Shown: in pieces, positions 1 through 64,000 of the stretch
Layout: each line of letters begins with the position of its first letter
Numbering within the stretch: position 1 is the first letter of the stretch
IMG/VR virus record: IMGVR_UViG_3300013120_000738
Span: 124,001-188,000 of that record
DNA: 64,000 bases
Direction: 5' to 3' (one strand)
Made by a program: the position numbers and the translations under genes
The notes under the pieces: generated by a model
Told to the model about the DNA's origin: nothing
Database searches by the model: none
The model's input: the letters and a program-made list of their open reading frames with translations, nothing else

Positions 1-1211
1 AATTTATATGCGGTTTGTAGTCTTTTAGCTAGTTCGTTGAATGGTCCTATTTCATGCTTTCGTAGAACTTCTGATGGTTTTACATCTCCAAATCTCTTTT
101 GGGCTGCTTGCCATGCTTTAACATCTCTAGCTATACTCTCTGGTGTCATACCAGCTTCTTTGAGCTTTTGACCGAATTGTTCACGGACCCTATCTGAGAG
201 CACAGTAATTGCTAATTTAGCTATTCTTTCATTCTTAGCTGATTCAGTGTATTTTCCAAGTTTTTGTGCAGCGTATTTTGGATTGCTGACAAGTGTTCTA
301 AGATTTCTACCAAGTCCTTTTAGGCGATCTCCTGCACCAGATAAACGACTTCTCGCACCACCCCACAAATTCCTAAGTTTATCTCTCAATCCTGCTTCGT
401 TGATTATGATAGGTGTTCCTACCCTAGTAAACATAGATTCAACTATCAGTGGCAACTTTGTCTGAATAGTTGGATGGTCTAATAATATATCAGCTATAAA
501 TGCTGCAGCCTCTTCTGCGTATTCCGGATCACCTGTTGATCGCTTGCGTGGTGTTGGAGGATTTCTTAATCTATCTAAGACATCCCCAAGATCTGTTTCA
601 CCACGGACTCGGTCTCTTACATCTCTAGCTCTGCCACTCTCGCGACCTTCACGACCTCTTTCCAGTTCTCCTCTCAGTTCTCCGGTGAGGTTATCAAGAA
701 AGCTACTTACTAAGCCAGGTTTCTTTTCTTGTTGTTCGCCCTCGTCACCTAGATCTCCACTTACAGCATCTGGTTTTGTTACTTGCCCTCTAATATTATC
801 GAGCAATTCTTGCCGCTGTTCTGCGCCTATCGCAAATGTGTCGAATAATTCGTTCCACCATTTGGTATTATCAAATAGATTTACATCACTACTCTTTGCA
901 GCATCAAGTAGTTGTTCTACCTTCTCTGTCCCACCTCGTCCAGGAGCTACGAATTGCAATAATGAATCAAGATTACTACTCATCCCTGGTGTGAGCGATG
1001 CATTCAGTCTAGCAAGACCAGCTTTGAATAAGGAAAGGATAGCACTTTTATCGGCTTCGGATAGAACATGATCTACTGATTCGATAAATAAATTAGGAAG
1101 CGAATGCTGTACACCAGCAGATTCATTAATAGTTATATCGCGTCCAGCTAAGTAACGTAGTTGATTACTTAGAAGACAACAATTGGTATCGGTTATCGTA
1201 GATAATCTCAT
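1..1211 (-). CDS. Hypothetical protein, 3'-truncated by the window edge (MRLSTITDT...), possibly virion-associated
   Basis: ATG at 1211; frame appears open to the window edge on manual translation; missing from the ORF track because there is no stop in the window. Confidence 0.75.
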   Translation of the reverse strand, partial: MRLSTITDTNCCLLSNQLRYLAGRDITINESAGVQHSLPNLFIESVDHVLSEADKSAILSLFKAGLARLNASLTPGMSSNLDSLLQFVAPGRGGTEKVEQLLDAAKSSDVNLFDNTKWWNELFDTFAIGAEQRQELLDNIRGQVTKPDAVSGDLGDEGEQQEKKPGLVSSFLDNLTGELRGELERGREGRESGRARDVRDRVRGETDLGDVLDRLRNPPTPRKRSTGDPEYAEEAAAFIADILLDHPTIQTKLPLIVESMFTRVGTPIIINEAGLRDKLRNLWGGARSRLSGAGDRLKGLGRNLRTLVSNPKYAAQKLGKYTESAKNERIAKLAITVLSDRVREQFGQKLKEAGMTPESIARDVKAWQAAQKRFGDVKPSEVLRKHEIGPFNELAKRLQTAYK

Positions 1212-1233
1212 ATTCTATTTTTGAGGTAAAACA

Positions 1234-1623
1234 ATGAAGATGCCAATAATTGTAGTGTCATATGGGAATTTCGCCGACACCAAAAAACTATTCTCATATG
1301 AAGAATTTGGTGTGACAAACATGCCTGTGTTCACCAGACCAGTAATAGCTGCTCTCTTTGTAAGTTCTGCAAAAGTGGCGATGGGAGAAATCTTACAAGA
1401 TAAACCAAGATTGATGACACAATTGTGTTCGGAGGCTTCGTTTGCTATTGATATGTTTGAGACAATTGGTTCATTTCATCCTGAAATGAGGATTCAGCTA
1501 AATCCTAGACCACTAACTGAAGAAGCCTTACTAAAATTTCATAGTAGTGGTGAAGACGAAGATCCGGTCGCATATACTATAGAAGAAGCAATAGAAGCTG
1601 TTCAAGAATCAAATGGTCTATAA
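1234..1623 (+). CDS. Hypothetical protein
   Basis: 129 aa ORF, GAGG upstream. Confidence 0.7.
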   Translation: MKMPIIVVSYGNFADTKKLFSYEEFGVTNMPVFTRPVIAALFVSSAKVAMGEILQDKPRLMTQLCSEASFAIDMFETIGSFHPEMRIQLNPRPLTEEALLKFHSSGEDEDPVAYTIEEAIEAVQESNGL

Positions 1624-1644
1624 TCTTCGCTACACTCGTAATAT

Positions 1645-2790
1645 TCAGGAGTCACCTTTGTATTTATACCGATAGGTTGATCTTCCTCCACTTCTATCGG
1701 TATCTCCTCCTCTACTACTTCCAAGTGCTTCTTTTGTTTCTCTAATTGCTCTTTTGTATCTTTTGTGGCTCCAGGCATAGTATTCTATCTCTTTACTGTG
1801 GTTGGTAAATGAGAAATATAGATATTGATCATCGCTGGCAAGTGATGGATAAGATCCATAGGTTTCACCAATGATCTTAATTCTAGTAGGTCTTGGTGTT
1901 GTAGATTGCCATCTTATGCTTCCAATAGTTAATTTTGTTCTTCTAGGAGATCTAGAATCGTTCCAAACAGCTATCTCTTCTCCTTGCCAGTTAATAACGT
2001 GAATAGAGTTGTTCACGTTATAAAAACCACTATCTCCAAGATGTTCCCAATTTTTAGCTACATTATCTAGTGTGCTATAGCCATGTGATTCACTATGTTC
2101 TTCACATGTCCCATAATATTGTGAATAATATTTTCTATTTCCGAAGTTTCTACAGAGTGCATTGACCATAAATTCGATTTCGCACTCTGGATCTACTGCG
2201 TGTGGTTTTACCCAGATAGTAGGCTGAATAACACCTTCTCCGAATCTTGTATATTCCTCATATTCACCATCTTGGCCAGCAAATAAAACGCAACATCTAT
2301 CAACTTCATCATATAACGGTATATAGGTTACATCACCGATCGAGATTGGTCTACAACGAGCTAATAAATGTTGATCAGGATCCGCAAGTTGCTTTGGTTC
2401 TCCAATAAGTTGTATTCCTCTCTCATACGTTATTTCCTGTATCCACAAACTACAGGTTTTCCATCGATCACCGAGAGATCGTTGTTGTTGGCGGTAGGTA
2501 GTATTAGTAATGTCTCCAAACATAGAATAGAGGAGCCAGTACCGATTACCTTCTTTCCACAATATAGGATTGCCAGTACCATTGTCAAGTTTAATGGACT
2601 TGCTAGGTCGTCTTCCAACATGTGCGATGCGTACGCTTTGGTCTTCTTGACATTCACCAGTTCCAGAATACCATGTTATCAAGGCTTGGCCTGGTTTGAA
2701 CGGACATACGCATGAGCAATGATTGAAATTATCGGCTTTTAGACGATATGTTCTTTCGATAGCTCTACGACTAAACACAGAAATCTCCAA
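1645..2790 (-). CDS. BNR_2/exo-alpha-sialidase-like beta-propeller protein
   Basis: Motifs WYSGTGE, GNPILW, IQPTIW, AVWNDS, SYPSL resemble BNR_2 family blades; clear Asp-boxes not seen; TTG start. Confidence 0.5.
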   Translation of the reverse strand: MEISVFSRRAIERTYRLKADNFNHCSCVCPFKPGQALITWYSGTGECQEDQSVRIAHVGRRPSKSIKLDNGTGNPILWKEGNRYWLLYSMFGDITNTTYRQQQRSLGDRWKTCSLWIQEITYERGIQLIGEPKQLADPDQHLLARCRPISIGDVTYIPLYDEVDRCCVLFAGQDGEYEEYTRFGEGVIQPTIWVKPHAVDPECEIEFMVNALCRNFGNRKYYSQYYGTCEEHSESHGYSTLDNVAKNWEHLGDSGFYNVNNSIHVINWQGEEIAVWNDSRSPRRTKLTIGSIRWQSTTPRPTRIKIIGETYGSYPSLASDDQYLYFSFTNHSKEIEYYAWSHKRYKRAIRETKEALGSSRGGDTDRSGGRSTYRYKYKGDS

Positions 2791-3176
2791 TGGATAATAA
2801 AATTATTAGTAATTGGATACGGCAAGCTCGGTATAGAGCAAAACGCGCTAATATCTACAGCGAGCTTGAAATTGAAGATGTTCAAATAATAGTTGAACAT
2901 TTTTCGAGCCGCTGTGCTTATTGTGGGGTAAAAGCTGAAACACTAGATCATCCTTTTCCATTAAAATCAAGTGCTCCCAATGTTCCAGCTAATGTGTTAC
3001 CATCCTGCAAGAAATGTAAACAAGCAAAGAAGAATAACGACATAGTTTGGTTGTTCTCGAGTGGCTTTCTCAAGAGGCCGAAGTATTTGGAATTACTAGC
3101 GTTCATGTTTGAACAGGGTGGTGGTGAGCATATTAAACAGTATGTGCGATTAGCAACAGGAATGGTTGATGACTAA
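2790..3176 (+). CDS. HNH endonuclease-like protein
   Basis: CAYCG..TLDHPFP..ANVLPSCKKC. Confidence 0.75.
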   Translation: MDNKIISNWIRQARYRAKRANIYSELEIEDVQIIVEHFSSRCAYCGVKAETLDHPFPLKSSAPNVPANVLPSCKKCKQAKKNNDIVWLFSSGFLKRPKYLELLAFMFEQGGGEHIKQYVRLATGMVDD

Positions 3177-3426
3177 GTCACCTTATCCAGGATACCATCC
3201 AAATAATACTAGTGTTACCCATTTAGGTAATATGGCACGCAATTGTTTGGTTATAGAGTTATTATCTCTTTCCGATGAACTAGACCAAACCGAATTAGCA
3301 CTTGTTCAGGAGGCTGTAGAACTTTCTATTGATAAGTTGAAGTCTAGAATACCTTCACTAGAATCTATAAAAGTAGTCACCCCGGATAGATTTGACCCCC
3401 TCCTCAGAAATGGTCTTAGACTATAA
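3166..3426 (+). CDS. Hypothetical protein (paralogue at 25135-25392)
   Basis: Near-identical 85-86 aa copy elsewhere in the window. Confidence 0.8.
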   Translation: MMTKSPYPGYHPNNTSVTHLGNMARNCLVIELLSLSDELDQTELALVQEAVELSIDKLKSRIPSLESIKVVTPDRFDPLLRNGLRL

Positions 3427-3465
3427 ATTCGTCTAGATTACTCTCTAGGTATTTAAAAAAGCAGA

Positions 3466-3493
3466 ATTAACTTCTAATTCCTCGTCTGCCACA
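3466..3493 (+). promoter_or_regulatory. Bipartite promoter-like motif ATTAAC-N15-TGCCACA
   Basis: Matches the recurrent motif; followed by GGAGG and ATG at 3528. Confidence 0.6.
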
Positions 3494-3527
3494 GTAGCGA
3501 AGAACTGTTCAACAATCAGGAGGAATC

Positions 3528-4292
3528 ATGAAAAACACTGGTGGTAGGACTAAATTCGCTGTGGATGGTAAGTACAGGATTATGGAATTGGAGGGTAGTG
3601 TGTCGAAGGAGGTCTTCAAAGTAGAAGCACCTCCGGACGAATCGTCTGTCGTAGCTGACAGAAAAGGCTGTATTGTCTTGATAGAGGAAGGGAGTAATCG
3701 CCGTATCAAAGTGCATTCTAGACGGGTATTTCCCACATCAATAGATGGATGTGCACCCGTTATAGGCTCTGGTGATAAATACCTTGCACTCTGCCCTGAT
3801 TGTGGTAAACCACATCAAGCTACAGCTGCGACAAAGGAAATTGTTTGTACTTGTGGGAGCTCCCACCCTACTAAATGGCTAGGAGACAAGCCAATGACCA
3901 GCGCAACTCAAGAGAAGAAAAAGAAAGCCAGCAAGCCCTCCGCCGAGAAAAAGGCAAAGCCAGTAAAGGAGCAGTTCACACCAGACATGGACGCTCTCAA
4001 GGCACTGCCGAATTGTGAACTCTGGCGGAAAGGCAACGTGAACTTCGACCATCCGGGAGTCGAAGTCCTGTCGTATTGCTTGCTGTTCGTCAACGAAGCC
4101 AGTAGCCGGAAGTACTGCTTCAACACTTACAACGGCACAACCGGCAAACGCGGTGAAAAGCTTCATACCGATGAATTCATCGCCGACGAGCCAGTAGCCG
4201 GGGCTAAGAAGGAAAGACCCTGGTACGCCGTCAAAGACGTCACCAAGACCAAAGCTAAGCTCGAAAAGGATGGTTACGAGCTGATCTCCTAG
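3528..4292 (+). CDS. Hypothetical protein with Zn-ribbon (CPDC..CTC) and Lys-rich linker
   Basis: 254 aa, strong GGAGG RBS. Confidence 0.8.
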
Positions 4293-4306
4293 GAAAGGAG
4301 CCTGTT

Positions 4307-4516
4307 ATGCTCGTTCTCTCAAGGAAGAAGAACGAATCAATCGTGATAAATGACAACATTACGATTGTAGTAGTTGAAGTGCGCGGGGACAAAGTTCGAC
4401 TGGGTGTTGAGGCACCCAAAGAAGTCCCCGTGCACCGCCGGGAAGTCTACGAAGCGATCAAAAAAAATGAACTCGACGAAAGACGAAAACGAGAAGAAGC
4501 CTCTGCAGGAGGATAG
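4307..4516 (+). CDS. csrA: Carbon storage regulator CsrA
   Basis: [51 protein letters not shown] is a canonical CsrA; AAGGAG RBS. Confidence 0.97.
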
Positions 4517-4769
4517 CTTAGAATATCATCTTTTCGTCCTTCGGCGGATGATCAACGAACTTCCAAATGGTATTTCATCTCTTCTCGAATCACAACTCGA
4601 TGAAGTCGTAAAAGCTATTAAAACTCGGAATCTTGCATTGTTCACATTCATTGTTGACCAATTACAAGATGTACGCCTATCAGTTCTGAATATGGAATTC
4701 GATCTCGGTGCTACCAAAAAAGAGAAGGCTGCTCTCGAAGAGCGGTTGAGAGATGAAGGACTATTATGA
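4467..4769 (+). CDS. Hypothetical coiled-coil protein (start uncertain)
   Basis: ORF 4374-4769; first ATG at 4467 overlaps the csrA 3' end. Confidence 0.6.
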
Positions 4770-4990
4770 CATCATCACTAAAAGTCGCTGAAAGTCTGGC
4801 AGAGCTAAACAAAAAATACCCAGGACCTGCTATCTTCACTCACGAGGAAGCAGAAGTAATTGGGCGATGTTTCCAAGCTGCAATCTTTGAACACTACATG
4901 TCAAGTGAAGACAGGAATTTCCAAAGCATCGCCAGAAAACTACGAGATCATTACGGTGTAGAAATAGATGGAACGCCGAATTCTGGGTAA
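4766..4990 (+). CDS. Hypothetical protein
   Basis: ATGA overlap with the upstream gene. Confidence 0.65.
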   Translation: MTSSLKVAESLAELNKKYPGPAIFTHEEAEVIGRCFQAAIFEHYMSSEDRNFQSIARKLRDHYGVEIDGTPNSG

Positions 4991-5873
4991 GATTGGAGAC
5001 TCTGTGTCGGCCATCGGCTTTGGTGGCTCACCAATAGGATTATTTAAGACGCCACAACAAGACGTCACAAGAATCCTCAATACTCTTCTAGATAGCGGTG
5101 TCAACCTCATCGACACCGCCGCCTCCTACGAAAACTCCGAACAAGCCATCGGAAAAGCCATATCCCATCGCCGCAACGAATACTTTCTAGTCACTAAATG
5201 CGGCCCAAGACGATGGGGAGCATGGACTGACAAATATCCTAGCGAATTAGCAGACGATATTGACCGAAGCCTAGTACGGTTAAAAACTGAATATATTGAC
5301 TTACTATTACTCCATTCGTGTGATCTCGAAACACTAAAACGCTTCGAAGTTATCGAACCACTCATCAAGGCTAGAGACGCTGGTAAAGTACGTCATCTAG
5401 GATATGCTGGTGATAATGAAGCGGCTGCTTACGCAGCTCATATGCCAGATATAAGTGCTTTAGAGATCACAATAAATCTCTGCGATCACGCGAACATCAG
5501 GAATATTTTACCACTGGCCAAGAAATACAATCTAGGAGTAATCGCAAAACGACCTGTAGCTAATACGGCCTGGAAGCCACTCTATGAGCAACCACCGATA
5601 TTTCGGATATATTGTAAGGAATATAGTAGGCGGTTTGCCAGTATGAGATTAAATACCCCTATAGGGTCATGGCTAGAAACTGCCATCAGATTTACCCTAT
5701 CCCAAGATGGGGTACATACTGCTATTATTGGTACTACCAATATAGATCATGCTATATCTAATATACAAATAGCATCTAAAGGATTATTACCAGATATTAC
5801 CCTAGATAAGATATATAGAGCATTCGAAGATGCAGAATCTAAAAGTCCTGATCCATGGTTGGCGGAAACATAG
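4968..5873 (+). CDS. Aldo/keto reductase
   Basis: VSAIGFGG, NLIDTAASYENSEQAIG, LVTKCG, SLVRLKTEYIDLLLLH, GKVRHLG. Confidence 0.93.
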   Translation: MERRILGKIGDSVSAIGFGGSPIGLFKTPQQDVTRILNTLLDSGVNLIDTAASYENSEQAIGKAISHRRNEYFLVTKCGPRRWGAWTDKYPSELADDIDRSLVRLKTEYIDLLLLHSCDLETLKRFEVIEPLIKARDAGKVRHLGYAGDNEAAAYAAHMPDISALEITINLCDHANIRNILPLAKKYNLGVIAKRPVANTAWKPLYEQPPIFRIYCKEYSRRFASMRLNTPIGSWLETAIRFTLSQDGVHTAIIGTTNIDHAISNIQIASKGLLPDITLDKIYRAFEDAESKSPDPWLAET

Positions 5874-5999
5874 CTCCCGGCCTTTCCTTTAGCCTCCCTT
5901 GCATTCTAACCTACATATACGGCCTCCGGCCCCTCCGGCACCAAATGTCCAGAAAGACCCAAAGGAAAGCCTCCGTGTAGATATAATAGGAGGAATATT

Positions 6000-6983
6000 A
6001 TGGATTTATCACAGAAAAGAATTATAGTAACTGGTGGTCAAGGATTCCTGGGAAAACACGTATGTAGTATCCTCGAGAGACGAGGATGCAAAATCTCATC
6101 GCTCGTTAAGCAATATCATAAAGAACCCGGAGCATACGTAGTAAACGAATCGAGATTCGATCTAACGAAAGAAGAATGTATACAAGAGGTATATCATCAC
6201 GCACATCCGGAAGTAGTAATCCACCTTGCCGCAGTTGTAGGCGGTATTGGTGCTAATCGCCAGCACCCAGGTACATTCTTCTATAAGAATTTAATCATGG
6301 GTGCTATGCTTATGGAACACGCTAGACATCAAGCAGAAAAATGTGGTGTAAAAGTCGAGAAATTTGTAGCAATAGGTACTATTTGTGCATACCCAAAACA
6401 CACCCCAGTGCCATTCAAAGAAGAAGACCTCTGGAACGGGTATCCAGAAGAAACAAATGCACCATACGGACTAGCAAAGAAAATGATGTTGGTCCAGGCA
6501 CAATCATACAGACTTGAATTCGGATTTGATGCAGTTTACTTATTGCCAGTCAATCTCTACGGACCGGGTGATAATTTTAATTTAATTTCATCACATGTTA
6601 TCCCAGCACTCATCAGGAAATGTATAGAAGCTAGGGATGCTAATCAGGATTCGATAGAAGTATGGGGTACTGGAAATGCTACGAGAGAGTTTTTGTATGT
6701 AGAGGATGCTGCTAAAGCAATAATTATAGCCACTGAGGAATACGATAGTCCCGAGCCACTTAACATAGGTTCTGGTCAAGAAATTTCGATAAAAGACCTC
6801 GCAGAACTTATCAAGGAATTGACTGGCTTCAAGGGCGAATTTATATGGAATCCATCTTATCCAGATGGACAACCACGACGATGTTTAGATACAACAAGAG
6901 CTACGCAAGAACTTGGCTTCAAAGCACAAACAGATCTAAGGGAGGGCATATTAAAGACTATAGAATGGTATGAAGCTCAGTAA
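6000..6983 (+). CDS. fcl: GDP-L-fucose synthase
   Basis: [72 protein letters not shown]. Confidence 0.95.
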
Positions 6984-7794
6984 AGATACTACAGAGGTCA
7001 AGATGAAAAAGATTAAAGTATCTAGAGCATCCATCGAAAGAAAGACAATAAAGACTAAAAGGTCTGGAAATCCGCAACCAGTTCGAAAGACAGTAAAACC
7101 TCCTATACGACCGAAAGTATTAAGGAAAACACTGGCAATAAGGAAATCACCACCACTAAAACGTGATCCAGAAAGCATGTTACCTAATATATGTGTTAGG
7201 CCAGATTTTCCACTAGTAGTATCAGGTTACACAATTGATAGCCATATTGGTGATTATTATAAGCGTGCATCACACCGTTTATCAAATTCACTATTACGGT
7301 TCGATCTACCACATATAATCTTCCCTCTGAAGAGTACTGATGATTGGGCAAACAACTGTGCACTCAAACAAACACTGATATTATATGTCCTAGAGAATAT
7401 GAGATGCCCAGTACTCTGGATCGATATTGATGGAGAAGTATTCAATTTCCCAGATGCCTTTTTGAAACCTGATTTTGATATAGCATTAGTCAACTATGAC
7501 GGCCATTGGCTCACTGGAACAATGTTCCTATCACCGAAGACAACCGATTTTGTCAGGGAATGGAGAAAATTCACAAAGCCATCAGAGCCGGACGAAGTCT
7601 CATTACTACATCTTTATAATAATTCCGATAATGGATTAAAACTACGTATGTTGCCCAGAAAATACAATGAAATAGTGCATACGAGAACTGATGTATCAAG
7701 AATAATAGTTGGTCATTATATAAGAGCCGATGTGGCACCAAATAGAAAAGACGGGCAAGGAAATCCTCTAAAAGCAGTGCCCCTACCGAAGTAA
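6970..7794 (+). CDS. Nucleotide-diphospho-sugar transferase-like protein with basic N-terminus
   Basis: W..NCALK, VLWIDID (DxD), TGTMFL, DEVSL. Confidence 0.6.
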
Positions 7795-8475
7795 TCTCTC
7801 CTGCAAGGTTAACTTCATTCTTCTATTCCAGTTTATCCCGTCATCTTTAGCACTATCCATTAGTGGTCTATCGACTTCATCTGCTCGCCGTTTTTTGTTT
7901 GCCCAATTTCTATGTTCAAAACAGGGCGACTTATCACGAAGATCAACCAGTAGGTCTAATTCTAATAAATTATAATATAATTCCTGGTCAGAATAATTAT
8001 GAACATAGCTTGTATGATAGATGACCCTGTTTAGGCGCTTAAGGCATCCCATCGTCATTATTGGGATAGTAACAGCCTCATTTCTATAATATCCATCTGC
8101 AACAAGAATTGCTGATGGGTCTTCTATAGTATCAATAATCCATCTATCCCAGTTCTTCGGCGGGTAAAAATCATCAGATGCTAATATTACCACATCTGTG
8201 TCAGGACCTTCAACCATGTCCGCTAGTCTCTGGCAAGAATGTGTAACTCCTTGGACATCACCAGTTACTACAACTTCTCCTACTCTTATTCGTAGTTTGT
8301 GCTCTTCGGTGTTTACACCCACTAATAATGTGTGATTATTTGGATTATGTGACATTTTTCGCCACCGAGTATAGGTGGCTTGCATCATTTCAGGTCTTTT
8401 TGTGGGCCATAAGAGATGTATCATTGCTCTCTTCTTGCGATATGCCTTAGATGTTTTGACTTGTATTATTCTCAC
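7783..8475 (-). CDS. GT-A fold (GT2-like) glycosyltransferase
   Basis: LWPTKRP, ILASDDFYP, IPIMT, YSDQE. Confidence 0.65.
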   Translation of the reverse strand: MRIIQVKTSKAYRKKRAMIHLLWPTKRPEMMQATYTRWRKMSHNPNNHTLLVGVNTEEHKLRIRVGEVVVTGDVQGVTHSCQRLADMVEGPDTDVVILASDDFYPPKNWDRWIIDTIEDPSAILVADGYYRNEAVTIPIMTMGCLKRLNRVIYHTSYVHNYSDQELYYNLLELDLLVDLRDKSPCFEHRNWANKKRRADEVDRPLMDSAKDDGINWNRRMKLTLQERLLR

Positions 8476-9074
8476 AACGTTACTCTAAGATCAGCTTCTA
8501 CTTTCGCAATCCACCAATTATGATAATCGCCAGTGTGCACGGAGCGGAAGATTTCATCTACTGCTCTAGATACGCCAGCATTAGCCTCATGCCCGTAATC
8601 GTGGCCACTTAGAATTCCAATTTTAGAAATTTTTGGCCACCATGCAAATATGTCAGCACGAACAGCGTCATATGTATGTTTTGCATCTATATACACAAGA
8701 TCAAGTGAGCAATCGGGAAATTCTTCAGTAACTTCTGGAGAGTGTCTTTGTATAGCATCAAATCTCTCCCCAAATTGTTTCTTCATCCTATCTATAGGTG
8801 CGGTTGTTAATTTCCCTTGATTATTCTTGATATTCTCAAAATGGCGGTCGACGGACCATACTCTCACATTTGGAAATTCTATTAAAACTATTTCAGAGAG
8901 TTGGCAGCCACATGCCCCAACTTCCACAAAAGACCTCAACCCATGCTTACGAATTAACGAACAGATTACCGGTGCTGTCCGGCGATGCCCCCAACCTTTA
9001 ACAAATCGATCATCTGGGCCACGACGCTCATTCATTACCCGGTCTACAGCTTTTTGTCTTTTGAATTTATACAT
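8472..9074 (-). CDS. Class I SAM methyltransferase (Methyltransf_24-like)
   Basis: FVEVGAC, SLDLVYIDAKHTYDAVRADI..W..GILSGHDY; start reassigned to ATG 9074. Confidence 0.85.
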   Translation of the reverse strand: MYKFKRQKAVDRVMNERRGPDDRFVKGWGHRRTAPVICSLIRKHGLRSFVEVGACGCQLSEIVLIEFPNVRVWSVDRHFENIKNNQGKLTTAPIDRMKKQFGERFDAIQRHSPEVTEEFPDCSLDLVYIDAKHTYDAVRADIFAWWPKISKIGILSGHDYGHEANAGVSRAVDEIFRSVHTGDYHNWWIAKVEADLRVTL

Positions 9075-9105
9075 ATGGTATCTACCTAAGAGGGATAACT
9101 GTAAA

Positions 9106-10134
9106 ATGGCAAACCCAAAGAATTTAAGATTTGCTTTCGTCAAGCAAGAGATCCATAGTGACTTATATAATTGCCAACACGATGCTGATCCAGCTACTAA
9201 GATATTATCATCATTATCAAGAGTAGGACCAAGTGGATTATTCACTCTGTATGACGCAGATTTCTATGTGGTAAAGGTCGATAAAGCTCCAGAGTGCCAG
9301 ACATGGCAAGAAGTCAGAAAAAGAATACAAAATAGACGTAGACTAGCAGAAAGACATAAGAAATATAGCATCAGCGTGGATGATGTAAAATGGTCTGATT
9401 ATGATATAGTTATATGTCTAGATATATCCATTCCAGAACGTATAGTCAAAAAATATAGACGAACTTTGTGGTGCTATATGCCAACAGAACCATCATGTAT
9501 GGCATCGTACAAAGGACCTTTAAGAGCTAGTTACAATGCTAGATTGAACCAAGATGTTGGACGGACAATACAAACTAAATTCGGGGTGGTATGCTTTCCA
9601 TATTCGTTTATAGAGCCCGGATCATTAAAAAAATTATCCACCAACCATTCCGGCCCACAAAAGAAAGACGGTGTATTCGTAGAATATAATTGGGTACAAA
9701 CCAGTAATAAAGCTATGAAAATCAAAGGGCTAGGTCCAGTCCGTACAATAGTCCCAGCAGCAGGAAAGAGATCACAAGACCCAAATACCCCATATATTTC
9801 TGCTGTAGATCACAGGATACGCACAATAGATAGACTATGTGCCTCGAAATTCTTCCTCAAGTATGGTGGTAGAATAATTCGTGGTAATTCTATAGCAGAG
9901 GCTATGGCATGTAACGCAGTAGCTGTATGTAAACCATCACTCATAATATATAGTCAATTACTATGTAAACGAGCACGAATTAAAGGATTGGCAGAGGCGA
10001 TAGAATTTATTAAAAGTGTAGACGAAACCACTAGACAACAAATGATCAAACGACAAAACGAATTAATGTGGTCCCTATTGATCAATAGACCAATACAATC
10101 ATTAATGAACTTATTTGAGCTTAAAAGAAAATGA
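9106..10134 (+). CDS. Putative glycosyltransferase (GT-B-like)
   Basis: Start reassigned to MANPKNLRF; GNSIAEAMACNAV motif; island context. Confidence 0.5.
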   Translation: MANPKNLRFAFVKQEIHSDLYNCQHDADPATKILSSLSRVGPSGLFTLYDADFYVVKVDKAPECQTWQEVRKRIQNRRRLAERHKKYSISVDDVKWSDYDIVICLDISIPERIVKKYRRTLWCYMPTEPSCMASYKGPLRASYNARLNQDVGRTIQTKFGVVCFPYSFIEPGSLKKLSTNHSGPQKKDGVFVEYNWVQTSNKAMKIKGLGPVRTIVPAAGKRSQDPNTPYISAVDHRIRTIDRLCASKFFLKYGGRIIRGNSIAEAMACNAVAVCKPSLIIYSQLLCKRARIKGLAEAIEFIKSVDETTRQQMIKRQNELMWSLLINRPIQSLMNLFELKRK

Positions 10135-11090
10135 TAAAAATCTACACAGAATTCAAAGCTGTAAGAAAGAAATTACATATTGCTAGGGCTATAGCACCAT
10201 TTGCCCCTTTCGAAACTCACCACCGTGAAAAACACCCGGCCTATTTCAGAAAAGCAGACCAACTAATAACTATCACAGGTCTTAAAGACTGTGATGTTGC
10301 TATCTATCCAGAAGAATGGCAAGGTAAAAAAGATCAGCACCTCACTAAATTCGTCGATAGGGTAAGAAAAGCCGGTAAGAGAACAGTAGTATTCATGGTC
10401 CAGGACTTTCCACGCAATCCTAATGAAGGATTGGGTTCGTACAAACATCCAGATGTTATTATATTAAAAACATCATGCTACGCCAGTAAAGGCGATACAC
10501 ATGCATTATCTGCGCTACGACCAGACATGCGTGAATTTGCCGATCAGTATAAAATAAGCACTGCACCGAGAGGATGGAAAGATGTACCAACGATTGGCTT
10601 CTGCGGTCAATCCAATACTAGCTTACGATCTAGAATTGTTAAGTCGATTAGAGATAGTGGCCTTAATGATAATTTCATTATACGTCCAAGTTTTTGGGCA
10701 GGATTACCAAGGGATGCTATAATAAATCGTACAGAGAGATACCATAAAGTACGAAGAGAATTTATCCAAAATATGACTCAATCTGATTATTGTCTGTGTA
10801 TGAGAGGTGCTGGAAATTTCTCATTACGGATGTGTGAAGCTATGGCATGTTCCCGTATCCCCGTGTTTATCAATACTGATTGTGTGTTACCATATATGAA
10901 TCATATACCATGGAGAGACATAGTAGTATGGGTTGATAGACCTCGTGATGTGGTTAATGATATTAGAGAATTTCATAAGCGCACAAAACAATCTTTCCGG
11001 GAAGCTCAACAACGTTGTAGAGAGATATGGAAGGATTGGTTAAGTTTAGAGGGATATATATCGAAATTACATCTTATTTTATCAAAATAG
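10131..11090 (+). CDS. Exostosin-family (GT47) glycosyltransferase
   Basis: IGFCGQ, SDYCLCMRGAGNFSLRMCEAMACSRIPVFINTDCVLPY. Confidence 0.8.
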   Translation: MIKIYTEFKAVRKKLHIARAIAPFAPFETHHREKHPAYFRKADQLITITGLKDCDVAIYPEEWQGKKDQHLTKFVDRVRKAGKRTVVFMVQDFPRNPNEGLGSYKHPDVIILKTSCYASKGDTHALSALRPDMREFADQYKISTAPRGWKDVPTIGFCGQSNTSLRSRIVKSIRDSGLNDNFIIRPSFWAGLPRDAIINRTERYHKVRREFIQNMTQSDYCLCMRGAGNFSLRMCEAMACSRIPVFINTDCVLPYMNHIPWRDIVVWVDRPRDVVNDIREFHKRTKQSFREAQQRCREIWKDWLSLEGYISKLHLILSK

Positions 11091-11652
11091 GAGGCATTGT
11101 CTCTATTCTTGTGATTAAATTCCTATAGATTCTGGTTAGAGCCTCTTGGACATGAGGCGGTTGCTTCCGCCAATCACTTTTCCTTTTCTTCCTCTCTAAC
11201 TTTAGTCTACGTCCAAAGAACTCACTTATTTCATCAAGATGATCAAACATTGTTTCGTATTTTATGAATATTATATTATTTATTTTAGCAGTTACCCAAT
11301 TATCAAAATGTTTAGACAATCTAAATTGGTCTCTGCCTTCATCTAAGAATCCTTGAAGAGTTATAGATCCTGGAATTTTAACTCCGAGGTTCAAACCATG
11401 AAGATGACAAAATTTCTTGCCATGATTTTCATGTCTAAAAAAGAATGATAATACAGAATCACGTGGGTCACCGTAAATATATCCGGATTTCTCTTGTATC
11501 TTCTTTGGTGGCACACGACGATGTTTCAGGTGCCCATGATTAGGAATACCTAATGCCCGACGCAAGGCTGTAGTACAACAACCACCATAACTATATATTT
11601 CAGACATATCCTTCTTCTTGGCCGGTACCGCAATCTCTTTATAAGTTGGCAT
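11074..11652 (-). CDS. Sulfotransferase-like protein
   Basis: SYGGCCTT, YIYGDPRDSVLS, IFIKYE; start reassigned to MPTYKE. Confidence 0.5.
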   Translation of the reverse strand: MPTYKEIAVPAKKKDMSEIYSYGGCCTTALRRALGIPNHGHLKHRRVPPKKIQEKSGYIYGDPRDSVLSFFFRHENHGKKFCHLHGLNLGVKIPGSITLQGFLDEGRDQFRLSKHFDNWVTAKINNIIFIKYETMFDHLDEISEFFGRRLKLERKKRKSDWRKQPPHVQEALTRIYRNLITRIETMPPILIK

Positions 11653-11657
11653 ATAAA

Positions 11658-12131
11658 ATGCTACCAATATACCAAGGAAACCCATACGCAATAGATGAGA
11701 ATGAATGGAATCTACTGATAGAATTCCTAAGATCGAATAATATAAGATCAGTCATTGAATTTGGCGTTGGTATCTCAACCAAATTATTTTTGGCCATGTG
11801 TAGCAGAGTAGTCTCTTACGAACATGACCAGGACTGGGCATCCAAATTTGATCATGATGTAATCCTCTATGACCCTATGAAACCAATACAGTATATCGAT
11901 GAAAAATTTGACCTCGCGTTTGTAGATGGTCCAAATGGAAAATTCAGAATTCCTGATAATTGTAGTAGGTACTATACTACGGAAGCTGCGAAAAAGCATT
12001 CTGATATAATCATAATTCATGACTCAAAACGAGATGGTGAGACAGAGACAATAAGAAGATTATTATCAGATTGGCAGAGACAAGATTTACCATCGGCAAG
12101 AGGATTGACCATATTTAGGAGAAAAGGATGA
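11658..12131 (+). CDS. Class I SAM methyltransferase
   Basis: VIEFGVGIST, SYEHD, FDLAFVDGP, IIIHD. Confidence 0.75.
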   Translation: MLPIYQGNPYAIDENEWNLLIEFLRSNNIRSVIEFGVGISTKLFLAMCSRVVSYEHDQDWASKFDHDVILYDPMKPIQYIDEKFDLAFVDGPNGKFRIPDNCSRYYTTEAAKKHSDIIIIHDSKRDGETETIRRLLSDWQRQDLPSARGLTIFRRKG

Positions 12132-13315
12132 AGGTTTTTATAGCAGGTATTGATGGATATCTCGGCTGGCCACTAGCGATGCATCTCTCACAACGTGGTC
12201 ATCAAGTATCAGGTTGTGATACATTGGTCAGACGTAAATGGGTTGCGGAGATGGGAAGTGTATCTGCTATTCCTATCGCAGACTTACCAAGACGACAAAC
12301 ATTGTTCAAGGCTGCATTCAATCATCATCTCGACATACATTTATTAGATCTGACTAATTATCATCGTATAGCAGAAGTGCTAAAAAACGTAGAACCAGAC
12401 GTTATCGTGCACTTCGCTGAGATGCCATCGGCACCATATAGTATGGTAGACTTCGAACATTGTGTTTATACCCATACTAATAATATCAATGGCACACTTG
12501 TCCTACTCCACGCAATGCGAGATGTATGCCCAAATGCTCACCTATTGAAGTTAGGCACGATGGGTGAATATGGTACACCGAATGTGGATATCCCAGAAGG
12601 ATATTTCGATATCGAATATCGCGGTCGACGAGAAGTATTGCCATTCCCAAGGCAAGCTGGTAGTTGGTATCATCAAACCAAAGTCCACGATAGCCATAAC
12701 ATTATGCTTGCCTGCAGAATCTGGGGACTCAAATCCACCGATATTATGCAAGGAGTCGTATATGGTAGTGCTGATATTATGGATGAATACCCAGAACTTG
12801 CTACCAGATTTGATTTTGATCAATGCTTTGGAACGGCCATAAACCGATTTTGTATGCAGGCTGTATTGGGGATTCCAATCACACCATATGGAAAAGGAAA
12901 ACAAAAACGTGGTTTCATTCCTCTAAAGGACTCGATGCAATGTCTTACGCTGGCAGCTGAAAATCCTCCTGAAGATGGCGAATACCGCGTATTTAACCAA
13001 TTCGAAGAAGTGTATGATGTTACTACACTTGCAAATATAGTAGCTAAAGCCGCAAAAAAATTAGGACAGTCTGTTGAAATACGAAATTTAACAAACCCGA
13101 GAAAAGAACAAGAAGATCATTATTACAATCCTGATCATCGACGTTTATTAGAACTTGGGTACGAACCGACAACTGATATTGCGGCTGAAGTCCGTACGAC
13201 ATTAGCTAGATTACTTCCATATAGGGAACAATTAGAGGCGTATAAAGATGTCGTCATACCAGACATTAGATGGGACGGAACAACCAGAAGAAGCGAATAT
13301 CTACCAACATCATGA
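12128..13315 (+). CDS. sqdB: UDP-sulfoquinovose synthase
   Basis: GIDGYLGWP, HFAEMPSAPYSM, HLLKLGTMGEYGTPN, GSWYHQTKVHDS, TDIMQGVVYG, FGTAINRF, GEYRVFNQF. Confidence 0.93.
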   Translation: MKVFIAGIDGYLGWPLAMHLSQRGHQVSGCDTLVRRKWVAEMGSVSAIPIADLPRRQTLFKAAFNHHLDIHLLDLTNYHRIAEVLKNVEPDVIVHFAEMPSAPYSMVDFEHCVYTHTNNINGTLVLLHAMRDVCPNAHLLKLGTMGEYGTPNVDIPEGYFDIEYRGRREVLPFPRQAGSWYHQTKVHDSHNIMLACRIWGLKSTDIMQGVVYGSADIMDEYPELATRFDFDQCFGTAINRFCMQAVLGIPITPYGKGKQKRGFIPLKDSMQCLTLAAENPPEDGEYRVFNQFEEVYDVTTLANIVAKAAKKLGQSVEIRNLTNPRKEQEDHYYNPDHRRLLELGYEPTTDIAAEVRTTLARLLPYREQLEAYKDVVIPDIRWDGTTRRSEYLPTS

Positions 13316-13997
13316 TCTACAGGATATCGAGATCACGTTTAGAGGTAGAAAAATACGAGTATTCGACGGAGATAAACTAGGAGCTCACCTTGCAAAAGGA
13401 CGATATTATGATATAGAGAATCTTAGATTAACTAAACAATATATAGGGCCTGATACAATAGTTATAGATATTGGTGCTAATATTGGAAATCATTCTCTCT
13501 ATTATCTTATTGAATGTGGATGCAAAAACGTCCATGCATTTGAACCAGTACCAGAAACATTCGCTTTATTATTACATAATTTAAAAGATTTTAGTAATGC
13601 TTTATCGTACAATATTGGACTTAGCGATGAAGTGCGAACATATGACCATGGCGGTATAAATCCAGAACGCGTTGGCTCAACAGTATTTGCTGAATCAGAT
13701 ACTGGCACCGTATTTCAGACGCTCGATGAATATGAACTTAATGCTGGTTTTATCAAAATCGACGTAGAAGGTTTTGAACTCAATGTTTTGAAAGGTGCAT
13801 TAGAAACCATACATAGATGTAGACCAGTAATAGCTGTAGAAGTAAGAGAAACTGAAGCTATATCCGCTGGGATGGGGCAACATCTACCAGAAACTGCCGT
13901 AGTAGTTAAAGAATTTCTACTGTCTGAAGGTTACAAAATTAGAACAACTAGAACAGGTGCAACACAATTCATATGTATACCGACATCACCATCATAA
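13248..13997 (+). CDS. FkbM-family methyltransferase
   Basis: IDIGANIGNHS, AFEPVP, IKIDVEGFELNVLKGA. Confidence 0.92.
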   Translation: MSSYQTLDGTEQPEEANIYQHHDLQDIEITFRGRKIRVFDGDKLGAHLAKGRYYDIENLRLTKQYIGPDTIVIDIGANIGNHSLYYLIECGCKNVHAFEPVPETFALLLHNLKDFSNALSYNIGLSDEVRTYDHGGINPERVGSTVFAESDTGTVFQTLDEYELNAGFIKIDVEGFELNVLKGALETIHRCRPVIAVEVRETEAISAGMGQHLPETAVVVKEFLLSEGYKIRTTRTGATQFICIPTSPS

Positions 13998-14704
13998 TGT
14001 GTGTCTACAATAGACCACATTACTTACCCATTACTTTAGAAGCATTTCGGAAACAAACTGTTAAGTTTCCATTTATCATAGTCAACAATAATCCACAACT
14101 ACATGATGAATTCGCAAGAATTGTGGATCAAGCCGATATCGAACAAGTTAGCTTGGTCCATAGTGATCATAATATAGGTGGTTTCGCAAGGTACTTTACC
14201 GCACGTGATTGTGCATCAACTAAACATGTAATATTCATCGATGATGATCAAGGCATGAAGCCTACTATGATTGAACACTTAGCAGCGAATGCTGTAGATG
14301 GTATAGCAGGACTATGGTGCTTCAATTACCGAGATAGTGCTAATACCAGAGATAGAGTAACCCAAGGCAATGCACAATATGTTGGTACTGGTGGCCAAGT
14401 AGCACTACGTACGATCTTTGAGAGTGCTGGGCTCTATACGGAATTTCCAACACAACCACAACCCTTCCTCCCTAAATTAGATAGACCGTGTATGGAAGAT
14501 CTGTGGTCATCATTCTATGCACGAAACAGATTAAAATTGAAGACCGTCGCATGCGGTAAACTAGAAAAATTCGCTAAGAATTTGAATCGTGACGATAAAG
14601 GTAATTTAATCTGTGAGAACCCTGGTCATAGTAATATTACATGGAATTACAAACCAAAATTTATCAGGTGGATGAGCAAACACTTCGGTGAGAAACTTAG
14701 GTAG
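13973..14704 (+). CDS. GT2-family glycosyltransferase
   Basis: IMCVYNRP, NIGG, IFIDDD. Confidence 0.8.
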   Translation: MYTDITIIMCVYNRPHYLPITLEAFRKQTVKFPFIIVNNNPQLHDEFARIVDQADIEQVSLVHSDHNIGGFARYFTARDCASTKHVIFIDDDQGMKPTMIEHLAANAVDGIAGLWCFNYRDSANTRDRVTQGNAQYVGTGGQVALRTIFESAGLYTEFPTQPQPFLPKLDRPCMEDLWSSFYARNRLKLKTVACGKLEKFAKNLNRDDKGNLICENPGHSNITWNYKPKFIRWMSKHFGEKLR

Positions 14705-15461
14705 CATACCACGAAGATGCTTCATTATGCCCTTGCCGTAAATGCTTAAAACCATATGGCTCTCGTAATTTATACACTCCTCTTTTTATCTTTCTAGCTA
14801 ATTTGGCAGCTATCTTCTGCCTCTCCTCAGACCGCCTTCTATATTGGCCCTCTTCTCCCTTTAGAGCGTATCTGTATCTATATGTATTATCATTTTTTGC
14901 TTTACCGGCGTTTGGGTGCATATGTTCGAATATAACTTCTGCAAAGTAGAACCTGACATCGTACCCTAATTTATTCAATCTGTTAGCTATATCATGGACG
15001 TGCGTATCGCACCACTCTCTTAGATATCCCCTTGGTATAAAATAACCTACTTCATTGATCCATGCTCTTGACATTATTGGAAATGTCGCCAAGCCTCGGC
15101 ATTGTATCAAATCATTACCCCAGATGAAATAGAAATGATTGCCGGGATCCGGGGTCATATCATATATCGTTTTATCCCAGTCTTGTGTCCTGAAAACAGC
15201 GTCATCAGCACACATCATTACTCTGTCTGCCGTGGCTAAAGGATAACAATCCTCCCAGAGATCAGACATACATTTAGGTCTTTTCTTGGTAACTATTTTA
15301 CCGTGTTTTTGGATTACATCAGGGACTGTAGAATCATCCGCATCTAGGCGGAATATAAGTTCTACTTTATCAGGATCATGTGCTAGATCGAGGATGGAAG
15401 AAACTAGCCGTTTAATATTATTCGGCCGTTCTCTAGTCGGAATACAGATTGAGAAGTTCAT
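14697..15461 (-). CDS. GT2-like glycosyltransferase
   Basis: SICIPTRERP, MMCADDAVF, WCDT, EHMHP. Confidence 0.8.
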   Translation of the reverse strand: MNFSICIPTRERPNNIKRLVSSILDLAHDPDKVELIFRLDADDSTVPDVIQKHGKIVTKKRPKCMSDLWEDCYPLATADRVMMCADDAVFRTQDWDKTIYDMTPDPGNHFYFIWGNDLIQCRGLATFPIMSRAWINEVGYFIPRGYLREWCDTHVHDIANRLNKLGYDVRFYFAEVIFEHMHPNAGKAKNDNTYRYRYALKGEEGQYRRRSEERQKIAAKLARKIKRGVYKLREPYGFKHLRQGHNEASSWYAT

Positions 15462-16088
15462 ATGAATATCTATTGTTACTATACCCAATCACATGATGTT
15501 TTCTTCAGAGAATGGTTTACAGCGACCATCCAAGATAAGTTTAAAATTGTAAGTACTAGAGACACAACCCAATATTGCAAAACAGCCAGTTACCGAACCA
15601 AAGGTTGGAGAGAAACACAAATAAAGAAAATCAAATTATGGCTAAGAGCTATTAATACTACAGACGTATTCATAGGATCCGATGTCGACATCCAATGGTT
15701 TGGTCCAACAAAGAAAGTCCTATTAAAAGAATTGGGAAAAAGAGATCTCGCTATCCAGTCATACGGAGGTGGTACTGTTTGTTCAGGATTTTTCATTTGC
15801 CGCAGTAATGAAAGAACAAAAAAGCTCTGGACAGCAGTGTTAGAAGGACTTCGTAATAACAAATCACAAGGTGAACAGGATATTTTACAAGGGCACCTGA
15901 ATAACGGGATGGTAAGGTGGACAGAACTATCAAGGAATTTATTCTGGACACCCAACAAAGAATGTGCCCTAAAAAATCTCAAGGTTCCTGATAAGGTATT
16001 GTTACATCATGCTACTTACGTAGTTGGTGTCGATGCTAAGATAAAACAGATGAAATACGTAAGAGATATCGTAAGGCAACGGAAATGA
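15462..16088 (+). CDS. Nucleotide-diphospho-sugar transferase (GT77-like)
   Basis: GSDVDIQWF, VCSGFFI, GEQDIL, HHAT..K. Confidence 0.75.
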   Translation: MNIYCYYTQSHDVFFREWFTATIQDKFKIVSTRDTTQYCKTASYRTKGWRETQIKKIKLWLRAINTTDVFIGSDVDIQWFGPTKKVLLKELGKRDLAIQSYGGGTVCSGFFICRSNERTKKLWTAVLEGLRNNKSQGEQDILQGHLNNGMVRWTELSRNLFWTPNKECALKNLKVPDKVLLHHATYVVGVDAKIKQMKYVRDIVRQRK

Positions 16089-16906
16089 TATACAAAATAC
16101 TACCAAAATTGTTCATAAAAAGAGTACCAACTGAATTAACAGCATTACAAATATTCGAAGCCAATCCAATAGATGTTCCCTATATAGCAGCACCTTGGGC
16201 TGCAATTATAAATGATGAAAGATTAGATGAAGCTCAACAACTATTAAGGTCTATGCGAATAAAGGCAGGTGCATTTACTATATGTCAACATATTTCCTAT
16301 CATAGGATAATACCAATCCTAAAAGAGCTCAATCTCAGAGCTCTGTTTACTCCACACGTCTGCAAAGATCATGCAATCAATGTCTTACCATTTCCACATA
16401 TTGCTAAGCATAGTGGAGATCCTCAAGAAAAAACCATTCATTATTCTTTTATCGGTGCTCCAACGCACCGAGTTAGAGAAGCTATATTCAAAATGCCAAA
16501 AAGGCAAGATGTTGTAATCAAGAGAAGAGGGCAATGGCATTGGGATTCAAGTCCATCAGTTATACAAGAGAATGAAGAAGAATATGTTTCTGTGCTCCGT
16601 AGATCCAGATTTTCGTTATGCCCAAGAGGCACAGGAGCTAGCACGATTAGACTTTGGGAATCATTACGAGCAGGAGCTATACCAGTAATTTTATCAGATG
16701 CTCTTCGCTTACCACGTACTGTCAACTGGCATCACTGTGTTATAAGAATCCCAGAGAAAAGAGTAGACGATGTTCATAAGGTAATTTCACATATCAGTCC
16801 GGATCACGAAGCTGAACTCAGGCAGAACTGTTACAAGGCGTATGAGTTAAATTCTGGCATAAATTTGGTTAAATGTATTAGAGTATACTTTGGAAACATA
16901 ATGTAA
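16085..16906 (+). CDS. Exostosin-family (GT47) glycosyltransferase
   Basis: YSFIG, SRFSLCPRGTGASTIRLWESLRAGAIPVILSD. Confidence 0.82.
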   Translation: MIYKILPKLFIKRVPTELTALQIFEANPIDVPYIAAPWAAIINDERLDEAQQLLRSMRIKAGAFTICQHISYHRIIPILKELNLRALFTPHVCKDHAINVLPFPHIAKHSGDPQEKTIHYSFIGAPTHRVREAIFKMPKRQDVVIKRRGQWHWDSSPSVIQENEEEYVSVLRRSRFSLCPRGTGASTIRLWESLRAGAIPVILSDALRLPRTVNWHHCVIRIPEKRVDDVHKVISHISPDHEAELRQNCYKAYELNSGINLVKCIRVYFGNIM

Positions 16907-16946
16907 AAACATATCTCATCTCATATCCATTCGGACAGGTAGAGCT

Positions 16947-17177
16947 ATGTGGAGCATACAAAATGGTGCTAATCAAGTCACGCTCTTTTACAACAGACAA
17001 AGGGTTGCTGACATCTCATTCTTCACAAATCCAAAGTCGGCTAAAGACTTGGCGGCAAGAATGTTAGTATGTCTCAACCATTGTGAGCATATAAAAACAG
17101 AAGATCTTATTGAACCACCATCTTGCCACAAAGATCCTGAACAAGCTTCAGAGCCGCTGCAATTACCTGCGCCATAG
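16947..17177 (+). CDS. Hypothetical protein
   Basis: 76 aa ORF, GGA upstream. Confidence 0.5.
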   Translation: MWSIQNGANQVTLFYNRQRVADISFFTNPKSAKDLAARMLVCLNHCEHIKTEDLIEPPSCHKDPEQASEPLQLPAP

Positions 17178-18143
17178 AATAATACTTGTAATAAGCGAGC
17201 CTACCACCAAGTATATGGTTAGGATCTATCATTCCTATATATCTTCCATATAGTTCTCTATTTTTAATATCATCGATCGGATAATACTTCTCCCTACCTT
17301 CAATCCAGTCTTGAGGATATTCCTTAGTGATAATCGTCCGAGGATTGTCCGAGAAGTCAAAATGTTTATGTTCAATAATTCTAGTATATGGGGTTTGTTC
17401 TTCAGTATAATTAACCGCAGCTACTCCTTGATAATCACCACTATGTTCTTCCTCTTCGAATCGTAGACTACGCCACTCTAATGCACCATGAGTATAACCA
17501 AAATATTCATCAATCGCTCCAGTAAATACTGTTCTATTCGCAGACGCATCAAGTCCTCTTCTATCACTAAAATAATCAACTCCCAGATGTACTGGAATAC
17601 CCTGTAGTAATCTTTCGAATATAGCAATATACCCGCCTATTGGTATCCCTTGATATTGTACATTATAATAATTATCATCATACGTGAGCCGTATAGGCAC
17701 CCTCATACCAATTGCTTTCGGTAACAATCGAGGCTCTTTTCCCCATTGTTTTTTAGTATATCCATAAAAGAAAATTTGATATATTTCCTCGCCAACTTGC
17801 GATAAAAGCCATTCTTCCAGATTGCTAGGATTATCTGTAGGCACGCGGACTTGCTCGAGTTGAGCTCGAGCTTCTCTCGGTGTGGTAACACCCCATAATT
17901 GATATAATGTTAGTAAATTTATTGGAAAGGAGTAATATATTTCCAGATTTTGTCGCTTCCAGTGTTAAATATATGTGGCCCATATTGATGTACGTGAATA
18001 CCATTCCTATTGTGTGTATAACAATTGCCACCTATATGGTTTCTTCTATCAATAACGAGAATTTTGGCCCCACGATCGGTCATCTCTCGTGCAAAGACAG
18101 ATCCAAATAGGCCCGCACCAACCACTAGATAGTCATATTTCAT
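17107..18143 (-). pseudogene. glf: UDP-galactopyranose mutase with internal deletion and frameshift
   Basis: N-part VVGAGLFG..HIGGNCY..GPHIF..IWKYI, then a frame change to YSFPINLLTLYQLWGVTTP..YQGIP..RIIEHKHF..GRLAYYKY; roughly 20 aa missing relative to typical Glf. Confidence 0.88.
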
Positions 18144-18969
18144 GATTGCATCTGTTGTAATGTGCCGTGACGAAAATGCCTACTTGCGAGAATGGTGTGA
18201 ATGGCATTACGCTATTGGCTTCGATAGGTTATTAATTTTCGATGATCAATCCAAGGTACCATTAGCTGACACGGTACGGACATTCCCGTACTTTTTACGT
18301 GAAGTAATTGAAGTCCATAAGGTTAAAATATCTGATAATAACAGATTGCAGCTAACATATTTAAGTATCATCGTCAATCTAGGCTCAAAATATGAATGGA
18401 TTGCTTTCATTGACACAGATGAATTTATCGTACCAAAACGAGATAAAAATATAAAGACATTATTAAAACGATATAGAGCTTACGGAGGATTAGTACTCAA
18501 TTGGCAAGTTTTTGGTTCAAATGGGAGATTAACCAGAAACAAAGGTAGCCAAATAGATTCACTGATATGGAAAGCAGCTGAAGATAGCCCAGTGAACAAG
18601 CACGTTAAAAGTATAATTCAACCAAGTAAAGTAGTACTAGAACCACCTGGTACTCCACATGCATTTTCATATATAGATGGCACCTATGCTGTAAATTGCC
18701 AAAGAACTAAAGTGGATGGACCATTTTCAGATCCCCACGTAAAAATAGCCCAAATCAATCATTATTTATTGCGGTCTAGAGAAGAATATTTAGAGAAAGC
18801 ACAGCGAGCCAGACCTGATACTGGCCATTGTGTAAGAGACACAAGAGCTTTCGACAGGCACGATAAAGAGTACTCATTAGTACAAGATCTTGCTGCTTTA
18901 AAATTAAAGAAGGAATTACCCAGATTCGGATGGATGTCTATTAGGACACCACCATACTTAGGCATCTAG
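18142..18969 (+). CDS. GT92/Glyco_tranf_2_4-like glycosyltransferase
   Basis: E..YLREWCEWHY.IGFD, IFDDQS, WIAFIDTDEF, HVKSII, INHY. Confidence 0.82.
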   Translation: MIASVVMCRDENAYLREWCEWHYAIGFDRLLIFDDQSKVPLADTVRTFPYFLREVIEVHKVKISDNNRLQLTYLSIIVNLGSKYEWIAFIDTDEFIVPKRDKNIKTLLKRYRAYGGLVLNWQVFGSNGRLTRNKGSQIDSLIWKAAEDSPVNKHVKSIIQPSKVVLEPPGTPHAFSYIDGTYAVNCQRTKVDGPFSDPHVKIAQINHYLLRSREEYLEKAQRARPDTGHCVRDTRAFDRHDKEYSLVQDLAALKLKKELPRFGWMSIRTPPYLGI

Positions 18970-18989
18970 CCAAAATGTATTAATAAAGC

Positions 18990-19496
18990 ATGCCTGATAA
19001 AATAGTTATAATGTACACCGATGGTGCGTGCGAACCAAACCCAGGTCCCGGTGGGTGGGCTGCAATCCTGCAATATACCGACCCTACCGGTCATGTCCAC
19101 GAAAAAGAATTATCTGGTAACGAGGAAAAGAGCACCAACAACCGTATGGAAATTATGGGTGTCTTGGAAGGCCTGCGAGCTTTAAAAGAACCATGCCACG
19201 TCCGCGTATTCTCAGATAGCAAGTATGTTGTCAATTCTATAGGCAATTGGCATAAAGGTCAGGCAATACCCACCAAGGCTGGATGGATAGTCAATTGGAA
19301 GAATAGAGGTTGGCGACGCAAAGAAGGCCCACTCAAGAATATAGAACTTTGGAAACAGATTTGGGAAGAAGTGAAGAAACCACTTACTTTCAAAATCAAA
19401 TGGGTCAGAGGGCATGACGGTAACCCATTGAACGAGCGAGCCGATTTCCTAGCAGTAGAAGCTAGGCTAAAAATTGGGCCTATGATGGCGGACTAG
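18990..19496 (+). CDS. rnhA: Ribonuclease HI
   Basis: YTDGACEPNPGPGGW, TNNRME, SDSKYV, KNIELW, WVRGHDGNPLNERAD. Confidence 0.96.
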   Translation: MPDKIVIMYTDGACEPNPGPGGWAAILQYTDPTGHVHEKELSGNEEKSTNNRMEIMGVLEGLRALKEPCHVRVFSDSKYVVNSIGNWHKGQAIPTKAGWIVNWKNRGWRRKEGPLKNIELWKQIWEEVKKPLTFKIKWVRGHDGNPLNERADFLAVEARLKIGPMMAD

Positions 19497-19502
19497 TATA
19501 AC

Positions 19503-20063
19503 CTAGCCAGTACTCCCAAATCCACCCGCTCCTCGCTCCGTCTCAGAGACCTCGGCTTCGAGAATATTTGCCCTATTAATCACTGTATGTTCAGCTTGGC
19601 ACACTCTATACCCATGAGGTACAATAATATCCTCACTAGTCCTGTTGTAGAGTGGAAGGTAGAGTTCACCACGAAAATCCGCATCAATTACGGCCGTCCC
19701 ATTAGCCATCGTTAAGCCATGTACACCCGTAGAAGACCTAACGTGGATGAAAAGAGCATGGGTGGCTGGGAATTCGACTTTGAAACCAGTCGAAACAAGA
19801 ATTGTCTCTCCGGGTCTGATAAATAGATCGCCAACATTCTCGAATGTTATTGCTGAATCGGCAGATTCAACTGATATCCTCTGACCAGTAACGGATGGGT
19901 AAAAATAATCAAACCGACATTTCTCTCCGAATCTAGAACGAGGCCTTGCACAAGGTCTTTTTAAGCATGCCGCTAGATCGAATGCGACAGATTGAGCAGT
20001 ATGATATGCTGGCACAGGTAAATCATTGCCCGACAACCGTTCCATTTTAATCCACTGAGTCAT
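19503..20063 (-). CDS. dut: dUTPase
   Basis: AFDL, VSTG, RSSTG, GTAVIDADFRGE, RVCQ, TERGAGGFGSTG. Confidence 0.93.
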   Translation of the reverse strand: MTQWIKMERLSGNDLPVPAYHTAQSVAFDLAACLKRPCARPRSRFGEKCRFDYFYPSVTGQRISVESADSAITFENVGDLFIRPGETILVSTGFKVEFPATHALFIHVRSSTGVHGLTMANGTAVIDADFRGELYLPLYNRTSEDIIVPHGYRVCQAEHTVINRANILEAEVSETERGAGGFGSTG

Positions 20064-20269
20064 GAGTTTCCAGCCTTTCGCGCAAAGCAATTAGAAGCCC
20101 AAATAAGTTTAACAGTCCTCAGACAGCCCTTACTGTCGCAGATCTTATATTTATGATATTTACGAGTCGCTGGTTTCCCGCAATTCACGCACCCAATTCC
20201 CCTCTCCATGTTCCGGATTTGTTGTTTCGATAATAAGTCCGAATACTTCGGCTTAGGTTGTGGCGGCAT
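20060..20269 (-). CDS. Small Zn-finger-like hypothetical protein
   Basis: CVNCG..CDSKGC; ATGA overlap with dut. Confidence 0.55.
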   Translation of the reverse strand: MPPQPKPKYSDLLSKQQIRNMERGIGCVNCGKPATRKYHKYKICDSKGCLRTVKLIWASNCFARKAGNS

Positions 20270-20275
20270 CTCTTA

Positions 20276-21559
20276 TTATCCACGATTCATATAGGGTATA
20301 ACAGGGATATGCGGATACGGTCTAGGAGTTGGATCCTCAGCAGCAATCAAAGCCCTCATTAATTTAAACCGCATCTTATTAAGGATTTTCCACCGTCGTT
20401 TACCCTCTGGCACGACTCTTAGATTTTTCTCTTCCTCAGGGTCAGTTATTAAATCAAATAAATATTCCTGAGTACCATATATCCAATATTTATAACGTGT
20501 ATCCCGTATCATTCGCAATTTAGGCTGCCAACCCATCATCGATAACACATAGTCGTTTATCGGATCACCGGTCGAAAAAGCTTCAAACAATGATCTACCT
20601 TGAGCAGCTAGTGGTATCGGCTGATCAATCATAGTTAATATAGTCGGTAATATATCAATATGTTGTACTAAGTGCTTATATCGATCAGGCTTTAACATTG
20701 GAGCCTTAATAAGTAATGGAACTCTCGTATTGCCTTCGTAAGTGTACATTCCTTTTGAGAAATGCCCATGATCTCCTAGAATATCTCCATGATCAGAAGT
20801 AAAGATTATTATCGTATCATCATCTACAGCAGCTAGCAATCGACCAATATTACTATCAATCCATGATATTCCACGATAATAAAAAGCTTTTATTTTATGC
20901 CAATCATCTGCAGTAAGAGCACCACCATCAACATCTTCACTTTCACGAGGTATATCGAATTTGATTTTACCATATAATTTATTATATGGTGGCGGAGCTG
21001 TGTATGGTGGATGGGGTCCGACATAGCTGACTACAGTAAAGTGTGGAGATCGTGCAGTTTTCAGATGCTTAATCGCTAAATCGGTAATCACCTCTTCGTG
21101 ATGAAGGCGTCGATTATTAATAGATCCATACCACCCACGCATATTCATTAGTCTATCATATTGATGTACAATCTGATAATAATCTCTTCTCCAATCTGAA
21201 GTAAAGTATGATCGCGAGAAACCAAAATGCCCCGATAATTTATGTTCATCCTGTTTTTCTGATATATGGATTTTTCCAAAATATGCTGTATTATATCCAG
21301 CATTTTGAAGATAATTGGCTATTGTATATTCATTAGTTGGTAAATCTATAGCATTTAGCCACAATCTATGAGCAGTCGGATATCGGCCGGTTAACAGAGA
21401 AGCTCTACTAGGTTGGCATTGTGGGCTCTGACAGAAAGCATTCGTACAATCAATACTACGAGCCGCTAATCTATCTAAGTGTGGTGTTTTAATCCACTTG
21501 GTTCTATATCCAACAGCATCCCATCGTTGCTGATCTGTGAGAATCAATAGTATATTCAT
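20276..21559 (-). CDS. Cys-type sulfatase
   Basis: NILLILTDQQR, CQPSRASLLTG (CxPxR), GKIH, PHPPY, FTSDHGD, RVPLLI, DILPTI. Confidence 0.93.
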   Translation of the reverse strand: MNILLILTDQQRWDAVGYRTKWIKTPHLDRLAARSIDCTNAFCQSPQCQPSRASLLTGRYPTAHRLWLNAIDLPTNEYTIANYLQNAGYNTAYFGKIHISEKQDEHKLSGHFGFSRSYFTSDWRRDYYQIVHQYDRLMNMRGWYGSINNRRLHHEEVITDLAIKHLKTARSPHFTVVSYVGPHPPYTAPPPYNKLYGKIKFDIPRESEDVDGGALTADDWHKIKAFYYRGISWIDSNIGRLLAAVDDDTIIIFTSDHGDILGDHGHFSKGMYTYEGNTRVPLLIKAPMLKPDRYKHLVQHIDILPTILTMIDQPIPLAAQGRSLFEAFSTGDPINDYVLSMMGWQPKLRMIRDTRYKYWIYGTQEYLFDLITDPEEEKNLRVVPEGKRRWKILNKMRFKLMRALIAAEDPTPRPYPHIPVIPYMNRG

Positions 21560-21936
21560 TAGCAGGGCACAAATTGTTTAGCTGGTATTTCCGTAAGATC
21601 CAGAAAAAGCTGTACAAATACATGTTTACCTACTGATTCAACATTTATCTTAGGACGGCGAAGTAATTTTTGTATTGCTTTTATTGATCTATTAGCTCTA
21701 TCTGCCGTCCACCCATCCTCTACCATCTCCTGAGTAGTCCTTATTCTATCAGGACTAGAATAAGTATATGTTACAATCTCTCCATCAATTATCTCCCAGT
21801 TTTTCTGGACACTAGCACACGTGTAACATATAAAATCGTACGTGCGACCATCTATAAATGGTTCAGCAGCAAAGCATTTTGTTATAGCTCCTGGGTCTTG
21901 TCCACAGATAGGGCATAAATCAGGATCTTTTTTCAT
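21559..21936 (-). CDS. Hypothetical protein with CxxC pairs
   Basis: CPIC, CYTC; abuts neighbouring genes. Confidence 0.65.
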   Translation of the reverse strand: MKKDPDLCPICGQDPGAITKCFAAEPFIDGRTYDFICYTCASVQKNWEIIDGEIVTYTYSSPDRIRTTQEMVEDGWTADRANRSIKAIQKLLRRPKINVESVGKHVFVQLFLDLTEIPAKQFVPC

Positions 21937-22289
21937 GGATCATCCGTGTTATTAAGATAATCATCAACTACTGCAGCGAGACCTTTTACTTTAAAATTGG
22001 GATCAAGAATATTTCCTTCCCAAAGACCCATTATATGCCAATTTTTATTTGCTTGTGGTCCCATCGGTGAGAACAATCCTAACTTAAGATGCTCACCATC
22101 AATATACAGCATTAGTGGAGGATTTTCTTCTATAGTACCGAATGAACCAGGACCATACCATAAAGCAACAGATTCGCTAGGACCTGATTGATGCCTGAAT
22201 TTTGTCCAGCATAAATTGGGTACCATATCTTCTAATTCGGTTGCTATACCGCATAATAACTCAATCATTGGCCGGACCGAATCGATCAA
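21933..22289 (-). CDS. Hypothetical protein (C-terminal ILDPNF motif)
   Basis: 118 aa ORF within an operon. Confidence 0.6.
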   Translation of the reverse strand: MIDSVRPMIELLCGIATELEDMVPNLCWTKFRHQSGPSESVALWYGPGSFGTIEENPPLMLYIDGEHLKLGLFSPMGPQANKNWHIMGLWEGNILDPNFKVKGLAAVVDDYLNNTDDP

Positions 22290-22623
22290 GCTCTTTCAAT
22301 ATCGATACCACAACCTCGAATGCTTGTATGTGATGCTCTTCCGCCTCTGAAACGAATTCATGCACTACATCTTCCGTTATAGGTGGATCGGGTTTACCAG
22401 CGACAGCACCACATTTGAGTAATAGAGAACCTATGTTCCAAACTAACTGATCACCAGTGTTCAAGATAGCAAACATTAATGGTGTACGATATCCATTATA
22501 TCGTATCGCATCAGCAATTTGCTTAATAAGCCCATCCGGGACTTCCTCGCCCCAAGTCCATATGCTGTAAACGTGTGCTGTCATAGTCTCCTCACGGGGG
22601 ACAAACACCGCCCACTCACTCAT
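22261..22623 (-). CDS. Hypothetical protein
   Basis: 120 aa ORF within an operon. Confidence 0.6.
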   Translation of the reverse strand: MSEWAVFVPREETMTAHVYSIWTWGEEVPDGLIKQIADAIRYNGYRTPLMFAILNTGDQLVWNIGSLLLKCGAVAGKPDPPITEDVVHEFVSEAEEHHIQAFEVVVSILKELDRFGPAND

Positions 22624-23121
22624 CTGGTACGGGTATGTCGGGTTGTGGTATGTTGACTTGTTCTAGGCTAGATGTTGGTTGCCTATTACTTTGATAACCA
22701 GAATATGCCTGTTGCGGTCTATATGATAGGTTAAGTGGAGCTGAAGTAATATTACCATTATTTGTATAAGTAGGTACTCTAAACCGTCTGTATACATTAG
22801 CCACAGCCATGCTTTGGACGGCTGCCATTTGCTGTTGAGCCCGCAACATCGGGTGAAGGTGCCAAGGATAGTTGCGAATCCTTTCTTGGCGGTCTAGATG
22901 TTGCTGCATATGCTTCGATCTTTTCATCTGGTCGGCCATCCATAACCTAGCAGCCTTAACACCATCGCGCTTTGCTTTTGCTAATAACCATTTCTCAGGA
23001 TCTTTCACGCCTTTGGGTACATCTTCTATGCCTAGAGGTTCAGGCATGAAGTTGTTGTAGGCATTCGGATCACCGCCAAGGGTGCATATCAGAATGAGTA
23101 TGGTCATAGTTTCACAATACA
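22616..23121 (-). CDS. Hypothetical, possibly secreted protein
   Basis: Start reassigned to MYCETMTILILIC (hydrophobic N-terminus); the upstream ORF extension overlaps a plus-strand promoter and fragment. Confidence 0.55.
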
Positions 23122-23201
23122 TCGATTTAACCCCTAATATATTGTTTGTCATAAATGTATTGAGAGAGTACCCACACCGTATACTCACAGGAGGAAGGTA
23201 G

Positions 23202-23280
23202 ATGGCAAAAAGAGCAGTAGTAAGTGTAGCAAGCAGGTCCAAACTAATTACCAAATCAGGATTCAACAACTACGAATTAA
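23202..23280 (+). pseudogene. 5' fragment of a radical SAM paralogue (MAKRAVVSVASRSKLITKSGFNNYE)
   Basis: Aligns with the N-terminus of 26276-27301; has its own promoter motif (~23126-23153) and GGAGG. Confidence 0.8.
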
Positions 23281-23521
23281 CAACATATTGGCTATCGGAA
23301 AAAACTCGGACATGACATGGCTCTTTTAGGGCTCGTAATGCCTCTAAAACACCCATAATTTCCATACGGTTGTTGGTGCTTTCTTCCTCATTGCCACTTA
23401 TCTCCCTTCTGTGAACGCGACCTACACTATCTGTGTATAGCAAAATCGCTGCCCAACCACCGGGACCTGGGTTTGGTTCACAAGCACCATCAGTATAAAT
23501 TGTAATTACTTTTTCGTCCAT
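23270..23521 (-). pseudogene. rnhA: Truncated RNase HI paralogue
   Basis: Matches 18990-19496 up to YVVNS, then TAG; C-terminal half absent. Confidence 0.88.
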
Positions 23522-23542
23522 AGTTTTATAATACGTCTCACA

Positions 23543-24367
23543 TTATACGCCTAAGTATGGTGTTTTAATCCGAATCCATCCTAATCTAGATAAGTTCTTT
23601 TTGAATCTTACAGCTGTTAGATCCTCTACTTGTGAGTATTCGCCATCTATCTTATCAAAAAGTGTCTTATCTTTAAATCCTTCCATATCACCTTTACCTC
23701 GAGCAACCTTTTCCATATATTCTCTTTTTGAACGAAAATAATAATGATTGATTTGAGCTACTTCTATATTCACATCAACAAACGGTCCATCCACTCTAAT
23801 TCCTTGACAATTCACTGCATGGTGACCATTCTTATAGAAGAAAAAGTGTGGACAACTTGGTATTTTTCGTTTAATTCTACCGGGTTGGATAATGCTTTTC
23901 ACATGTCTATTAACAGGATTATTTTCGGTTGCTTTCCATACTAGAGAATCTATTTGGTTTTCATCCTTATCTCTGGTCAATTTACCATTCGCACCAAACA
24001 TCTGCCAATTAATTACTAGTGCCCCATAGTTCTTATATCGTGACAATAATGTATATATATTATCATCTTGTTTTGGTATGATAAATTCATCAGTATCAAT
24101 AAATGCCATCCATTCATATTTTGGGCCTAGATTGACTACGGCACTTAGATAAACTAATAGTTGTCGACTAGCGATTGTATCACGTACTATATGGACTTCA
24201 GTCGCTTCACGTAAGACTTTAGGGAATGTTGATACTGTATCAATTAGTGGTATGTTAGAATGGTCGTCGAAAATGAGTAATTTGTCGAAGCCAATAGCAT
24301 AGTGCCACTCGCACCACTCATGCAAATAGGCATTTTCGTTGCGACACATTACAACAGCAGCTATCAT
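23543..24367 (-). CDS. GT92-like glycosyltransferase, paralogue of 18142-18969
   Basis: Collinear similarity over the full length. Confidence 0.85.
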   Translation of the reverse strand: MIAAVVMCRNENAYLHEWCEWHYAIGFDKLLIFDDHSNIPLIDTVSTFPKVLREATEVHIVRDTIASRQLLVYLSAVVNLGPKYEWMAFIDTDEFIIPKQDDNIYTLLSRYKNYGALVINWQMFGANGKLTRDKDENQIDSLVWKATENNPVNRHVKSIIQPGRIKRKIPSCPHFFFYKNGHHAVNCQGIRVDGPFVDVNIEVAQINHYYFRSKREYMEKVARGKGDMEGFKDKTLFDKIDGEYSQVEDLTAVRFKKNLSRLGWIRIKTPYLGV

Positions 24368-25030
24368 TTTATTGCTGACAATATTTTATTAGAAACTGTT
24401 GTACAGAACTTATCCCAATTACAAGACTCGACCCATTGACGTTGTTTAAGCGATTGATCTATTAATTGTTTGTTAGGCATTGATTGGACATTATGTAATA
24501 CTTCAACCATTTCTTCTACATTGGTTGGATTCAAACTCCAAAAGGGTTGATTTGGCCAATAGCCTGATTGTGGTGTGCATAACACAATCAATCCTAGGCT
24601 ACCAGCCTCGGTACATGTTGTTGGGTTTGCATCAGATATTGAGGTGTTGACAAATATGTCGGCTGTTTTACATAGGTCACTACAGAATTGTGGTGTGATA
24701 GTGGTGTATCCGTGATAGTGCACATTAGGTAGATTGACAATTGGGTTGCTTATATTACCATACATATGTAAGGTATATCGGACTCTTTTAAACAATTCAT
24801 GAAGTATTTTAATTCCCTTTTCTGGCACATCGCTTCCGATATAAGCAAAAACGCGACTACCAGGTGCATTAAATGTTTGTTTGAAGTGTGGAAAATGTAC
24901 TGTGTCTATAGCTATATCTAGTCTTGTAATTTTTGGTTTCCAGTGGGCGAATGGTGATGATTCTAAGTTGTCATACCAATATGGTCCCATAATCGAGAAA
25001 ATAAAATCTGCTTGTCTCGCTAGACCCAGT
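24364..25030 (-). pseudogene. GT4-like glycosyltransferase, probably 5'-truncated
   Basis: ADIFVNTSISDANPTTCTEA motif; frame extends upstream of ATG 24990 (ILGLARQADFIFSIMGPYW) to a junction. Confidence 0.55.
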
Positions 25031-25134
25031 ATTCATGGTTCCTCCAATGTTTAAGAGTTTTCACTCTTGTGGCAAGTCAGGAATTAGAAGTTAATTTCTA
25101 AGTTTCAAATACCTAGAAAATAATTTAGACGAAT

Positions 25135-25392
25135 TTATAGTCTTAATCCAGTCCTCAAGAGGGGGTCAAATCTATCCGGAGTAATTACTTTTGCCGATTC
25201 CATTGAGGGTAGTCTAGACTTTAGCTTATCGACAGCATACTCAACAGCTTCCTGAACAATCGCTAGTTCTGCATCATTCAGCGGCTCGCCCAATGACAAT
25301 AGCTCTAAAGCAAAACAATTACGTGCGAGATTTCCTAAGCGAGTAACTTTGGTATTGTTGGGATGGTACCCAGGATAGGGGCTTTTAGTCAT
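25135..25392 (-). CDS. Hypothetical protein, paralogue of 3166-3426
   Basis: MTKSPYPGYHPNNT...FDPLLR.GLRL shared. Confidence 0.85.
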   Translation of the reverse strand: MTKSPYPGYHPNNTKVTRLGNLARNCFALELLSLGEPLNDAELAIVQEAVEYAVDKLKSRLPSMESAKVITPDRFDPLLRTGLRL

Positions 25393-25481
25393 TGACTATT
25401 CCTGTTGCTAATCGCACATATCGTTTAATATGATCACCACCATCTTGCTTAAACATGAACGCTAATAGCTCGAGATAGCGT
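25389..25481 (-). pseudogene. 3' remnant of a paralogue of the 2790-3176 HNH-like gene
   Basis: RYLELLAFMFKQDGGDHIKRYVRLATGIVND* vs KYLELLAFMFEQGGGEHIKQYVRLATGMVDD*. Confidence 0.8.
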
Positions 25482-25488
25482 GACTCAT

Positions 25489-26184
25489 CTATACTATATG
25501 ACCATATTCCTCAATCCACCATGTAAGATACCCCGCCTCAAGAATAGTCTTTTTCTGATGGCACGACGCACATCTGACTTCACATTTTTTAATCTCTTCC
25601 ATGATTATATCTGTTTTTCGATGCCTCAATGCATGGGATATAGTAAATGATTTATCACCATTAACATGATCAAATTGTAGCTTGAGTGGGTCAGTTTCAC
25701 CGCATTCTACACATGGATGAGACAATAAATACGCCATCACAGCTCGCATATTTGATTTATATAGTCTATCACGAAATTGTTTACTACGTTCTTTATATTG
25801 ATCCTTTTTACGATTTACAGAATCCCTTTGTGCTTTTCGTTGGCATTCTATACAATATCCAGCATACTTTACGCCATTTTTTCTATACTTCTTGGCAAAT
25901 TCAATTGGCCATTCCTTTGGATCACCACACCTACAACATTTTTTAGTACATGGTTGGATATTCTGTTTTGCATTAATTTCTCTTTCTAAGCATCCACAAC
26001 TTTGAACGTCACCACTAGTCAAATGAGAGCTGCGAACATTGTGAACAGTGCCACAATCGCATATACATTCCCAAATTTTGGTTTTGTTTGGAGTACTACC
26101 GGCAACTTTTCTAGTGATTAGTCGACCATATCGCTTTTTTGCTTCCACCCGTTGATAGGATTGCCGAACTTGTTTAGGCATCAA
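25489..26184 (-). CDS. HNH homing endonuclease with N-terminal Cys-rich phage DNA-binding domain
   Basis: WECICDCG..SGDVQSCGC; CVECGE..LQFDHV..EIKKCEVRCASCH. Confidence 0.85.
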   Translation of the reverse strand: MMPKQVRQSYQRVEAKKRYGRLITRKVAGSTPNKTKIWECICDCGTVHNVRSSHLTSGDVQSCGCLEREINAKQNIQPCTKKCCRCGDPKEWPIEFAKKYRKNGVKYAGYCIECQRKAQRDSVNRKKDQYKERSKQFRDRLYKSNMRAVMAYLLSHPCVECGETDPLKLQFDHVNGDKSFTISHALRHRKTDIIMEEIKKCEVRCASCHQKKTILEAGYLTWWIEEYGHIV

Positions 26185-26275
26185 AATCCTCCTATGGTTG
26201 TTTTAACATAGTATATTTGCTTTGTCATAAAGTATTAAGAAAAATAGGCTGAACCCCTACACTAAGGAGCGATGT

Positions 26276-27301
26276 ATGGCGAAACGAGCCACTCTGTCAG
26301 TTGCGAGAAGAGGTACTCTGATTAGTAAGACAGGATTCAACGGGTATGACGTTTGCCTCAACAGCTACGTCGGCTGCCAATTCGCCTGCACGTACTGCTA
26401 CGTCAGATTCTTCATCAAGGATGAGAATCTACCCTGGGGACAGTTTGTTCGCGTCAGAACACACATGAAAGACAAACTACCCAAAGAACTACAGAAAGGA
26501 CAAGTAAAGCTCGAGGACGGTTACGAAGTCGTCGGCAAGAAACGAAAAAGAAAGCACAGGACAATATTAATCCCAGACGCCCGCCTCGTCATCGGCACGA
26601 TGACAGACCCATACCAACCAGCAGAAAAGAAACACCGTATCACAAGAGAAGCACTCAAAATACTAACAAGATCAGACCTACCACACTTCCAAAAAGTAGG
26701 ACTCTTCACAAGATCTCCAGTAGTCCTCGGCGACCTCGATCTCCTCCTCAAACTACCAAGACCACGAGTACACTTCACGGTTACACCATTCCCACAAACA
26801 GTCCTGCGAGCGATAGAACCCTACTCACCCAAAACCGATAGGCGATGGAAAGTAGTAAAAGCGATGAAAGATGCAGGACTGCGAGTACACTGCAACATCT
26901 CACCGGTCATACCACAACTAAGCGAACCCTTCATACAAGAGTTCGTACAAAAGCTCATAGAGCTAGAAGTAGACGAATACTTCGTCGACCCGATGCAGCC
27001 CTACAAAGAAAGCTTCGAAGCCTTCGCGAGTGCTTGCCACAATCTACAGGGTGTGAACTGGGCTGTGATAGAAAGAACGATGACAGATAGGGATGCCTAC
27101 CTGGACTGGAAAGCAGACTTCTTCGGAGCCTGGAACGAAGAGCGAGAAAAGCACCAGAACAAGGCACAAAAGCAATTACCAATCTGGTGCGACCATGAAA
27201 ATGGTGTGTGGATCAATATGAAGACCATGCAGCAAATGAATCACTCAAGATACGGGGATGAAGCATGCCCTGGCCAATCGACGAAACCGTCAACGATCTA
27301 A
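26276..27301 (+). CDS. Radical SAM protein, spore-photoproduct-lyase-like
   Basis: NSYVGCQFACTYCY (CxxxCxxC), GTMTDPYQPAE..ITR; promoter motif at 26202-26229. Confidence 0.85.
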   Translation: MAKRATLSVARRGTLISKTGFNGYDVCLNSYVGCQFACTYCYVRFFIKDENLPWGQFVRVRTHMKDKLPKELQKGQVKLEDGYEVVGKKRKRKHRTILIPDARLVIGTMTDPYQPAEKKHRITREALKILTRSDLPHFQKVGLFTRSPVVLGDLDLLLKLPRPRVHFTVTPFPQTVLRAIEPYSPKTDRRWKVVKAMKDAGLRVHCNISPVIPQLSEPFIQEFVQKLIELEVDEYFVDPMQPYKESFEAFASACHNLQGVNWAVIERTMTDRDAYLDWKADFFGAWNEEREKHQNKAQKQLPIWCDHENGVWINMKTMQQMNHSRYGDEACPGQSTKPSTI

Positions 27302-27972
27302 CCGCCGAAGAACTCCTAAAGCAGATCACAGACGGTAAGGCCAAATGCGAGGGCACTGATGCCCTCGCATGGCCTCTTGTGAAATTAGACCGTTTTAAAT
27401 GCCAAGGCCATGGTGGTACCGCTGGAGCATCAGGATATCTTGGTTCCGGTTCCGCGAATGAGCACCATGTAGATGATTATATCAAAGAATTCGTAAGGGC
27501 TGTTATACCATTAATCGAATTCTTCGATTGGGATACACTATATAATATTATATTGGCAACCAGGAATGGCTCAAGTGATAGAGATAGATTAAAAGCTGCA
27601 CAAGAAATAGCAGCAGTGGGACCATATTACGTAATAGTAAAAGAAATCCTAGAAGAAGCTGGTTATACACTCGTAATGGACTCGAGAGAGTATCGTGATG
27701 TCTGGCTTCTAAGGGACGATTTTCAAACAGATTGCGGATTTGATGAAAAGCATTGCTTCAACACAGATCAGATGGAGCATTTCACAGGCCTTTGTATACG
27801 ATTGCAACCAGAGGGTGTCTATATAGGTGATGGTGATGGGTATCACCGAGCGTATTCTGAAAGATGCGTAAGTTATTCAGAAGTCGAGATTAAACAGCTG
27901 CCAGTAGCAATAGATAAATATATTGAAGACTGGAAGAGCGGTCTTGACTATGATGAATATAATGATATATGA
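27265..27972 (+). CDS. Hypothetical protein
   Basis: 235 aa ORF. Confidence 0.7.
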   Translation: MPWPIDETVNDLTAEELLKQITDGKAKCEGTDALAWPLVKLDRFKCQGHGGTAGASGYLGSGSANEHHVDDYIKEFVRAVIPLIEFFDWDTLYNIILATRNGSSDRDRLKAAQEIAAVGPYYVIVKEILEEAGYTLVMDSREYRDVWLLRDDFQTDCGFDEKHCFNTDQMEHFTGLCIRLQPEGVYIGDGDGYHRAYSERCVSYSEVEIKQLPVAIDKYIEDWKSGLDYDEYNDI

Positions 27973-27984
27973 CCAGGAAGATTT

Positions 27985-28785
27985 ATGCCAGATTCTATTT
28001 TAAAGTATCACGGCGGAAAGCATTATCTAGCTTCTAAGATTATAGCACTAATGCCACCACATATCCATTATGTGGAACCATATTTTGGCGGCGGATCGGT
28101 TCTGCTAAAGAAAGACCCGATGAATACATCGGAGGCTATAAATGATATCAGCCTAAGTCTAACTAATTTCTGGCGAACGCTTCAAAATCCAACAGCATTT
28201 GAAGAGTTTAAGAGAAGAATAGAAGCTACCCCATTCTCACAAGTGGAATGGGCTGAGGCTGCACACGCAGTACCAAAAGAATATCTAGACATCAATGCGG
28301 CGATCAACTTCTTTATACGATGTAGACAATCATTAGCTGGAAGAGGAAGTAGCTTCGCACCCATATCCAAAACAAGAACTCGCCGTGGTATGAACGAGCA
28401 ATGTTCAGCATGGCTTAGTACAATTGATAGATTACATCCAGTCCATACTAGATTACAACGGGTATTCATATATCATGACGATGCTGTAGTAGTCATCAAA
28501 CAAAACGACAGCAAAAGGACATTATTTTATCTCGACCCAACATACCCAAGTGAAACTGTCTCCGCACCAGGTGTATATGAACACCAAATGACCACTGAAC
28601 AACACGAAGTATTGCTAGAGACTGTCGTTAAATTGAATGGTAAGGTAATACTTTCAAGTTATCCAAATGCAATGTATGATAAAGCCTTAAAAGGCTGGAA
28701 AGTAAAAGATTTCGACCTACCGAATAATGCTTCAGGTAGTAAATCTAAAAAGAGAATGGTCGAAAGAGTCTACATGAATTACTGA
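27985..28785 (+). CDS. dam: DNA adenine methyltransferase (D12/Dam class)
   Basis: KYHGGK, YVEPYFGGGSV, IND, FYLDPTY. Confidence 0.9.
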   Translation: MPDSILKYHGGKHYLASKIIALMPPHIHYVEPYFGGGSVLLKKDPMNTSEAINDISLSLTNFWRTLQNPTAFEEFKRRIEATPFSQVEWAEAAHAVPKEYLDINAAINFFIRCRQSLAGRGSSFAPISKTRTRRGMNEQCSAWLSTIDRLHPVHTRLQRVFIYHDDAVVVIKQNDSKRTLFYLDPTYPSETVSAPGVYEHQMTTEQHEVLLETVVKLNGKVILSSYPNAMYDKALKGWKVKDFDLPNNASGSKSKKRMVERVYMNY

Positions 28786-28791
28786 AATATC

Positions 28792-28905
28792 ATGCGAGTA
28801 CTACTCATCGGTAATCACGGAGCTTATCACCACGGAAGTAAACAAGTTATTAAGTATCTCCATGACGATATACTCGCATGTGGGCATAAGCCTATTGTTA
28901 AATGG
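28792..28905 (+). pseudogene. 5' fragment of a Rossmann-like gene (MRVLLIGNHGAYHHG...)
   Basis: Protein-like N-terminus that runs into the antisense of the next gene. Confidence 0.45.
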
Positions 28906-29243
28906 TCTGCATTAGGCAAACTAGGTTTAGATCGAGAAGCAAGTGGCCAAGCACAACCTCTTCTATATGGTTTTTCACCATTTATAGAGTACATTATGAA
29001 TTTAGCTTTTGGCATACCATCTGGTAAACCATCTTCTGCTGCCCACTTCTTTGCTTTTTTTCTATAGATAATATTTGGAGAATTTACATACCATATATCA
29101 CATCTAGTCGGGCCTTCATAATAATTAATTCGTACGACAACATCATATGGTTCCAAGTCATCATTCGTCAACTCTGTTACAGCATTTCCAATAATTAGTA
29201 CGTTTTTATTTCTGCAATATTCTATTATATCATTAAGTTCCAT
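28905..29243 (-). pseudogene. GT29 (sialyltransferase-motif)-like protein, 3'-truncated
   Basis: NVLIIGNA..DVVVRIN..CDIWY resembles the L-motif; degenerates after PNAD. Confidence 0.5.
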
Positions 29244-29320
29244 ATGTCTTCACTCCTGTTTCTTTCTATATTTCTTTCTATATTGTTCAATAAGATGCTT
29301 ACCACCATCAGATATTTGTA

Positions 29321-29563
29321 TCATCTCTTCAGTTCTTTTTTGAAATACTCATTATCTGGGTCTTGTACCATTTGTAATTCAAGACCACTATTATTACCAG
29401 CAGTATCTACCATTATTCCGGCACGTGGTTTTTCGCTACTACATCTTACACATGTCGTGGTATGGGGCAATACCTTAAGTCTCGCTTCTGGTATTTGTAC
29501 ACCACAGATCTCACAGTCTCTATCGCCAGTTTCTTCTTTTTCGAATTTTACAACGTAAGTCAT
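29321..29563 (-). CDS. TraR/DksA C4 zinc-finger protein
   Basis: CEICGVQIPEARLKVLPHTTTCVRC; GGAGG before ATG 29563. Confidence 0.88.
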   Translation of the reverse strand: MTYVVKFEKEETGDRDCEICGVQIPEARLKVLPHTTTCVRCSSEKPRAGIMVDTAGNNSGLELQMVQDPDNEYFKKELKR

Positions 29564-29671
29564 TTCAGCCTCCACAATGTTAGAGATTCTTTCAATTAGA
29601 AATATTTGACTTAACCTAATACCCCTCCAGTGTAACATGTTAAGGACAATCTAACCCCTAAGGAGTAGAAT

Positions 29672-29932
29672 ATGATTTGGGAATGTGAACCTGGAAGATT
29701 ACCATCGTTAATTGCTCAAGTCGAACAAGGTGATTTCATCGCCATGGACGGGAATATGCACTTGGTTATATTATCACGACAGGAAAGGGGTTTACTAACA
29801 GTCTACTTAGCACCAGACCCAGAAGTCGAACCAGAGCCAAAAACCGTAGTCAAAATGCAAGTTGGCCAAAACGATTTCTTCTCCGTTACACCAGTAGATA
29901 TTGAAGAAGGTCCTGACTGGCAAATGTCTTAA
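29672..29932 (+). CDS. Hypothetical protein
   Basis: AAGGAG RBS; promoter motif at 29611-29637. Confidence 0.7.
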   Translation: MIWECEPGRLPSLIAQVEQGDFIAMDGNMHLVILSRQERGLLTVYLAPDPEVEPEPKTVVKMQVGQNDFFSVTPVDIEEGPDWQMS

Positions 29933-29946
29933 ATACATGGCTTAAT

Positions 29947-30411
29947 ATGGCTAAAACATGTGGCGAATGCCAACTATGTTGCTTTATACTTCACGTAGAA
30001 GCTCTCAAAAAGCAAGAATGGGAACAATGCGAACACCAATGTAAACAGGGGTGCGCAATATATCCTAATCGCCCAGAAATATGCAGTAACTATCGCTGCT
30101 TATGGCTATCTGATGAATTTATCCCAGAAGAATTTCGACCAGACAAAATAGGTTGTGTGGTCGACATCCATGATACTCTAATTGGCCCAGTAGTTGTATG
30201 TCATCAGATTAAAGATGGCCAATGGAAAGAAACAGCAACCTTCCAATATATAGCCGAATTAGCAAAACGTACCGGATATTGGATATATACAACATGTAAA
30301 ACCAAAAGAGAAGCAGTCTTCCCAAAATGGGCAGCCGATCAACAAAAGCAATTTGACGCTATGATAAAAGACCGTAGCCTTGTCGAACCAGTTATGGGCC
30401 GAATGCACTAG
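29947..30411 (+). CDS. YkgJ-like CxxCxxCC cysteine-cluster protein
   Basis: CGECQLCC..CEHQC..GCAIYPNRPEICSNYRCLWL. Confidence 0.8.
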   Translation: MAKTCGECQLCCFILHVEALKKQEWEQCEHQCKQGCAIYPNRPEICSNYRCLWLSDEFIPEEFRPDKIGCVVDIHDTLIGPVVVCHQIKDGQWKETATFQYIAELAKRTGYWIYTTCKTKREAVFPKWAADQQKQFDAMIKDRSLVEPVMGRMH

Positions 30412-30420
30412 GAGAAACAA

Positions 30421-30639
30421 ATGTACAAATCCGGCGATCCAGTAATCGCATACCTAGGTGAAGACCGTCAAATCTATTTCAACAAACCCGGTAAAACTAT
30501 CTGCGATTTTCCAGCTAGAATAGTTCACCATGGTGATCAAAAAATCATCTTTATAACAGACACACCAGAAACATTTGATGGCGGTCAGGTCATACCACCA
30601 CCAGGATATAAAGCACAAGGTATAAAAGCCAATAAATGA
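30421..30639 (+). CDS. Hypothetical protein
   Basis: AGGAG RBS. Confidence 0.65.
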   Translation: MYKSGDPVIAYLGEDRQIYFNKPGKTICDFPARIVHHGDQKIIFITDTPETFDGGQVIPPPGYKAQGIKANK

Positions 30640-30640
30640 A

Positions 30641-31516
30641 ATGGGTACAACAAGATATGGCCGACTTGGGCACCAATTCAAGGATATAATATCAGCCATA
30701 ATAATAGCAAAAGCATTCAATATAGGCTATCTCCACACAGGATGGAAAAACGTAGGGATAGCACGCCTTAGAGAATGGGAACCATTTTTCGCAATAGGTA
30801 ACGGTGAAATATGTATACCACATATTGCTAAAAATAAATTACGTATACAATCATCATACTGGGATAAACCACCAAAAATATTAAGCACCAGAAATACACG
30901 TGAATACTTAGGATATGAACAAGTCAAAGCACTACTAGACCAATTAGATGACGGTGACATACTAAACCTCGCAAAATCAACAAGAGTAAACCACAAAGTC
31001 CTACGACAATGGGAAAATAAAGGCCTAGTGCCTGAAGGTACATATACAACATTTCGTGAAATACTGCGACAAAAATTTGAGAATTCAAGATTGGCGACAA
31101 GCACCTCAGTAGACTTCGAAAATAAAGCAAAAACAACAGTGGCAGTATATGTCAGAAGTGGGGGAAAACACGAGAACTATAAACAAAAGTCACGCCGCAA
31201 CACTCCAAAAGAACTGTATGATATAGCTATAGAAAGACTACACCAGAAATATGGTGATTTAGAAGTTAAATATTATACACAAGGACCGCTAGATAAATTA
31301 GATGGTGATTATTCAGATTGTGATATTCAAGTTTGTGACGAGAAATTTCCACAATTATATAGTGTACTTAAATCACTTATCGTGGCCGATGTTTTCATAA
31401 AAGCTAGAAGTGCAACATCTTTCCTAATTGGTATGTACCGATATGGACCAACTATAAGTCCGCGTAGTAGAAGATTAAGATTGCCAAATACTATTATCAA
31501 GCACCCAATGGCGTAA
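30641..31516 (+). CDS. GT11/NodZ-like fucosyltransferase-like protein
   Basis: GRLGHQF, VAVYVRSG, ADVFIKARSATSF. Confidence 0.55.
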   Translation: MGTTRYGRLGHQFKDIISAIIIAKAFNIGYLHTGWKNVGIARLREWEPFFAIGNGEICIPHIAKNKLRIQSSYWDKPPKILSTRNTREYLGYEQVKALLDQLDDGDILNLAKSTRVNHKVLRQWENKGLVPEGTYTTFREILRQKFENSRLATSTSVDFENKAKTTVAVYVRSGGKHENYKQKSRRNTPKELYDIAIERLHQKYGDLEVKYYTQGPLDKLDGDYSDCDIQVCDEKFPQLYSVLKSLIVADVFIKARSATSFLIGMYRYGPTISPRSRRLRLPNTIIKHPMA

Positions 31517-32117
31517 ATGAATAACGTCCTAATCTAATCTCTTCTGCAAATCTCTTGCGAACCATTTCTCTTAATTCATCATCATAATATGTTGAATAAT
31601 GTCTCTTTTTAGTCTGAGCAACATTGACCCTAGGTAAGTTAATTGCTCTAATCCCTATTTTCCTACAAGCCGTATTAAATCCCGCCTGAAGATTCTCGAA
31701 TTTTATAACAAAGTCAACATCGTCACCAAGTCTATGATCATCTAATGCAATAAAATATCGGGCCATTGTAAGCTTCTGGATAAGTTCTTTAAATTTCTTC
31801 CTATCAAAAGATTTCCTACCAGAATGCGGTGAAAGGTGATAGGACACCAACCGGTCCCAAGGATTTCGTATCACCGTAAATTTAAATAGACCAGCAAATA
31901 CCTTAGGCCGCAAAACATCTCTATAATAAGATAATGGAGAATGTTTTGTAGTCTTAAGCCTTCTATTTATTACTTCGAATCTATGTAATGTATCATTTGG
32001 GCCTTTCTGCACTGATTCAAGATTATCTTCTGAAAATTGTCGTAAATGATTTTGAATACTATTACCACCAGTCCTTGGTATATGGATAAAAAGAAATTTA
32101 TGCTTAAGTGACAACAT
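31497..32117 (-). CDS. Sulfotransferase family 2
   Basis: FIHIPRTGGNSI, FTVIRNPWDRLVSY, IKFENL, HYSTYY. Confidence 0.9.
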   Translation of the reverse strand: MLSLKHKFLFIHIPRTGGNSIQNHLRQFSEDNLESVQKGPNDTLHRFEVINRRLKTTKHSPLSYYRDVLRPKVFAGLFKFTVIRNPWDRLVSYHLSPHSGRKSFDRKKFKELIQKLTMARYFIALDDHRLGDDVDFVIKFENLQAGFNTACRKIGIRAINLPRVNVAQTKKRHYSTYYDDELREMVRKRFAEEIRLGRYSFTPLGA

Positions 32118-32775
32118 TTTCCCACATCTCTAAATCGTGTGCTAATATATTTTCAGCAATTCCCAATAATCTTTTAGTATAGTGCGTGCGCCATGGCCTA
32201 CGTTTTTTAGATCTTAAAGAATGTACTAATTTTATCTCGCCCCGCCCAAGCTTCCGCATAACAGCATTAACGCTATCATTTAAATTATCAAATGAACAAA
32301 GTGTATCAACTATTAATTGTCCATCATTATCACATACAAAATATGATTGTGTGATTGGCAAATCCTCATGAAAACAGCCTTCTAAAAACATATCGAATTT
32401 GTCGGTCTCTGCTAGATCTATAATCCTCAACATTTTATCGACGTGAATATCTAATTCATCACCGAATAACCTCCATAAGTGCTGACAACGCTTTTTCCTC
32501 ATTTCAAACCAAGTACGTCTACCTCTACCTCTCATAAAGTAGAATAGAGAGATACATCTTTGTAGAGGATTTCTAAATACGGCAAATGTCAGCTTATCAT
32601 TATAGTCACTGTGTGGTATTTGCCGCATATATTTTGCTGCGAGATGGAATCTATAGTGTGTATAACCAGATATATCCATTAGAGAGTATGCAATACTAGT
32701 GCTTGCACACTTCGGGATCATTATAAATATACAGTCTTGACATATCACAGTATATCTACAGAAACACCCCGGCAT
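32104..32775 (-). CDS. Sulfotransferase family 2 (start may be GTG ~32751)
   Basis: IPKCASTSI, FAVFRNPLQRCISLF, FDNL. Confidence 0.82.
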   Translation of the reverse strand: MPGCFCRYTVICQDCIFIMIPKCASTSIAYSLMDISGYTHYRFHLAAKYMRQIPHSDYNDKLTFAVFRNPLQRCISLFYFMRGRGRRTWFEMRKKRCQHLWRLFGDELDIHVDKMLRIIDLAETDKFDMFLEGCFHEDLPITQSYFVCDNDGQLIVDTLCSFDNLNDSVNAVMRKLGRGEIKLVHSLRSKKRRPWRTHYTKRLLGIAENILAHDLEMWENVVT

Positions 32776-32790
32776 TTCTACCGGGGTGTT
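32762..32790 (-). terminator. Hairpin after the tRNA cluster
   Basis: AACACCCCGG-TAGAAATG-CCGGGGTGTT. Confidence 0.5.
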
Positions 32791-32903
32791 CTGCCAGTTG
32801 CGACGTCCATCAGGAGTTGCCGATGAGCAACTTTGTGCCAGAGGGCTTGTGGAGCTTTAGGCACTTTGCAGAGTTTCAAAAAACAACCCTGCCCTCTGGC
32901 GAG

Positions 32904-32972
32904 TAGCGGATCCGGGGGTCGCACCCGGCGAACCAGGCTTATGAGGCCCGATTGAGCACTGGCCCATCCGCA
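32904..32972 (-). tRNA. tRNA-Met (CAT), atypical, initiator-like
   Basis: TGCGGAT/ATCCGCT acceptor with 1-72 mismatch; CGGGC-CTCATAA-GCCTG anticodon arm; shrunken D arm; T loop TGCGAC. Confidence 0.7.
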
Positions 32973-32991
32973 TCACACACTATTTTTGAAG

Positions 32992-33065
32992 TCAGGATGG
33001 TCGGATTCGAACCGACGCTCTCGTGGTCCCAAACCACGCGGAATACCAGGCTTTCCCACATCCTG
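32992..33065 (-). tRNA. tRNA-Pro (TGG)
   Basis: CAGGATG/CATCCTG acceptor; CGTGG-TTTGGGA-CCACG; GTCGG-TTCGAAT-CCGAC; CCA not encoded. Confidence 0.93.
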
Positions 33066-33101
33066 AAAAACGCCCCGACCGAATACCCAATCGGCCGGGG
33101 C
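33066..33101 (-). terminator. GC hairpin plus U-tract ending the structured RNA
   Basis: GCCCCGGCCGA..TCGGTCGGGGC followed by GTTTTT. Confidence 0.65.
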
Positions 33102-33548
33102 TAGGTATTTCATAATCTTTTTTCAAAAATTATGGAGTCGTTCTACACCCAACTAGTTCCGTTTAATTCCCCGATTCATTCGTTACGCCCGCAAGTCCTG
33201 CCATTAGACGATCCCCCCTGGTAAAAAGGGCCGCGTCCTAGAGTATAGCCAGAACCGCTGGTGAGTTCCAACATGTCACTAAGACGCGGTAAGAGGGGGG
33301 AATCGGACTTGAACCGATATTTGCTTGGCATTGATCAGGAAACCTCGATTTGGATGCTGACAACACTTATGAGCCTAGGGCGATAGTCTAAACTTCACAG
33401 TCGCACGCCATAGCCTCTGCCGTTGGGCTACCCCCACAAGTTTTGGTGTGGGGGGCAGGATTTGAACCTGCAACATATGGAGTGCATTGTTTAATCTAAA
33501 TCTAAGCCTTAGACTGGAAGTGGTGGAGGCGCTTCACGCCACCCCACT
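33070..33548 (-). ncRNA. Large structured RNA with two circularly permuted tRNA-like modules
   Basis: Twice: T-arm, perfect 8-bp acceptor-like stem, D-arm, closed by outer stems; no anticodon loop. Confidence 0.8.
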
Positions 33549-34307
33549 TTACCCTTTCTTTATGGGTGCAAGCAAGTACCCGAAAATCGACTTCGCGAAC
33601 TTCTGTTGCTCCACCTCAGTAGAGTTTGCCTTCTCTCTGGCACACTTCACAGCGTCCAGAAGAGCATCAACACGATCCACCAACTCTACCTTCTTGGCAC
33701 CAGGAATCGCACCACTGAAGTTAATGACCTCCCAGTACCCAACCAACTGATCCTCCGTGAAAACCTGAACCTGAGCAGGATGCTCCTTCGTGGCCGGAGA
33801 CAACTCCTCAACTTTACGTACCTTCTTCGACTTCGTCGTCTCATGCTGCTCGGTCGCGTAGGCACCCGCATTCTCATTCCAAGTCCACGTCTCAGCCGGA
33901 TCCAGAGTCGGCAGCTTCCCAATTTGCGTACGCAAATCGATCAACTGCTTCTCCAAGAACAGCAAGTGCGTGACCGGAACACCTGGCAAGATCACCGTAC
34001 CATTCACGGCCACATCCGCCTTCGCGTCACAATTCGCGACGTCCAGGGTTGCCACCATGTCGAACAAATCCGTCAACGCGGCCTCGGTCTGCTCCAACGC
34101 AGCCACCACCGTGAATTGGACCTGCTTACGCTCCGGAGGGAAAAGATCCGTGTCGTCATCATCCTTCGGACGATACGTACGGCTGATGCCCTGCAACAAA
34201 GCCTCTTTCTGTAACTTCTTGTACGCCTCGGTCTGTCGCTTCTTCGAGCGATCCTTCAAACCGTTCGTAACCGCAATCACCTGATTCAACTGCATCTTGG
34301 CCATCAT
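33549..34307 (-). CDS. Conserved helical/coiled-coil protein of unknown function (recalled as DUF7873-like)
   Basis: LNQVIAV..K, LLQGISRTYRPKD, THLLFLEKQL, LPTLD, HPAQV, VGYW..FSGAIP, VKCAREKAN; GGAGG RBS; family assignment from memory. Confidence 0.8.
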   Translation of the reverse strand: MMAKMQLNQVIAVTNGLKDRSKKRQTEAYKKLQKEALLQGISRTYRPKDDDDTDLFPPERKQVQFTVVAALEQTEAALTDLFDMVATLDVANCDAKADVAVNGTVILPGVPVTHLLFLEKQLIDLRTQIGKLPTLDPAETWTWNENAGAYATEQHETTKSKKVRKVEELSPATKEHPAQVQVFTEDQLVGYWEVINFSGAIPGAKKVELVDRVDALLDAVKCAREKANSTEVEQQKFAKSIFGYLLAPIKKG

Positions 34308-34395
34308 GTCCTCCTTCAGAACGTCGTCCAAAATCTCAACCAAAATCTGAATTTGATAGTACTACAATACATCCCAAACCCGAAGATAATTCCTA

Positions 34396-34785
34396 TCAAA
34401 AAGACTTTCCTATCGGAAGACCATCTTTGATATTACCTCCTGGGGAATGTTTAGCACGAACTCTATCAATAAGGACACCGAGAATATGCAAGTAGTTCGC
34501 ATCTCCTTCAATAGCCTCTATCTCCTCCAATTCATGAATAGTAAGAATATCTATAGGAGTAGCAGATTGAATAACATATATATCCCCATATTCCATATAC
34601 ATCCATTGCTCAATAGTACCCACACCCTCCTTATTCACAGTATATGAAATAAGGACAACCTCAGCACCAGGTACCTCTATACCAGCACTCGTCACACGAG
34701 CACTAATATGAGCACCCTTAATAGTCTTATCAATCACCCGAAACGGCTTCAGGACTTGACTCACGCAACACCCCACCAAATTCAA
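34396..34785 (-). CDS. Hypothetical protein
   Basis: ORF in a minus-strand array; start uncertain. Confidence 0.55.
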   Translation of the reverse strand: MNLVGCCVSQVLKPFRVIDKTIKGAHISARVTSAGIEVPGAEVVLISYTVNKEGVGTIEQWMYMEYGDIYVIQSATPIDILTIHELEEIEAIEGDANYLHILGVLIDRVRAKHSPGGNIKDGLPIGKSF

Positions 34786-35104
34786 TCATAAGTTCGAAAA
34801 GCTCTTTAAAACAATCAGGATCGGCTATTTCCCGTATAGCTTTAAATTCGTGTCTAAGAGGTACAAGGCCCTGAGATGTATACACCATAACCTCATATTT
34901 CTTACTAATCTTGACACTACAGCAATACTTATGAGTTGTTACCGGCGTACTATCCCGCGTAAGATAGACATTAATCTCCGCCCCATTCGTGATAAGATGT
35001 ATCTCAGCATGCATATTCTCGAAAGAGGCATCTATCTCGGCCTTAAGAGCTTCTAATATTTCATGTTTATCCACTGTCCACGTATTATCGGTCAAGTGCT
35101 TCAA
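34730..35104 (-). CDS. Small DP-motif family protein
   Basis: C-terminal EIADPDCFKELF. Confidence 0.65.
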   Translation of the reverse strand: MKHLTDNTWTVDKHEILEALKAEIDASFENMHAEIHLITNGAEINVYLTRDSTPVTTHKYCCSVKISKKYEVMVYTSQGLVPLRHEFKAIREIADPDCFKELFELMIEFGGVLRESSPEAVSGD

Positions 35105-35702
35105 GTTCCTGTATAAAATCCTTTATATCCTCATCATCAGGACTTTCTTCCTCAGCGGCCATCTCGATAGCTTTCTCCTCTAACATAACATTGCCCAATT
35201 CGCCCCCAAAGGATTCAGGATCCTCCAACTCGGTGTTCTTCGGCAGAACTCTGATATCAGAACTACCAGAAAGCAAAGAGGAAGCAAAATTTCTAGCGTC
35301 TTCCCTAGCCTTCTGTTCGACAGCATCTAATATCGCCTTACGAAATTCTAGCGTATACTTAGCTTTAGCTTCATCAATAACAGCTTTCTTTGCTGCCTCA
35401 GATGCTATTAACTTTTCCATACCCTCCTTTACAATAGCACCCATTTTCTCCTCTATCAGGACTTTGGCTCTACGTTCACATACACTAGTTATGAAGCTTC
35501 TATGACCATTACAATGGTCAACTTCATAAGCACCACTCCTCCTAGTAAGCCCCAATAAACTTAAAACAGCATTCCTCAGCATATCATCAATATGCTTAGG
35601 AAGGCCCCTGATAAACTTTGCTATTTCTGCATCAGCAATTTCATTTATCTTGGAAAGGTGTTCTGTTAACCTACTATCAACTGATTTCATCGGTATCCCC
35701 AA
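35085..35702 (-). CDS. Hypothetical helical protein
   Basis: 205 aa ORF. Confidence 0.7.
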   Translation of the reverse strand: MGIPMKSVDSRLTEHLSKINEIADAEIAKFIRGLPKHIDDMLRNAVLSLLGLTRRSGAYEVDHCNGHRSFITSVCERRAKVLIEEKMGAIVKEGMEKLIASEAAKKAVIDEAKAKYTLEFRKAILDAVEQKAREDARNFASSLLSGSSDIRVLPKNTELEDPESFGGELGNVMLEEKAIEMAAEEESPDDEDIKDFIQELEALDR

Positions 35703-36003
35703 ATTTAGTAATAGACTCCCTAATACTATTCAAAGACTCTGGGTCTTGAAGACTGTATCGTTCCTTATGCATCTTTCGATTAGGGTTCAAAAGACGTGGA
35801 TTTTTCGCAGCCTCCGCATGTGTTTTATCAGGAAAGTAAACTACTAATACATCACCATCTATCGTTATTAATATCCTCTTCTCACCAGAGATAGTTATAT
35901 CTATCCATTTCAGAATATGACCAAATCTATCTTCTTCACGGACTTGTACAGTTCCGGTCTTAAGCCATTCTTTTAGCCATTCTCTGATAGATTCATATAT
36001 CAT
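35677..36003 (-). CDS. Small DP-motif family protein
   Basis: YSLQDPESLNSI. Confidence 0.65.
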   Translation of the reverse strand: MIYESIREWLKEWLKTGTVQVREEDRFGHILKWIDITISGEKRILITIDGDVLVVYFPDKTHAEAAKNPRLLNPNRKMHKERYSLQDPESLNSIRESITKFGDTDEIS

Positions 36004-36269
36004 CGCTTAAGAACACTAACAAGATTGTCGAAGAACTGGGGATCAGCTATATTAAACCAACAAAAATCATACATATGATATTCGCCTTTCTTATTATCAC
36101 TCTGAATATAAAAATGTACTTGAACTTGGTCATCATGCAACGATATACTAATTTTATCCCAGGACCATCGAAACAACCTATTATTATAACCTACAGCCCT
36201 ATCACCATCCACATCCCAGAACTTGCCAATATCTGACTCATGCAGAAATAATGTAATAGCCTCAAGCAT
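36000..36269 (-). CDS. Small DP-motif family protein
   Basis: FNIADPQFFDNL. Confidence 0.65.
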   Translation of the reverse strand: MLEAITLFLHESDIGKFWDVDGDRAVGYNNRLFRWSWDKISISLHDDQVQVHFYIQSDNKKGEYHMYDFCWFNIADPQFFDNLVSVLKR

Positions 36270-36636
36270 CCTCTTCCTCCAAAGCTACACGCCTCTGCTC
36301 CTCTTCAAGTACATCCCACCAACTCATCCACCGACAAAGACCATCAGAAATAAAAGCAAAAACATTGTCAGGAAATTCCGGACAACCATATAAAAATTCC
36401 TTACGATCACGAAGTTCTGCAAAAGGATGTAAAGCTACCCCAGCATGCTCATTATTCCAAGTATTTATAACGATCCCTTCAACTATACGATCATCATCCT
36501 TACTATAACAAGGCCCAAGAATAGTAGCTTTGAAATTATACTGCTGATGCAACTTAAAACGATGAGGCAACCACAAATCCTCACACGTCTCAAAACCATC
36601 CATAATAAGCTCAAACGCCGCCTGATTAATATTCAC
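36262..36636 (-). CDS. Hypothetical protein
   Basis: Overlapping start/stop with neighbours. Confidence 0.65.
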   Translation of the reverse strand: MNINQAAFELIMDGFETCEDLWLPHRFKLHQQYNFKATILGPCYSKDDDRIVEGIVINTWNNEHAGVALHPFAELRDRKEFLYGCPEFPDNVFAFISDGLCRWMSWWDVLEEEQRRVALEEEDA

Positions 36637-37006
36637 CAGTCAAATTCCTAATCCTAGCATCTAATTCCAACCCAACCTCAACGACCCTATCAGCAGCCCT
36701 CTCAAAACAATCAGGATTATCAAGCATAAAAGTCCTAACAATACGACCAACACGCCCATCAGGACCCGCCACAACAATAGCAGACGGTCCAACAAGAACA
36801 TGAGCACCTTCACAAATCAAACCAGAAGTAACCTCACCCAACCACTTTCGCCGATGTACACGAAGATCTCTACCCTCCAAGATCTCCTGCACCAAATCAT
36901 AAACACGCTCCCCCACAAAAACCTGTTCAGGATCATGAGTTATACTAGGTGGCTCATGCCTCATATAATCCTCCCGGCGAGAGTTTCTTGCCTGTCTTAA
37001 CACCAA
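36626..37006 (-). CDS. Small DP-motif family protein
   Basis: FMLDNPDCFERA. Confidence 0.6.
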   Translation of the reverse strand: MVLRQARNSRREDYMRHEPPSITHDPEQVFVGERVYDLVQEILEGRDLRVHRRKWLGEVTSGLICEGAHVLVGPSAIVVAGPDGRVGRIVRTFMLDNPDCFERAADRVVEVGLELDARIRNLTGEY

Positions 37007-37277
37007 TTTCCTTCGCAGTCACCCTCTCATATATCTGCTGCAAAGAATTCGGATCAGATAAATCAATAGAATATGTGATAGTATACTGATACTTGCTTCG
37101 CCCATTCGGGTCCATAACAATCTCACACTCACCATGTATTATCGTAATTATTATATAATATTTCTCAGACTGATGAGCAATATACGGCCTAGCATCCGTC
37201 CCCGCAGGAGTATAAATATTAAACTGAACCCCACGCTCAGCCAAATATTGCCTAATTGCCTGTAAAAATTCTATCAT
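36954..37277 (-). CDS. Small DP-motif family protein
   Basis: IDLSDPNSLQQI; promoter motif at ~37288-37315 just upstream of ATG 37277. Confidence 0.65.
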   Translation of the reverse strand: MIEFLQAIRQYLAERGVQFNIYTPAGTDARPYIAHQSEKYYIIITIIHGECEIVMDPNGRSKYQYTITYSIDLSDPNSLQQIYERVTAKEIGVKTGKKLSPGGLYEA

Positions 37278-37301
37278 ACGAACCTGTGACAAAAATAAAC
37301 T

Positions 37302-37652
37302 ATGAAGTTAAGAACAATTCTAGAACTAGGAACGGCCGGTGACACAGGACTAGGTCCAGAAGACCTAGATCCAGTCGCACAAGCACACAAACAAAGACAA
37401 CAAGAACTACGAGACCTCGACGAATTCCCATTCATGCCCGGCGGCCCCGGCCCACACTACAGAGGATACACCATAGAACAACACTACAACAGCGGCCCAG
37501 GAGCATTCACCTTCGCCCACGAAGACTTCGACGGAGGACCCTGGGAAGCAGGCGGACCACCAATGGACCCCCGACACGGTACCGCAACATCAATAGAAGA
37601 CGCCATAGAACAAATCGACGAAATAGAACTAGAACTAGAAGATGACTTCTAA
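37302..37652 (+). CDS. Acidic hypothetical phage protein (MKLRTILE...)
   Basis: HEDFDG..RHGTATSIEDAIEQIDE. Confidence 0.7.
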   Translation: MKLRTILELGTAGDTGLGPEDLDPVAQAHKQRQQELRDLDEFPFMPGGPGPHYRGYTIEQHYNSGPGAFTFAHEDFDGGPWEAGGPPMDPRHGTATSIEDAIEQIDEIELELEDDF

Positions 37653-38038
37653 GGCACATCCCAACACTTACGCTTCCCCCTACCTCTAGGACCACCAGAA
37701 GCCTCCCAAGCCTCTTGTGTGGCCTTACGATGCCTTAGAAATTTCCTAAGATAATCAAAACAATCAGGATCAGTAAGCGGCCAAGACCTTCCACCAGTCT
37801 GATGCATATTATGAGCAACTAAACAACCATCCTTAATATGGATTTTGACACTGGTAGCAGATCCAAGATCACCAATAGCAACATGTAAAGCCACAGTTTC
37901 CTTATTAGTAGGATACGGTACCACACCACTATCCACAGCCCTATGGACCCTATATCCCCACCCACGAATCTCAGTAGCCAAACTCTCAAGCAGTTCGTGG
38001 ACCATCAAACCGCTTCCCACTAATATTAAAAACCTCAA
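37649..38038 (-). CDS. Small DP-motif family protein
   Basis: WPLTDPDCFDYL; start uncertain. Confidence 0.6.
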   Translation of the reverse strand: MRFLILVGSGLMVHELLESLATEIRGWGYRVHRAVDSGVVPYPTNKETVALHVAIGDLGSATSVKIHIKDGCLVAHNMHQTGGRSWPLTDPDCFDYLRKFLRHRKATQEAWEASGGPRGRGKRKCWDVP

Positions 38039-38285
38039 CCAAACTATCCGACAAAGAAGACAACAAAGGCCTCAAATCAGAATCCACAACCCCACAAGAC
38101 CTCAACCAATCCCGAATAGACTCAGCACTCTCAGCATTCAAATTAAACACCGCACGATAAGGCGTATCCGCCTCATCACGATCCAAACGACCCCTCGCCT
38201 CCTCCTCAGTATTTCCAAAACATACAATAATAAGGTGTTGCTCAATCTGATCAAGCGCCAAACCAACCCAACAAGACTCACTCAT
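37986..38285 (-). CDS. Hypothetical protein
   Basis: 99 aa ORF. Confidence 0.55.
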   Translation of the reverse strand: MSESCWVGLALDQIEQHLIIVCFGNTEEEARGRLDRDEADTPYRAVFNLNAESAESIRDWLRSCGVVDSDLRPLLSSLSDSLVEVFNISGKRFDGPRTA

Positions 38286-38878
38286 ATCACAAACCCTCCA
38301 GATATACGCCTCGCTAATACATCCCCATCAAAATCACCACCATCACTAACTGGGCAAATATCAGAATTGCTCTCAAAATCGCACCAATGCGGCGGAAAAC
38401 CAATAGACAACTTCAAACCATGCGAAGCATAAGCAGCCACCGTACAAAACATACTCTTACTAGTAACAAGCACAGCAGCATTCACAAGATTCTCCATCGT
38501 CCTAACAGGATCACCACCAGCACACAAACCAATCCTATACTTCATCAAAGGCTCAATATCCTCCACAGACCCATCAGTATAGACCTCAATAGGAATCGCA
38601 GGATTCACATCCCTCACCTGCTCTAATACCTTACAATAATACTCAATCCCTACCCACCTACAAGCATAACTAGAAGTAATATCATCCCTACGCACATGCA
38701 CCGCCACCACATTCCGCAACTTCCTCCTACCCATGTAAACCTCACCAACAGTCCTATACACCTCCCAATCAGTCCTGTTCCCACCAACATCACTTGGATG
38801 AGCAGTCCACCCTATATGCTTAATAGACTGCATAATCTCCCAACTAATCGCATTGAATATATCTGTCGGACTAAGCAT
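38282..38878 (-). CDS. GT11-like glycosyltransferase domain
   Basis: VAVHVRRDD, VYTDG, LVNAAVLVTSKSMF. Confidence 0.55.
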   Translation of the reverse strand: MLSPTDIFNAISWEIMQSIKHIGWTAHPSDVGGNRTDWEVYRTVGEVYMGRRKLRNVVAVHVRRDDITSSYACRWVGIEYYCKVLEQVRDVNPAIPIEVYTDGSVEDIEPLMKYRIGLCAGGDPVRTMENLVNAAVLVTSKSMFCTVAAYASHGLKLSIGFPPHWCDFESNSDICPVSDGGDFDGDVLARRISGGFVI

Positions 38879-39102
38879 TAGAACTTCCTGCCAGTCAATC
38901 GACGCTTCAAATGACGGATAATATTATGAGCATCCGCATGCGTCAAATCATCCAAATCATAACCAGTCCTCTCAAGGACACTATCACGCAATTCCGCATC
39001 ACCCAAGCACTGGTAATGGAACTTTGTCTTGCGAAACAAATCACGACAGTACTGCACTTGCTTCTCAGTAGCCATTTTCTCGCACATGGGGCAACTCCTC
39101 AA
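38878..39102 (-). CDS. Hypothetical protein
   Basis: GAGGAG RBS; promoter variant at ~39136-39165. Confidence 0.7.
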   Translation of the reverse strand: MRSCPMCEKMATEKQVQYCRDLFRKTKFHYQCLGDAELRDSVLERTGYDLDDLTHADAHNIIRHLKRRLTGRKF

Positions 39103-39520
39103 AAAGAAATACGGGTCCTCCTAGGACTTGTTACAAAATCGGGTCCCACCGTTAAATTTGTAAAGACCCCCACCCTAGGGGTAAGGCCTCGTGCACGGAA
39201 AATACTTGTCAAGTCCTATAGTCATCCGGCAATAGGTGGGTAGTATTCTCCCGTACACTACCAACACTTAGATGCGTCTATTCGAGGAGAATTCCCCTTG
39301 GAGTACGCATTCGGCCGGTGGCTCCTGCCGTCCCGATTTCACCGAATGCCACCGGTTTGTCACAGTGGGATGGCGGGAGGCGACGCGAGCCACCCGCCAG
39401 CGGACGGACCGGCGGACGCCAGCCGATTTCACGCGGCACACGCGGTCTGTCACAGGAACGCGGAGAGCGACGAGCATCGTCGCCCGCACAACACCACTTT
39501 TTTCTCAGAAGGAGTGCATT

Positions 39521-39721
39521 ATGCACAAGAAGGCCATCGCAGCTCTCGTGGACAGCATCGTGAAGCGCGTCGTCGCCAAGGCCAACGAGGGCGACACGTC
39601 CGAGGAACCGGCCCTCGAAGAGGCCGAAGCCCGCACCCTCGTGGGTATCCACCTGCGGAAGAACGCGTCCGCCATCGTGGACTCGATCTGCGGCGTCGAG
39701 GAGACCGAGGACGGCAACTAG
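39521..39721 (+). CDS. Small protein family copy 1 (MHKKAIAALVDS...)
   Basis: GGAG RBS; two paralogues in the window. Confidence 0.88.
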   Translation: MHKKAIAALVDSIVKRVVAKANEGDTSEEPALEEAEARTLVGIHLRKNASAIVDSICGVEETEDGN

Positions 39722-39745
39722 TCGCAGCACCCGGCTCCATCAAGG

Positions 39746-39779
39746 GCGGGTCGCCATCTGGGCGATCCGCCTTTTTTCA
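39746..39779 (+). terminator. Intrinsic terminator
   Basis: GGCGGGTCGCC..GGCGATCCGCC followed by TTTTTT. Confidence 0.7.
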
Positions 39780-40164
39780 TGCGCCGATATTCCTTTGTCA
39801 CAGTGAAGTATGGTTCACTGTCTCTATCTGGAGGAATGCGTTATGCTCACGTCCACCGATGTCAAGGCCGTCCCATTGAACGAGGATGGGTGGCCGGATA
39901 CAAGACATATGTGCCGGATCTTTGCCGCGTCTGCAGTGCGGCTTTCTACGCTGAGAATGAGCGTAGGTTGCGGGAGATCCCCGATGAGAATCGCGAGTAT
40001 CAAGCCCAGTATGCTCATGCATGTGGCTATCGCGACTAGTAATTCCCCAATTGGAAATTTTTTGTCACAGTCTCTCTGGGAATTTCCAACTTGGAAATGC
40101 GAGTGGGGCCAAGGGTTTCATCGCCCCTTGGCCCCATCCTCGCACGGCGGAGAGACTGTCTCAT

Positions 40165-40211
40165 TTAGCCCCGCATTCGGCATCGATCCGCCATCCAATT
40201 GTTTGACGCTG
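40165..40211. repeat. 47-bp exact direct repeat, copy 1 (copy 2 at 63062-63108)
   Basis: TTAGCCCCGCATTCGGCATCGATCCGCCATCCAATTGTTTGACGCTG identical in both. Confidence 0.9.
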
Positions 40212-40470
40212 CAGTAGATGTGTTCGACCGTGCCATCGGGGTTTCTGATCGCGATCCGGGGATTTCCTGATTGGAAAACCCTGAAGGTGTGAGTTTGATG
40301 CCTTGATGGCCCAATTCTTTGGCCCAATCGCTCAAAGCACGCGGTTGCATGCCTTCTACGGCTCTGGTGGCGGTCTCGACGGTCTCGCCGCGTTGTACGA
40401 CCAGCTCCAGGACTATCAGCCGTACAAGTGAACTGTACGTGATGCTGGCGATGAGTGGCTTGTCTGCCAT
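40165..40470 (-). CDS. Hypothetical protein (3' frame uncertain)
   Basis: GGGAGG RBS before MADKPL. Confidence 0.5.
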   Translation of the reverse strand: MADKPLIASITYSSLVRLIVLELVVQRGETVETATRAVEGMQPRALSDWAKELGHQGIKLTPSGFSNQEIPGSRSETPMARSNTSTAASNNWMADRCRMRG

Positions 40471-40600
40471 GGGGTGAATCCTCCCGGCGATTTCCTAGCA
40501 GGAAACGCGTATAAACAGGAGCGGGGTGCCGAGGATGTGGCTGCGAGCCTATGACGCTGCCAGTCGAACCTCGACACCCCGCGAGCGGAGAGACTGATTC

Positions 40601-40702
40601 CTATTGGAGCCACCAGGCTCCCTGCGGGGTCGACGTCAAGATGAACGTGCTGAACGCTGCGGACGCGACCGCGTAGGCCAGTACAACCAAAACAAACCGC
40701 AT
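40601..40702 (-). CDS. Small membrane peptide (MRFVLVVLAYAVASAAF...)
   Basis: GGAG RBS, hydrophobic, promoter upstream. Confidence 0.5.
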   Translation of the reverse strand: MRFVLVVLAYAVASAAFSTFILTSTPQGAWWLQ

Positions 40703-40826
40703 GATCTTTCTCCGCGAAGTGTGTGAAAAAATGGCCGGGTCGCGACGAGCGACCCGACCGCTCGAAAGGAGATTGACTCGTACACTATCCTGTGACGAAC
40801 CGATCCACAAGGTGAAATCCGCCAGA

Positions 40827-41039
40827 TCACCGCATCGAGATGATCTCGCGGACTTGGCCGTACTCCAGGAGTGGTGGCAGCTCGTACGTGCTGCTCGAGG
40901 GACGCGGCTGGCAGTGCTGCGTCAGCTCGTCGTACGATTCCACTCCCAGATAGTAGCGAGCCGCGATGATGCACATTTTGTGCGACCAGTTCGCGTGGAC
41001 TTCTCGCAGCCGGTGAACCATCTGCAAAAACGTCTCCAT
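40827..41039 (-). CDS. Hypothetical protein (METFLQMVH...)
   Basis: GGAGG RBS; promoter at ~41094. Confidence 0.6.
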   Translation of the reverse strand: METFLQMVHRLREVHANWSHKMCIIAARYYLGVESYDELTQHCQPRPSSSTYELPPLLEYGQVREIISMR

Positions 41040-41294
41040 GTCTCTCCCTCCTCGAAAATAGTCCTCTTGCCGGTTATCTTCCGGCTGTCCGTTTGTGACA
41101 GACCGGTCCGAGGAGTGAAACTGGCTTTGGAGTTCTTGAATGGATATTTTCGGGCTTTGGTCGCATTCAGACCACCGACCGGCAGCGGCCGATTTCACGC
41201 GGGGCCACCGGCTTGTCACAGTGGGGCAGCGGAGAGAGGCGGCGGTGGTCGTCGCCGACCCGCACCACACCACTCTTTTTTCGGAGGTGCAGAC

Positions 41295-41480
41295 ATGCAC
41301 AAGAAAGCCATCGCAGCCCTGCTCGAGTCTCTGGTCAAGCGCGTCGTCGCCAAGGCGAACGAGGCGGAGTGCGGCGACGAGCCCGCACTCGAGGAGGCGG
41401 AAGCCCGCACTCTCGTGGGGATCTGGCTCCGCAAGAACGCGGGGAAGGTCGTGAACGAGATCTGCGACGTCGAGGACTGA
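41295..41480 (+). CDS. Small protein family copy 2
   Basis: MHKKAIAALLESLVKRVVAKANE..PALEEAEARTLVGIWLRKNA; GGAGG. Confidence 0.88.
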   Translation: MHKKAIAALLESLVKRVVAKANEAECGDEPALEEAEARTLVGIWLRKNAGKVVNEICDVED

Positions 41481-41561
41481 TTTCACGCGAGTGATCGGTC
41501 TGTCACATGGCGTTGGGAGCACGGGGCTCCCAACGCTCCTTTTGTCTTTGGAGAGACTCAC

Positions 41562-41834
41562 ATGTCGTACGAACCCGACACAAGCCACTTGTCGCACGAG
41601 TGGCTCGGCATCGACCAGAAGGCGGCCGACGAAGGCGAAGCTGAAAAGCGATCCTTCCGATCCGTCACGAAGGTCGGCGAGCGGTACAAGAAACCGCGTG
41701 GCAAAAATGGCCGCACCCCGGCAGCACGGGCCAAGGCCGAAAAGAAAGAGGCGAAGCTCTCGAAAGAGGCGGAAGCCCTCGCGAGAGAGGCACGGCTCCG
41801 CAAGATGATCAACCGCATCTTGTCGAGCGACTAG
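41562..41834 (+). CDS. Basic Lys/Arg-rich hypothetical protein
   Basis: GGAG RBS; promoter upstream. Confidence 0.75.
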   Translation: MSYEPDTSHLSHEWLGIDQKAADEGEAEKRSFRSVTKVGERYKKPRGKNGRTPAARAKAEKKEAKLSKEAEALAREARLRKMINRILSSD

Positions 41835-42234
41835 GTCTCTCCTCACACCGAGCAGGCCGCTTGGGGTCATCCCTGGGCGGCCTGCTCACTTATGCGCGTC
41901 CATTTCCACACAGGAAACGCCCCAAATGTGCTACAGGACATAAGTTTCTTGCTGGGCCATATCGAAGAGTTCTTGGCGGTTCTCCAGCTGAATGTGTTGT
42001 TCCGAAAATGTTTGAGCGAACCCAGAACATATCTAGATGTGTTCCTCGAAGGAGCCTAAATCTTCTGTCTGACGCATTCAGAATCTTCAGATATATCCAT
42101 TCTAGAGGAGAATTTTCCTTGAGTGGGCATATCTGGCGGTTCTGAACGTGCTTTCACGCTTGTATGGCCGTCTGTAACAGTATTGAAAGGGGAGGACAGG
42201 CCTTCCCGCAATTTCCAACCAGGAAAGGAGTGCT

Positions 42235-42537
42235 ATGAAAAAGCGAATAGTGGAGGTGCTGGCGTGGGACGAGATAAGTATGGTTCACTGTCTCTATCTG
42301 GATGCATGCGACGCCAGAATCGTGAACGAGGACGACGAAGGCGAGCTGGCTCTGGAGATCAACGCGGATGATGCCACCATCGAGGCCTTCCTGCGGCGTC
42401 TCTGGCACGACGACGAGGACGAGCCGGGCTGGACAGTGGCCAAGATATCTCGCGGAGAGGCCACGATCACCGTAGAGTGGCGGAGCGACCGCAACCACCT
42501 CGCCGTGAACACGCTGATGTTTGGGCCGTACGCCTAG
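42235..42537 (+). CDS. Acidic hypothetical protein
   Basis: AGGAAAGGAG RBS. Confidence 0.75.
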   Translation: MKKRIVEVLAWDEISMVHCLYLDACDARIVNEDDEGELALEINADDATIEAFLRRLWHDDEDEPGWTVAKISRGEATITVEWRSDRNHLAVNTLMFGPYA

Positions 42538-42679
42538 AAGTCTCGAATATGCCCACCCAAAAGAATTTATTTCTGTGGGTGGGCTTCTTTGTGGATTTCG
42601 GGCGTGCTTTCACGTCCGTCTAGTCGTCTGTCACACCAGAGGAGTAATCCCCTGAATTTCCAACCAGGAAAGGACGAAC

Positions 42680-42955
42680 ATGAAGACATGGCAGACTGGA
42701 CAAAGAGTCCGAATCCGTTGCACTGATCGCGGCAAAGTAATAGCCCGCGACGAGGATCCCGTTTACTTGATCTGTGGGACTCACTCAACTCGAGGAATGT
42801 GGTTGAGCGTCGAGGATGACACATATGACGGCTACACGGCCGACGTAATCGTCCACGACGACACAAGCGGCGACGCAGACGACCCCACGTACCGCGTCGT
42901 ACTGCAGGACAGCCGAGGTTCTCTGAGCCCCCGCGTCGTTCTGGTCGCGGCTTAA
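42680..42955 (+). CDS. Hypothetical protein
   Basis: Promoter, palindrome and RBS upstream. Confidence 0.75.
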   Translation: MKTWQTGQRVRIRCTDRGKVIARDEDPVYLICGTHSTRGMWLSVEDDTYDGYTADVIVHDDTSGDADDPTYRVVLQDSRGSLSPRVVLVAA

Positions 42956-43035
42956 CGCACACACTACCGTTTGTCACACCAGGAGAGAGGGGAGGAAAGA
43001 CCTCCCCGAATTTCCAACCAGGAAAGGAATAGCCA

Positions 43036-43377
43036 ATGGCGGAGACAAAATCACTGGAGCTCCCAATCGAGGACTCGTACGTCCCAAGTGCTGGAGAGCT
43101 CAACAACTTCGTGTACTTGGTCTGCAAGTACACAGTCAACTGGGGCATGCGGGCCTGTGACCTGCAAGTCTGTCTGATGATGGCTGGCGGAGCCGAAGAG
43201 ATCAAAGGCAATGCAGGACTCACCAAGCTCTGTGAAGTGACCTGCGAGTACTTGTGGGATCACGTCTGCGGTGAGCCCGAGGAACCGACCACCGACCAAC
43301 TCTTCGACCACATCAAAGAGGGCCTGCAGGCCTGGTACAAGAACAGCACGCCAGAAGAAAGGGCCGCAACCGAATAA
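43036..43377 (+). CDS. Hypothetical protein
   Basis: Promoter, palindrome and RBS upstream. Confidence 0.75.
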   Translation: MAETKSLELPIEDSYVPSAGELNNFVYLVCKYTVNWGMRACDLQVCLMMAGGAEEIKGNAGLTKLCEVTCEYLWDHVCGEPEEPTTDQLFDHIKEGLQAWYKNSTPEERAATE

Positions 43378-43462
43378 ACGCGGCCGATATTGCTTGTCAC
43401 ACGTCCTTGGGGCGGGGATTATCCTCGTCCCAAGGATTTCCAAGCAGGAAAGCGAGAGACAG

Positions 43463-43642
43463 ATGATCTTTGTGATCCGAGACAACACCAACGCATGCTT
43501 GCTGACCGGCACGCGTGTCGTCGAAGCCGACGACGAACGAACAGCATGGGAGCACGTCGCCAAATCCTGGCCATTGCCCCCATACAACCAGAGAGACGAC
43601 TGCGAGTATCAAATTGTCCCCCAACCAGTGGAGAAGGCATGA
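43463..43642 (+). CDS. Hypothetical protein (MIFVIRDN...)
   Basis: Promoter and palindrome upstream; ATGA overlap with the next gene. Confidence 0.6.
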   Translation: MIFVIRDNTNACLLTGTRVVEADDERTAWEHVAKSWPLPPYNQRDDCEYQIVPQPVEKA

Positions 43643-43857
43643 AAGCTGAAACACGACCAGGAATCATTACCAGCAGCCCAGATGACGCCGATTGCTTCGA
43701 TTGGCTCAGTGATGGCTGGTATCAAATATCTATCCGGCACACACCGGAAGCTCAAGCACTCATGGCGAAAGCCAAGAGCTGCATCGAAGATGGCGAGGAC
43801 GTACCAGACGTGATCAGAAGACTGGAAGAGGCTGGCTTCGTCGTCTCCCGCCAATAG
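43639..43857 (+). CDS. Hypothetical protein (MKAETRPG...)
   Basis: GGAG RBS. Confidence 0.65.
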   Translation: MKAETRPGIITSSPDDADCFDWLSDGWYQISIRHTPEAQALMAKAKSCIEDGEDVPDVIRRLEEAGFVVSRQ

Positions 43858-43886
43858 TCCCCTAGATTTCCCAGCAGGAAACGCAT

Positions 43887-43918
43887 TGAGCCCCGGCTGC
43901 CGCCGGGGCTCTTCAAAT
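43887..43918. terminator. Hairpin between convergent genes
   Basis: GAGCCCCGGC..GCCGGGGCTC. Confidence 0.6.
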
Positions 43919-43921
43919 GCG

Positions 43922-44611
43922 CTATTCGCCGCAGTAAGCTTTGGCGGCGTCGAAGGCCTCTTCTTCGGATTTGGGTTCGCGATTGAATACCACGAAGAGA
44001 CGATGATTGGGTATTGGAGAATCTGGCCACGCACCCCAATAGCGGCAGACTCCCTCGTCGTACTGCGGCACCGAGTCCGCGTCGTGAACGTCCTCGGAGC
44101 AGATCGAGGCCATTACCTGGAGCTCCCCATCGGGGTTCGTCGTCAAGTCGACGATGTACGGTCCAAGGAGGTCTTCCTTGTCGAAGCCGTCTCTCAGAGC
44201 GTGTTCATCCAACGTCGCGTTGTCCACGATGTGGCCAGCAAAGATGTGTTGTTTCTCAGGCCAGCCGTAGACCGACGTGTTGCTCGTGGAGGTAATCACA
44301 TCCGTCAGATAGTTGTGGCCTTCCTCCAAACGAACATGACAGGGAGTGTCAAGAGACCAAAGAAGCTCGGAGAATTCCTGGGATTCTTCTACACTGAGCC
44401 GATTGCCCTTGAATATCGGGTACCCCAGCTCGTCAAATCCTCTCGAGATCATATACTGGAGGTCTTGAGCTTTGGGTTGGCCTGCCCAGATTTCTTTGGT
44501 GCTGATGATGCGTCCGTCGTCGAGTTCGATGGCTTGCAGCTGTGCTCGGCAGGTTGTGCCGTCGTATTTGCAGTTCTCGTAGACGCGGAGATAGAGTTTG
44601 GTCGCTTTCAA
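43922..44611 (-). CDS. Hypothetical protein
   Basis: AAGGAG then TTG at 44611. Confidence 0.7.
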   Translation of the reverse strand: MKATKLYLRVYENCKYDGTTCRAQLQAIELDDGRIISTKEIWAGQPKAQDLQYMISRGFDELGYPIFKGNRLSVEESQEFSELLWSLDTPCHVRLEEGHNYLTDVITSTSNTSVYGWPEKQHIFAGHIVDNATLDEHALRDGFDKEDLLGPYIVDLTTNPDGELQVMASICSEDVHDADSVPQYDEGVCRYWGAWPDSPIPNHRLFVVFNREPKSEEEAFDAAKAYCGE

Positions 44612-44685
44612 GTGCTTTCTCCTTATGCACATGCCGAAGGGGGCGGCCCTCTCGGACCGCCCCCCGTTCGCACACACCACGCGGA

Positions 44686-44880
44686 CTAGCTCTCGTCGAC
44701 GTCCTCGACGCCGCACACGGAGTCAACGATGGTTCCGGCGTTCTTGCGGAGGTAGATGCCCACGAGCGTGCGGGCTTCGGCTTCCTCCAACGCGGGCTCT
44801 TCGCTCTCGGCCTCGTTGGCCTTCGCCACGACGCGCTTCACAATGCTGTCCACCAAATTCGCGATTGCCTTCTTGTGCAT
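44686..44880 (-). CDS. Small protein family copy 3
   Basis: MHKKAIANLVDSIVKRVVAKANE..PALEEAEARTLVGIYLRKNA; GAGGAG. Confidence 0.88.
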   Translation of the reverse strand: MHKKAIANLVDSIVKRVVAKANEAESEEPALEEAEARTLVGIYLRKNAGTIVDSVCGVEDVDES

Positions 44881-44969
44881 GTCTGCACTCCTCTGAAAAA
44901 GCGTTGCGTGTGTGTGGGTCGCCAACGCTGGCTCCCCTCTACTCCACTGTGACAAGCCGCCACCGGGAG

Positions 44970-45167
44970 TTAAATCGACGATCGCCGCCTTCGCAGCATT
45001 TGAAGGGCCGTATACTGCTGTGTGTCCTCTTCCGACGCGGCTTGTGACTTCTCCAAGCGTCCGCCACATCGAGGACATCGCGGCTGTGCAGCCCTTCTCC
45101 ATTCCTTGTGCAAGACTTTGGACTTGCGTCCACAATCGGCACAAAAACCATAGGTCCAACTTGCCAT
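44970..45167 (-). CDS. Zn-ribbon hypothetical protein
   Basis: CADC..CPRCGG; GGAG RBS. Confidence 0.7.
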   Translation of the reverse strand: MASWTYGFCADCGRKSKVLHKEWRRAAQPRCPRCGGRLEKSQAASEEDTQQYTALQMLRRRRSSI

Positions 45168-45230
45168 TGCTAAGACTCCAGATATTGGGGGTATTTCTCA
45201 TGCCTTTCTGTGACAGACCACCCGCTGGGG

Positions 45231-45576
45231 TTAACTCTCCGCGATGATACTTTGCACGAGTTCTTTGAGTTCACGCGGCTTCATCGTCTGCAACAAGTAC
45301 TCGGCTTGATCGCTGATCCCAGCGTTGTTGATGCTCGCAGCTTCGGCACCCTTCGCATCGTGGACGTGCTCATCGAGTAAGTTTTGGTCGTCGGCATCCT
45401 CGACGATTGCCGCGATCTCCTCGATTGTTTGGGGATCCGGCCGATCCAGGCGATCAGGGATCTCTACCATCTCCACTAGACCCTCATCAGGACTCAATGC
45501 GTCGCCGATGTTGCCGGGATACGCGGTTTCGTCAGAGATAACGCCGACTAGGCGTCCGTCGTAGTATAGTGCGTAC
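45231..45576 (-). CDS. Acidic hypothetical protein (MYALYYDG...)
   Basis: GGAGG RBS; promoter at ~45599. Confidence 0.7.
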
Positions 45577-45613
45577 ATTTTGCTTCCTCCTACCGGTCTG
45601 TGACAGATCGACC

Positions 45614-45820
45614 CTAGCGGTGAATACGATCCTCTCGCCAAATGATCACCCAAGACTCCTTTCGGTCATGCGAGACCTTCGGTGGATCCCTTTTAGCCAC
45701 GGATATAATTCCCTTCGCTGGGATCTCATTGTCCTTTATAGCGTTCCGCAGATGCTTCTCGAATTCGGCTTCTGGCAGGACATAGAATTCCACCGAGTGG
45801 ATATCAAGATGGTCATTCAT
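45614..45820 (-). CDS. Hypothetical protein
   Basis: GGAG RBS. Confidence 0.6.
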   Translation of the reverse strand: MNDHLDIHSVEFYVLPEAEFEKHLRNAIKDNEIPAKGIISVAKRDPPKVSHDRKESWVIIWREDRIHR

Positions 45821-46059
45821 GGCTTACTCCGCGATCTGGCGAGCCCGTGTTTCACACGCGGCCTCATAAATGCGTTGGTAGAATAATTGTACTTCCGGAT
45901 CAGAAGACTGTTCGAGGGTTTTGGCCTTCTCCATTGCACACGCACCGTGCGTGATCTCGGGGTTGCCGACGATCTGGCTTGTGTCGCCTACAGGTTCACG
46001 GCACACGCTGCATACACGCACGCGATTTCCTCCTTGGAATATGGCCCACCACAATAATA

Positions 46060-46317
46060 CTACCCACCCGCGTGCTCGCACGCGTCCGCGATTTCCTCCC
46101 TGGAAATCCGATAGATCAAATGTGTGCCACAATCCTCAGTGAATTGAATAGTCTCGTCCTCTTGCAGACCCACGGCCAAGGCAATCCCATAGATCACTTG
46201 GGACTCGTCCAACATGGGGCAAGCACCGATTTGAATGAGCTTCCGGCCATCATCACATCGATATATGGGGAATTGCCCATTCTCTTCTTGCTTGCTAACG
46301 TAAATCAGTAATGCCAT
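46060..46317 (-). CDS. Hypothetical protein
   Basis: Overlaps the upstream stop. Confidence 0.55.
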   Translation of the reverse strand: MALLIYVSKQEENGQFPIYRCDDGRKLIQIGACPMLDESQVIYGIALAVGLQEDETIQFTEDCGTHLIYRISREEIADACEHAGG

Positions 46318-46469
46318 TTGTCGTCTTCCGTTTCGTCGTCAACCTGGAGCTCGGCGTTATCCGCCGGAAAGTCTCCGTTCCGTGTCACGTCCTCGATCGT
46401 GTGTTCAACGGCAGCACGCGGTGCATCCGTGAACGTCAAAACGACTGTGTAGTCTCCGCCCTTCGGCAT
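46305..46469 (-). CDS. Small acidic protein (MPKGGDYTVV..., 54 aa)
   Basis: Manual translation; follows 46473-46742; below the ORF-track cutoff. Confidence 0.55.
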   Translation of the reverse strand: MPKGGDYTVVLTFTDAPRAAVEHTIEDVTRNGDFPADNAELQVDDETEDDKWHY

Positions 46470-46472
46470 TTC

Positions 46473-46742
46473 TCATTCCTTCTTCCAGAGGCCATCATCG
46501 CCTTGTACCCAGCCATGCCCGACGCTCGGACGCGGCCACAGTGTTTTAATCGTGAACTCAGTCCGCCAAAGATACCCAACTCTCGTCGGGCGTGTGTCGG
46601 ACCGTGTAGAGATGCGAAAGCCCTCGTCTTCGCCTTTGCAGCCGTGAGCGTAAGCGTGTCTGTCGCCCTCGACGATGTACAGATTGCTGGTGGCTCCGAG
46701 AGCTTTGGCACGGCTGACGCTTGCTTCTACTGCGTTTCTCAC
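46473..46742 (-). CDS. Hypothetical protein
   Basis: AGGAG then GTG. Confidence 0.65.
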   Translation of the reverse strand: MRNAVEASVSRAKALGATSNLYIVEGDRHAYAHGCKGEDEGFRISTRSDTRPTRVGYLWRTEFTIKTLWPRPSVGHGWVQGDDGLWKKE

Positions 46743-46784
46743 GTGTTTCTCCTACGCTGTGGTGGTCGGGGAACTCGCCCCCGT

Positions 46785-46988
46785 TCACCATTTCTTAAAG
46801 ACGTATGGCTTCCCGACCTCGTCCCCATCGAGTTCATCGGGATCACAATCCGAAAGATCTTCCTCCGCTGTCAGTTCAAGGTCGAACTTTTCAGCAGTAC
46901 AAAGATCACCATCGATGAGCAAAACCTTAGCATCCTCGGCTGGCGGCAAATTCGCAAAATACGTAGCTGCTTCTGCGTTCGTCATCAT
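46785..46988 (-). CDS. Acidic hypothetical protein
   Basis: AGGAG RBS. Confidence 0.65.
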   Translation of the reverse strand: MMTNAEAATYFANLPPAEDAKVLLIDGDLCTAEKFDLELTAEEDLSDCDPDELDGDEVGKPYVFKKW

Positions 46989-47050
46989 TTTCTCCTACGT
47001 TGTGGGGGCCGGGGAACTCGCCCCGGCCCCCGTCCGGCACCCCCAGGTCT

Positions 47051-47527
47051 TTACAGCCCTTCTGGATGCAAACTGTCTTTCAATGGCTCGCAGAATTCCG
47101 TACGGATCTCCATGAGGATTTTGCCGAGGTGGTTTTGGCCCTTGACGTGGCTGCATCCCTCGCAAGAGCAGACTCCCCAGAAGTCGTCGTGCCAGTTGTT
47201 GCCCTCGACAAGCTCCGCGTCCTCCGTCTGTGCCAGACGCTCCCAGAGATCCGGATTCCGCTTGAATTTGTCGCGGATGATCTCCCGCATGACGTCGATT
47301 TTGATGGCGTCCCACTCAGGACGCAAGGTGACGCGGCGGCCTGCCCGTTTGGCTTGGCCGGGCGTCGAGCAATCCTGGATGCCGTGTCGCTCTTCGATGT
47401 CCGTGGTCTTGGCCGCTTGAAATGCGTGCTCGCTCGAACTGAAGATCATGCCCTCGAAATGGACTTCGCACGGGTGGAAGTTGCTCAAGAATTTGTTGCT
47501 GCCCTTGAAGCTTTTGATGGCTTCCAT
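47051..47527 (-). CDS. NADAR (YbiA-like) family protein
   Basis: FLSNF, SSEHAFQAAK, W..IKIDVM, KF, LVEGN..DDFWG, GQNHLGKILMEIR. Confidence 0.92.
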   Translation of the reverse strand: MEAIKSFKGSNKFLSNFHPCEVHFEGMIFSSSEHAFQAAKTTDIEERHGIQDCSTPGQAKRAGRRVTLRPEWDAIKIDVMREIIRDKFKRNPDLWERLAQTEDAELVEGNNWHDDFWGVCSCEGCSHVKGQNHLGKILMEIRTEFCEPLKDSLHPEGL

Positions 47528-47605
47528 TCGTCTCTCCTTTGCCTGGGGGTTCTGGGGACGCGAACCGTCCCCTTCACCCCACTGTGACAAACGTCGGCCT
47601 CCGAG

Positions 47606-47929
47606 TTAAACCCTGCAGGTCATTTGCCTCTTCAGTTCACGACCCCGCTCAGGTGTGCAAAAACCACCGTCCTTGAGTTGCCGCTGGAGGATTGCCGCCT
47701 CCCGCGTCGGCATCGGAATACTCACGAATACTGGTCGACTATCGGTCCAAATGACGAGGCAAACTTCCTCATTGCACTTCGGACATTCTTTTGGCGGCGT
47801 CCCAGCCGTCCAATGAACGGTAAGAGTTTTATGCTCGTTGTAGAGCTGGTCACACTGGTTACAAAACCACCGACCGCCAGGCATAGTGTGGATCACTGGG
47901 GGAGCCTCCGATAAAAACTCCCTAATCAA
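47606..47929 (-). CDS. Zn-ribbon hypothetical protein
   Basis: CNQC..CPKC. Confidence 0.6.
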   Translation of the reverse strand: MIREFLSEAPPVIHTMPGGRWFCNQCDQLYNEHKTLTVHWTAGTPPKECPKCNEEVCLVIWTDSRPVFVSIPMPTREAAILQRQLKDGGFCTPERGRELKRQMTCRV

Positions 47930-47938
47930 AGATAAAGT

Positions 47939-48337
47939 ATGACTACCAAAATTTGTAGCCGTTGTAATACCTTAACTCCAATCGAGGAATTCCCATTAAA
48001 GTACAACAAAAATCATCCTACTGCTAGAAAATCACACTGTAAAACATGTGAATACAAACGAATTAGAGAAAAACACCAAAAGCACAAAGCAGAGTTTAAA
48101 AAACGTGCTATTGAGTACTTGGGTGGTAAATGCTCTAATCCGTCATGCCCAATTTCTTCGCTCAACCTTCCAATTGAGATTCTTGACTTTCACCACAAAG
48201 GCGATAAAGATTCTTGTATCTCAACATTACTTAGCAAAAACACAACATGGACAACCATCAAAAAAGAATTAGATAAATGCGTCTTGTTATGTGTTCTATG
48301 CCATCGCCTTGAGCATTTAAAAGTCGGGCGGGTCTAA
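47939..48337 (+). CDS. HNH homing endonuclease
   Basis: CSRC..CKTC; LGGKC..LDFHH..ELDKCVLLCVLCHR; AT-rich, opposite strand to neighbours. Confidence 0.85.
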   Translation: MTTKICSRCNTLTPIEEFPLKYNKNHPTARKSHCKTCEYKRIREKHQKHKAEFKKRAIEYLGGKCSNPSCPISSLNLPIEILDFHHKGDKDSCISTLLSKNTTWTTIKKELDKCVLLCVLCHRLEHLKVGRV

Positions 48338-48401
48338 GGGTGACATCCCCTTAGACCCTTTTTGTCTCCTGCACACAGAAACAAAACCCGACTCGGAGAG
48401 A

Positions 48402-49295
48402 TCAGGACTCTTCCATACGCATGATGTAATCCATCTCCGCTTCCAACTCCTCCACCGGCGACAAGTCCGCGTAAGGATTCGTCGGCTCCGGAACCGTCGC
48501 CACCGGCACATCCCGCGTCAACGGACCTGCCGGGACCGAATCCTGCCACCGCTCCGCGTCCGTCGCCCCAACCAATACCTCCGGATGATCCGCGACAAAC
48601 TCCCGAGTCTCGGCCGCGTTCGGATACCAGGCCCGATAGTTGCTGGCACAGGTCTTGCCGCAGCCCGCGATCTTGGACTGGGCTTGAGTGAGAGCACTCC
48701 AGCAGTAGCAGCACATCCCGGCCTCTTTGCCGATCTCGCTGATGGCCTTCGCGGGATCCTCAGCGATCCGTCGCAGCAAATCCACCACGTCCTGACCGCA
48801 CTCGTTACGCTTCTCGAAGGTACCGGTCGGCTGAATCCAGCCAAAGAAGTCACCCTCGCCGAATCGGTGGGATTCCGCCACCGAGACGCAACCCTTGTTG
48901 CGGGAGCGGGGACCTGCCAGCTTGAGCGTGAACTTGGTCCCGTTCAGATCGATGCGGACTTGGGGATTCTTGAGGCCAGCCCCGCCAGCGTCGCGGCGTG
49001 CTCGGCATTGCTCCATGTGGTCGACGATCGTCTCCATGCCGGTGATCGCCTCGGGCTTGCGATCCGCCAGAAGCGGCTGATCGACCTGGAAGACAAAGAA
49101 ATGAGCCCAAGCGGCCTGATTGGGGAACCATTGGTGGTACTTGGCGTACTTGGCCAGCAGAGTGCCGCCGTATTCGTACGCGAAGTTGCTCTTGAGCGAG
49201 CCCGCCCTGTGGTATTTCGCCAACCGGCGAGCCACTTCAGCATCCTCGTGGGGGCTCTCGAACTCTCCGAAATTCTTGACCTTGTAAGTCGTCAT
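48402..49295 (-). CDS. DUF6011-like Zn-finger domain protein
   Basis: CCYCWSALT..S..AGCGKTCA; AGGAG before ATG 49295. Confidence 0.6.
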   Translation of the reverse strand: MTTYKVKNFGEFESPHEDAEVARRLAKYHRAGSLKSNFAYEYGGTLLAKYAKYHQWFPNQAAWAHFFVFQVDQPLLADRKPEAITGMETIVDHMEQCRARRDAGGAGLKNPQVRIDLNGTKFTLKLAGPRSRNKGCVSVAESHRFGEGDFFGWIQPTGTFEKRNECGQDVVDLLRRIAEDPAKAISEIGKEAGMCCYCWSALTQAQSKIAGCGKTCASNYRAWYPNAAETREFVADHPEVLVGATDAERWQDSVPAGPLTRDVPVATVPEPTNPYADLSPVEELEAEMDYIMRMEES

Positions 49296-49367
49296 CCGAT
49301 CTCTCCTGATAAAAAAGGGTTTCCTGATCAACCCTTTGTGACAGACCATCCCCAGGAGTTAATTCGG

Positions 49368-49616
49368 CTAGGCTACATCTCTAGCCACAATATGGCATTC
49401 AACGCCACTGGGCAGCCGAACGACTGCACCCTTTTGCGTCAAAGCAATTACTGGGACAGGTTCGTCCCATTTGTACCCGTGTTTTCTCAAATACCAAGGA
49501 TTAATTTGACCGAGCCCATAGCCCGATATAAGTCGGACTTGACGCGGCTTACCGGGTATTCCCCAGTATTCTACCGCATGTTTGAACATCTCGCGGATTG
49601 TGTCAGCTCGGGACAC
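49368..49616 (-). CDS. Hypothetical protein
   Basis: ORF within an operon. Confidence 0.6.
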   Translation of the reverse strand: MSRADTIREMFKHAVEYWGIPGKPRQVRLISGYGLGQINPWYLRKHGYKWDEPVPVIALTQKGAVVRLPSGVECHIVARDVA

Positions 49617-49619
49617 GGA

Positions 49620-49865
49620 TTATATCCCTTCCAGAGCATCGAATGCTTCCGCGAAAGCCACCAACAGGCTCTCTTCGTCGTCGGGCGTCTCTTCGATGAA
49701 GGCCTCGATCGTCTCGACCGCGACCGGCTCGAATTCGCCCCTGTAAATGCGGGCCATCTCCTCGCCGAAGGCCTGATGACAGTGCTTGTGCATCATGTCG
49801 CTGCCGAAGGCGATACCATCCGTGACGCGTTCGTCACAATACGGGCAAACAAGTACTTGCTCCAT
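49620..49865 (-). CDS. Hypothetical Zn-binding protein
   Basis: CPYC..HKHC; GGGAG RBS. Confidence 0.65.
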   Translation of the reverse strand: MEQVLVCPYCDERVTDGIAFGSDMMHKHCHQAFGEEMARIYRGEFEPVAVETIEAFIEETPDDEESLLVAFAEAFDALEGI

Positions 49866-50197
49866 GATTCTCTCCCTGTGAGCAAAAGATAGAAACCTCT
49901 GTCACTTGCTTGTGGCAGAGGAATCATCGGGAGTGAAATTCGCAAGATCGGGATCGACGAGACGCGTGCACGCGCAGTGCTGGCTCTCGGTGGAGTTGGC
50001 GTCCTTGATGCGGCCGTCGATGATGAGAACGGAGCAGGGTGTGCCCCACGGCGTCCAGCCCTTGGCCCAAGTGATAGTAGGTTGCTGCTGTCCTTTTGAT
50101 ATCATGACTATCCCTCCTTGGCCCCTTGTGACCAAGCCCCGCTCAGGGGTAAATCCTAGGGATAGCCCTTTGATCGAGCGTTTAGAACAGCCTCCCT

Positions 50198-50636
50198 CTA
50201 TTCTATCTTTGGGTAGCCGTCGTAGTCCTCGTAATCCGCCGGGAAGATGTCAGGACGTGCTTCTAGGAGATCATCCCACGTCGCGTCCGGATTCTCCTCG
50301 ACGACCGGTACAACGGCAGCATCCCAAATCTCGTCGACCAACTCCTCGGTATCCATCCTAGTTAAAGGAGCAACGCCATCCATCAACATACCATGAAGCT
50401 CTTCACGAAGATCGCTAGCTTTCATCCAGGTCAGACGCATAGCATGCCAACGACCAAGAATACAAGCGAGCTCGTGCTTGAGATCGTTGTCGACGACGCA
50501 ATCCTTGAACTCTTTCGCAGATATGTCGTACTCTCTCACGATACGGAGCGGATACCGCTTGACCAGACCCCGAGCGTATTCGAGAATCTGGTCTTTGGTC
50601 ACTTCGAGTTCAGATAGGAGTAATTTCTGCTTCACG
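50198..50636 (-). CDS. Hypothetical protein (probable GTG start, VKQKLL)
   Basis: GGAGG upstream; C-terminal part of ORF 50198-50722. Confidence 0.6.
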
Positions 50637-51065
50637 TCAGCCCTCCACGGTCTGATAGAATTGCTCGGACTCGATCTCCTCTTCCTCGAGGCGTTTCTCA
50701 ATGAGCTGCTGATCCGTGGCACCGGCCGCGATCGCCTTCCGGTACGCGGCGGCGGCCTGATACAGCCACTCCCACACTTTCAACTGTCCGGTCCGCTCAT
50801 AAGGTGTGCTGACCTCTTCGTCGTCCAAGACGTCCTCGGCCGCGTACTGCAAAGCACTGAGCTCGGCCTGAGCCTTCTCCAAGTCCTCGTGCAGGTCCTG
50901 GATGGTCTTCTGAGCGTCCCGAAACCAGAATTCGAGGGCACCGAAGGCAAAGACGTACTCGCTCGTTCCGAACTCGTCCTCGGCCTTCTTCGCCTTGCCG
51001 TCCTCGACAAGAGCGTCGGGATCGACGGCCAAGACTTTCTTCATCCTCTCGCTATACCACACCAT
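50637..51065 (-). CDS. Hypothetical coiled-coil protein
   Basis: AGGAG RBS; promoter at ~51107. Confidence 0.75.
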   Translation of the reverse strand: MVWYSERMKKVLAVDPDALVEDGKAKKAEDEFGTSEYVFAFGALEFWFRDAQKTIQDLHEDLEKAQAELSALQYAAEDVLDDEEVSTPYERTGQLKVWEWLYQAAAAYRKAIAAGATDQQLIEKRLEEEEIESEQFYQTVEG

Positions 51066-51212
51066 CGCGTCTCTCCTGATAAGAGTGTAGAACCGCCATT
51101 GGTGTACTGTGACAGACCGCGACGCGAAGTGAAATCAAGGGCGGCTCACCTCCCATGGGCCTGTTGCAGGTGCGACCTGCTCACCACAACGAGTCTGTTG
51201 CCGCCATCGATC

Positions 51213-51491
51213 CTAGTCACGCGGGAAGAATTGATCCGCAATCCGCTGCAACAGGATCTCGTCGTCCGTCAAGATGAACAACGAGTGCACGTGGCCATCG
51301 TCGTAGAACGAAACGTGAGCCTCCTGATCGTCGGCCTTGACCAACATACCGCACAAGCCCTCGCTGTCGTCGACCTCAACGACCGTCAACTCGCCAGAGG
51401 CGGAATCGATGCATCCGAGCGGTAACAGTGTCACATCGCAACCATCGGCTTCCAAACGCTCCACAATACCCAGAATCTTGTCGCTTGCCAT
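51213..51491 (-). CDS. Acidic hypothetical protein
   Basis: GAGGAG RBS; promoter at ~51541. Confidence 0.7.
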   Translation of the reverse strand: MASDKILGIVERLEADGCDVTLLPLGCIDSASGELTVVEVDDSEGLCGMLVKADDQEAHVSFYDDGHVHSLFILTDDEILLQRIADQFFPRD

Positions 51492-51569
51492 ATCACCAAG
51501 CTCCTCGTGTTGAAGTAATACTACCGATCCTAAAGCCGCTTGTGACAGACAATACCCCGGATGGTAAAT

Positions 51570-51789
51570 CTAGCCGAATAATCCGCCACCGGTCGGCTGA
51601 TTGTCCTTCGCGAATTGGCAGGCCTCCTCGTAGATGGCCGGGAGCTCATGGTCCTCGGAATAGCTCCAACCTTTCACAGAGACCGGGGTTAAACCACACT
51701 TGTTCGTGACACCGACATGTCTGATGTCGGGCGTGACAATCACATCCAACTTACCCACTTTCGTCGAGTGAGGTATCCTTTCGCTCATG
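51570..51789 (-). CDS. Hypothetical protein (MSERIPH...)
   Basis: ORF 51570-51830; internal ATG. Confidence 0.5.
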
Positions 51790-52350
51790 CGATTCCCTTT
51801 CTGGAACAAGACCGTACTTTGCGAGTACATCGGTCATGTGTTGAATGTAATCGGCCCCGCTCACCGGCTTATCAAGATTGTAAAATTCATTCCCATCAAC
51901 CAGGTCAAGAAATAACCCGTCGCGTGCATGGTGTACAATCTCAAGGAGTCCTTCCACGCTCACCGCTTCCACACGCCCCACGCGTACGCTCGCGATTTCC
52001 TCCATGGAAATCGGCTGGACATTAACATGGTATCTATACTCCCCAGTACAAGCACTTCCGGCCATGTAACCGGAATTCTCTTCAAAGGAGAGACCAGAGG
52101 CATCCCAGTTACCATCGGACGACTCAAAATCAACCCAAGGATGTTGCGGTGTCCACTGTTTCGCAATCAACTTCTTGCAGTCATCAGCAGTACACCGGAG
52201 CCAAGCGTTGTCCTCATACGACTCACCACAGAGCCAAAGAACAAGAGCTGCGATCGGCGTTTCAGCCTCAATAGTCTCGTCGGCCTGTAGAGTAGGATCC
52301 CCCATAGTATCCTCATGCCGAACCAAGCAGGTCAACCGCCATTTATTCAT
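51751..52350 (-). CDS. Hypothetical protein
   Basis: 199 aa ORF. Confidence 0.65.
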   Translation of the reverse strand: MNKWRLTCLVRHEDTMGDPTLQADETIEAETPIAALVLWLCGESYEDNAWLRCTADDCKKLIAKQWTPQHPWVDFESSDGNWDASGLSFEENSGYMAGSACTGEYRYHVNVQPISMEEIASVRVGRVEAVSVEGLLEIVHHARDGLFLDLVDGNEFYNLDKPVSGADYIQHMTDVLAKYGLVPERESHERKDTSLDESG

Positions 52351-52476
52351 GCTTGTCCCCCCAACGCGTCTGAGTCCTTATGAATTCAACGATCGTGTCG
52401 GGGCAGTTCTCCAACTGCCCAACAATCGTACGAAGGTCAGGCAAATCAAGGCCCTTCAAGTTCTCCTGTGCCGCCT

Positions 52477-52938
52477 TCAAGAGCTCAACAATTCCTGGTC
52501 GCCTCGGGTCGGAGCGTCCAACCACCCAACCATCGCCTCAAGAGCCGTACTGATGTCCGCCATCGCCTCAAGAGCCGTACTGATGTCCGCTCGAGACAGC
52601 AACTCGGTAACCCGCGACAAGTCCTCAAGATTCATCTTGCCGAGGATTTTCGTGATCTGGCGGGTGGTGTTCAGTCTCGCGGCGTACTCGTCGGCTGCGG
52701 TTTTGGAGAGGAATACCGTGTACTCATCTTCGAGTTCCGGCTTGGTGCCACGAATGAGGCTGTAGAAAGCCTTGAGATCGTATTCGGCTGATGTCGCCGC
52801 ACCTGTCTTCGGTTCGCAGACGACGTACAGAATGTCGACTGGGCGGGAGTATAATTCCTCCCAGTCGGCTACCGACTCGCGAAGTACTCGAAATTCGTCT
52901 GCGACTTTACGTTGGTCTCGGAGTTCTTGGGATAGCAT
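52477..52938 (-). CDS. Hypothetical protein with an exact 10-aa tandem duplication
   Basis: ADISTALEAM twice; GGAG RBS. Confidence 0.7.
   Translation of the reverse strand: MLSQELRDQRKVADEFRVLRESVADWEELYSRPVDILYVVCEPKTGAATSAEYDLKAFYSLIRGTKPELEDEYTVFLSKTAADEYAARLNTTRQITKILGKMNLEDLSRVTELLSRADISTALEAMADISTALEAMVGWLDAPTRGDQELLSS
52531..52590. repeat. 30-bp exact tandem duplication
   Basis: CATCGCCTCAAGAGCCGTACTGATGTCCGC x2. Confidence 0.95.
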
Positions 52939-53157
52939 TTACCTGCTCCTTAGGTGGGCTCGCTTTGCGAGTCTTTGGGCCTCGGGATCGTCAGGGATCA
53001 TCATGAGGGTCGCGGCACAGCCCTTGCTTGCGGTGCCGATCATATAACCCGTTTGTTTTGTCGCTGTGCTACAGCTTACGCATGTGGTTGTCTCCGGCAG
53101 TGCTTCGAGTCGTGCGGCGGGGATCGGCTCCCCGCAGGCCTCGCAGTTTCTCTCCAT
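52939..53157 (-). CDS. TraR/DksA C4 zinc-finger protein
   Basis: CEACGEPIPAARLEALPETTTCVSC; AGGAG RBS; promoter at ~53193. Confidence 0.88.
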   Translation of the reverse strand: MERNCEACGEPIPAARLEALPETTTCVSCSTATKQTGYMIGTASKGCAATLMMIPDDPEAQRLAKRAHLRSR

Positions 53158-53221
53158 CGCTCTCTCCTGTGGATAGGGTTCTTCTGCCCGCTTGTGACAG
53201 GGGAATCCCCAGGAGTTAATA

Positions 53222-53512
53222 CTAGCTAAGGGCTATCTCTCGGATGTCGTTCTTAATGAATGTGAGGAAGATGTGGCTGTCATTACCCGCGTCGGCGTCG
53301 GTAACTTCCAGGTCTCCCCATGGGGCTTCCGCTTCCTTGATCACGATGTCGTCCGCCTCAGACCCGTCGAAAGTCCTCATAAAGTACGCGACGAGGAGCG
53401 GATCTCGCTCAATGGGATCATCGGGGACGAATAATAGGGTTTCGTCCGGCCTTGATGGGCAATTCTGGCACTCCACATAAGCAACAACGATCGCGAATTT
53501 GCCTTTTTGCAT
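53222..53512 (-). CDS. Hypothetical protein (MQKGKFAI...)
   Basis: GGAG RBS. Confidence 0.65.
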   Translation of the reverse strand: MQKGKFAIVVAYVECQNCPSRPDETLLFVPDDPIERDPLLVAYFMRTFDGSEADDIVIKEAEAPWGDLEVTDADAGNDSHIFLTFIKNDIREIALS

Positions 53513-53532
53513 GTTTTTGTCTCCAAAGAAAC

Positions 53533-53562
53533 ACCGGGATGATGGGTGCACCCACCATCCCG
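53533..53562. terminator. Hairpin
   Basis: CCGGGATG.TGGG-TGCA-CCCA.CATCCCGG. Confidence 0.5.
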
Positions 53563-53865
53563 GCTGGATAACCGATTCTCGATGTCCTAGACTACCGACT
53601 ACTCATCGCCAGCGGCCAGCGGGGGCGTGCATCTGACGCAGCCCGCTCGGCGGAAATCAGGCTCCTAGCCAGTAGCGTCAACAAATCACCAAATCTCGAT
53701 CATCCTATCCTCCATCTGTGAAAAGCGGCGGGGCGGCCCCTGGTACGTGCTGTGACGCCTCCCAGGAGCCGCCAGGGCGACGACCCCGGCCTAGGGAAAG
53801 CTTACTCTGTCACCCCCGCTCCGCCACATGCGAATCTAAAGGGTTCCGACCATGTGCACGAGTAC

Positions 53866-54054
53866 TTACCCAAACCCACGCAAAGACGCCCAACCGGGCA
53901 GCAACGCTAGAGCCAAAGTGGAAGCACGAAAAACCGTGCACACGGTCTGAACTCGAGTCTTACATCGCGGCGGCCGACTGGCGGGATCGTCGCAACAACC
54001 TTTGACGACTCCCGCCAGCGACGCAACCGCGATAATGATAATCAGTCCGTGCAA
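53866..54054 (-). CDS. Small membrane/lipoprotein-like protein
   Basis: MHGLIIIIAVASLAGVVKGCC; GAGGAG; promoter at ~54077. Confidence 0.55.
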   Translation of the reverse strand: MHGLIIIIAVASLAGVVKGCCDDPASRPPRCKTRVQTVCTVFRASTLALALLPGWASLRGFG

Positions 54055-54098
54055 AACTTGTCCCTCCTCAACCCACTGTGACCAACCATCCCCAGGGA

Positions 54099-54731
54099 TT
54101 AAACTCCTAAATCAGCTATCCGATGATGATACGGACAAAGCAAAAGCGTTTTATCATGATCTAAAGGATCATCACCAAAATGATGCATATCAACCATTCG
54201 TCGGTCACCCTTTAAATCCAAATCACAACCAGACGGATGTTGGCAGACAATACCAAATTTAGTTAAAAGCTCATCTTTCTTGATCATGTGCTCCCGACGA
54301 TTTTTGGTTTGTCTCTTCTGCCTTTCCACACCAGTAAACTCGAAATCTCTCTTACACTTTTTGTCGCAGAAGTTATTCTTACACCGTTTGACTTGTGAAG
54401 GAATTCTCTCAAGTTCCTTCCCACAAGTTGCACAGCAAACCACAATCTTCCCGCTGCTACGTAAAGAATTACCATGTTTTGCCGTGCAACTAAGCGAACA
54501 GAATCTAGCTCTCCCTCGCTTTAAATCTGCTGGTCTTGCGTCAAACTCGACGCCACATTGTTCACATTTTGTTTTCATCGCTTCCACCTCCACTTTATTT
54601 TTGATGGAAGTGGAAGCGACAACAGTGGAGATGTCGCCATCGAAGGCGAGTCCAGTGTCTTTGCTGACCAATCCCACAGGGTCTTGCTGAGGCAATTTAC
54701 TGCGGCGAGCTACCACGCTCAGATTCGTCAC
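54099..54731 (-). CDS. HNH endonuclease with repeated Cys Zn-fingers (start uncertain)
   Basis: CEQCG..FCSLSC, CATCG..FCDKKC, DMHH..LLLCPYHHR; AT-rich. Confidence 0.7.
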   Translation of the reverse strand: MTNLSVVARRSKLPQQDPVGLVSKDTGLAFDGDISTVVASTSIKNKVEVEAMKTKCEQCGVEFDARPADLKRGRARFCSLSCTAKHGNSLRSSGKIVVCCATCGKELERIPSQVKRCKNNFCDKKCKRDFEFTGVERQKRQTKNRREHMIKKDELLTKFGIVCQHPSGCDLDLKGDRRMVDMHHFGDDPLDHDKTLLLCPYHHRIADLGV

Positions 54732-55053
54732 TCGGAGACCTGTCGATACCTGTCATCCCCTCCTCTTCGAAGCCAGCATCATCCGGCTCCCACTGAAACG
54801 AAAAATCCTCATACTCCCAGTCACCAGCAATACCACCGGCACGGGCTCGATCAACAACAGCGTGAATTTGAGGACCTAATTCCTCATCCCACTCAATACG
54901 CGGATCAAGCGACTGAATTTCTCGCCTCTTCATCGCCTCCATCGTCGCATCATAGTCCTCGAACCGGAAGGTCCCATAGACTGTGCGAGTGTCGCCGTTA
55001 GACGCTCGGTATCGCTTGGAGACGCGACGCTCGTAAGGGTTGTCGCTTGGCAC
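54697..55053 (-). CDS. Hypothetical protein
   Basis: GGAGG RBS. Confidence 0.65.
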   Translation of the reverse strand: MPSDNPYERRVSKRYRASNGDTRTVYGTFRFEDYDATMEAMKRREIQSLDPRIEWDEELGPQIHAVVDRARAGGIAGDWEYEDFSFQWEPDDAGFEEEGMTGIDRSPSDESERGSSPQ

Positions 55054-55264
55054 TTACTTCCTCCTTCCAACGCTTAATGCAATCCAAGCAAGCACCCTCG
55101 ACGTCGGGATCGATCCAGAACACAAATTCGAGCTCCTCATCGTCCGTCACCAGTGCTTGCGGGATTGTGCCGTGACAATCCGGATATAGGTGCCAGTAGC
55201 CGTCCAAGCCGACGTATCGGCCATCCTCAACGATCTTCTGGCTCAAACTACCCATCCAAGACAT
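54998..55264 (-). CDS. Hypothetical protein
   Basis: GGAGG RBS; promoter at ~55287. Confidence 0.65.
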   Translation of the reverse strand: MSWMGSLSQKIVEDGRYVGLDGYWHLYPDCHGTIPQALVTDDEELEFVFWIDPDVEGACLDCIKRWKEEVSAKRQPLRASRLQAIPSV

Positions 55265-55691
55265 GCTCTTGTCCTCCTGCCCACCTGTGACGAACCCACC
55301 GTCAGAGGTAAATTAACGATAGTTCGCCGAACAGCCACCAATACTGTCGATGAACTGGTGCTCTACACCGCCATTCCGAGCAGTGATAACCGCATTACTG
55401 ACCGATCCCGGCCGCGACGGACGAGCCAAAAAACGACACTTCGGACGACACTTCGGACACTCCGAATGTTCTTTAAAGTCAAACTGTGTCCCACAATGCT
55501 GACACTCGATCATGATAATTCTCCTTTTGAAGGGACGCCAAGGTTGGCTATCTGACCGCTGCCACAAGTACTTGTGGCCAGTGCTAAAGAGCTGGCCCGC
55601 TCCCTGCCACCTTTATCGCGCGTTACCAACCCTGGCGTCCGCTCAAAAGAATGGCCGGGGGCTTTCGCCCCCGGCCCAGAACATCACACCC

Positions 55692-56918
55692 TTAGTTCTG
55701 TGCGTGATCCGAACCCGTCAGGCCCGCACCCATCTTCGCCGTCACCAAGAAGTCCGAGAAATCCTCGAACTTCTCCTTGGTGCCCTCCATGTCGTACTCG
55801 CCGCTGATCAGCGAGCCAACCCACGCGTTCAGGCGTCGGGAACCCTCCGTGCTGGCGTAATGCGTCGCCACTTCCGTCGCGAAGTTGATGCTGTCGTAGA
55901 CCGTCGCCTTGGTCGGGAGGGTCTTCTGTCGCTTGTGCGACAAAGCATCGAGATTGGCCAGCCCATACAGGTGACTCGTGTCCCCCGTCATCGTGTGAAA
56001 GGCCTTGATAACCGGCGAGCCGATCACATCCGTATCCTCGCCCAACGAGGACTGTGCACGACCTTCCGGCGTCGACAACGCCCAACCCTGGAGTCCAGGG
56101 GACTTCTTCAAGGACGGCTCGTCCACGCCGACGATCTGCTTGTTGGCGTGCAGCTTCACGAGCAACTGGTAGAGCATGTTGCTCTCGTAGACCGACGCCC
56201 AGGACGTCGTAGCCGCTTCCATCCGCTGGCGGAGAGCCGCGTAGCCCTCGTCGTTGCCGAAACCATCCAAGGCCCGTGTGATCGCCGGAGTGACATCCTC
56301 CCCACCCTTGCCGATGCTCAACTGGCTGCGGAACGCCTTGGCGAATCCGATCATGCCATTCGAGCAGATCTGGCGAAGCAGCGAGAGGTAGATGTTCGGG
56401 CTCCCGTACCCGTCGACGGGCGTCCTCATGAGAAAACGATTCGAGAACATGTCGCCCGCGACGTCGAAGTTATTCGAGCCAGTTCGGGGCGTGTGGGTGG
56501 ACTCCACGATGCCGTCGTGGTAGCCGATCTCCTGCCCATGGTATCGTTCGAGCAGATCCACGATGTCGTCGAAGCCCACGACCGGCCGCGTCGGCATGCT
56601 GGCGGCCCGCAAAGTCGTCTTGCCGGTCTGCTGATCCTTCTCGATGCAGACACGCAAGCGATCGTTCTGCTCCCGCTCCGCGATGCGGTTGAAAACCTCA
56701 TCGTGATCGAAGTACTTGAAGCAGTTCGAACCGATGCCGAAACGAGCGAAGAGACTCGTCCAGAACCGGTCGGACGGCTGGTGCTTCTCGTCCTGCACGA
56801 CCACGCCCGTCACGGTCTTGCGACCGGACTTCGCGTCTGTCTCCTGTTCCACGACGATGTCATTGATCGGCGTGATCCGGTAGTCGAACGAGTAGCGTTC
56901 GGTGAGAGAAGTAGTCAT
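55692..56918 (-). CDS. DUF932-like protein
   Basis: DGYGSP..LLRQICSNGMI resembles the DUF932 RxxCxNG motif; GGAGG before ATG 56918. Confidence 0.55.
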   Translation of the reverse strand: MTTSLTERYSFDYRITPINDIVVEQETDAKSGRKTVTGVVVQDEKHQPSDRFWTSLFARFGIGSNCFKYFDHDEVFNRIAEREQNDRLRVCIEKDQQTGKTTLRAASMPTRPVVGFDDIVDLLERYHGQEIGYHDGIVESTHTPRTGSNNFDVAGDMFSNRFLMRTPVDGYGSPNIYLSLLRQICSNGMIGFAKAFRSQLSIGKGGEDVTPAITRALDGFGNDEGYAALRQRMEAATTSWASVYESNMLYQLLVKLHANKQIVGVDEPSLKKSPGLQGWALSTPEGRAQSSLGEDTDVIGSPVIKAFHTMTGDTSHLYGLANLDALSHKRQKTLPTKATVYDSINFATEVATHYASTEGSRRLNAWVGSLISGEYDMEGTKEKFEDFSDFLVTAKMGAGLTGSDHAQN

Positions 56919-57181
56919 AGGTCTGAAACCTCCGAAAAAGGGTGTGAAAAATGTGGGGGATTGCCCCCGTCCAGTATCCTGTGACCAACCCATACTAGGC
57001 GGTTAAATCCAGGGGACTATTGGGCGATTATCGCGGCCACCAGTCGTACAAACGCTAGGACTAATCCCAAATGCCAAAACGGCCAAACCATAATGTTCGT
57101 ACCTATGGGTCACCAACCGATAATCCCCCATACCCCTTTCAAATACGTTCGGACAGAATCCCCAGGATTATCCCCTGGGGC

Positions 57182-57489
57182 TCACCCCAAATTCTCCTCG
57201 ATCGCGATGAAAATGTCTTCGAGATCGAACCCATCGTTGATCTGGCAATCATCCTCCCAGACGTCGTCCGGACTCTCGACCGGATGAGGACCATAAAAGA
57301 AGGTCTCGTCGCCAGCATTCCTCGCCACAAAAAAGCTGGCAAGGACTACCCCATCTTCCTCAAGATGATAAAGAAGGGCATGCCGAGGATTCTCGCTGAG
57401 GTACTCGAACAGCTCGTCGAGAGACCTTTGCTGGCGATTATCCTCGAACACGCCACTATCTTCGCCAAACGAACACAAATACGTTGTCA
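57182..57489 (-). CDS. Acidic hypothetical protein (probable GTG start)
   Basis: AAGGAG upstream of VTTYLCSF. Confidence 0.6.
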
Positions 57490-57567
57490 CTGTCTTGCTC
57501 CTTGATAGAAGAAACTGGCGACGCCCAAGACCACCCTGGACGCCGCCAGCCCCAAGCACAGGATACG

Positions 57568-58734
57568 CTAGAAGCGAAGCCGCCTCGCCTTCTTGTCCTT
57601 CCGGTTGAGAATGAACTGAGGCATCTCAACCGGTGTGGTAGCGATAGCAATCCTCGCCTGATTGTTGATCTCCTGCAGATGCGGATTCACCCGCAAAGTC
57701 CGCCACTCGCTCTCCTGCCAGAGATACTGCTGCTCCGGCATCGCAGTCCGAATCATCGGCCAGCGAGTATTCTTCGACTGAACCACCTGCTTGTGGCCCA
57801 ATCCTGAATACTGCCGGAACACCCGACCACTCATTTGCATCGTCGGACCCTTCCCCGAATCCCTCACCCACGCCGTAGCCAACGAAGGCTCATCAAAACC
57901 CTCCGTCAAGACCATGCAATTAATGAGACAAGGAATGTCGCCAGCCCGAAACGCCTGAAGTTTGTCCTCAGTCACCTTCGGCTCTCCACCGCGTACGACG
58001 TCGCTGACGATCCCTCGCTTCTGGAAGAGGTTGTGTAGCTCAAAACACTGCTCCAACTCCAGAAAGTAGAAGATCGACTTGCCCCAGCGATCCGGCTCAG
58101 CACAATAGAAATCGCAAATGGTCTCCGGATCCCACTTCGGGATCGAGAAATGGTGGTACTTGCTGAGGAAGCCATCCTGAATCAACTGATGGATACCCGC
58201 GTCCTTGATGACCTTCGAGAAGCAAAGCTTCATGCTGTCGGTCCGAAAGGGCGTCGCAGTCAGCCCAAGAACGAAGTCCGGCTCAATCGTGTTGTGCAAG
58301 TGAGTGCACGAGCTTGCGGCGTCGTGTTGTGCTTCGTCTATTATCATGAGGACCTTCTTACCGGCCTGTTTGGCGGCCAGAAGCTTCTCAGGATAACGAT
58401 CGAACATCGACGTCGGGTGAAAATCCTGTAGGTCGATACCCTTCTGTGTGTTCTCGCGGCCAACCTGTCCAAGAAGGTTCCGCCGCATCGCCACCCAGCC
58501 CGTAACAAGATCAGGGAACTGAGAGCGGAGAACTTTCGCCAGAACGAGCCCCATGATGGACTTGCCGCTGCCGGTGGGACTCTCCACCATCACCGACTGC
58601 ACAGCCGGTTCGATCTCGTCGGCACCGTTCACATACTTGCCAGTGAACATGTCCACAGCTTTACCAACGATCCGACGCTGGTAGGGGCGTGGCTCCACAC
58701 CTGTGCCGCTAATCGCGGCCTCGATCCGTTTCAT
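57568..58734 (-). CDS. SF2 DEAD/DEAH-box helicase
   Basis: PTGSGKS, DEAQH, LTAT, LTEGFD, QMSGR. Confidence 0.93.
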   Translation of the reverse strand: MKRIEAAISGTGVEPRPYQRRIVGKAVDMFTGKYVNGADEIEPAVQSVMVESPTGSGKSIMGLVLAKVLRSQFPDLVTGWVAMRRNLLGQVGRENTQKGIDLQDFHPTSMFDRYPEKLLAAKQAGKKVLMIIDEAQHDAASSCTHLHNTIEPDFVLGLTATPFRTDSMKLCFSKVIKDAGIHQLIQDGFLSKYHHFSIPKWDPETICDFYCAEPDRWGKSIFYFLELEQCFELHNLFQKRGIVSDVVRGGEPKVTEDKLQAFRAGDIPCLINCMVLTEGFDEPSLATAWVRDSGKGPTMQMSGRVFRQYSGLGHKQVVQSKNTRWPMIRTAMPEQQYLWQESEWRTLRVNPHLQEINNQARIAIATTPVEMPQFILNRKDKKARRLRF

Positions 58735-58950
58735 AGCTGTCTCCTGTGCTTGGAATACACGAACTTATCCTGTGTACTCCTGTGACGAGCAACCCCCCAG
58801 GAGGTAAATCAAGCAGCCCAAGCCCAACGAATACTAGTCGTCGCGTCCTTACCATTCGAAGGATGATATACCGTATACCAACCCTTCACAACAGCGACAA
58901 CAATGAAACCCCTGTACGGACCTTCCTCGATCGTGTCGTCGACCTTGTAC

Positions 58951-59355
58951 CTAGCTCCAGACAAAATGATGTCCCCCCAATTCCTCGATACGGTCATGGA
59001 TGGCCTTCACCCATTCGTAATCATTGGCCGTCCCAACATACGGAACGGCATCCCGAAAGATGATCAGACGACGCAACTCCTCATCGAAAGCAGGTACCAC
59101 AAACGAAGCTCCCCAGTTATAGACGAGCTCCCCGTCCCACTCCCAAATGACGCAGCCCCGATCATCCTCCTTGTACAAGTTGATCTTGCCGAGCCAACAT
59201 GTACCGTGATGTTCCTTCATCGCGGCAATGAGTTCCCGGTTAGTGTCATTGAGGACATCATCGGCCTCCGCTGGACAAAATCCACCACCCTGGCGGACAG
59301 AGTTCATGAAGGCCCGAAGATGCCTCTTCTTTGCCGCTGCCAACGTCGTTGTCAT
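58951..59355 (-). CDS. Hypothetical protein
   Basis: 134 aa ORF. Confidence 0.65.
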   Translation of the reverse strand: MTTTLAAAKKRHLRAFMNSVRQGGGFCPAEADDVLNDTNRELIAAMKEHHGTCWLGKINLYKEDDRGCVIWEWDGELVYNWGASFVVPAFDEELRRLIIFRDAVPYVGTANDYEWVKAIHDRIEELGGHHFVWS

Positions 59356-59516
59356 GTCAGTCGTCCCCTAAACCATAATCGTCGATATCTGAAGTGAAAG
59401 ACCCAGTATGGCTCCTATGCGGACAATCCAAACAATCGTTAATCACAATAACCTTCGCTCGTGGCGACAATACCATAATGTCCTCCCCGAACCCTGTGAC
59501 AGACAATCCCCAGGAG

Positions 59517-59789
59517 TTAAGTCCTCGGAACTACCCCATACGCTCTCTTGCGATACAAATCCTTATACCGAAGCGTCGCAAAAGTCTGAGCGATCCCGTC
59601 CCGCAACCGACGCTTCATCCGATTCGCCTGGCCCACAGTCAAAATCGCCTCAGAAAAATCACCACTACAAATATTGCGATCCTTCGTAAGTTCATCAATA
59701 CCCTCATTGACCAGATCCATCACATCATCAAAAAGATGCTCCCGGATCTCCTCTACCTGTTGCATCGTCACTGGCTTTATTCTTGGCAC
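59517..59789 (-). CDS. Hypothetical protein
   Basis: GAGGAGG then GTG. Confidence 0.65.
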   Translation of the reverse strand: MPRIKPVTMQQVEEIREHLFDDVMDLVNEGIDELTKDRNICSGDFSEAILTVGQANRMKRRLRDGIAQTFATLRYKDLYRKRAYGVVPRT

Positions 59790-60043
59790 AATATCCTCCT
59801 CAATCTATCAGGATTTCCAGAAGTCGTAAAAACAAATGACGACCTAGTCGCCCTAGATCCAGTCGGTGTCACCCGCAAAACCGTATACTCCTCTTCATTG
59901 TACACCAACGTACCATGATCAGGAGCATAAACAATAAGGTCAGAATCAGGATTCTCCACCCGATCAGACACAGCCCAAAGCAAAGTACCATCAGTACCAC
60001 TTATAGGTTGCTCAATCAAGTGATAGAAATGAAGATCAGTCAC
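59777..60043 (-). CDS. Hypothetical protein
   Basis: GGAG then GTG. Confidence 0.6.
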   Translation of the reverse strand: MTDLHFYHLIEQPISGTDGTLLWAVSDRVENPDSDLIVYAPDHGTLVYNEEEYTVLRVTPTGSRATRSSFVFTTSGNPDRLRRILCQE

Positions 60044-60712
60044 TTAAGACTCCAAGTATTCAGCAGCAGCTCTAAGCCGTTCTGGATTATCACCAAAAAG
60101 GCCTATACCACTATTACAATTCGAGCACAATAAACCACGATATTTGCCAGTTTTATGACAATGATCAATATGAAATGATGGACCAGTCGGTGATTTACAA
60201 ATCTCACAAGTAGTACCCACCATTTCAGCTATTTCGAGGGCTTTTTCATTCGGCACACCCATTTTCTTACAACGACGAAGGATATGCTGTCGCTTATGAG
60301 CGGCACCAGTACAGTGCTTACAAGTAGATCTTCTACCATCATAACTATACTTGCTCTTCCAAAAATCCGTTAATGGTAGCTGACATTTACATTTGGTACA
60401 AACACGCTTACCATCTGAAAGAGTAATCGCATGCCGGTGGCACTTTATACAAATAGAAGCTTTAGATGATTTCCGACCACCACATTGCGGACAAACATCC
60501 CTACCAGTACGAAGTTTTATATCAGTGCATTTTCTACATTGCTTCGCACGTTTGCTCTTACGAGCACCACAAGAGCATAAATCATACCGATTAGCTTGTG
60601 TTTGTGCTTTAGTTAATTGTTGTTCAACCTTCCTACAACCACCACACTGTTTGGCACGTCTATCCTTTTGCTTACCACACTTTGGGCATTTGTCTTTCAT
60701 TTGAAGCACCAA
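60044..60712 (-). CDS. Endonuclease VII-family homing endonuclease with Cys repeats
   Basis: CEIC..FHIDHCHKTGKYRGLLCSNCNSGIG..GDNPERL.AA.EYL; multiple CxxC units. Confidence 0.88.
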   Translation of the reverse strand: MVLQMKDKCPKCGKQKDRRAKQCGGCRKVEQQLTKAQTQANRYDLCSCGARKSKRAKQCRKCTDIKLRTGRDVCPQCGGRKSSKASICIKCHRHAITLSDGKRVCTKCKCQLPLTDFWKSKYSYDGRRSTCKHCTGAAHKRQHILRRCKKMGVPNEKALEIAEMVGTTCEICKSPTGPSFHIDHCHKTGKYRGLLCSNCNSGIGLFGDNPERLRAAAEYLES

Positions 60713-62268
60713 TTAAATCGAGAAACATTTGCTAGTACACAACCCATGACTTCTGTATATTTACCAGCAAATCTCTCATCATGCCAAGACATCCCCAACC
60801 CATGAACAAACTCATGTGCAGCAACAGCAATAAGTTGTTTCTTCCCCTCCGACTTAAAATTCCACCGCTTCTTGAAGGACTTCGAGTAGCTGGCGTTCTG
60901 CTCAACCACCTTGCACGGGTTCAAGTAATAGACTCTCCCATAATCGCCCCGCTCATGCTGAGCAGCATCATCTTCGCTGAAAAGGAATCCTATGGAGAAT
61001 TCATCCTCGACATCGAACAACCGATGCATCTCCAGCATTATCCGACCCCAAAACCGGGCCAACTTAGTACTGTGGCTGGAGAACTCACCACTGCCCGGAT
61101 CATAGTAAGCCGGAACCTTCAAATCCGTCTCATTCTTAAGGACGAACTGATGCCCCAGGGTAGCAACCTGCCGACGCGGTACCGGCCGCACCTCATCCGA
61201 ATAAGCAGCCGCTCTGACCGGTCGGTCAGTCTCCGCCACCAAGTGGTATAGAGGATCCTGCGGTTCGTCCCCATCGACCACATCAATTCCATCCTGTGGC
61301 GACTCGACGATAGTAGGGGCAATTTGATCCTTCTCGACCCCATTAGGATACCCAGGATGCTCCCGTACTGGCTCCGGCGGAGCAACCGGCTCTGCCACCA
61401 GGTCCACTACATCCAAAGTCCGCTGATGGCAAAGCTTCGTCCCATGGTACTCCTTATACCGAGGACCACGCCGACGATCCTTCAAAGCCGAGGACTTATC
61501 AACCGCCAGCTCCGTCACAAAATCCGAGAGCTCATTGCGGTACGGATTTACCAGCCCGTCGCGGTTCGCCGTTAGTACGTCATTACTCGCACCTTTCAGC
61601 TCAACGATAACCGTCCTATCGAACCCAGTCGACTGGACGAACATCGGAATCCCCCCAATCCTGACACACAGACGGTATTTTTTCGACCGGTTGGTCCAAA
61701 CCTTACCGAAACCCAGGTCTCTTCGAGGACTACCTTTTCGGTAGGAAGTATCCAGGGTATTCCCGTCTACTTCGAGGGTACCGCTCCATTGAGCCCAGAA
61801 GGCGAACTTGCCGAAATTCTGGCGTAATTCCTCCTGCTGATCACCCTTCATGATCACGTCCGAACGCGTACCATGAAAATAGGTCTCTTCTCGCAGATCG
61901 TAATCGCCGCCACAGCCATCCGCAACCCACGACCCAGAATGGATCTTCCAAGACTTGTGGGTAAAATAGAGAAGCTCTTTAGCTTTACCGAACCCCCCGA
62001 CAGTGTGGTCAAAGTCCTTACCGGACTCACCCAGGGCTAAGAGTTTGTCGCAAAGCTCCTCGCGGCTCATGGGGGCACCGTTATTCTCGACGGTAACCCA
62101 AGTATCTCCCTCAGGAGTCAGGCCGATCTTGACCTGAATGTACATGCAACCGGGAGCATCCGTACAATTCTGGAGAATCTCCCGAACCCAAGCCCAGGTC
62201 GGATCCTCATAGTCGTTGGGGACCTTAGCAAAGAAAGAAGGCCCGATACGTACCTGATGCTGTGCCAT
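60697..62268 (-). CDS. GHKL (Hsp90/MORC/rIIA-like) ATPase with C-terminal HExxH motif
   Basis: REILQNCTDA, VENNGAPM, LGESGK, GGFGKAK; AHEFVHGLG..WHDERF. Confidence 0.75.
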   Translation of the reverse strand: MAQHQVRIGPSFFAKVPNDYEDPTWAWVREILQNCTDAPGCMYIQVKIGLTPEGDTWVTVENNGAPMSREELCDKLLALGESGKDFDHTVGGFGKAKELLYFTHKSWKIHSGSWVADGCGGDYDLREETYFHGTRSDVIMKGDQQEELRQNFGKFAFWAQWSGTLEVDGNTLDTSYRKGSPRRDLGFGKVWTNRSKKYRLCVRIGGIPMFVQSTGFDRTVIVELKGASNDVLTANRDGLVNPYRNELSDFVTELAVDKSSALKDRRRGPRYKEYHGTKLCHQRTLDVVDLVAEPVAPPEPVREHPGYPNGVEKDQIAPTIVESPQDGIDVVDGDEPQDPLYHLVAETDRPVRAAAYSDEVRPVPRRQVATLGHQFVLKNETDLKVPAYYDPGSGEFSSHSTKLARFWGRIMLEMHRLFDVEDEFSIGFLFSEDDAAQHERGDYGRVYYLNPCKVVEQNASYSKSFKKRWNFKSEGKKQLIAVAAHEFVHGLGMSWHDERFAGKYTEVMGCVLANVSRFNWCFK

Positions 62269-62340
62269 CGTCGATATCTCCTGTGCTGAAGAATATACTT
62301 CCGATGACCCCATGTGACGAACCCACCGCCAGAGGGTAAA

Positions 62341-62616
62341 TTAGGGGGATTCCTCCGACAAAGCCGCCACAAGCTCCTCAGCAAACCGAAACCCGCGTTC
62401 ACGAGCTAGGACATCCGCCGTCTGGCAGTCGATTACCTCATCGTTCCAGTACAACAGCCCATCCCTCGCGGTGATCTCGACGTCCTCATCCAGAACTTCG
62501 AGGAGGGCTCGAACGTAGCCGGAATGATAGTTCCATTGCTTGCTATCATCCGGCCAACGCTCTATAGCCGCTCTCCCGATCTGCAGACGACGCTTAACCT
62601 CGTCCACAGACATCAT
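62341..62616 (-). CDS. Hypothetical protein
   Basis: ATGA overlap. Confidence 0.65.
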   Translation of the reverse strand: MMSVDEVKRRLQIGRAAIERWPDDSKQWNYHSGYVRALLEVLDEDVEITARDGLLYWNDEVIDCQTADVLARERGFRFAEELVAALSEESP

Positions 62617-62810
62617 TGCTGGTCACCCCGCTGCTGGTAGTCCATACGAACGCGGTGCAAACGACGACCGAGTGCCACGAGTTCTTCCTCGGTCTCGCCA
62701 TCAAGCTCATGAATGAGCGAAGAAAGCAGACGAGCCATCGGAAGATTAAACGAGCACTGAACAACCCCCTGAAACACCGGGGGCACATTAAAAACCGGCT
62801 TCTGAGCCAT
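62613..62810 (-). CDS. Hypothetical protein
   Basis: [10 protein letters not shown]; promoter at ~62857. Confidence 0.65.
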   Translation of the reverse strand: MAQKPVFNVPPVFQGVVQCSFNLPMARLLSSLIHELDGETEEELVALGRRLHRVRMDYQQRGDQQ

Positions 62811-62841
62811 AGCGACCTCCTCAAGTGGATAGAAATACGAG

Positions 62842-63378
62842 TTACTCTACCGACTCTGTGGCAGAAGCAATACTCTGAAGTAAATCCACAATAGGACTCA
62901 GCATCTGCCCCAAATCATCCTTCTCATTGTCAATAAGACCCCGCAGAGCGTCCGCATACTCCCCAGCATTCTTCGAGACGCGATACCACCGACCCACAAC
63001 AGTCCTAAGGGCTAACAAGATCGAACCCTCCCCATGATAGGACTCAATAATCTCGAAGACATTAGCCCCGCATTCGGCATCGATCCGCCATCCAATTGTT
63101 TGACGCTGATGCTCGGCGAGCAACCTCCCAGCCATGTCCGATATCTCCAGGGCTTCCTTAAAATGAATCTCCCCAGGACTAAATCTCGGCTCCCTAACCC
63201 ATTTGAAGGTGGGTACGCAGGACGCAGAATCCAACCGGTTATCCCAACCTTCATCCAAAATTTTCGAGATGGCCTCTTTCTTGTCGGTAGCCCGTACCGT
63301 AATCCGGCCGATGGTACCTTCCTGATCTTGATCGTCCATCCAACCAAGATTACAAACCCACAGATCCTCGCGTGACAT
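62842..63378 (-). CDS. Hypothetical protein
   Basis: GAGAGG RBS inside a palindrome. Confidence 0.7.
   Translation of the reverse strand: MSREDLWVCNLGWMDDQDQEGTIGRITVRATDKKEAISKILDEGWDNRLDSASCVPTFKWVREPRFSPGEIHFKEALEISDMAGRLLAEHQRQTIGWRIDAECGANVFEIIESYHGEGSILLALRTVVGRWYRVSKNAGEYADALRGLIDNEKDDLGQMLSPIVDLLQSIASATESVE
63062..63108. repeat. 47-bp exact direct repeat, copy 2
   Basis: Identical to 40165-40211. Confidence 0.9.
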
Positions 63379-63398
63379 CGTGATTTCCTCTCTGGAAA

Positions 63399-63917
63399 TT
63401 AGAGGGATTTTAAGTAAGCCTGGACCTCAGGGTGCCAGTCCTCTTGAAGATCATAGAAGGGTGTGTCCGCCGCCTCAGCAGCCTGACAACCAGGATGAGT
63501 GTCATAATCAAAATCGTCGCCTTGGGGCTCCTCCCAATAATCAGAAAACCCACCCTTCGTCGACCGCATGTCCACATGCTCAAGGACACTCCGGACAAGA
63601 TCACAGACTTTCTTCGAGGCCTCGCCCATCTCAGGGAGAATATCCAAGAGCTCTGAACCGCTGTCCGAAGCGTAACCATTATCGACCCACTGGGCAAACC
63701 CACCATTTTCAACCTGATAGTTCAGATTCCCCAGCATTACCGCCCGTCTCTCAGCTACACTGAGCTCCCGAAGGAATTGGGCGTATGTCCAAGATCTTGC
63801 GACGACGTCACCAGCAGCTTTACTGGTCGCTTCGCACTTCCTCCCTTGTTCTTGCCACTTATCGTAAGCAGCGTTCATGAGTTGTTGCCAGAGGCTATTG
63901 TCATCTACCGTTGCCAT
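63399..63917 (-). CDS. DMP19/DUF4375-like acidic protein
   Basis: NLNYQVENGGFAQWVDNG; acidic; GGAGG RBS. Confidence 0.7.
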   Translation of the reverse strand: MATVDDNSLWQQLMNAAYDKWQEQGRKCEATSKAAGDVVARSWTYAQFLRELSVAERRAVMLGNLNYQVENGGFAQWVDNGYASDSGSELLDILPEMGEASKKVCDLVRSVLEHVDMRSTKGGFSDYWEEPQGDDFDYDTHPGCQAAEAADTPFYDLQEDWHPEVQAYLKSL

Positions 63918-64000
63918 GCTCAACCTCCGATGATTTCCTAGCAGGAAATCCTAGTTGGCCAGATGATCCTCGTCCTGGCTCAAGTGGTTACGAAATGAAT

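What the first reader, a model, noticed from the sequence alone, without database searches (positions are those of the whole stretch)
6000..32775. Giant-virus-scale sulfated/fucosylated glycan toolkit in a bacteriophage
SEEN: fcl, a GT11-like gene, two GT47 exostosin-like genes, GT2/GT77/GT92/GT4/GT29-like genes, three sulfotransferase-like genes, three methyltransferases, a Cys-sulfatase and sqdB. ESTABLISHED: Planctomycetes specialise in sulfated polysaccharides, and NCLDVs glycosylate their capsids with their own enzymes. INFERENCE: the phage builds a sulfated, methylated, fucose-containing coat on the virion or remodels the host surface, for example for superinfection exclusion.
Basis: partly seen in the sequence, partly recalled or inferred. 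Interest (0 to 1): 0.6.

Follow-up and report, generated by a model that had tools for sequence, protein, structure and literature searches.

The report
Sulfated-glycan gene island in marine huge phage
An uncultured marine tailed phage with a genome of about 300-360 kb carries a swappable island of sugar-building, sulfating and methylating enzymes on the scale seen in giant viruses; it most likely decorates the phage particle or the host surface, and which of the two is untested.

Summary
Window 4968-32775 lies in a 41 % GC metagenomic myovirus contig: 227.7 kb, about 63 % complete, with a tail sheath, DNA polymerase and gp32.

Supported by HMM or PDB sequence search:
- GDP-fucose synthase and UDP-sulfoquinovose synthase (SqdB, catalytic T/YHxxK intact)
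- two GT47, a GT2, a GT77 and two GT92 genes
- a truncated GT4-like gene
- two Sulfotransfer_2 genes
- FkbM and Methyltransf_24 methyltransferases
- a Cys-type sulfatase (CQPSR, no signal peptide)

Supported only at fold or feature level: a third sulfotransferase, a GT11-like gene, a GT-A and a GT-B transferase. The "GT29-like" call fails every search. glf is broken.

The rest of the contig adds genuine Gmd and GalE, RmlA/B-like genes, five more GT genes and two more sulfotransferases.

No enzyme has a membrane segment, and I found no flippase, polymerase, priming transferase, PAPS pathway or FGE.

Relatives (354-408 kb phages) keep fcl, the GT4-like gene and the sulfatase in synteny but swap the 12 kb between them.

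In five of six other viral contigs examined, sqdB plus GT genes sit inside capsid or tail modules. I therefore favour virion glycosylation (0.42) over host-surface remodelling (0.3). The host is unknown; a Planctomycete host is unsupported. No RNA evidence was found.

The parts
4968..5873 (+). Aldo/keto reductase at the left edge of the island; a role in sugar metabolism is possible but not shown
   Evidence: Pfam Aldo_ket_red, 131.8 bits
6000..6983 (+). GDP-L-fucose synthase (Fcl). Conserved and syntenic in relatives at 64-65 % identity
6970..7794 (+). Probable GT-A glycosyltransferase with a DxD motif (WIDIDGE) and a basic N-terminal tail. Its start overlaps the fcl stop
   Evidence: No Pfam hit. 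The AF2 model is of low confidence (pLDDT 52). Foldseek hits are all GT-A. VIA gives Z 12.5, rmsd 3.3 Å over 152 residues, to PBCV-1 A64R
7783..8475 (-). Unresolved ORF; function not determined
   Evidence: No Pfam or NCBIfam hit
8472..9245 (-). Class I SAM methyltransferase (Methyltransf_24)
   Evidence: 50.4 bits; JGI gene call
9106..10134 (+). Probable GT-B glycosyltransferase; only the C-terminal nucleotide-sugar domain is modelled with confidence
   Evidence: VIA Z 10-11 to TreT, PglA, PimA and BshA C-terminal domains; Foldseek GT-B hits; only 3 homologues found
10131..11090 (+). GT47 exostosin-like glycosyltransferase
   Evidence: PF03016, 47.5 bits, cut-off 33.4
11074..11691 (-). Sulfotransferase-like ORF (the third one)
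   Evidence: No Pfam hit. Atlas feature score 0.96 and TM 0.82 to Sulfotransfer_1 clusters. It carries a 3'-PB-like DPRDxxLS motif
11646..12131 (+). Small SAM-methyltransferase-like ORF; its stop overlaps the sqdB start
   Evidence: GxG motif and a sub-threshold IRX15/GXM hit
12128..13315 (+). UDP-sulfoquinovose synthase (SqdB/SQD1)
   Evidence: Absent from 18 relatives; present in 12 other IMG/VR contigs
13248..13997 (+). FkbM-family methyltransferase
   Evidence: PF05050, 65.5 bits; TIGR01444, 80.5 bits
13973..14704 (+). GT2 glycosyltransferase
   Evidence: PF00535, 51.3 bits
14697..15488 (-). GT2-like ORF, below threshold
   Evidence: PF00535, 20.4 bits, under the 23.3 cut-off
15462..16088 (+). 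GT77-type nucleotide-diphospho-sugar transferase
   Evidence: PF03407, 40.6 bits
16085..16906 (+). GT47 exostosin-like / RXYLT1_C glycosyltransferase
   Evidence: PF03016, 73.7 bits
17107..18143 (-). UDP-galactopyranose mutase (glf), broken. A 74-aa N-terminal fragment (18143-17922) ends at a stop at 17919-17921. The rest is in another frame, with roughly 25 residues missing
   Evidence: The same sequence is in the X1 contig and in the JGI gene call
18142..18969 (+). GT92 / Glyco_tranf_2_4 glycosyltransferase, copy 1
   Evidence: It is 61 % identical to copy 2
20276..21559 (-). Cys-type S1 sulfatase. It has no signal peptide and is conserved in three relatives at 44-48 % identity
23543..24367 (-). 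GT92 / Glyco_tranf_2_4 glycosyltransferase, copy 2, the arm of a diverged inverted duplication
24364..24990 (-). GT4-like (Glycos_transf_1) gene, N-terminally truncated
   Evidence: 33.8 bits. It aligns only to residues 98-314 of the 318-aa G002 homologue
28827..29243 (-).
   Evidence: No Pfam, NCBIfam or PDB hit
30641..31516 (+). GT11-like / fucosyltransferase-superfamily candidate
   Evidence: No Pfam hit. Atlas feature score 0.97 and TM 0.72 to GT11-named clusters. The family has 32 members with invariant G10 and H11 and nearly invariant R172. The best PDB hit of the profile is POFUT1 at E = 0.27, not significant
31497..32117 (-). Sulfotransfer_2 carbohydrate-type sulfotransferase
   Evidence: 43.4 bits
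32104..32775 (-). Sulfotransfer_2 sulfotransferase
   Evidence: 26.1 bits, cut-off 22

Best explanation
SHOWN. The region is a hypervariable glycan-assembly island of an uncultured marine huge myovirus.
- Together with genes elsewhere on the contig, it encodes donor synthesis: Gmd and Fcl for GDP-L-fucose, SqdB for UDP-sulfoquinovose, GalE for UDP-galactose, and RmlA/B-like enzymes for a dTDP-6-deoxyhexose.
- It encodes at least 12 glycosyltransferase genes above their HMM cut-offs, about 16 if fold-level and feature-level leads are counted.
- It encodes at least 5 sulfotransferases, O-methyltransferases and one Cys-type sulfatase.
- All of these are soluble proteins with no membrane segments.

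INFERRED. The enzymes act in the infected cell's cytoplasm, using host UDP-glucose, sulfite, PAPS and SAM. They build a short, methylated, sulfated or sulfonated, fucose-containing heteroglycan directly on phage structural proteins. This would parallel how PBCV-1 glycosylates its capsid and mycobacteriophage Che8 its virions.

The cassette between the conserved fcl and sulfatase genes is exchanged between related phages, which would diversify the coat. The sulfatase either edits the sulfation pattern or recycles sulfate.
For: - Gene identities.
- No membrane segment in any island enzyme, and no polytopic protein of the Wzx, Wzy or WecA kind on the contig. No Bac_transf priming transferase.
- In other viral contigs, sqdB plus GT (and MT) genes lie inside morphogenesis modules: between the tail tube and the baseplate/tape measure, just upstream of the tail and tape-measure genes, and directly after the major capsid gene in three related contigs. 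That is 5 of the 6 contigs examined, from three lineages.
- The unannotated GT-A next to fcl has as its best structural match the PBCV-1 capsid-glycosylating A64R (Z 12.5). A075L appears among the Foldseek matches of the GT-B (E 3e-3 to 1e-2).
- Variable cassette within a conserved frame.
- The island's GC content (0.35-0.48) matches the phage backbone.
- Virion glycosylation by phage GT genes is established for Che8, as reported in PMC11256854.
Against: - In this phage the island is not adjacent to identified structural genes. The tail sheath is about 115 kb away.
- No glycosylated acceptor protein was identified, and no Ser/Thr-rich structural protein stood out.
- There is no expression evidence.
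- The structural-module context comes from unrelated phages and concerns sqdB only.
- Both AF2 models are of low confidence (pLDDT about 52).
- glf, the GT4-like gene and one ORF fragment are degraded, so part of the island may be inactive.
- A cytoplasmic sulfatase has no obvious role in coat building.
Confidence: 0.42

Rival explanations
1. Host-envelope remodelling. The soluble GT genes and sulfotransferases build or modify an undecaprenyl-linked O-antigen, capsule or EPS repeat. The host's own priming transferase, flippase and polymerase then export it. This changes the cell surface so that other phages, or progeny phages, cannot adsorb (superinfection exclusion). The same role has been proposed for cyanophage 'LPS' clusters.
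For: - There is precedent, though only as hypothesis, for the 24 LPS genes of P-SSM2 (PMC1079782) and for jumbo-phage polysaccharide clusters (PMC7824862).
- Cytoplasmic-face O-antigen GT enzymes also lack membrane segments.
- The island is not in a structural module.
- Cassette turnover resembles that of O-antigen loci.
Against: - The 227 kb contig has no priming transferase, flippase, polymerase, ligase or GtrA-like protein.
- The cyanophage role itself has never been demonstrated.
- In other phages sqdB modules sit in virion modules.
- The contig is only about 63 % complete, so absence is weak evidence.
Confidence: 0.3
2. A loose collection of auxiliary metabolic genes rather than one pathway. 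SqdB would raise sulfolipid (SQDG) synthesis to spare phosphorus for phage DNA. The sulfatase would free sulfate from host sulfate esters such as choline-O-sulfate. The GT genes would have unrelated targets.
For: - sqdB has been reported as a stand-alone viral AMG (PMC7785012).
- The sulfatase's best models are choline-sulfatase and arylsulfatase, and it is cytoplasmic.
- The sulfatase is conserved beside nucleotide-metabolism genes, not GT genes.
- The setting is marine.
Against: - No intact SqdX/SQD2-type GT4 is present; the only GT4-like gene is truncated.
- sqdB's start and stop codons overlap those of methyltransferase and GT genes in one co-oriented run.
- The density, about 20 glycan-related ORFs out of about 29, is hard to explain as unrelated cargo.
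Confidence: 0.12
3. Some or all of the GT enzymes glycosylate phage DNA (hypermodified bases) to evade restriction.
For: - The top Foldseek hits of the 9106-10134 model were T4 beta-glucosyltransferase.
- dUTPase/dCTP-deaminase-like, Dam and radical-SAM genes are interspersed in the island.
- The nearest GenBank tail sheath belongs to Bacillus phage SP-15, which I recall as having hypermodified DNA.
Against: - No ThyA-family hydroxymethylase is on the contig.
- The BGT match has rmsd 13 Å and was not among the top matches in the second aligner, where GT4-type C-terminal domains lead.
- To my knowledge GT47, GT77, GT92, sulfotransferases and sulfatase have no known DNA role.
Confidence: 0.05
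4. The island is largely decaying, horizontally acquired cargo with little current function.
For: - glf is broken.
- The GT4-like gene is truncated.
- There is a 138-aa orphan fragment, an HNH insertion and a diverged inverted duplication.
Against: - Most ORFs are intact.
- Their GC content matches the phage backbone.
- The sequence is at least 99 % identical, with only two single-base differences over the 6 kb laid, in two runs from two studies.
- fcl, the sulfatase and the GT4-like gene are conserved across phages that share only 70-74 % tail-sheath identity.
Confidence: 0.08

Closest known systems
Cyanomyovirus P-SSM2 'LPS' gene clusters (24 genes), and the polysaccharide-modification clusters of jumbo cyanophages
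   Same: Both are large phage-borne clusters of sugar epimerases, synthases and several GT families. Both vary between related phages and lack export machinery. A surface-remodelling role has been proposed for them (PMC1079782; PMC7824862).
   Different: This phage has a sulfation layer: at least 5 sulfotransferases, a sulfatase and SqdB. The jumbo-phage review contains neither 'sulfotransferase' nor 'sulfatase'. GT47-like homologues occur in only 4 of 50,697 GenBank phage records, sulfotransferase homologues in 4, and sqdB homologues in none. The lineage is also different: the tail sheath is at most 41 % identical to any GenBank phage.
Chlorovirus PBCV-1 capsid glycosylation machinery (A064R, A075L, viral GMD/GMER) and Mimivirus fibril glycosylation clusters
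   Same: In both cases the virus encodes its own GDP-fucose pathway together with soluble minimal GT-A and GT-B enzymes and methyltransferases that act in the cytoplasm. ORF 6970-7794 matches the A64R fold best (Z 12.5). A075L and Mimivirus R699/R655 also appear among the structural matches.
   Different: Those are eukaryotic viruses and this is a tailed phage. Sequence identity is only 5-16 %, so the resemblance is in fold and logic, not in family membership. To my knowledge, sulfation has not been described for those viral glycans.
Mycobacteriophage Che8 / cluster F1 virion glycosylation
   Same: Phage-encoded GT enzymes attach glycans to capsid proteins (reported in PMC11256854). The other sqdB-bearing viral contigs have a comparable layout, with GT genes next to capsid or tail genes.
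   Different: In this phage the island is far from the known structural genes, is about ten times larger, and includes sulfation and donor-synthesis genes.
UDP-sulfoquinovose synthase SQD1/SqdB/Agl3
   Same: The match is full-length, E = 1e-115 to 1QRR, with the catalytic residues conserved.
   Different: In cells, to my knowledge, the product goes into the lipid SQDG or into Sulfolobus N-glycans. Here no intact SqdX-type partner is present, and the neighbours are methyltransferases plus GT2 and GT47 genes. Identity to cyanobacterial SqdB is 44-49 %, against 58-60 % to other viral copies.

Membership tests
UDP-sulfoquinovose synthase (SqdB/SQD1, NF041015) | Full-length match to the equivalog model at or above its cut-off | tested here: inconclusive
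   543.5 bits over positions 1-383 of 384, just under the 575-bit cut-off
UDP-sulfoquinovose synthase (SqdB/SQD1, NF041015) | Catalytic Thr plus the Tyr-His-x-x-Lys of SQD1 | tested here: met
   GTMGEYG and YHQTK align to GTMGEYG and YHLSK of 1QRR
GDP-L-fucose synthase (Fcl/GMER) | Best match among SDR families, with a partner Gmd present | tested here: met
   Top NCBIfam model at 272 bits (below the equivalog cut-off). The 18 best PDB hits are all GDP-fucose synthases. Gmd scores 456 bits against a 415-bit cut-off, at genome 33822-34763
Type I (S1) formylglycine sulfatase | Sulfatase domain with the C/S-x-P-x-R signature | tested here: met
   PF00884, 181 bits; CQPSR near the N-terminus; S1 sulfatases are the top PDB hits
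Type I (S1) formylglycine sulfatase | A maturation enzyme (FGE or anSME) is available | tested here: not met
   No FGE on the contig. The island's radical SAM matches the PA0069, Rv2578c and SPL families, not anSME. A host enzyme would be needed
GT47 (exostosin) | Pfam PF03016 above the gathering score | tested here: met
   47.5 and 73.7 bits against a 33.4 cut-off. Only the C-terminal half of the profile is covered
GT11 alpha-1,2-fucosyltransferase | Pfam PF01531 match and the HxRRxD motif | tested here: not met
   No PF01531 hit even at E <= 10. The motif region reads VRSGG, keeping only the first Arg. Atlas matches make it GT11-like in fold, not a demonstrated member
GT29 sialyltransferase | Pfam PF00777 match / sialyl motifs in a full-length catalytic domain | tested here: not met
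   A 138-aa ORF with no Pfam hit at E <= 0.01 and no NCBIfam or PDB hit
PAPS-dependent carbohydrate sulfotransferase (Sulfotransfer_2) | PF03567 above the cut-off, with 5'-PSB and 3'-PB motifs | tested here: met
   43.4 and 26.1 bits. The motifs are P(R/K)xGxxS and RNPxxRxxS. Two more copies are elsewhere on the contig
PAPS-dependent carbohydrate sulfotransferase (Sulfotransfer_2) | PAPS-dependent catalytic activity and the nature of the acceptor | not testable with these tools
   Needs an enzyme assay. There is no phage APS kinase or PAPS reductase
Wzx/Wzy- or ABC-dependent surface-polysaccharide gene cluster | A priming phosphoglycosyl transferase, flippase or ABC transporter, and a polymerase | tested here: not met
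   No Bac_transf hit, and no protein with more than 4 hydrophobic segments on the contig. The contig is about 63 % complete
Phage virion-glycosylation module (Che8-type) | GT genes embedded in the structural operon | tested here: not met
   Not so in this phage, where the island is about 115 kb from the tail sheath. It is so in 5 of 6 other sqdB-bearing viral contigs
Phage virion-glycosylation module (Che8-type) | Glycan detected on capsid or tail proteins | not testable with these tools
   Needs virions and mass spectrometry

The most novel reading that the evidence does not exclude
Tailed phages of several marine lineages coat their capsids or tails with sulfonated or sulfated glycans (sulfoquinovose, O-sulfate, O-methyl, fucose), using donors and transferases they encode themselves. 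To my knowledge this would be the first anionic, sulfated glycan coat on a bacterial virus. The huge phage studied here would carry the most elaborate, cassette-swapping version of it.
Probability: 0.3. Interest if true: 0.8.

Novelty: new variant of a known kind. Interest (0 to 1): 0.6.

Why it matters
Large glycan clusters in phages are known, but their targets remain unproven, and sulfation has hardly been considered. This phage lineage gives a concrete, testable set of genes: SqdB, at least five sulfotransferases, a sulfatase and a complete fucose pathway.

It also gives a comparative clue. In other phages, sqdB sits inside capsid and tail modules, which points to sulfated or sulfonated virion glycans.

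If that is true, it would change how we think about several things: the surface chemistry of phage particles in seawater (charge, stickiness to gels and mucus, grazing and decay), the role of phages in organosulfur cycling, and convergence between huge phages and giant viruses.

The soluble minimal GT47, GT77 and GT92-like enzymes and the short sulfotransferases are also attractive as glyco-engineering enzymes.

Tried and rejected
- **Host identification.** A scan of GTDB genomes with a tail-sheath profile found only small, probably mis-binned contigs in Asgard and Zixibacteria MAGs and a distant Nostoc homologue. Cyanobacterial SqdB is only 44-49 % identical. No host call can be made, and the Planctomycete idea stays untested.
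- **Expression.** No RNA run holds the stretch, and two metatranscriptomes from the same study as a DNA holder laid nothing. This is not evidence of silence.
- **Promoter and terminator scan.** No enrichment over shuffled sequence, so it was not used.
- **anSME idea.** The island's radical SAM is of the PA0069, Rv2578c or SPL type. Rejected.
- **GtrA-like flippase idea.** The 4-TM protein next to gmd is a DUF2585 protein. Rejected.
- **Phage-encoded sulfur supply.** No APS kinase, PAPS reductase or FGE in the contig. APS kinase gave only marginal hits in 2 of 18 relatives.
- **Ser/Thr-rich acceptor proteins.** Nothing convincing.
- **Word-based homology searches.** For three unannotated ORFs these found 0-3 relatives each.
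- **GT11-like family.** A PDB profile search gave only a non-significant POFUT1 hit.
- **Conserved flanking ORFs.** Searches of GenBank phages for 1645-2790 and 3528-4292 found nothing.
- **Assembly chimera as the cause of the high-GC half of the window.** Rejected: the same join is on 10 contigs, and the gene content there is phage-like.

Full report
**What the DNA is**

The window is bases 124001-188000 of a single 227,725-bp IMG/VR virus record. The record is linear, and CheckV estimates it at 63 % complete. It is a tailed phage:
- a 958-aa tail sheath (phrog_23, E = 1e-80);
- a family-B-type DNA polymerase, an NAD-dependent ligase, a helicase and SbcC;
- a gp32-like protein and a 5'-3' exonuclease.

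No GenBank phage is close. Megablast finds nothing, and the best tail-sheath match is 41 % identical over a third of the protein.

A second IMG/VR record (G001) is 99.98 % identical over 55.9 kb and extends the genome by 66 kb beyond the contig start. Island proteins occur on contigs of up to 340 kb.

At least 172 IMG/VR contigs share the sheath at 54-76 % identity. They include four near-complete genomes of 354-408 kb, one of them with terminal repeats. This is therefore a lineage of huge phages.

The DNA is at least 99 % identical in two marine metagenome runs from two studies.

**Checking the gene list**

- Fcl, 6000-6983. The 18 best PDB hits are all GDP-fucose synthases.
- SqdB, 12128-13315. 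It scores 543.5 bits over the full length and E = 1e-115 to SQD1, with the catalytic Thr and YHxxK conserved.
- GT47 ×2, GT2, GT77 and GT92 ×2.
- A GT4-like gene.
- Sulfotransfer_2 ×2.
- FkbM and Methyltransf_24 methyltransferases.
- A Cys-type sulfatase with the CQPSR motif.

Independent JGI gene calls with precomputed Pfam hits agree.

Three calls are weaker:
- The third sulfotransferase (11074-11691) and the GT11-like ORF (30641-31516) have no Pfam hit. They rest on ESM-Atlas feature and structure matches.
- For the GT11-like ORF, the exhaustive search found a small family of 32 representatives with an invariant N-terminal Gly-His (G10, H11) and a nearly invariant Arg. Its profile reaches only a non-significant POFUT1 hit.
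- The 'GT29-like' 138-aa ORF fails every search.

One of the 'three methyltransferases' is a Dam-type DNA methylase.

Two unannotated ORFs are probable transferases at fold level:
- 6970-7794 has a DxD motif, and its best structural match is the PBCV-1 capsid-glycosylating A64R (Z 12.5, rmsd 3.3 Å over 152 residues).
- 9106-10134 has a GT4-type C-terminal domain (Z about 11).

Both AF2 models are of low confidence (pLDDT about 52).

Some genes are degraded:
- glf is split by a stop, a frame change and a short deletion.
- The GT4-like gene lacks the N-terminal third that a relative has.

**The toolkit is wider than the finding**

Elsewhere on the contig there are:
- a genuine Gmd (456 bits, above the cut-off), which completes the GDP-fucose pathway;
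- a genuine GalE, plus RmlA-like and RmlB-like enzymes and another methyltransferase;
- a second cluster at 43.5-54.4 kb, with Glyco_tranf_2_5, Glyco_trans_1_2, a 653-aa double GT2 and two Sulfotransfer_2 genes;
- two further GT2 genes;
- one more sulfotransferase in the G001 extension.

The totals are at least 12 GT genes above their cut-offs (about 16 counting leads), at least 5 sulfotransferases and seven nucleotide-sugar enzymes, one of them broken. 'Giant-virus scale' is a fair description.

**What is missing**

- No island enzyme has a hydrophobic segment. No protein on the contig has more than four.
- There is no Bac_transf priming transferase.
- There is no APS kinase, PAPS reductase or FGE.
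- The island's radical SAM is SPL-like, not an anSME.
- There is no ThyA-type hydroxymethylase.

The enzymes are therefore cytoplasmic. They depend on the host for PAPS, sulfite and sulfatase maturation, within the limits of a 63 %-complete contig.

**Evolutionary pattern**

Three relatives (G002, G010, G012) share the following with this phage, in synteny: the ORFs left of the island, fcl (64-65 %), the GT4-like gene (42 %), RNase H, dUTPase and the sulfatase (44-48 %). The 12 kb between fcl and RNase H is not shared. This is the stretch with both GT47 genes, sqdB, the methyltransferases, the GT2 genes, GT77, glf and GT92.

G002 carries a different cassette there: ThyX, two radical SAM genes, a methyltransferase, a full-length GT4-like gene, a DNA methylase and a GT2.

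Across 18 relatives:
- GT2 genes are universal, with 7-10 matches per near-complete genome;
- Sulfotransfer_2 occurs in 10;
- a sulfatase occurs in 3;
- GT47 occurs in none above the cut-off;
- sqdB occurs in none.

The island is thus a variable cassette in a conserved frame. Its GC content equals that of the phage backbone.

**The most informative comparison**

SqdB homologues (44-60 % identity) occur in 12 other IMG/VR contigs. These contigs share no other island gene with the window. I could examine six of them.
- In five, sqdB lies with GT genes (and in one case methyltransferases) inside the morphogenesis module:
  - between the tail tube and the baseplate/tape measure;
  - just upstream of the tail and tape-measure genes;
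  - in three related contigs, directly after the major capsid gene and a ~950-aa triple GT.
- In one, the context is non-structural.

GT genes next to capsid and tail genes are what virion glycosylation would predict. Phage GT enzymes are reported to glycosylate the major capsid protein of mycobacteriophage Che8 (PMC11256854).

**Interpretation**

I favour cytoplasmic glycosylation of virion proteins with a sulfated or sulfonated, methylated, fucose-containing glycan (0.42).

The rivals are:
- Host-surface remodelling, as proposed for the cyanophage P-SSM2 LPS clusters and for jumbo-phage polysaccharide clusters (PMC1079782, PMC7824862): 0.30.
- A loose set of auxiliary genes, including sulfolipid-based phosphorus sparing. 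There is precedent for sqdB as an AMG (PMC7785012): 0.12.
- Decaying cargo: 0.08.
- DNA glycosylation: 0.05.

The role of the conserved cytoplasmic sulfatase is unexplained. Editing of the sulfation pattern and sulfate scavenging are both guesses.

**Novelty**

Large phage glycan clusters and virus-encoded glycosylation are known. The sulfation layer is not.
- No paper in the library combines jumbo phage, sulfotransferase and glycosyltransferase.
- A jumbo-phage review mentions neither sulfotransferase nor sulfatase.
- A 2026 survey of huge-phage proteins mentions only an AslB-type maturase.
- Among 50,697 GenBank phage records, sqdB homologues are absent, sulfotransferase and GT47-like homologues occur in 4 records each, and sulfatase homologues occur in 26, mostly fragments.

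I rate this a new variant of a known kind.

**Limits**

- The host is unknown.
- There is no expression evidence.
- The two structural models are weak.

Noticed in passing
window 36000-64000 (genome 160-195 kb): A ~35 kb stretch at 0.52-0.58 GC with strongly negative GC skew, inside a 0.41 GC phage. Its genes are small, mostly on the minus strand, and lack Pfam hits apart from Endonuclease_7, DMP19, zf-dskA_traR and a ResIII-like helicase. The join is present on 10 contigs, so it is not a chimera. The cause is unexplained.
   Followed up: partly
other viral contigs: L132; L134; the contigs of L021, L022 and L023: In three unrelated phage lineages, sqdB plus GT (and MT) genes sit inside capsid or tail modules. 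This suggests sulfoquinovose-bearing virions.
   Followed up: partly
window 18142-19237 and 23274-24367: A diverged inverted duplication (75-78 % nucleotide identity, 61 % amino-acid identity) of the GT92 gene plus the 5' part of RNase H. It brackets the dUTPase, the sulfatase and four small ORFs.
   Followed up: yes
window 18140-18144: The glf start (minus strand) and the GT92 start (plus strand) overlap on a CATG palindrome. This leaves no intergenic space for divergent promoters.
   Followed up: no
window 25489-26184 (-), with 7 paralogues across the contig: A Cys-rich HNH-endonuclease-like multi-copy family. This copy lies next to the truncated GT4-like gene.
   Followed up: partly
genome 113062-122448 (+), just left of the window: A 3128-aa protein with VWA and trypsin-like protease domains. 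It is followed by a 159-aa ORF with a weak Sulfotransfer_4 hit and by NucS.
   Followed up: no
window 32903-33065 (-) and 33549-34343 (-): tRNA-Met (CAT) and tRNA-Pro (TGG) lie directly right of the island, followed by a DUF7873 protein at 320 bits.
   Followed up: no
window about 4307-4516 (+): A 69-aa CsrA-like ORF, called by JGI, between the conserved flanking genes and the island.
   Followed up: no
genome 47479-49440 (-), with homologues in most relatives: A ~650-aa protein with two GT2 domains is conserved across most of the related contigs (14 of 18). It looks like a near-core gene of the lineage and lies near the replication genes.
   Followed up: partly
window 26276-27301 (+): A radical SAM protein of the PA0069, Rv2578c or spore-photoproduct-lyase type, next to a Dam methylase. 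It is probably DNA-related rather than glycan-related.
   Followed up: partly
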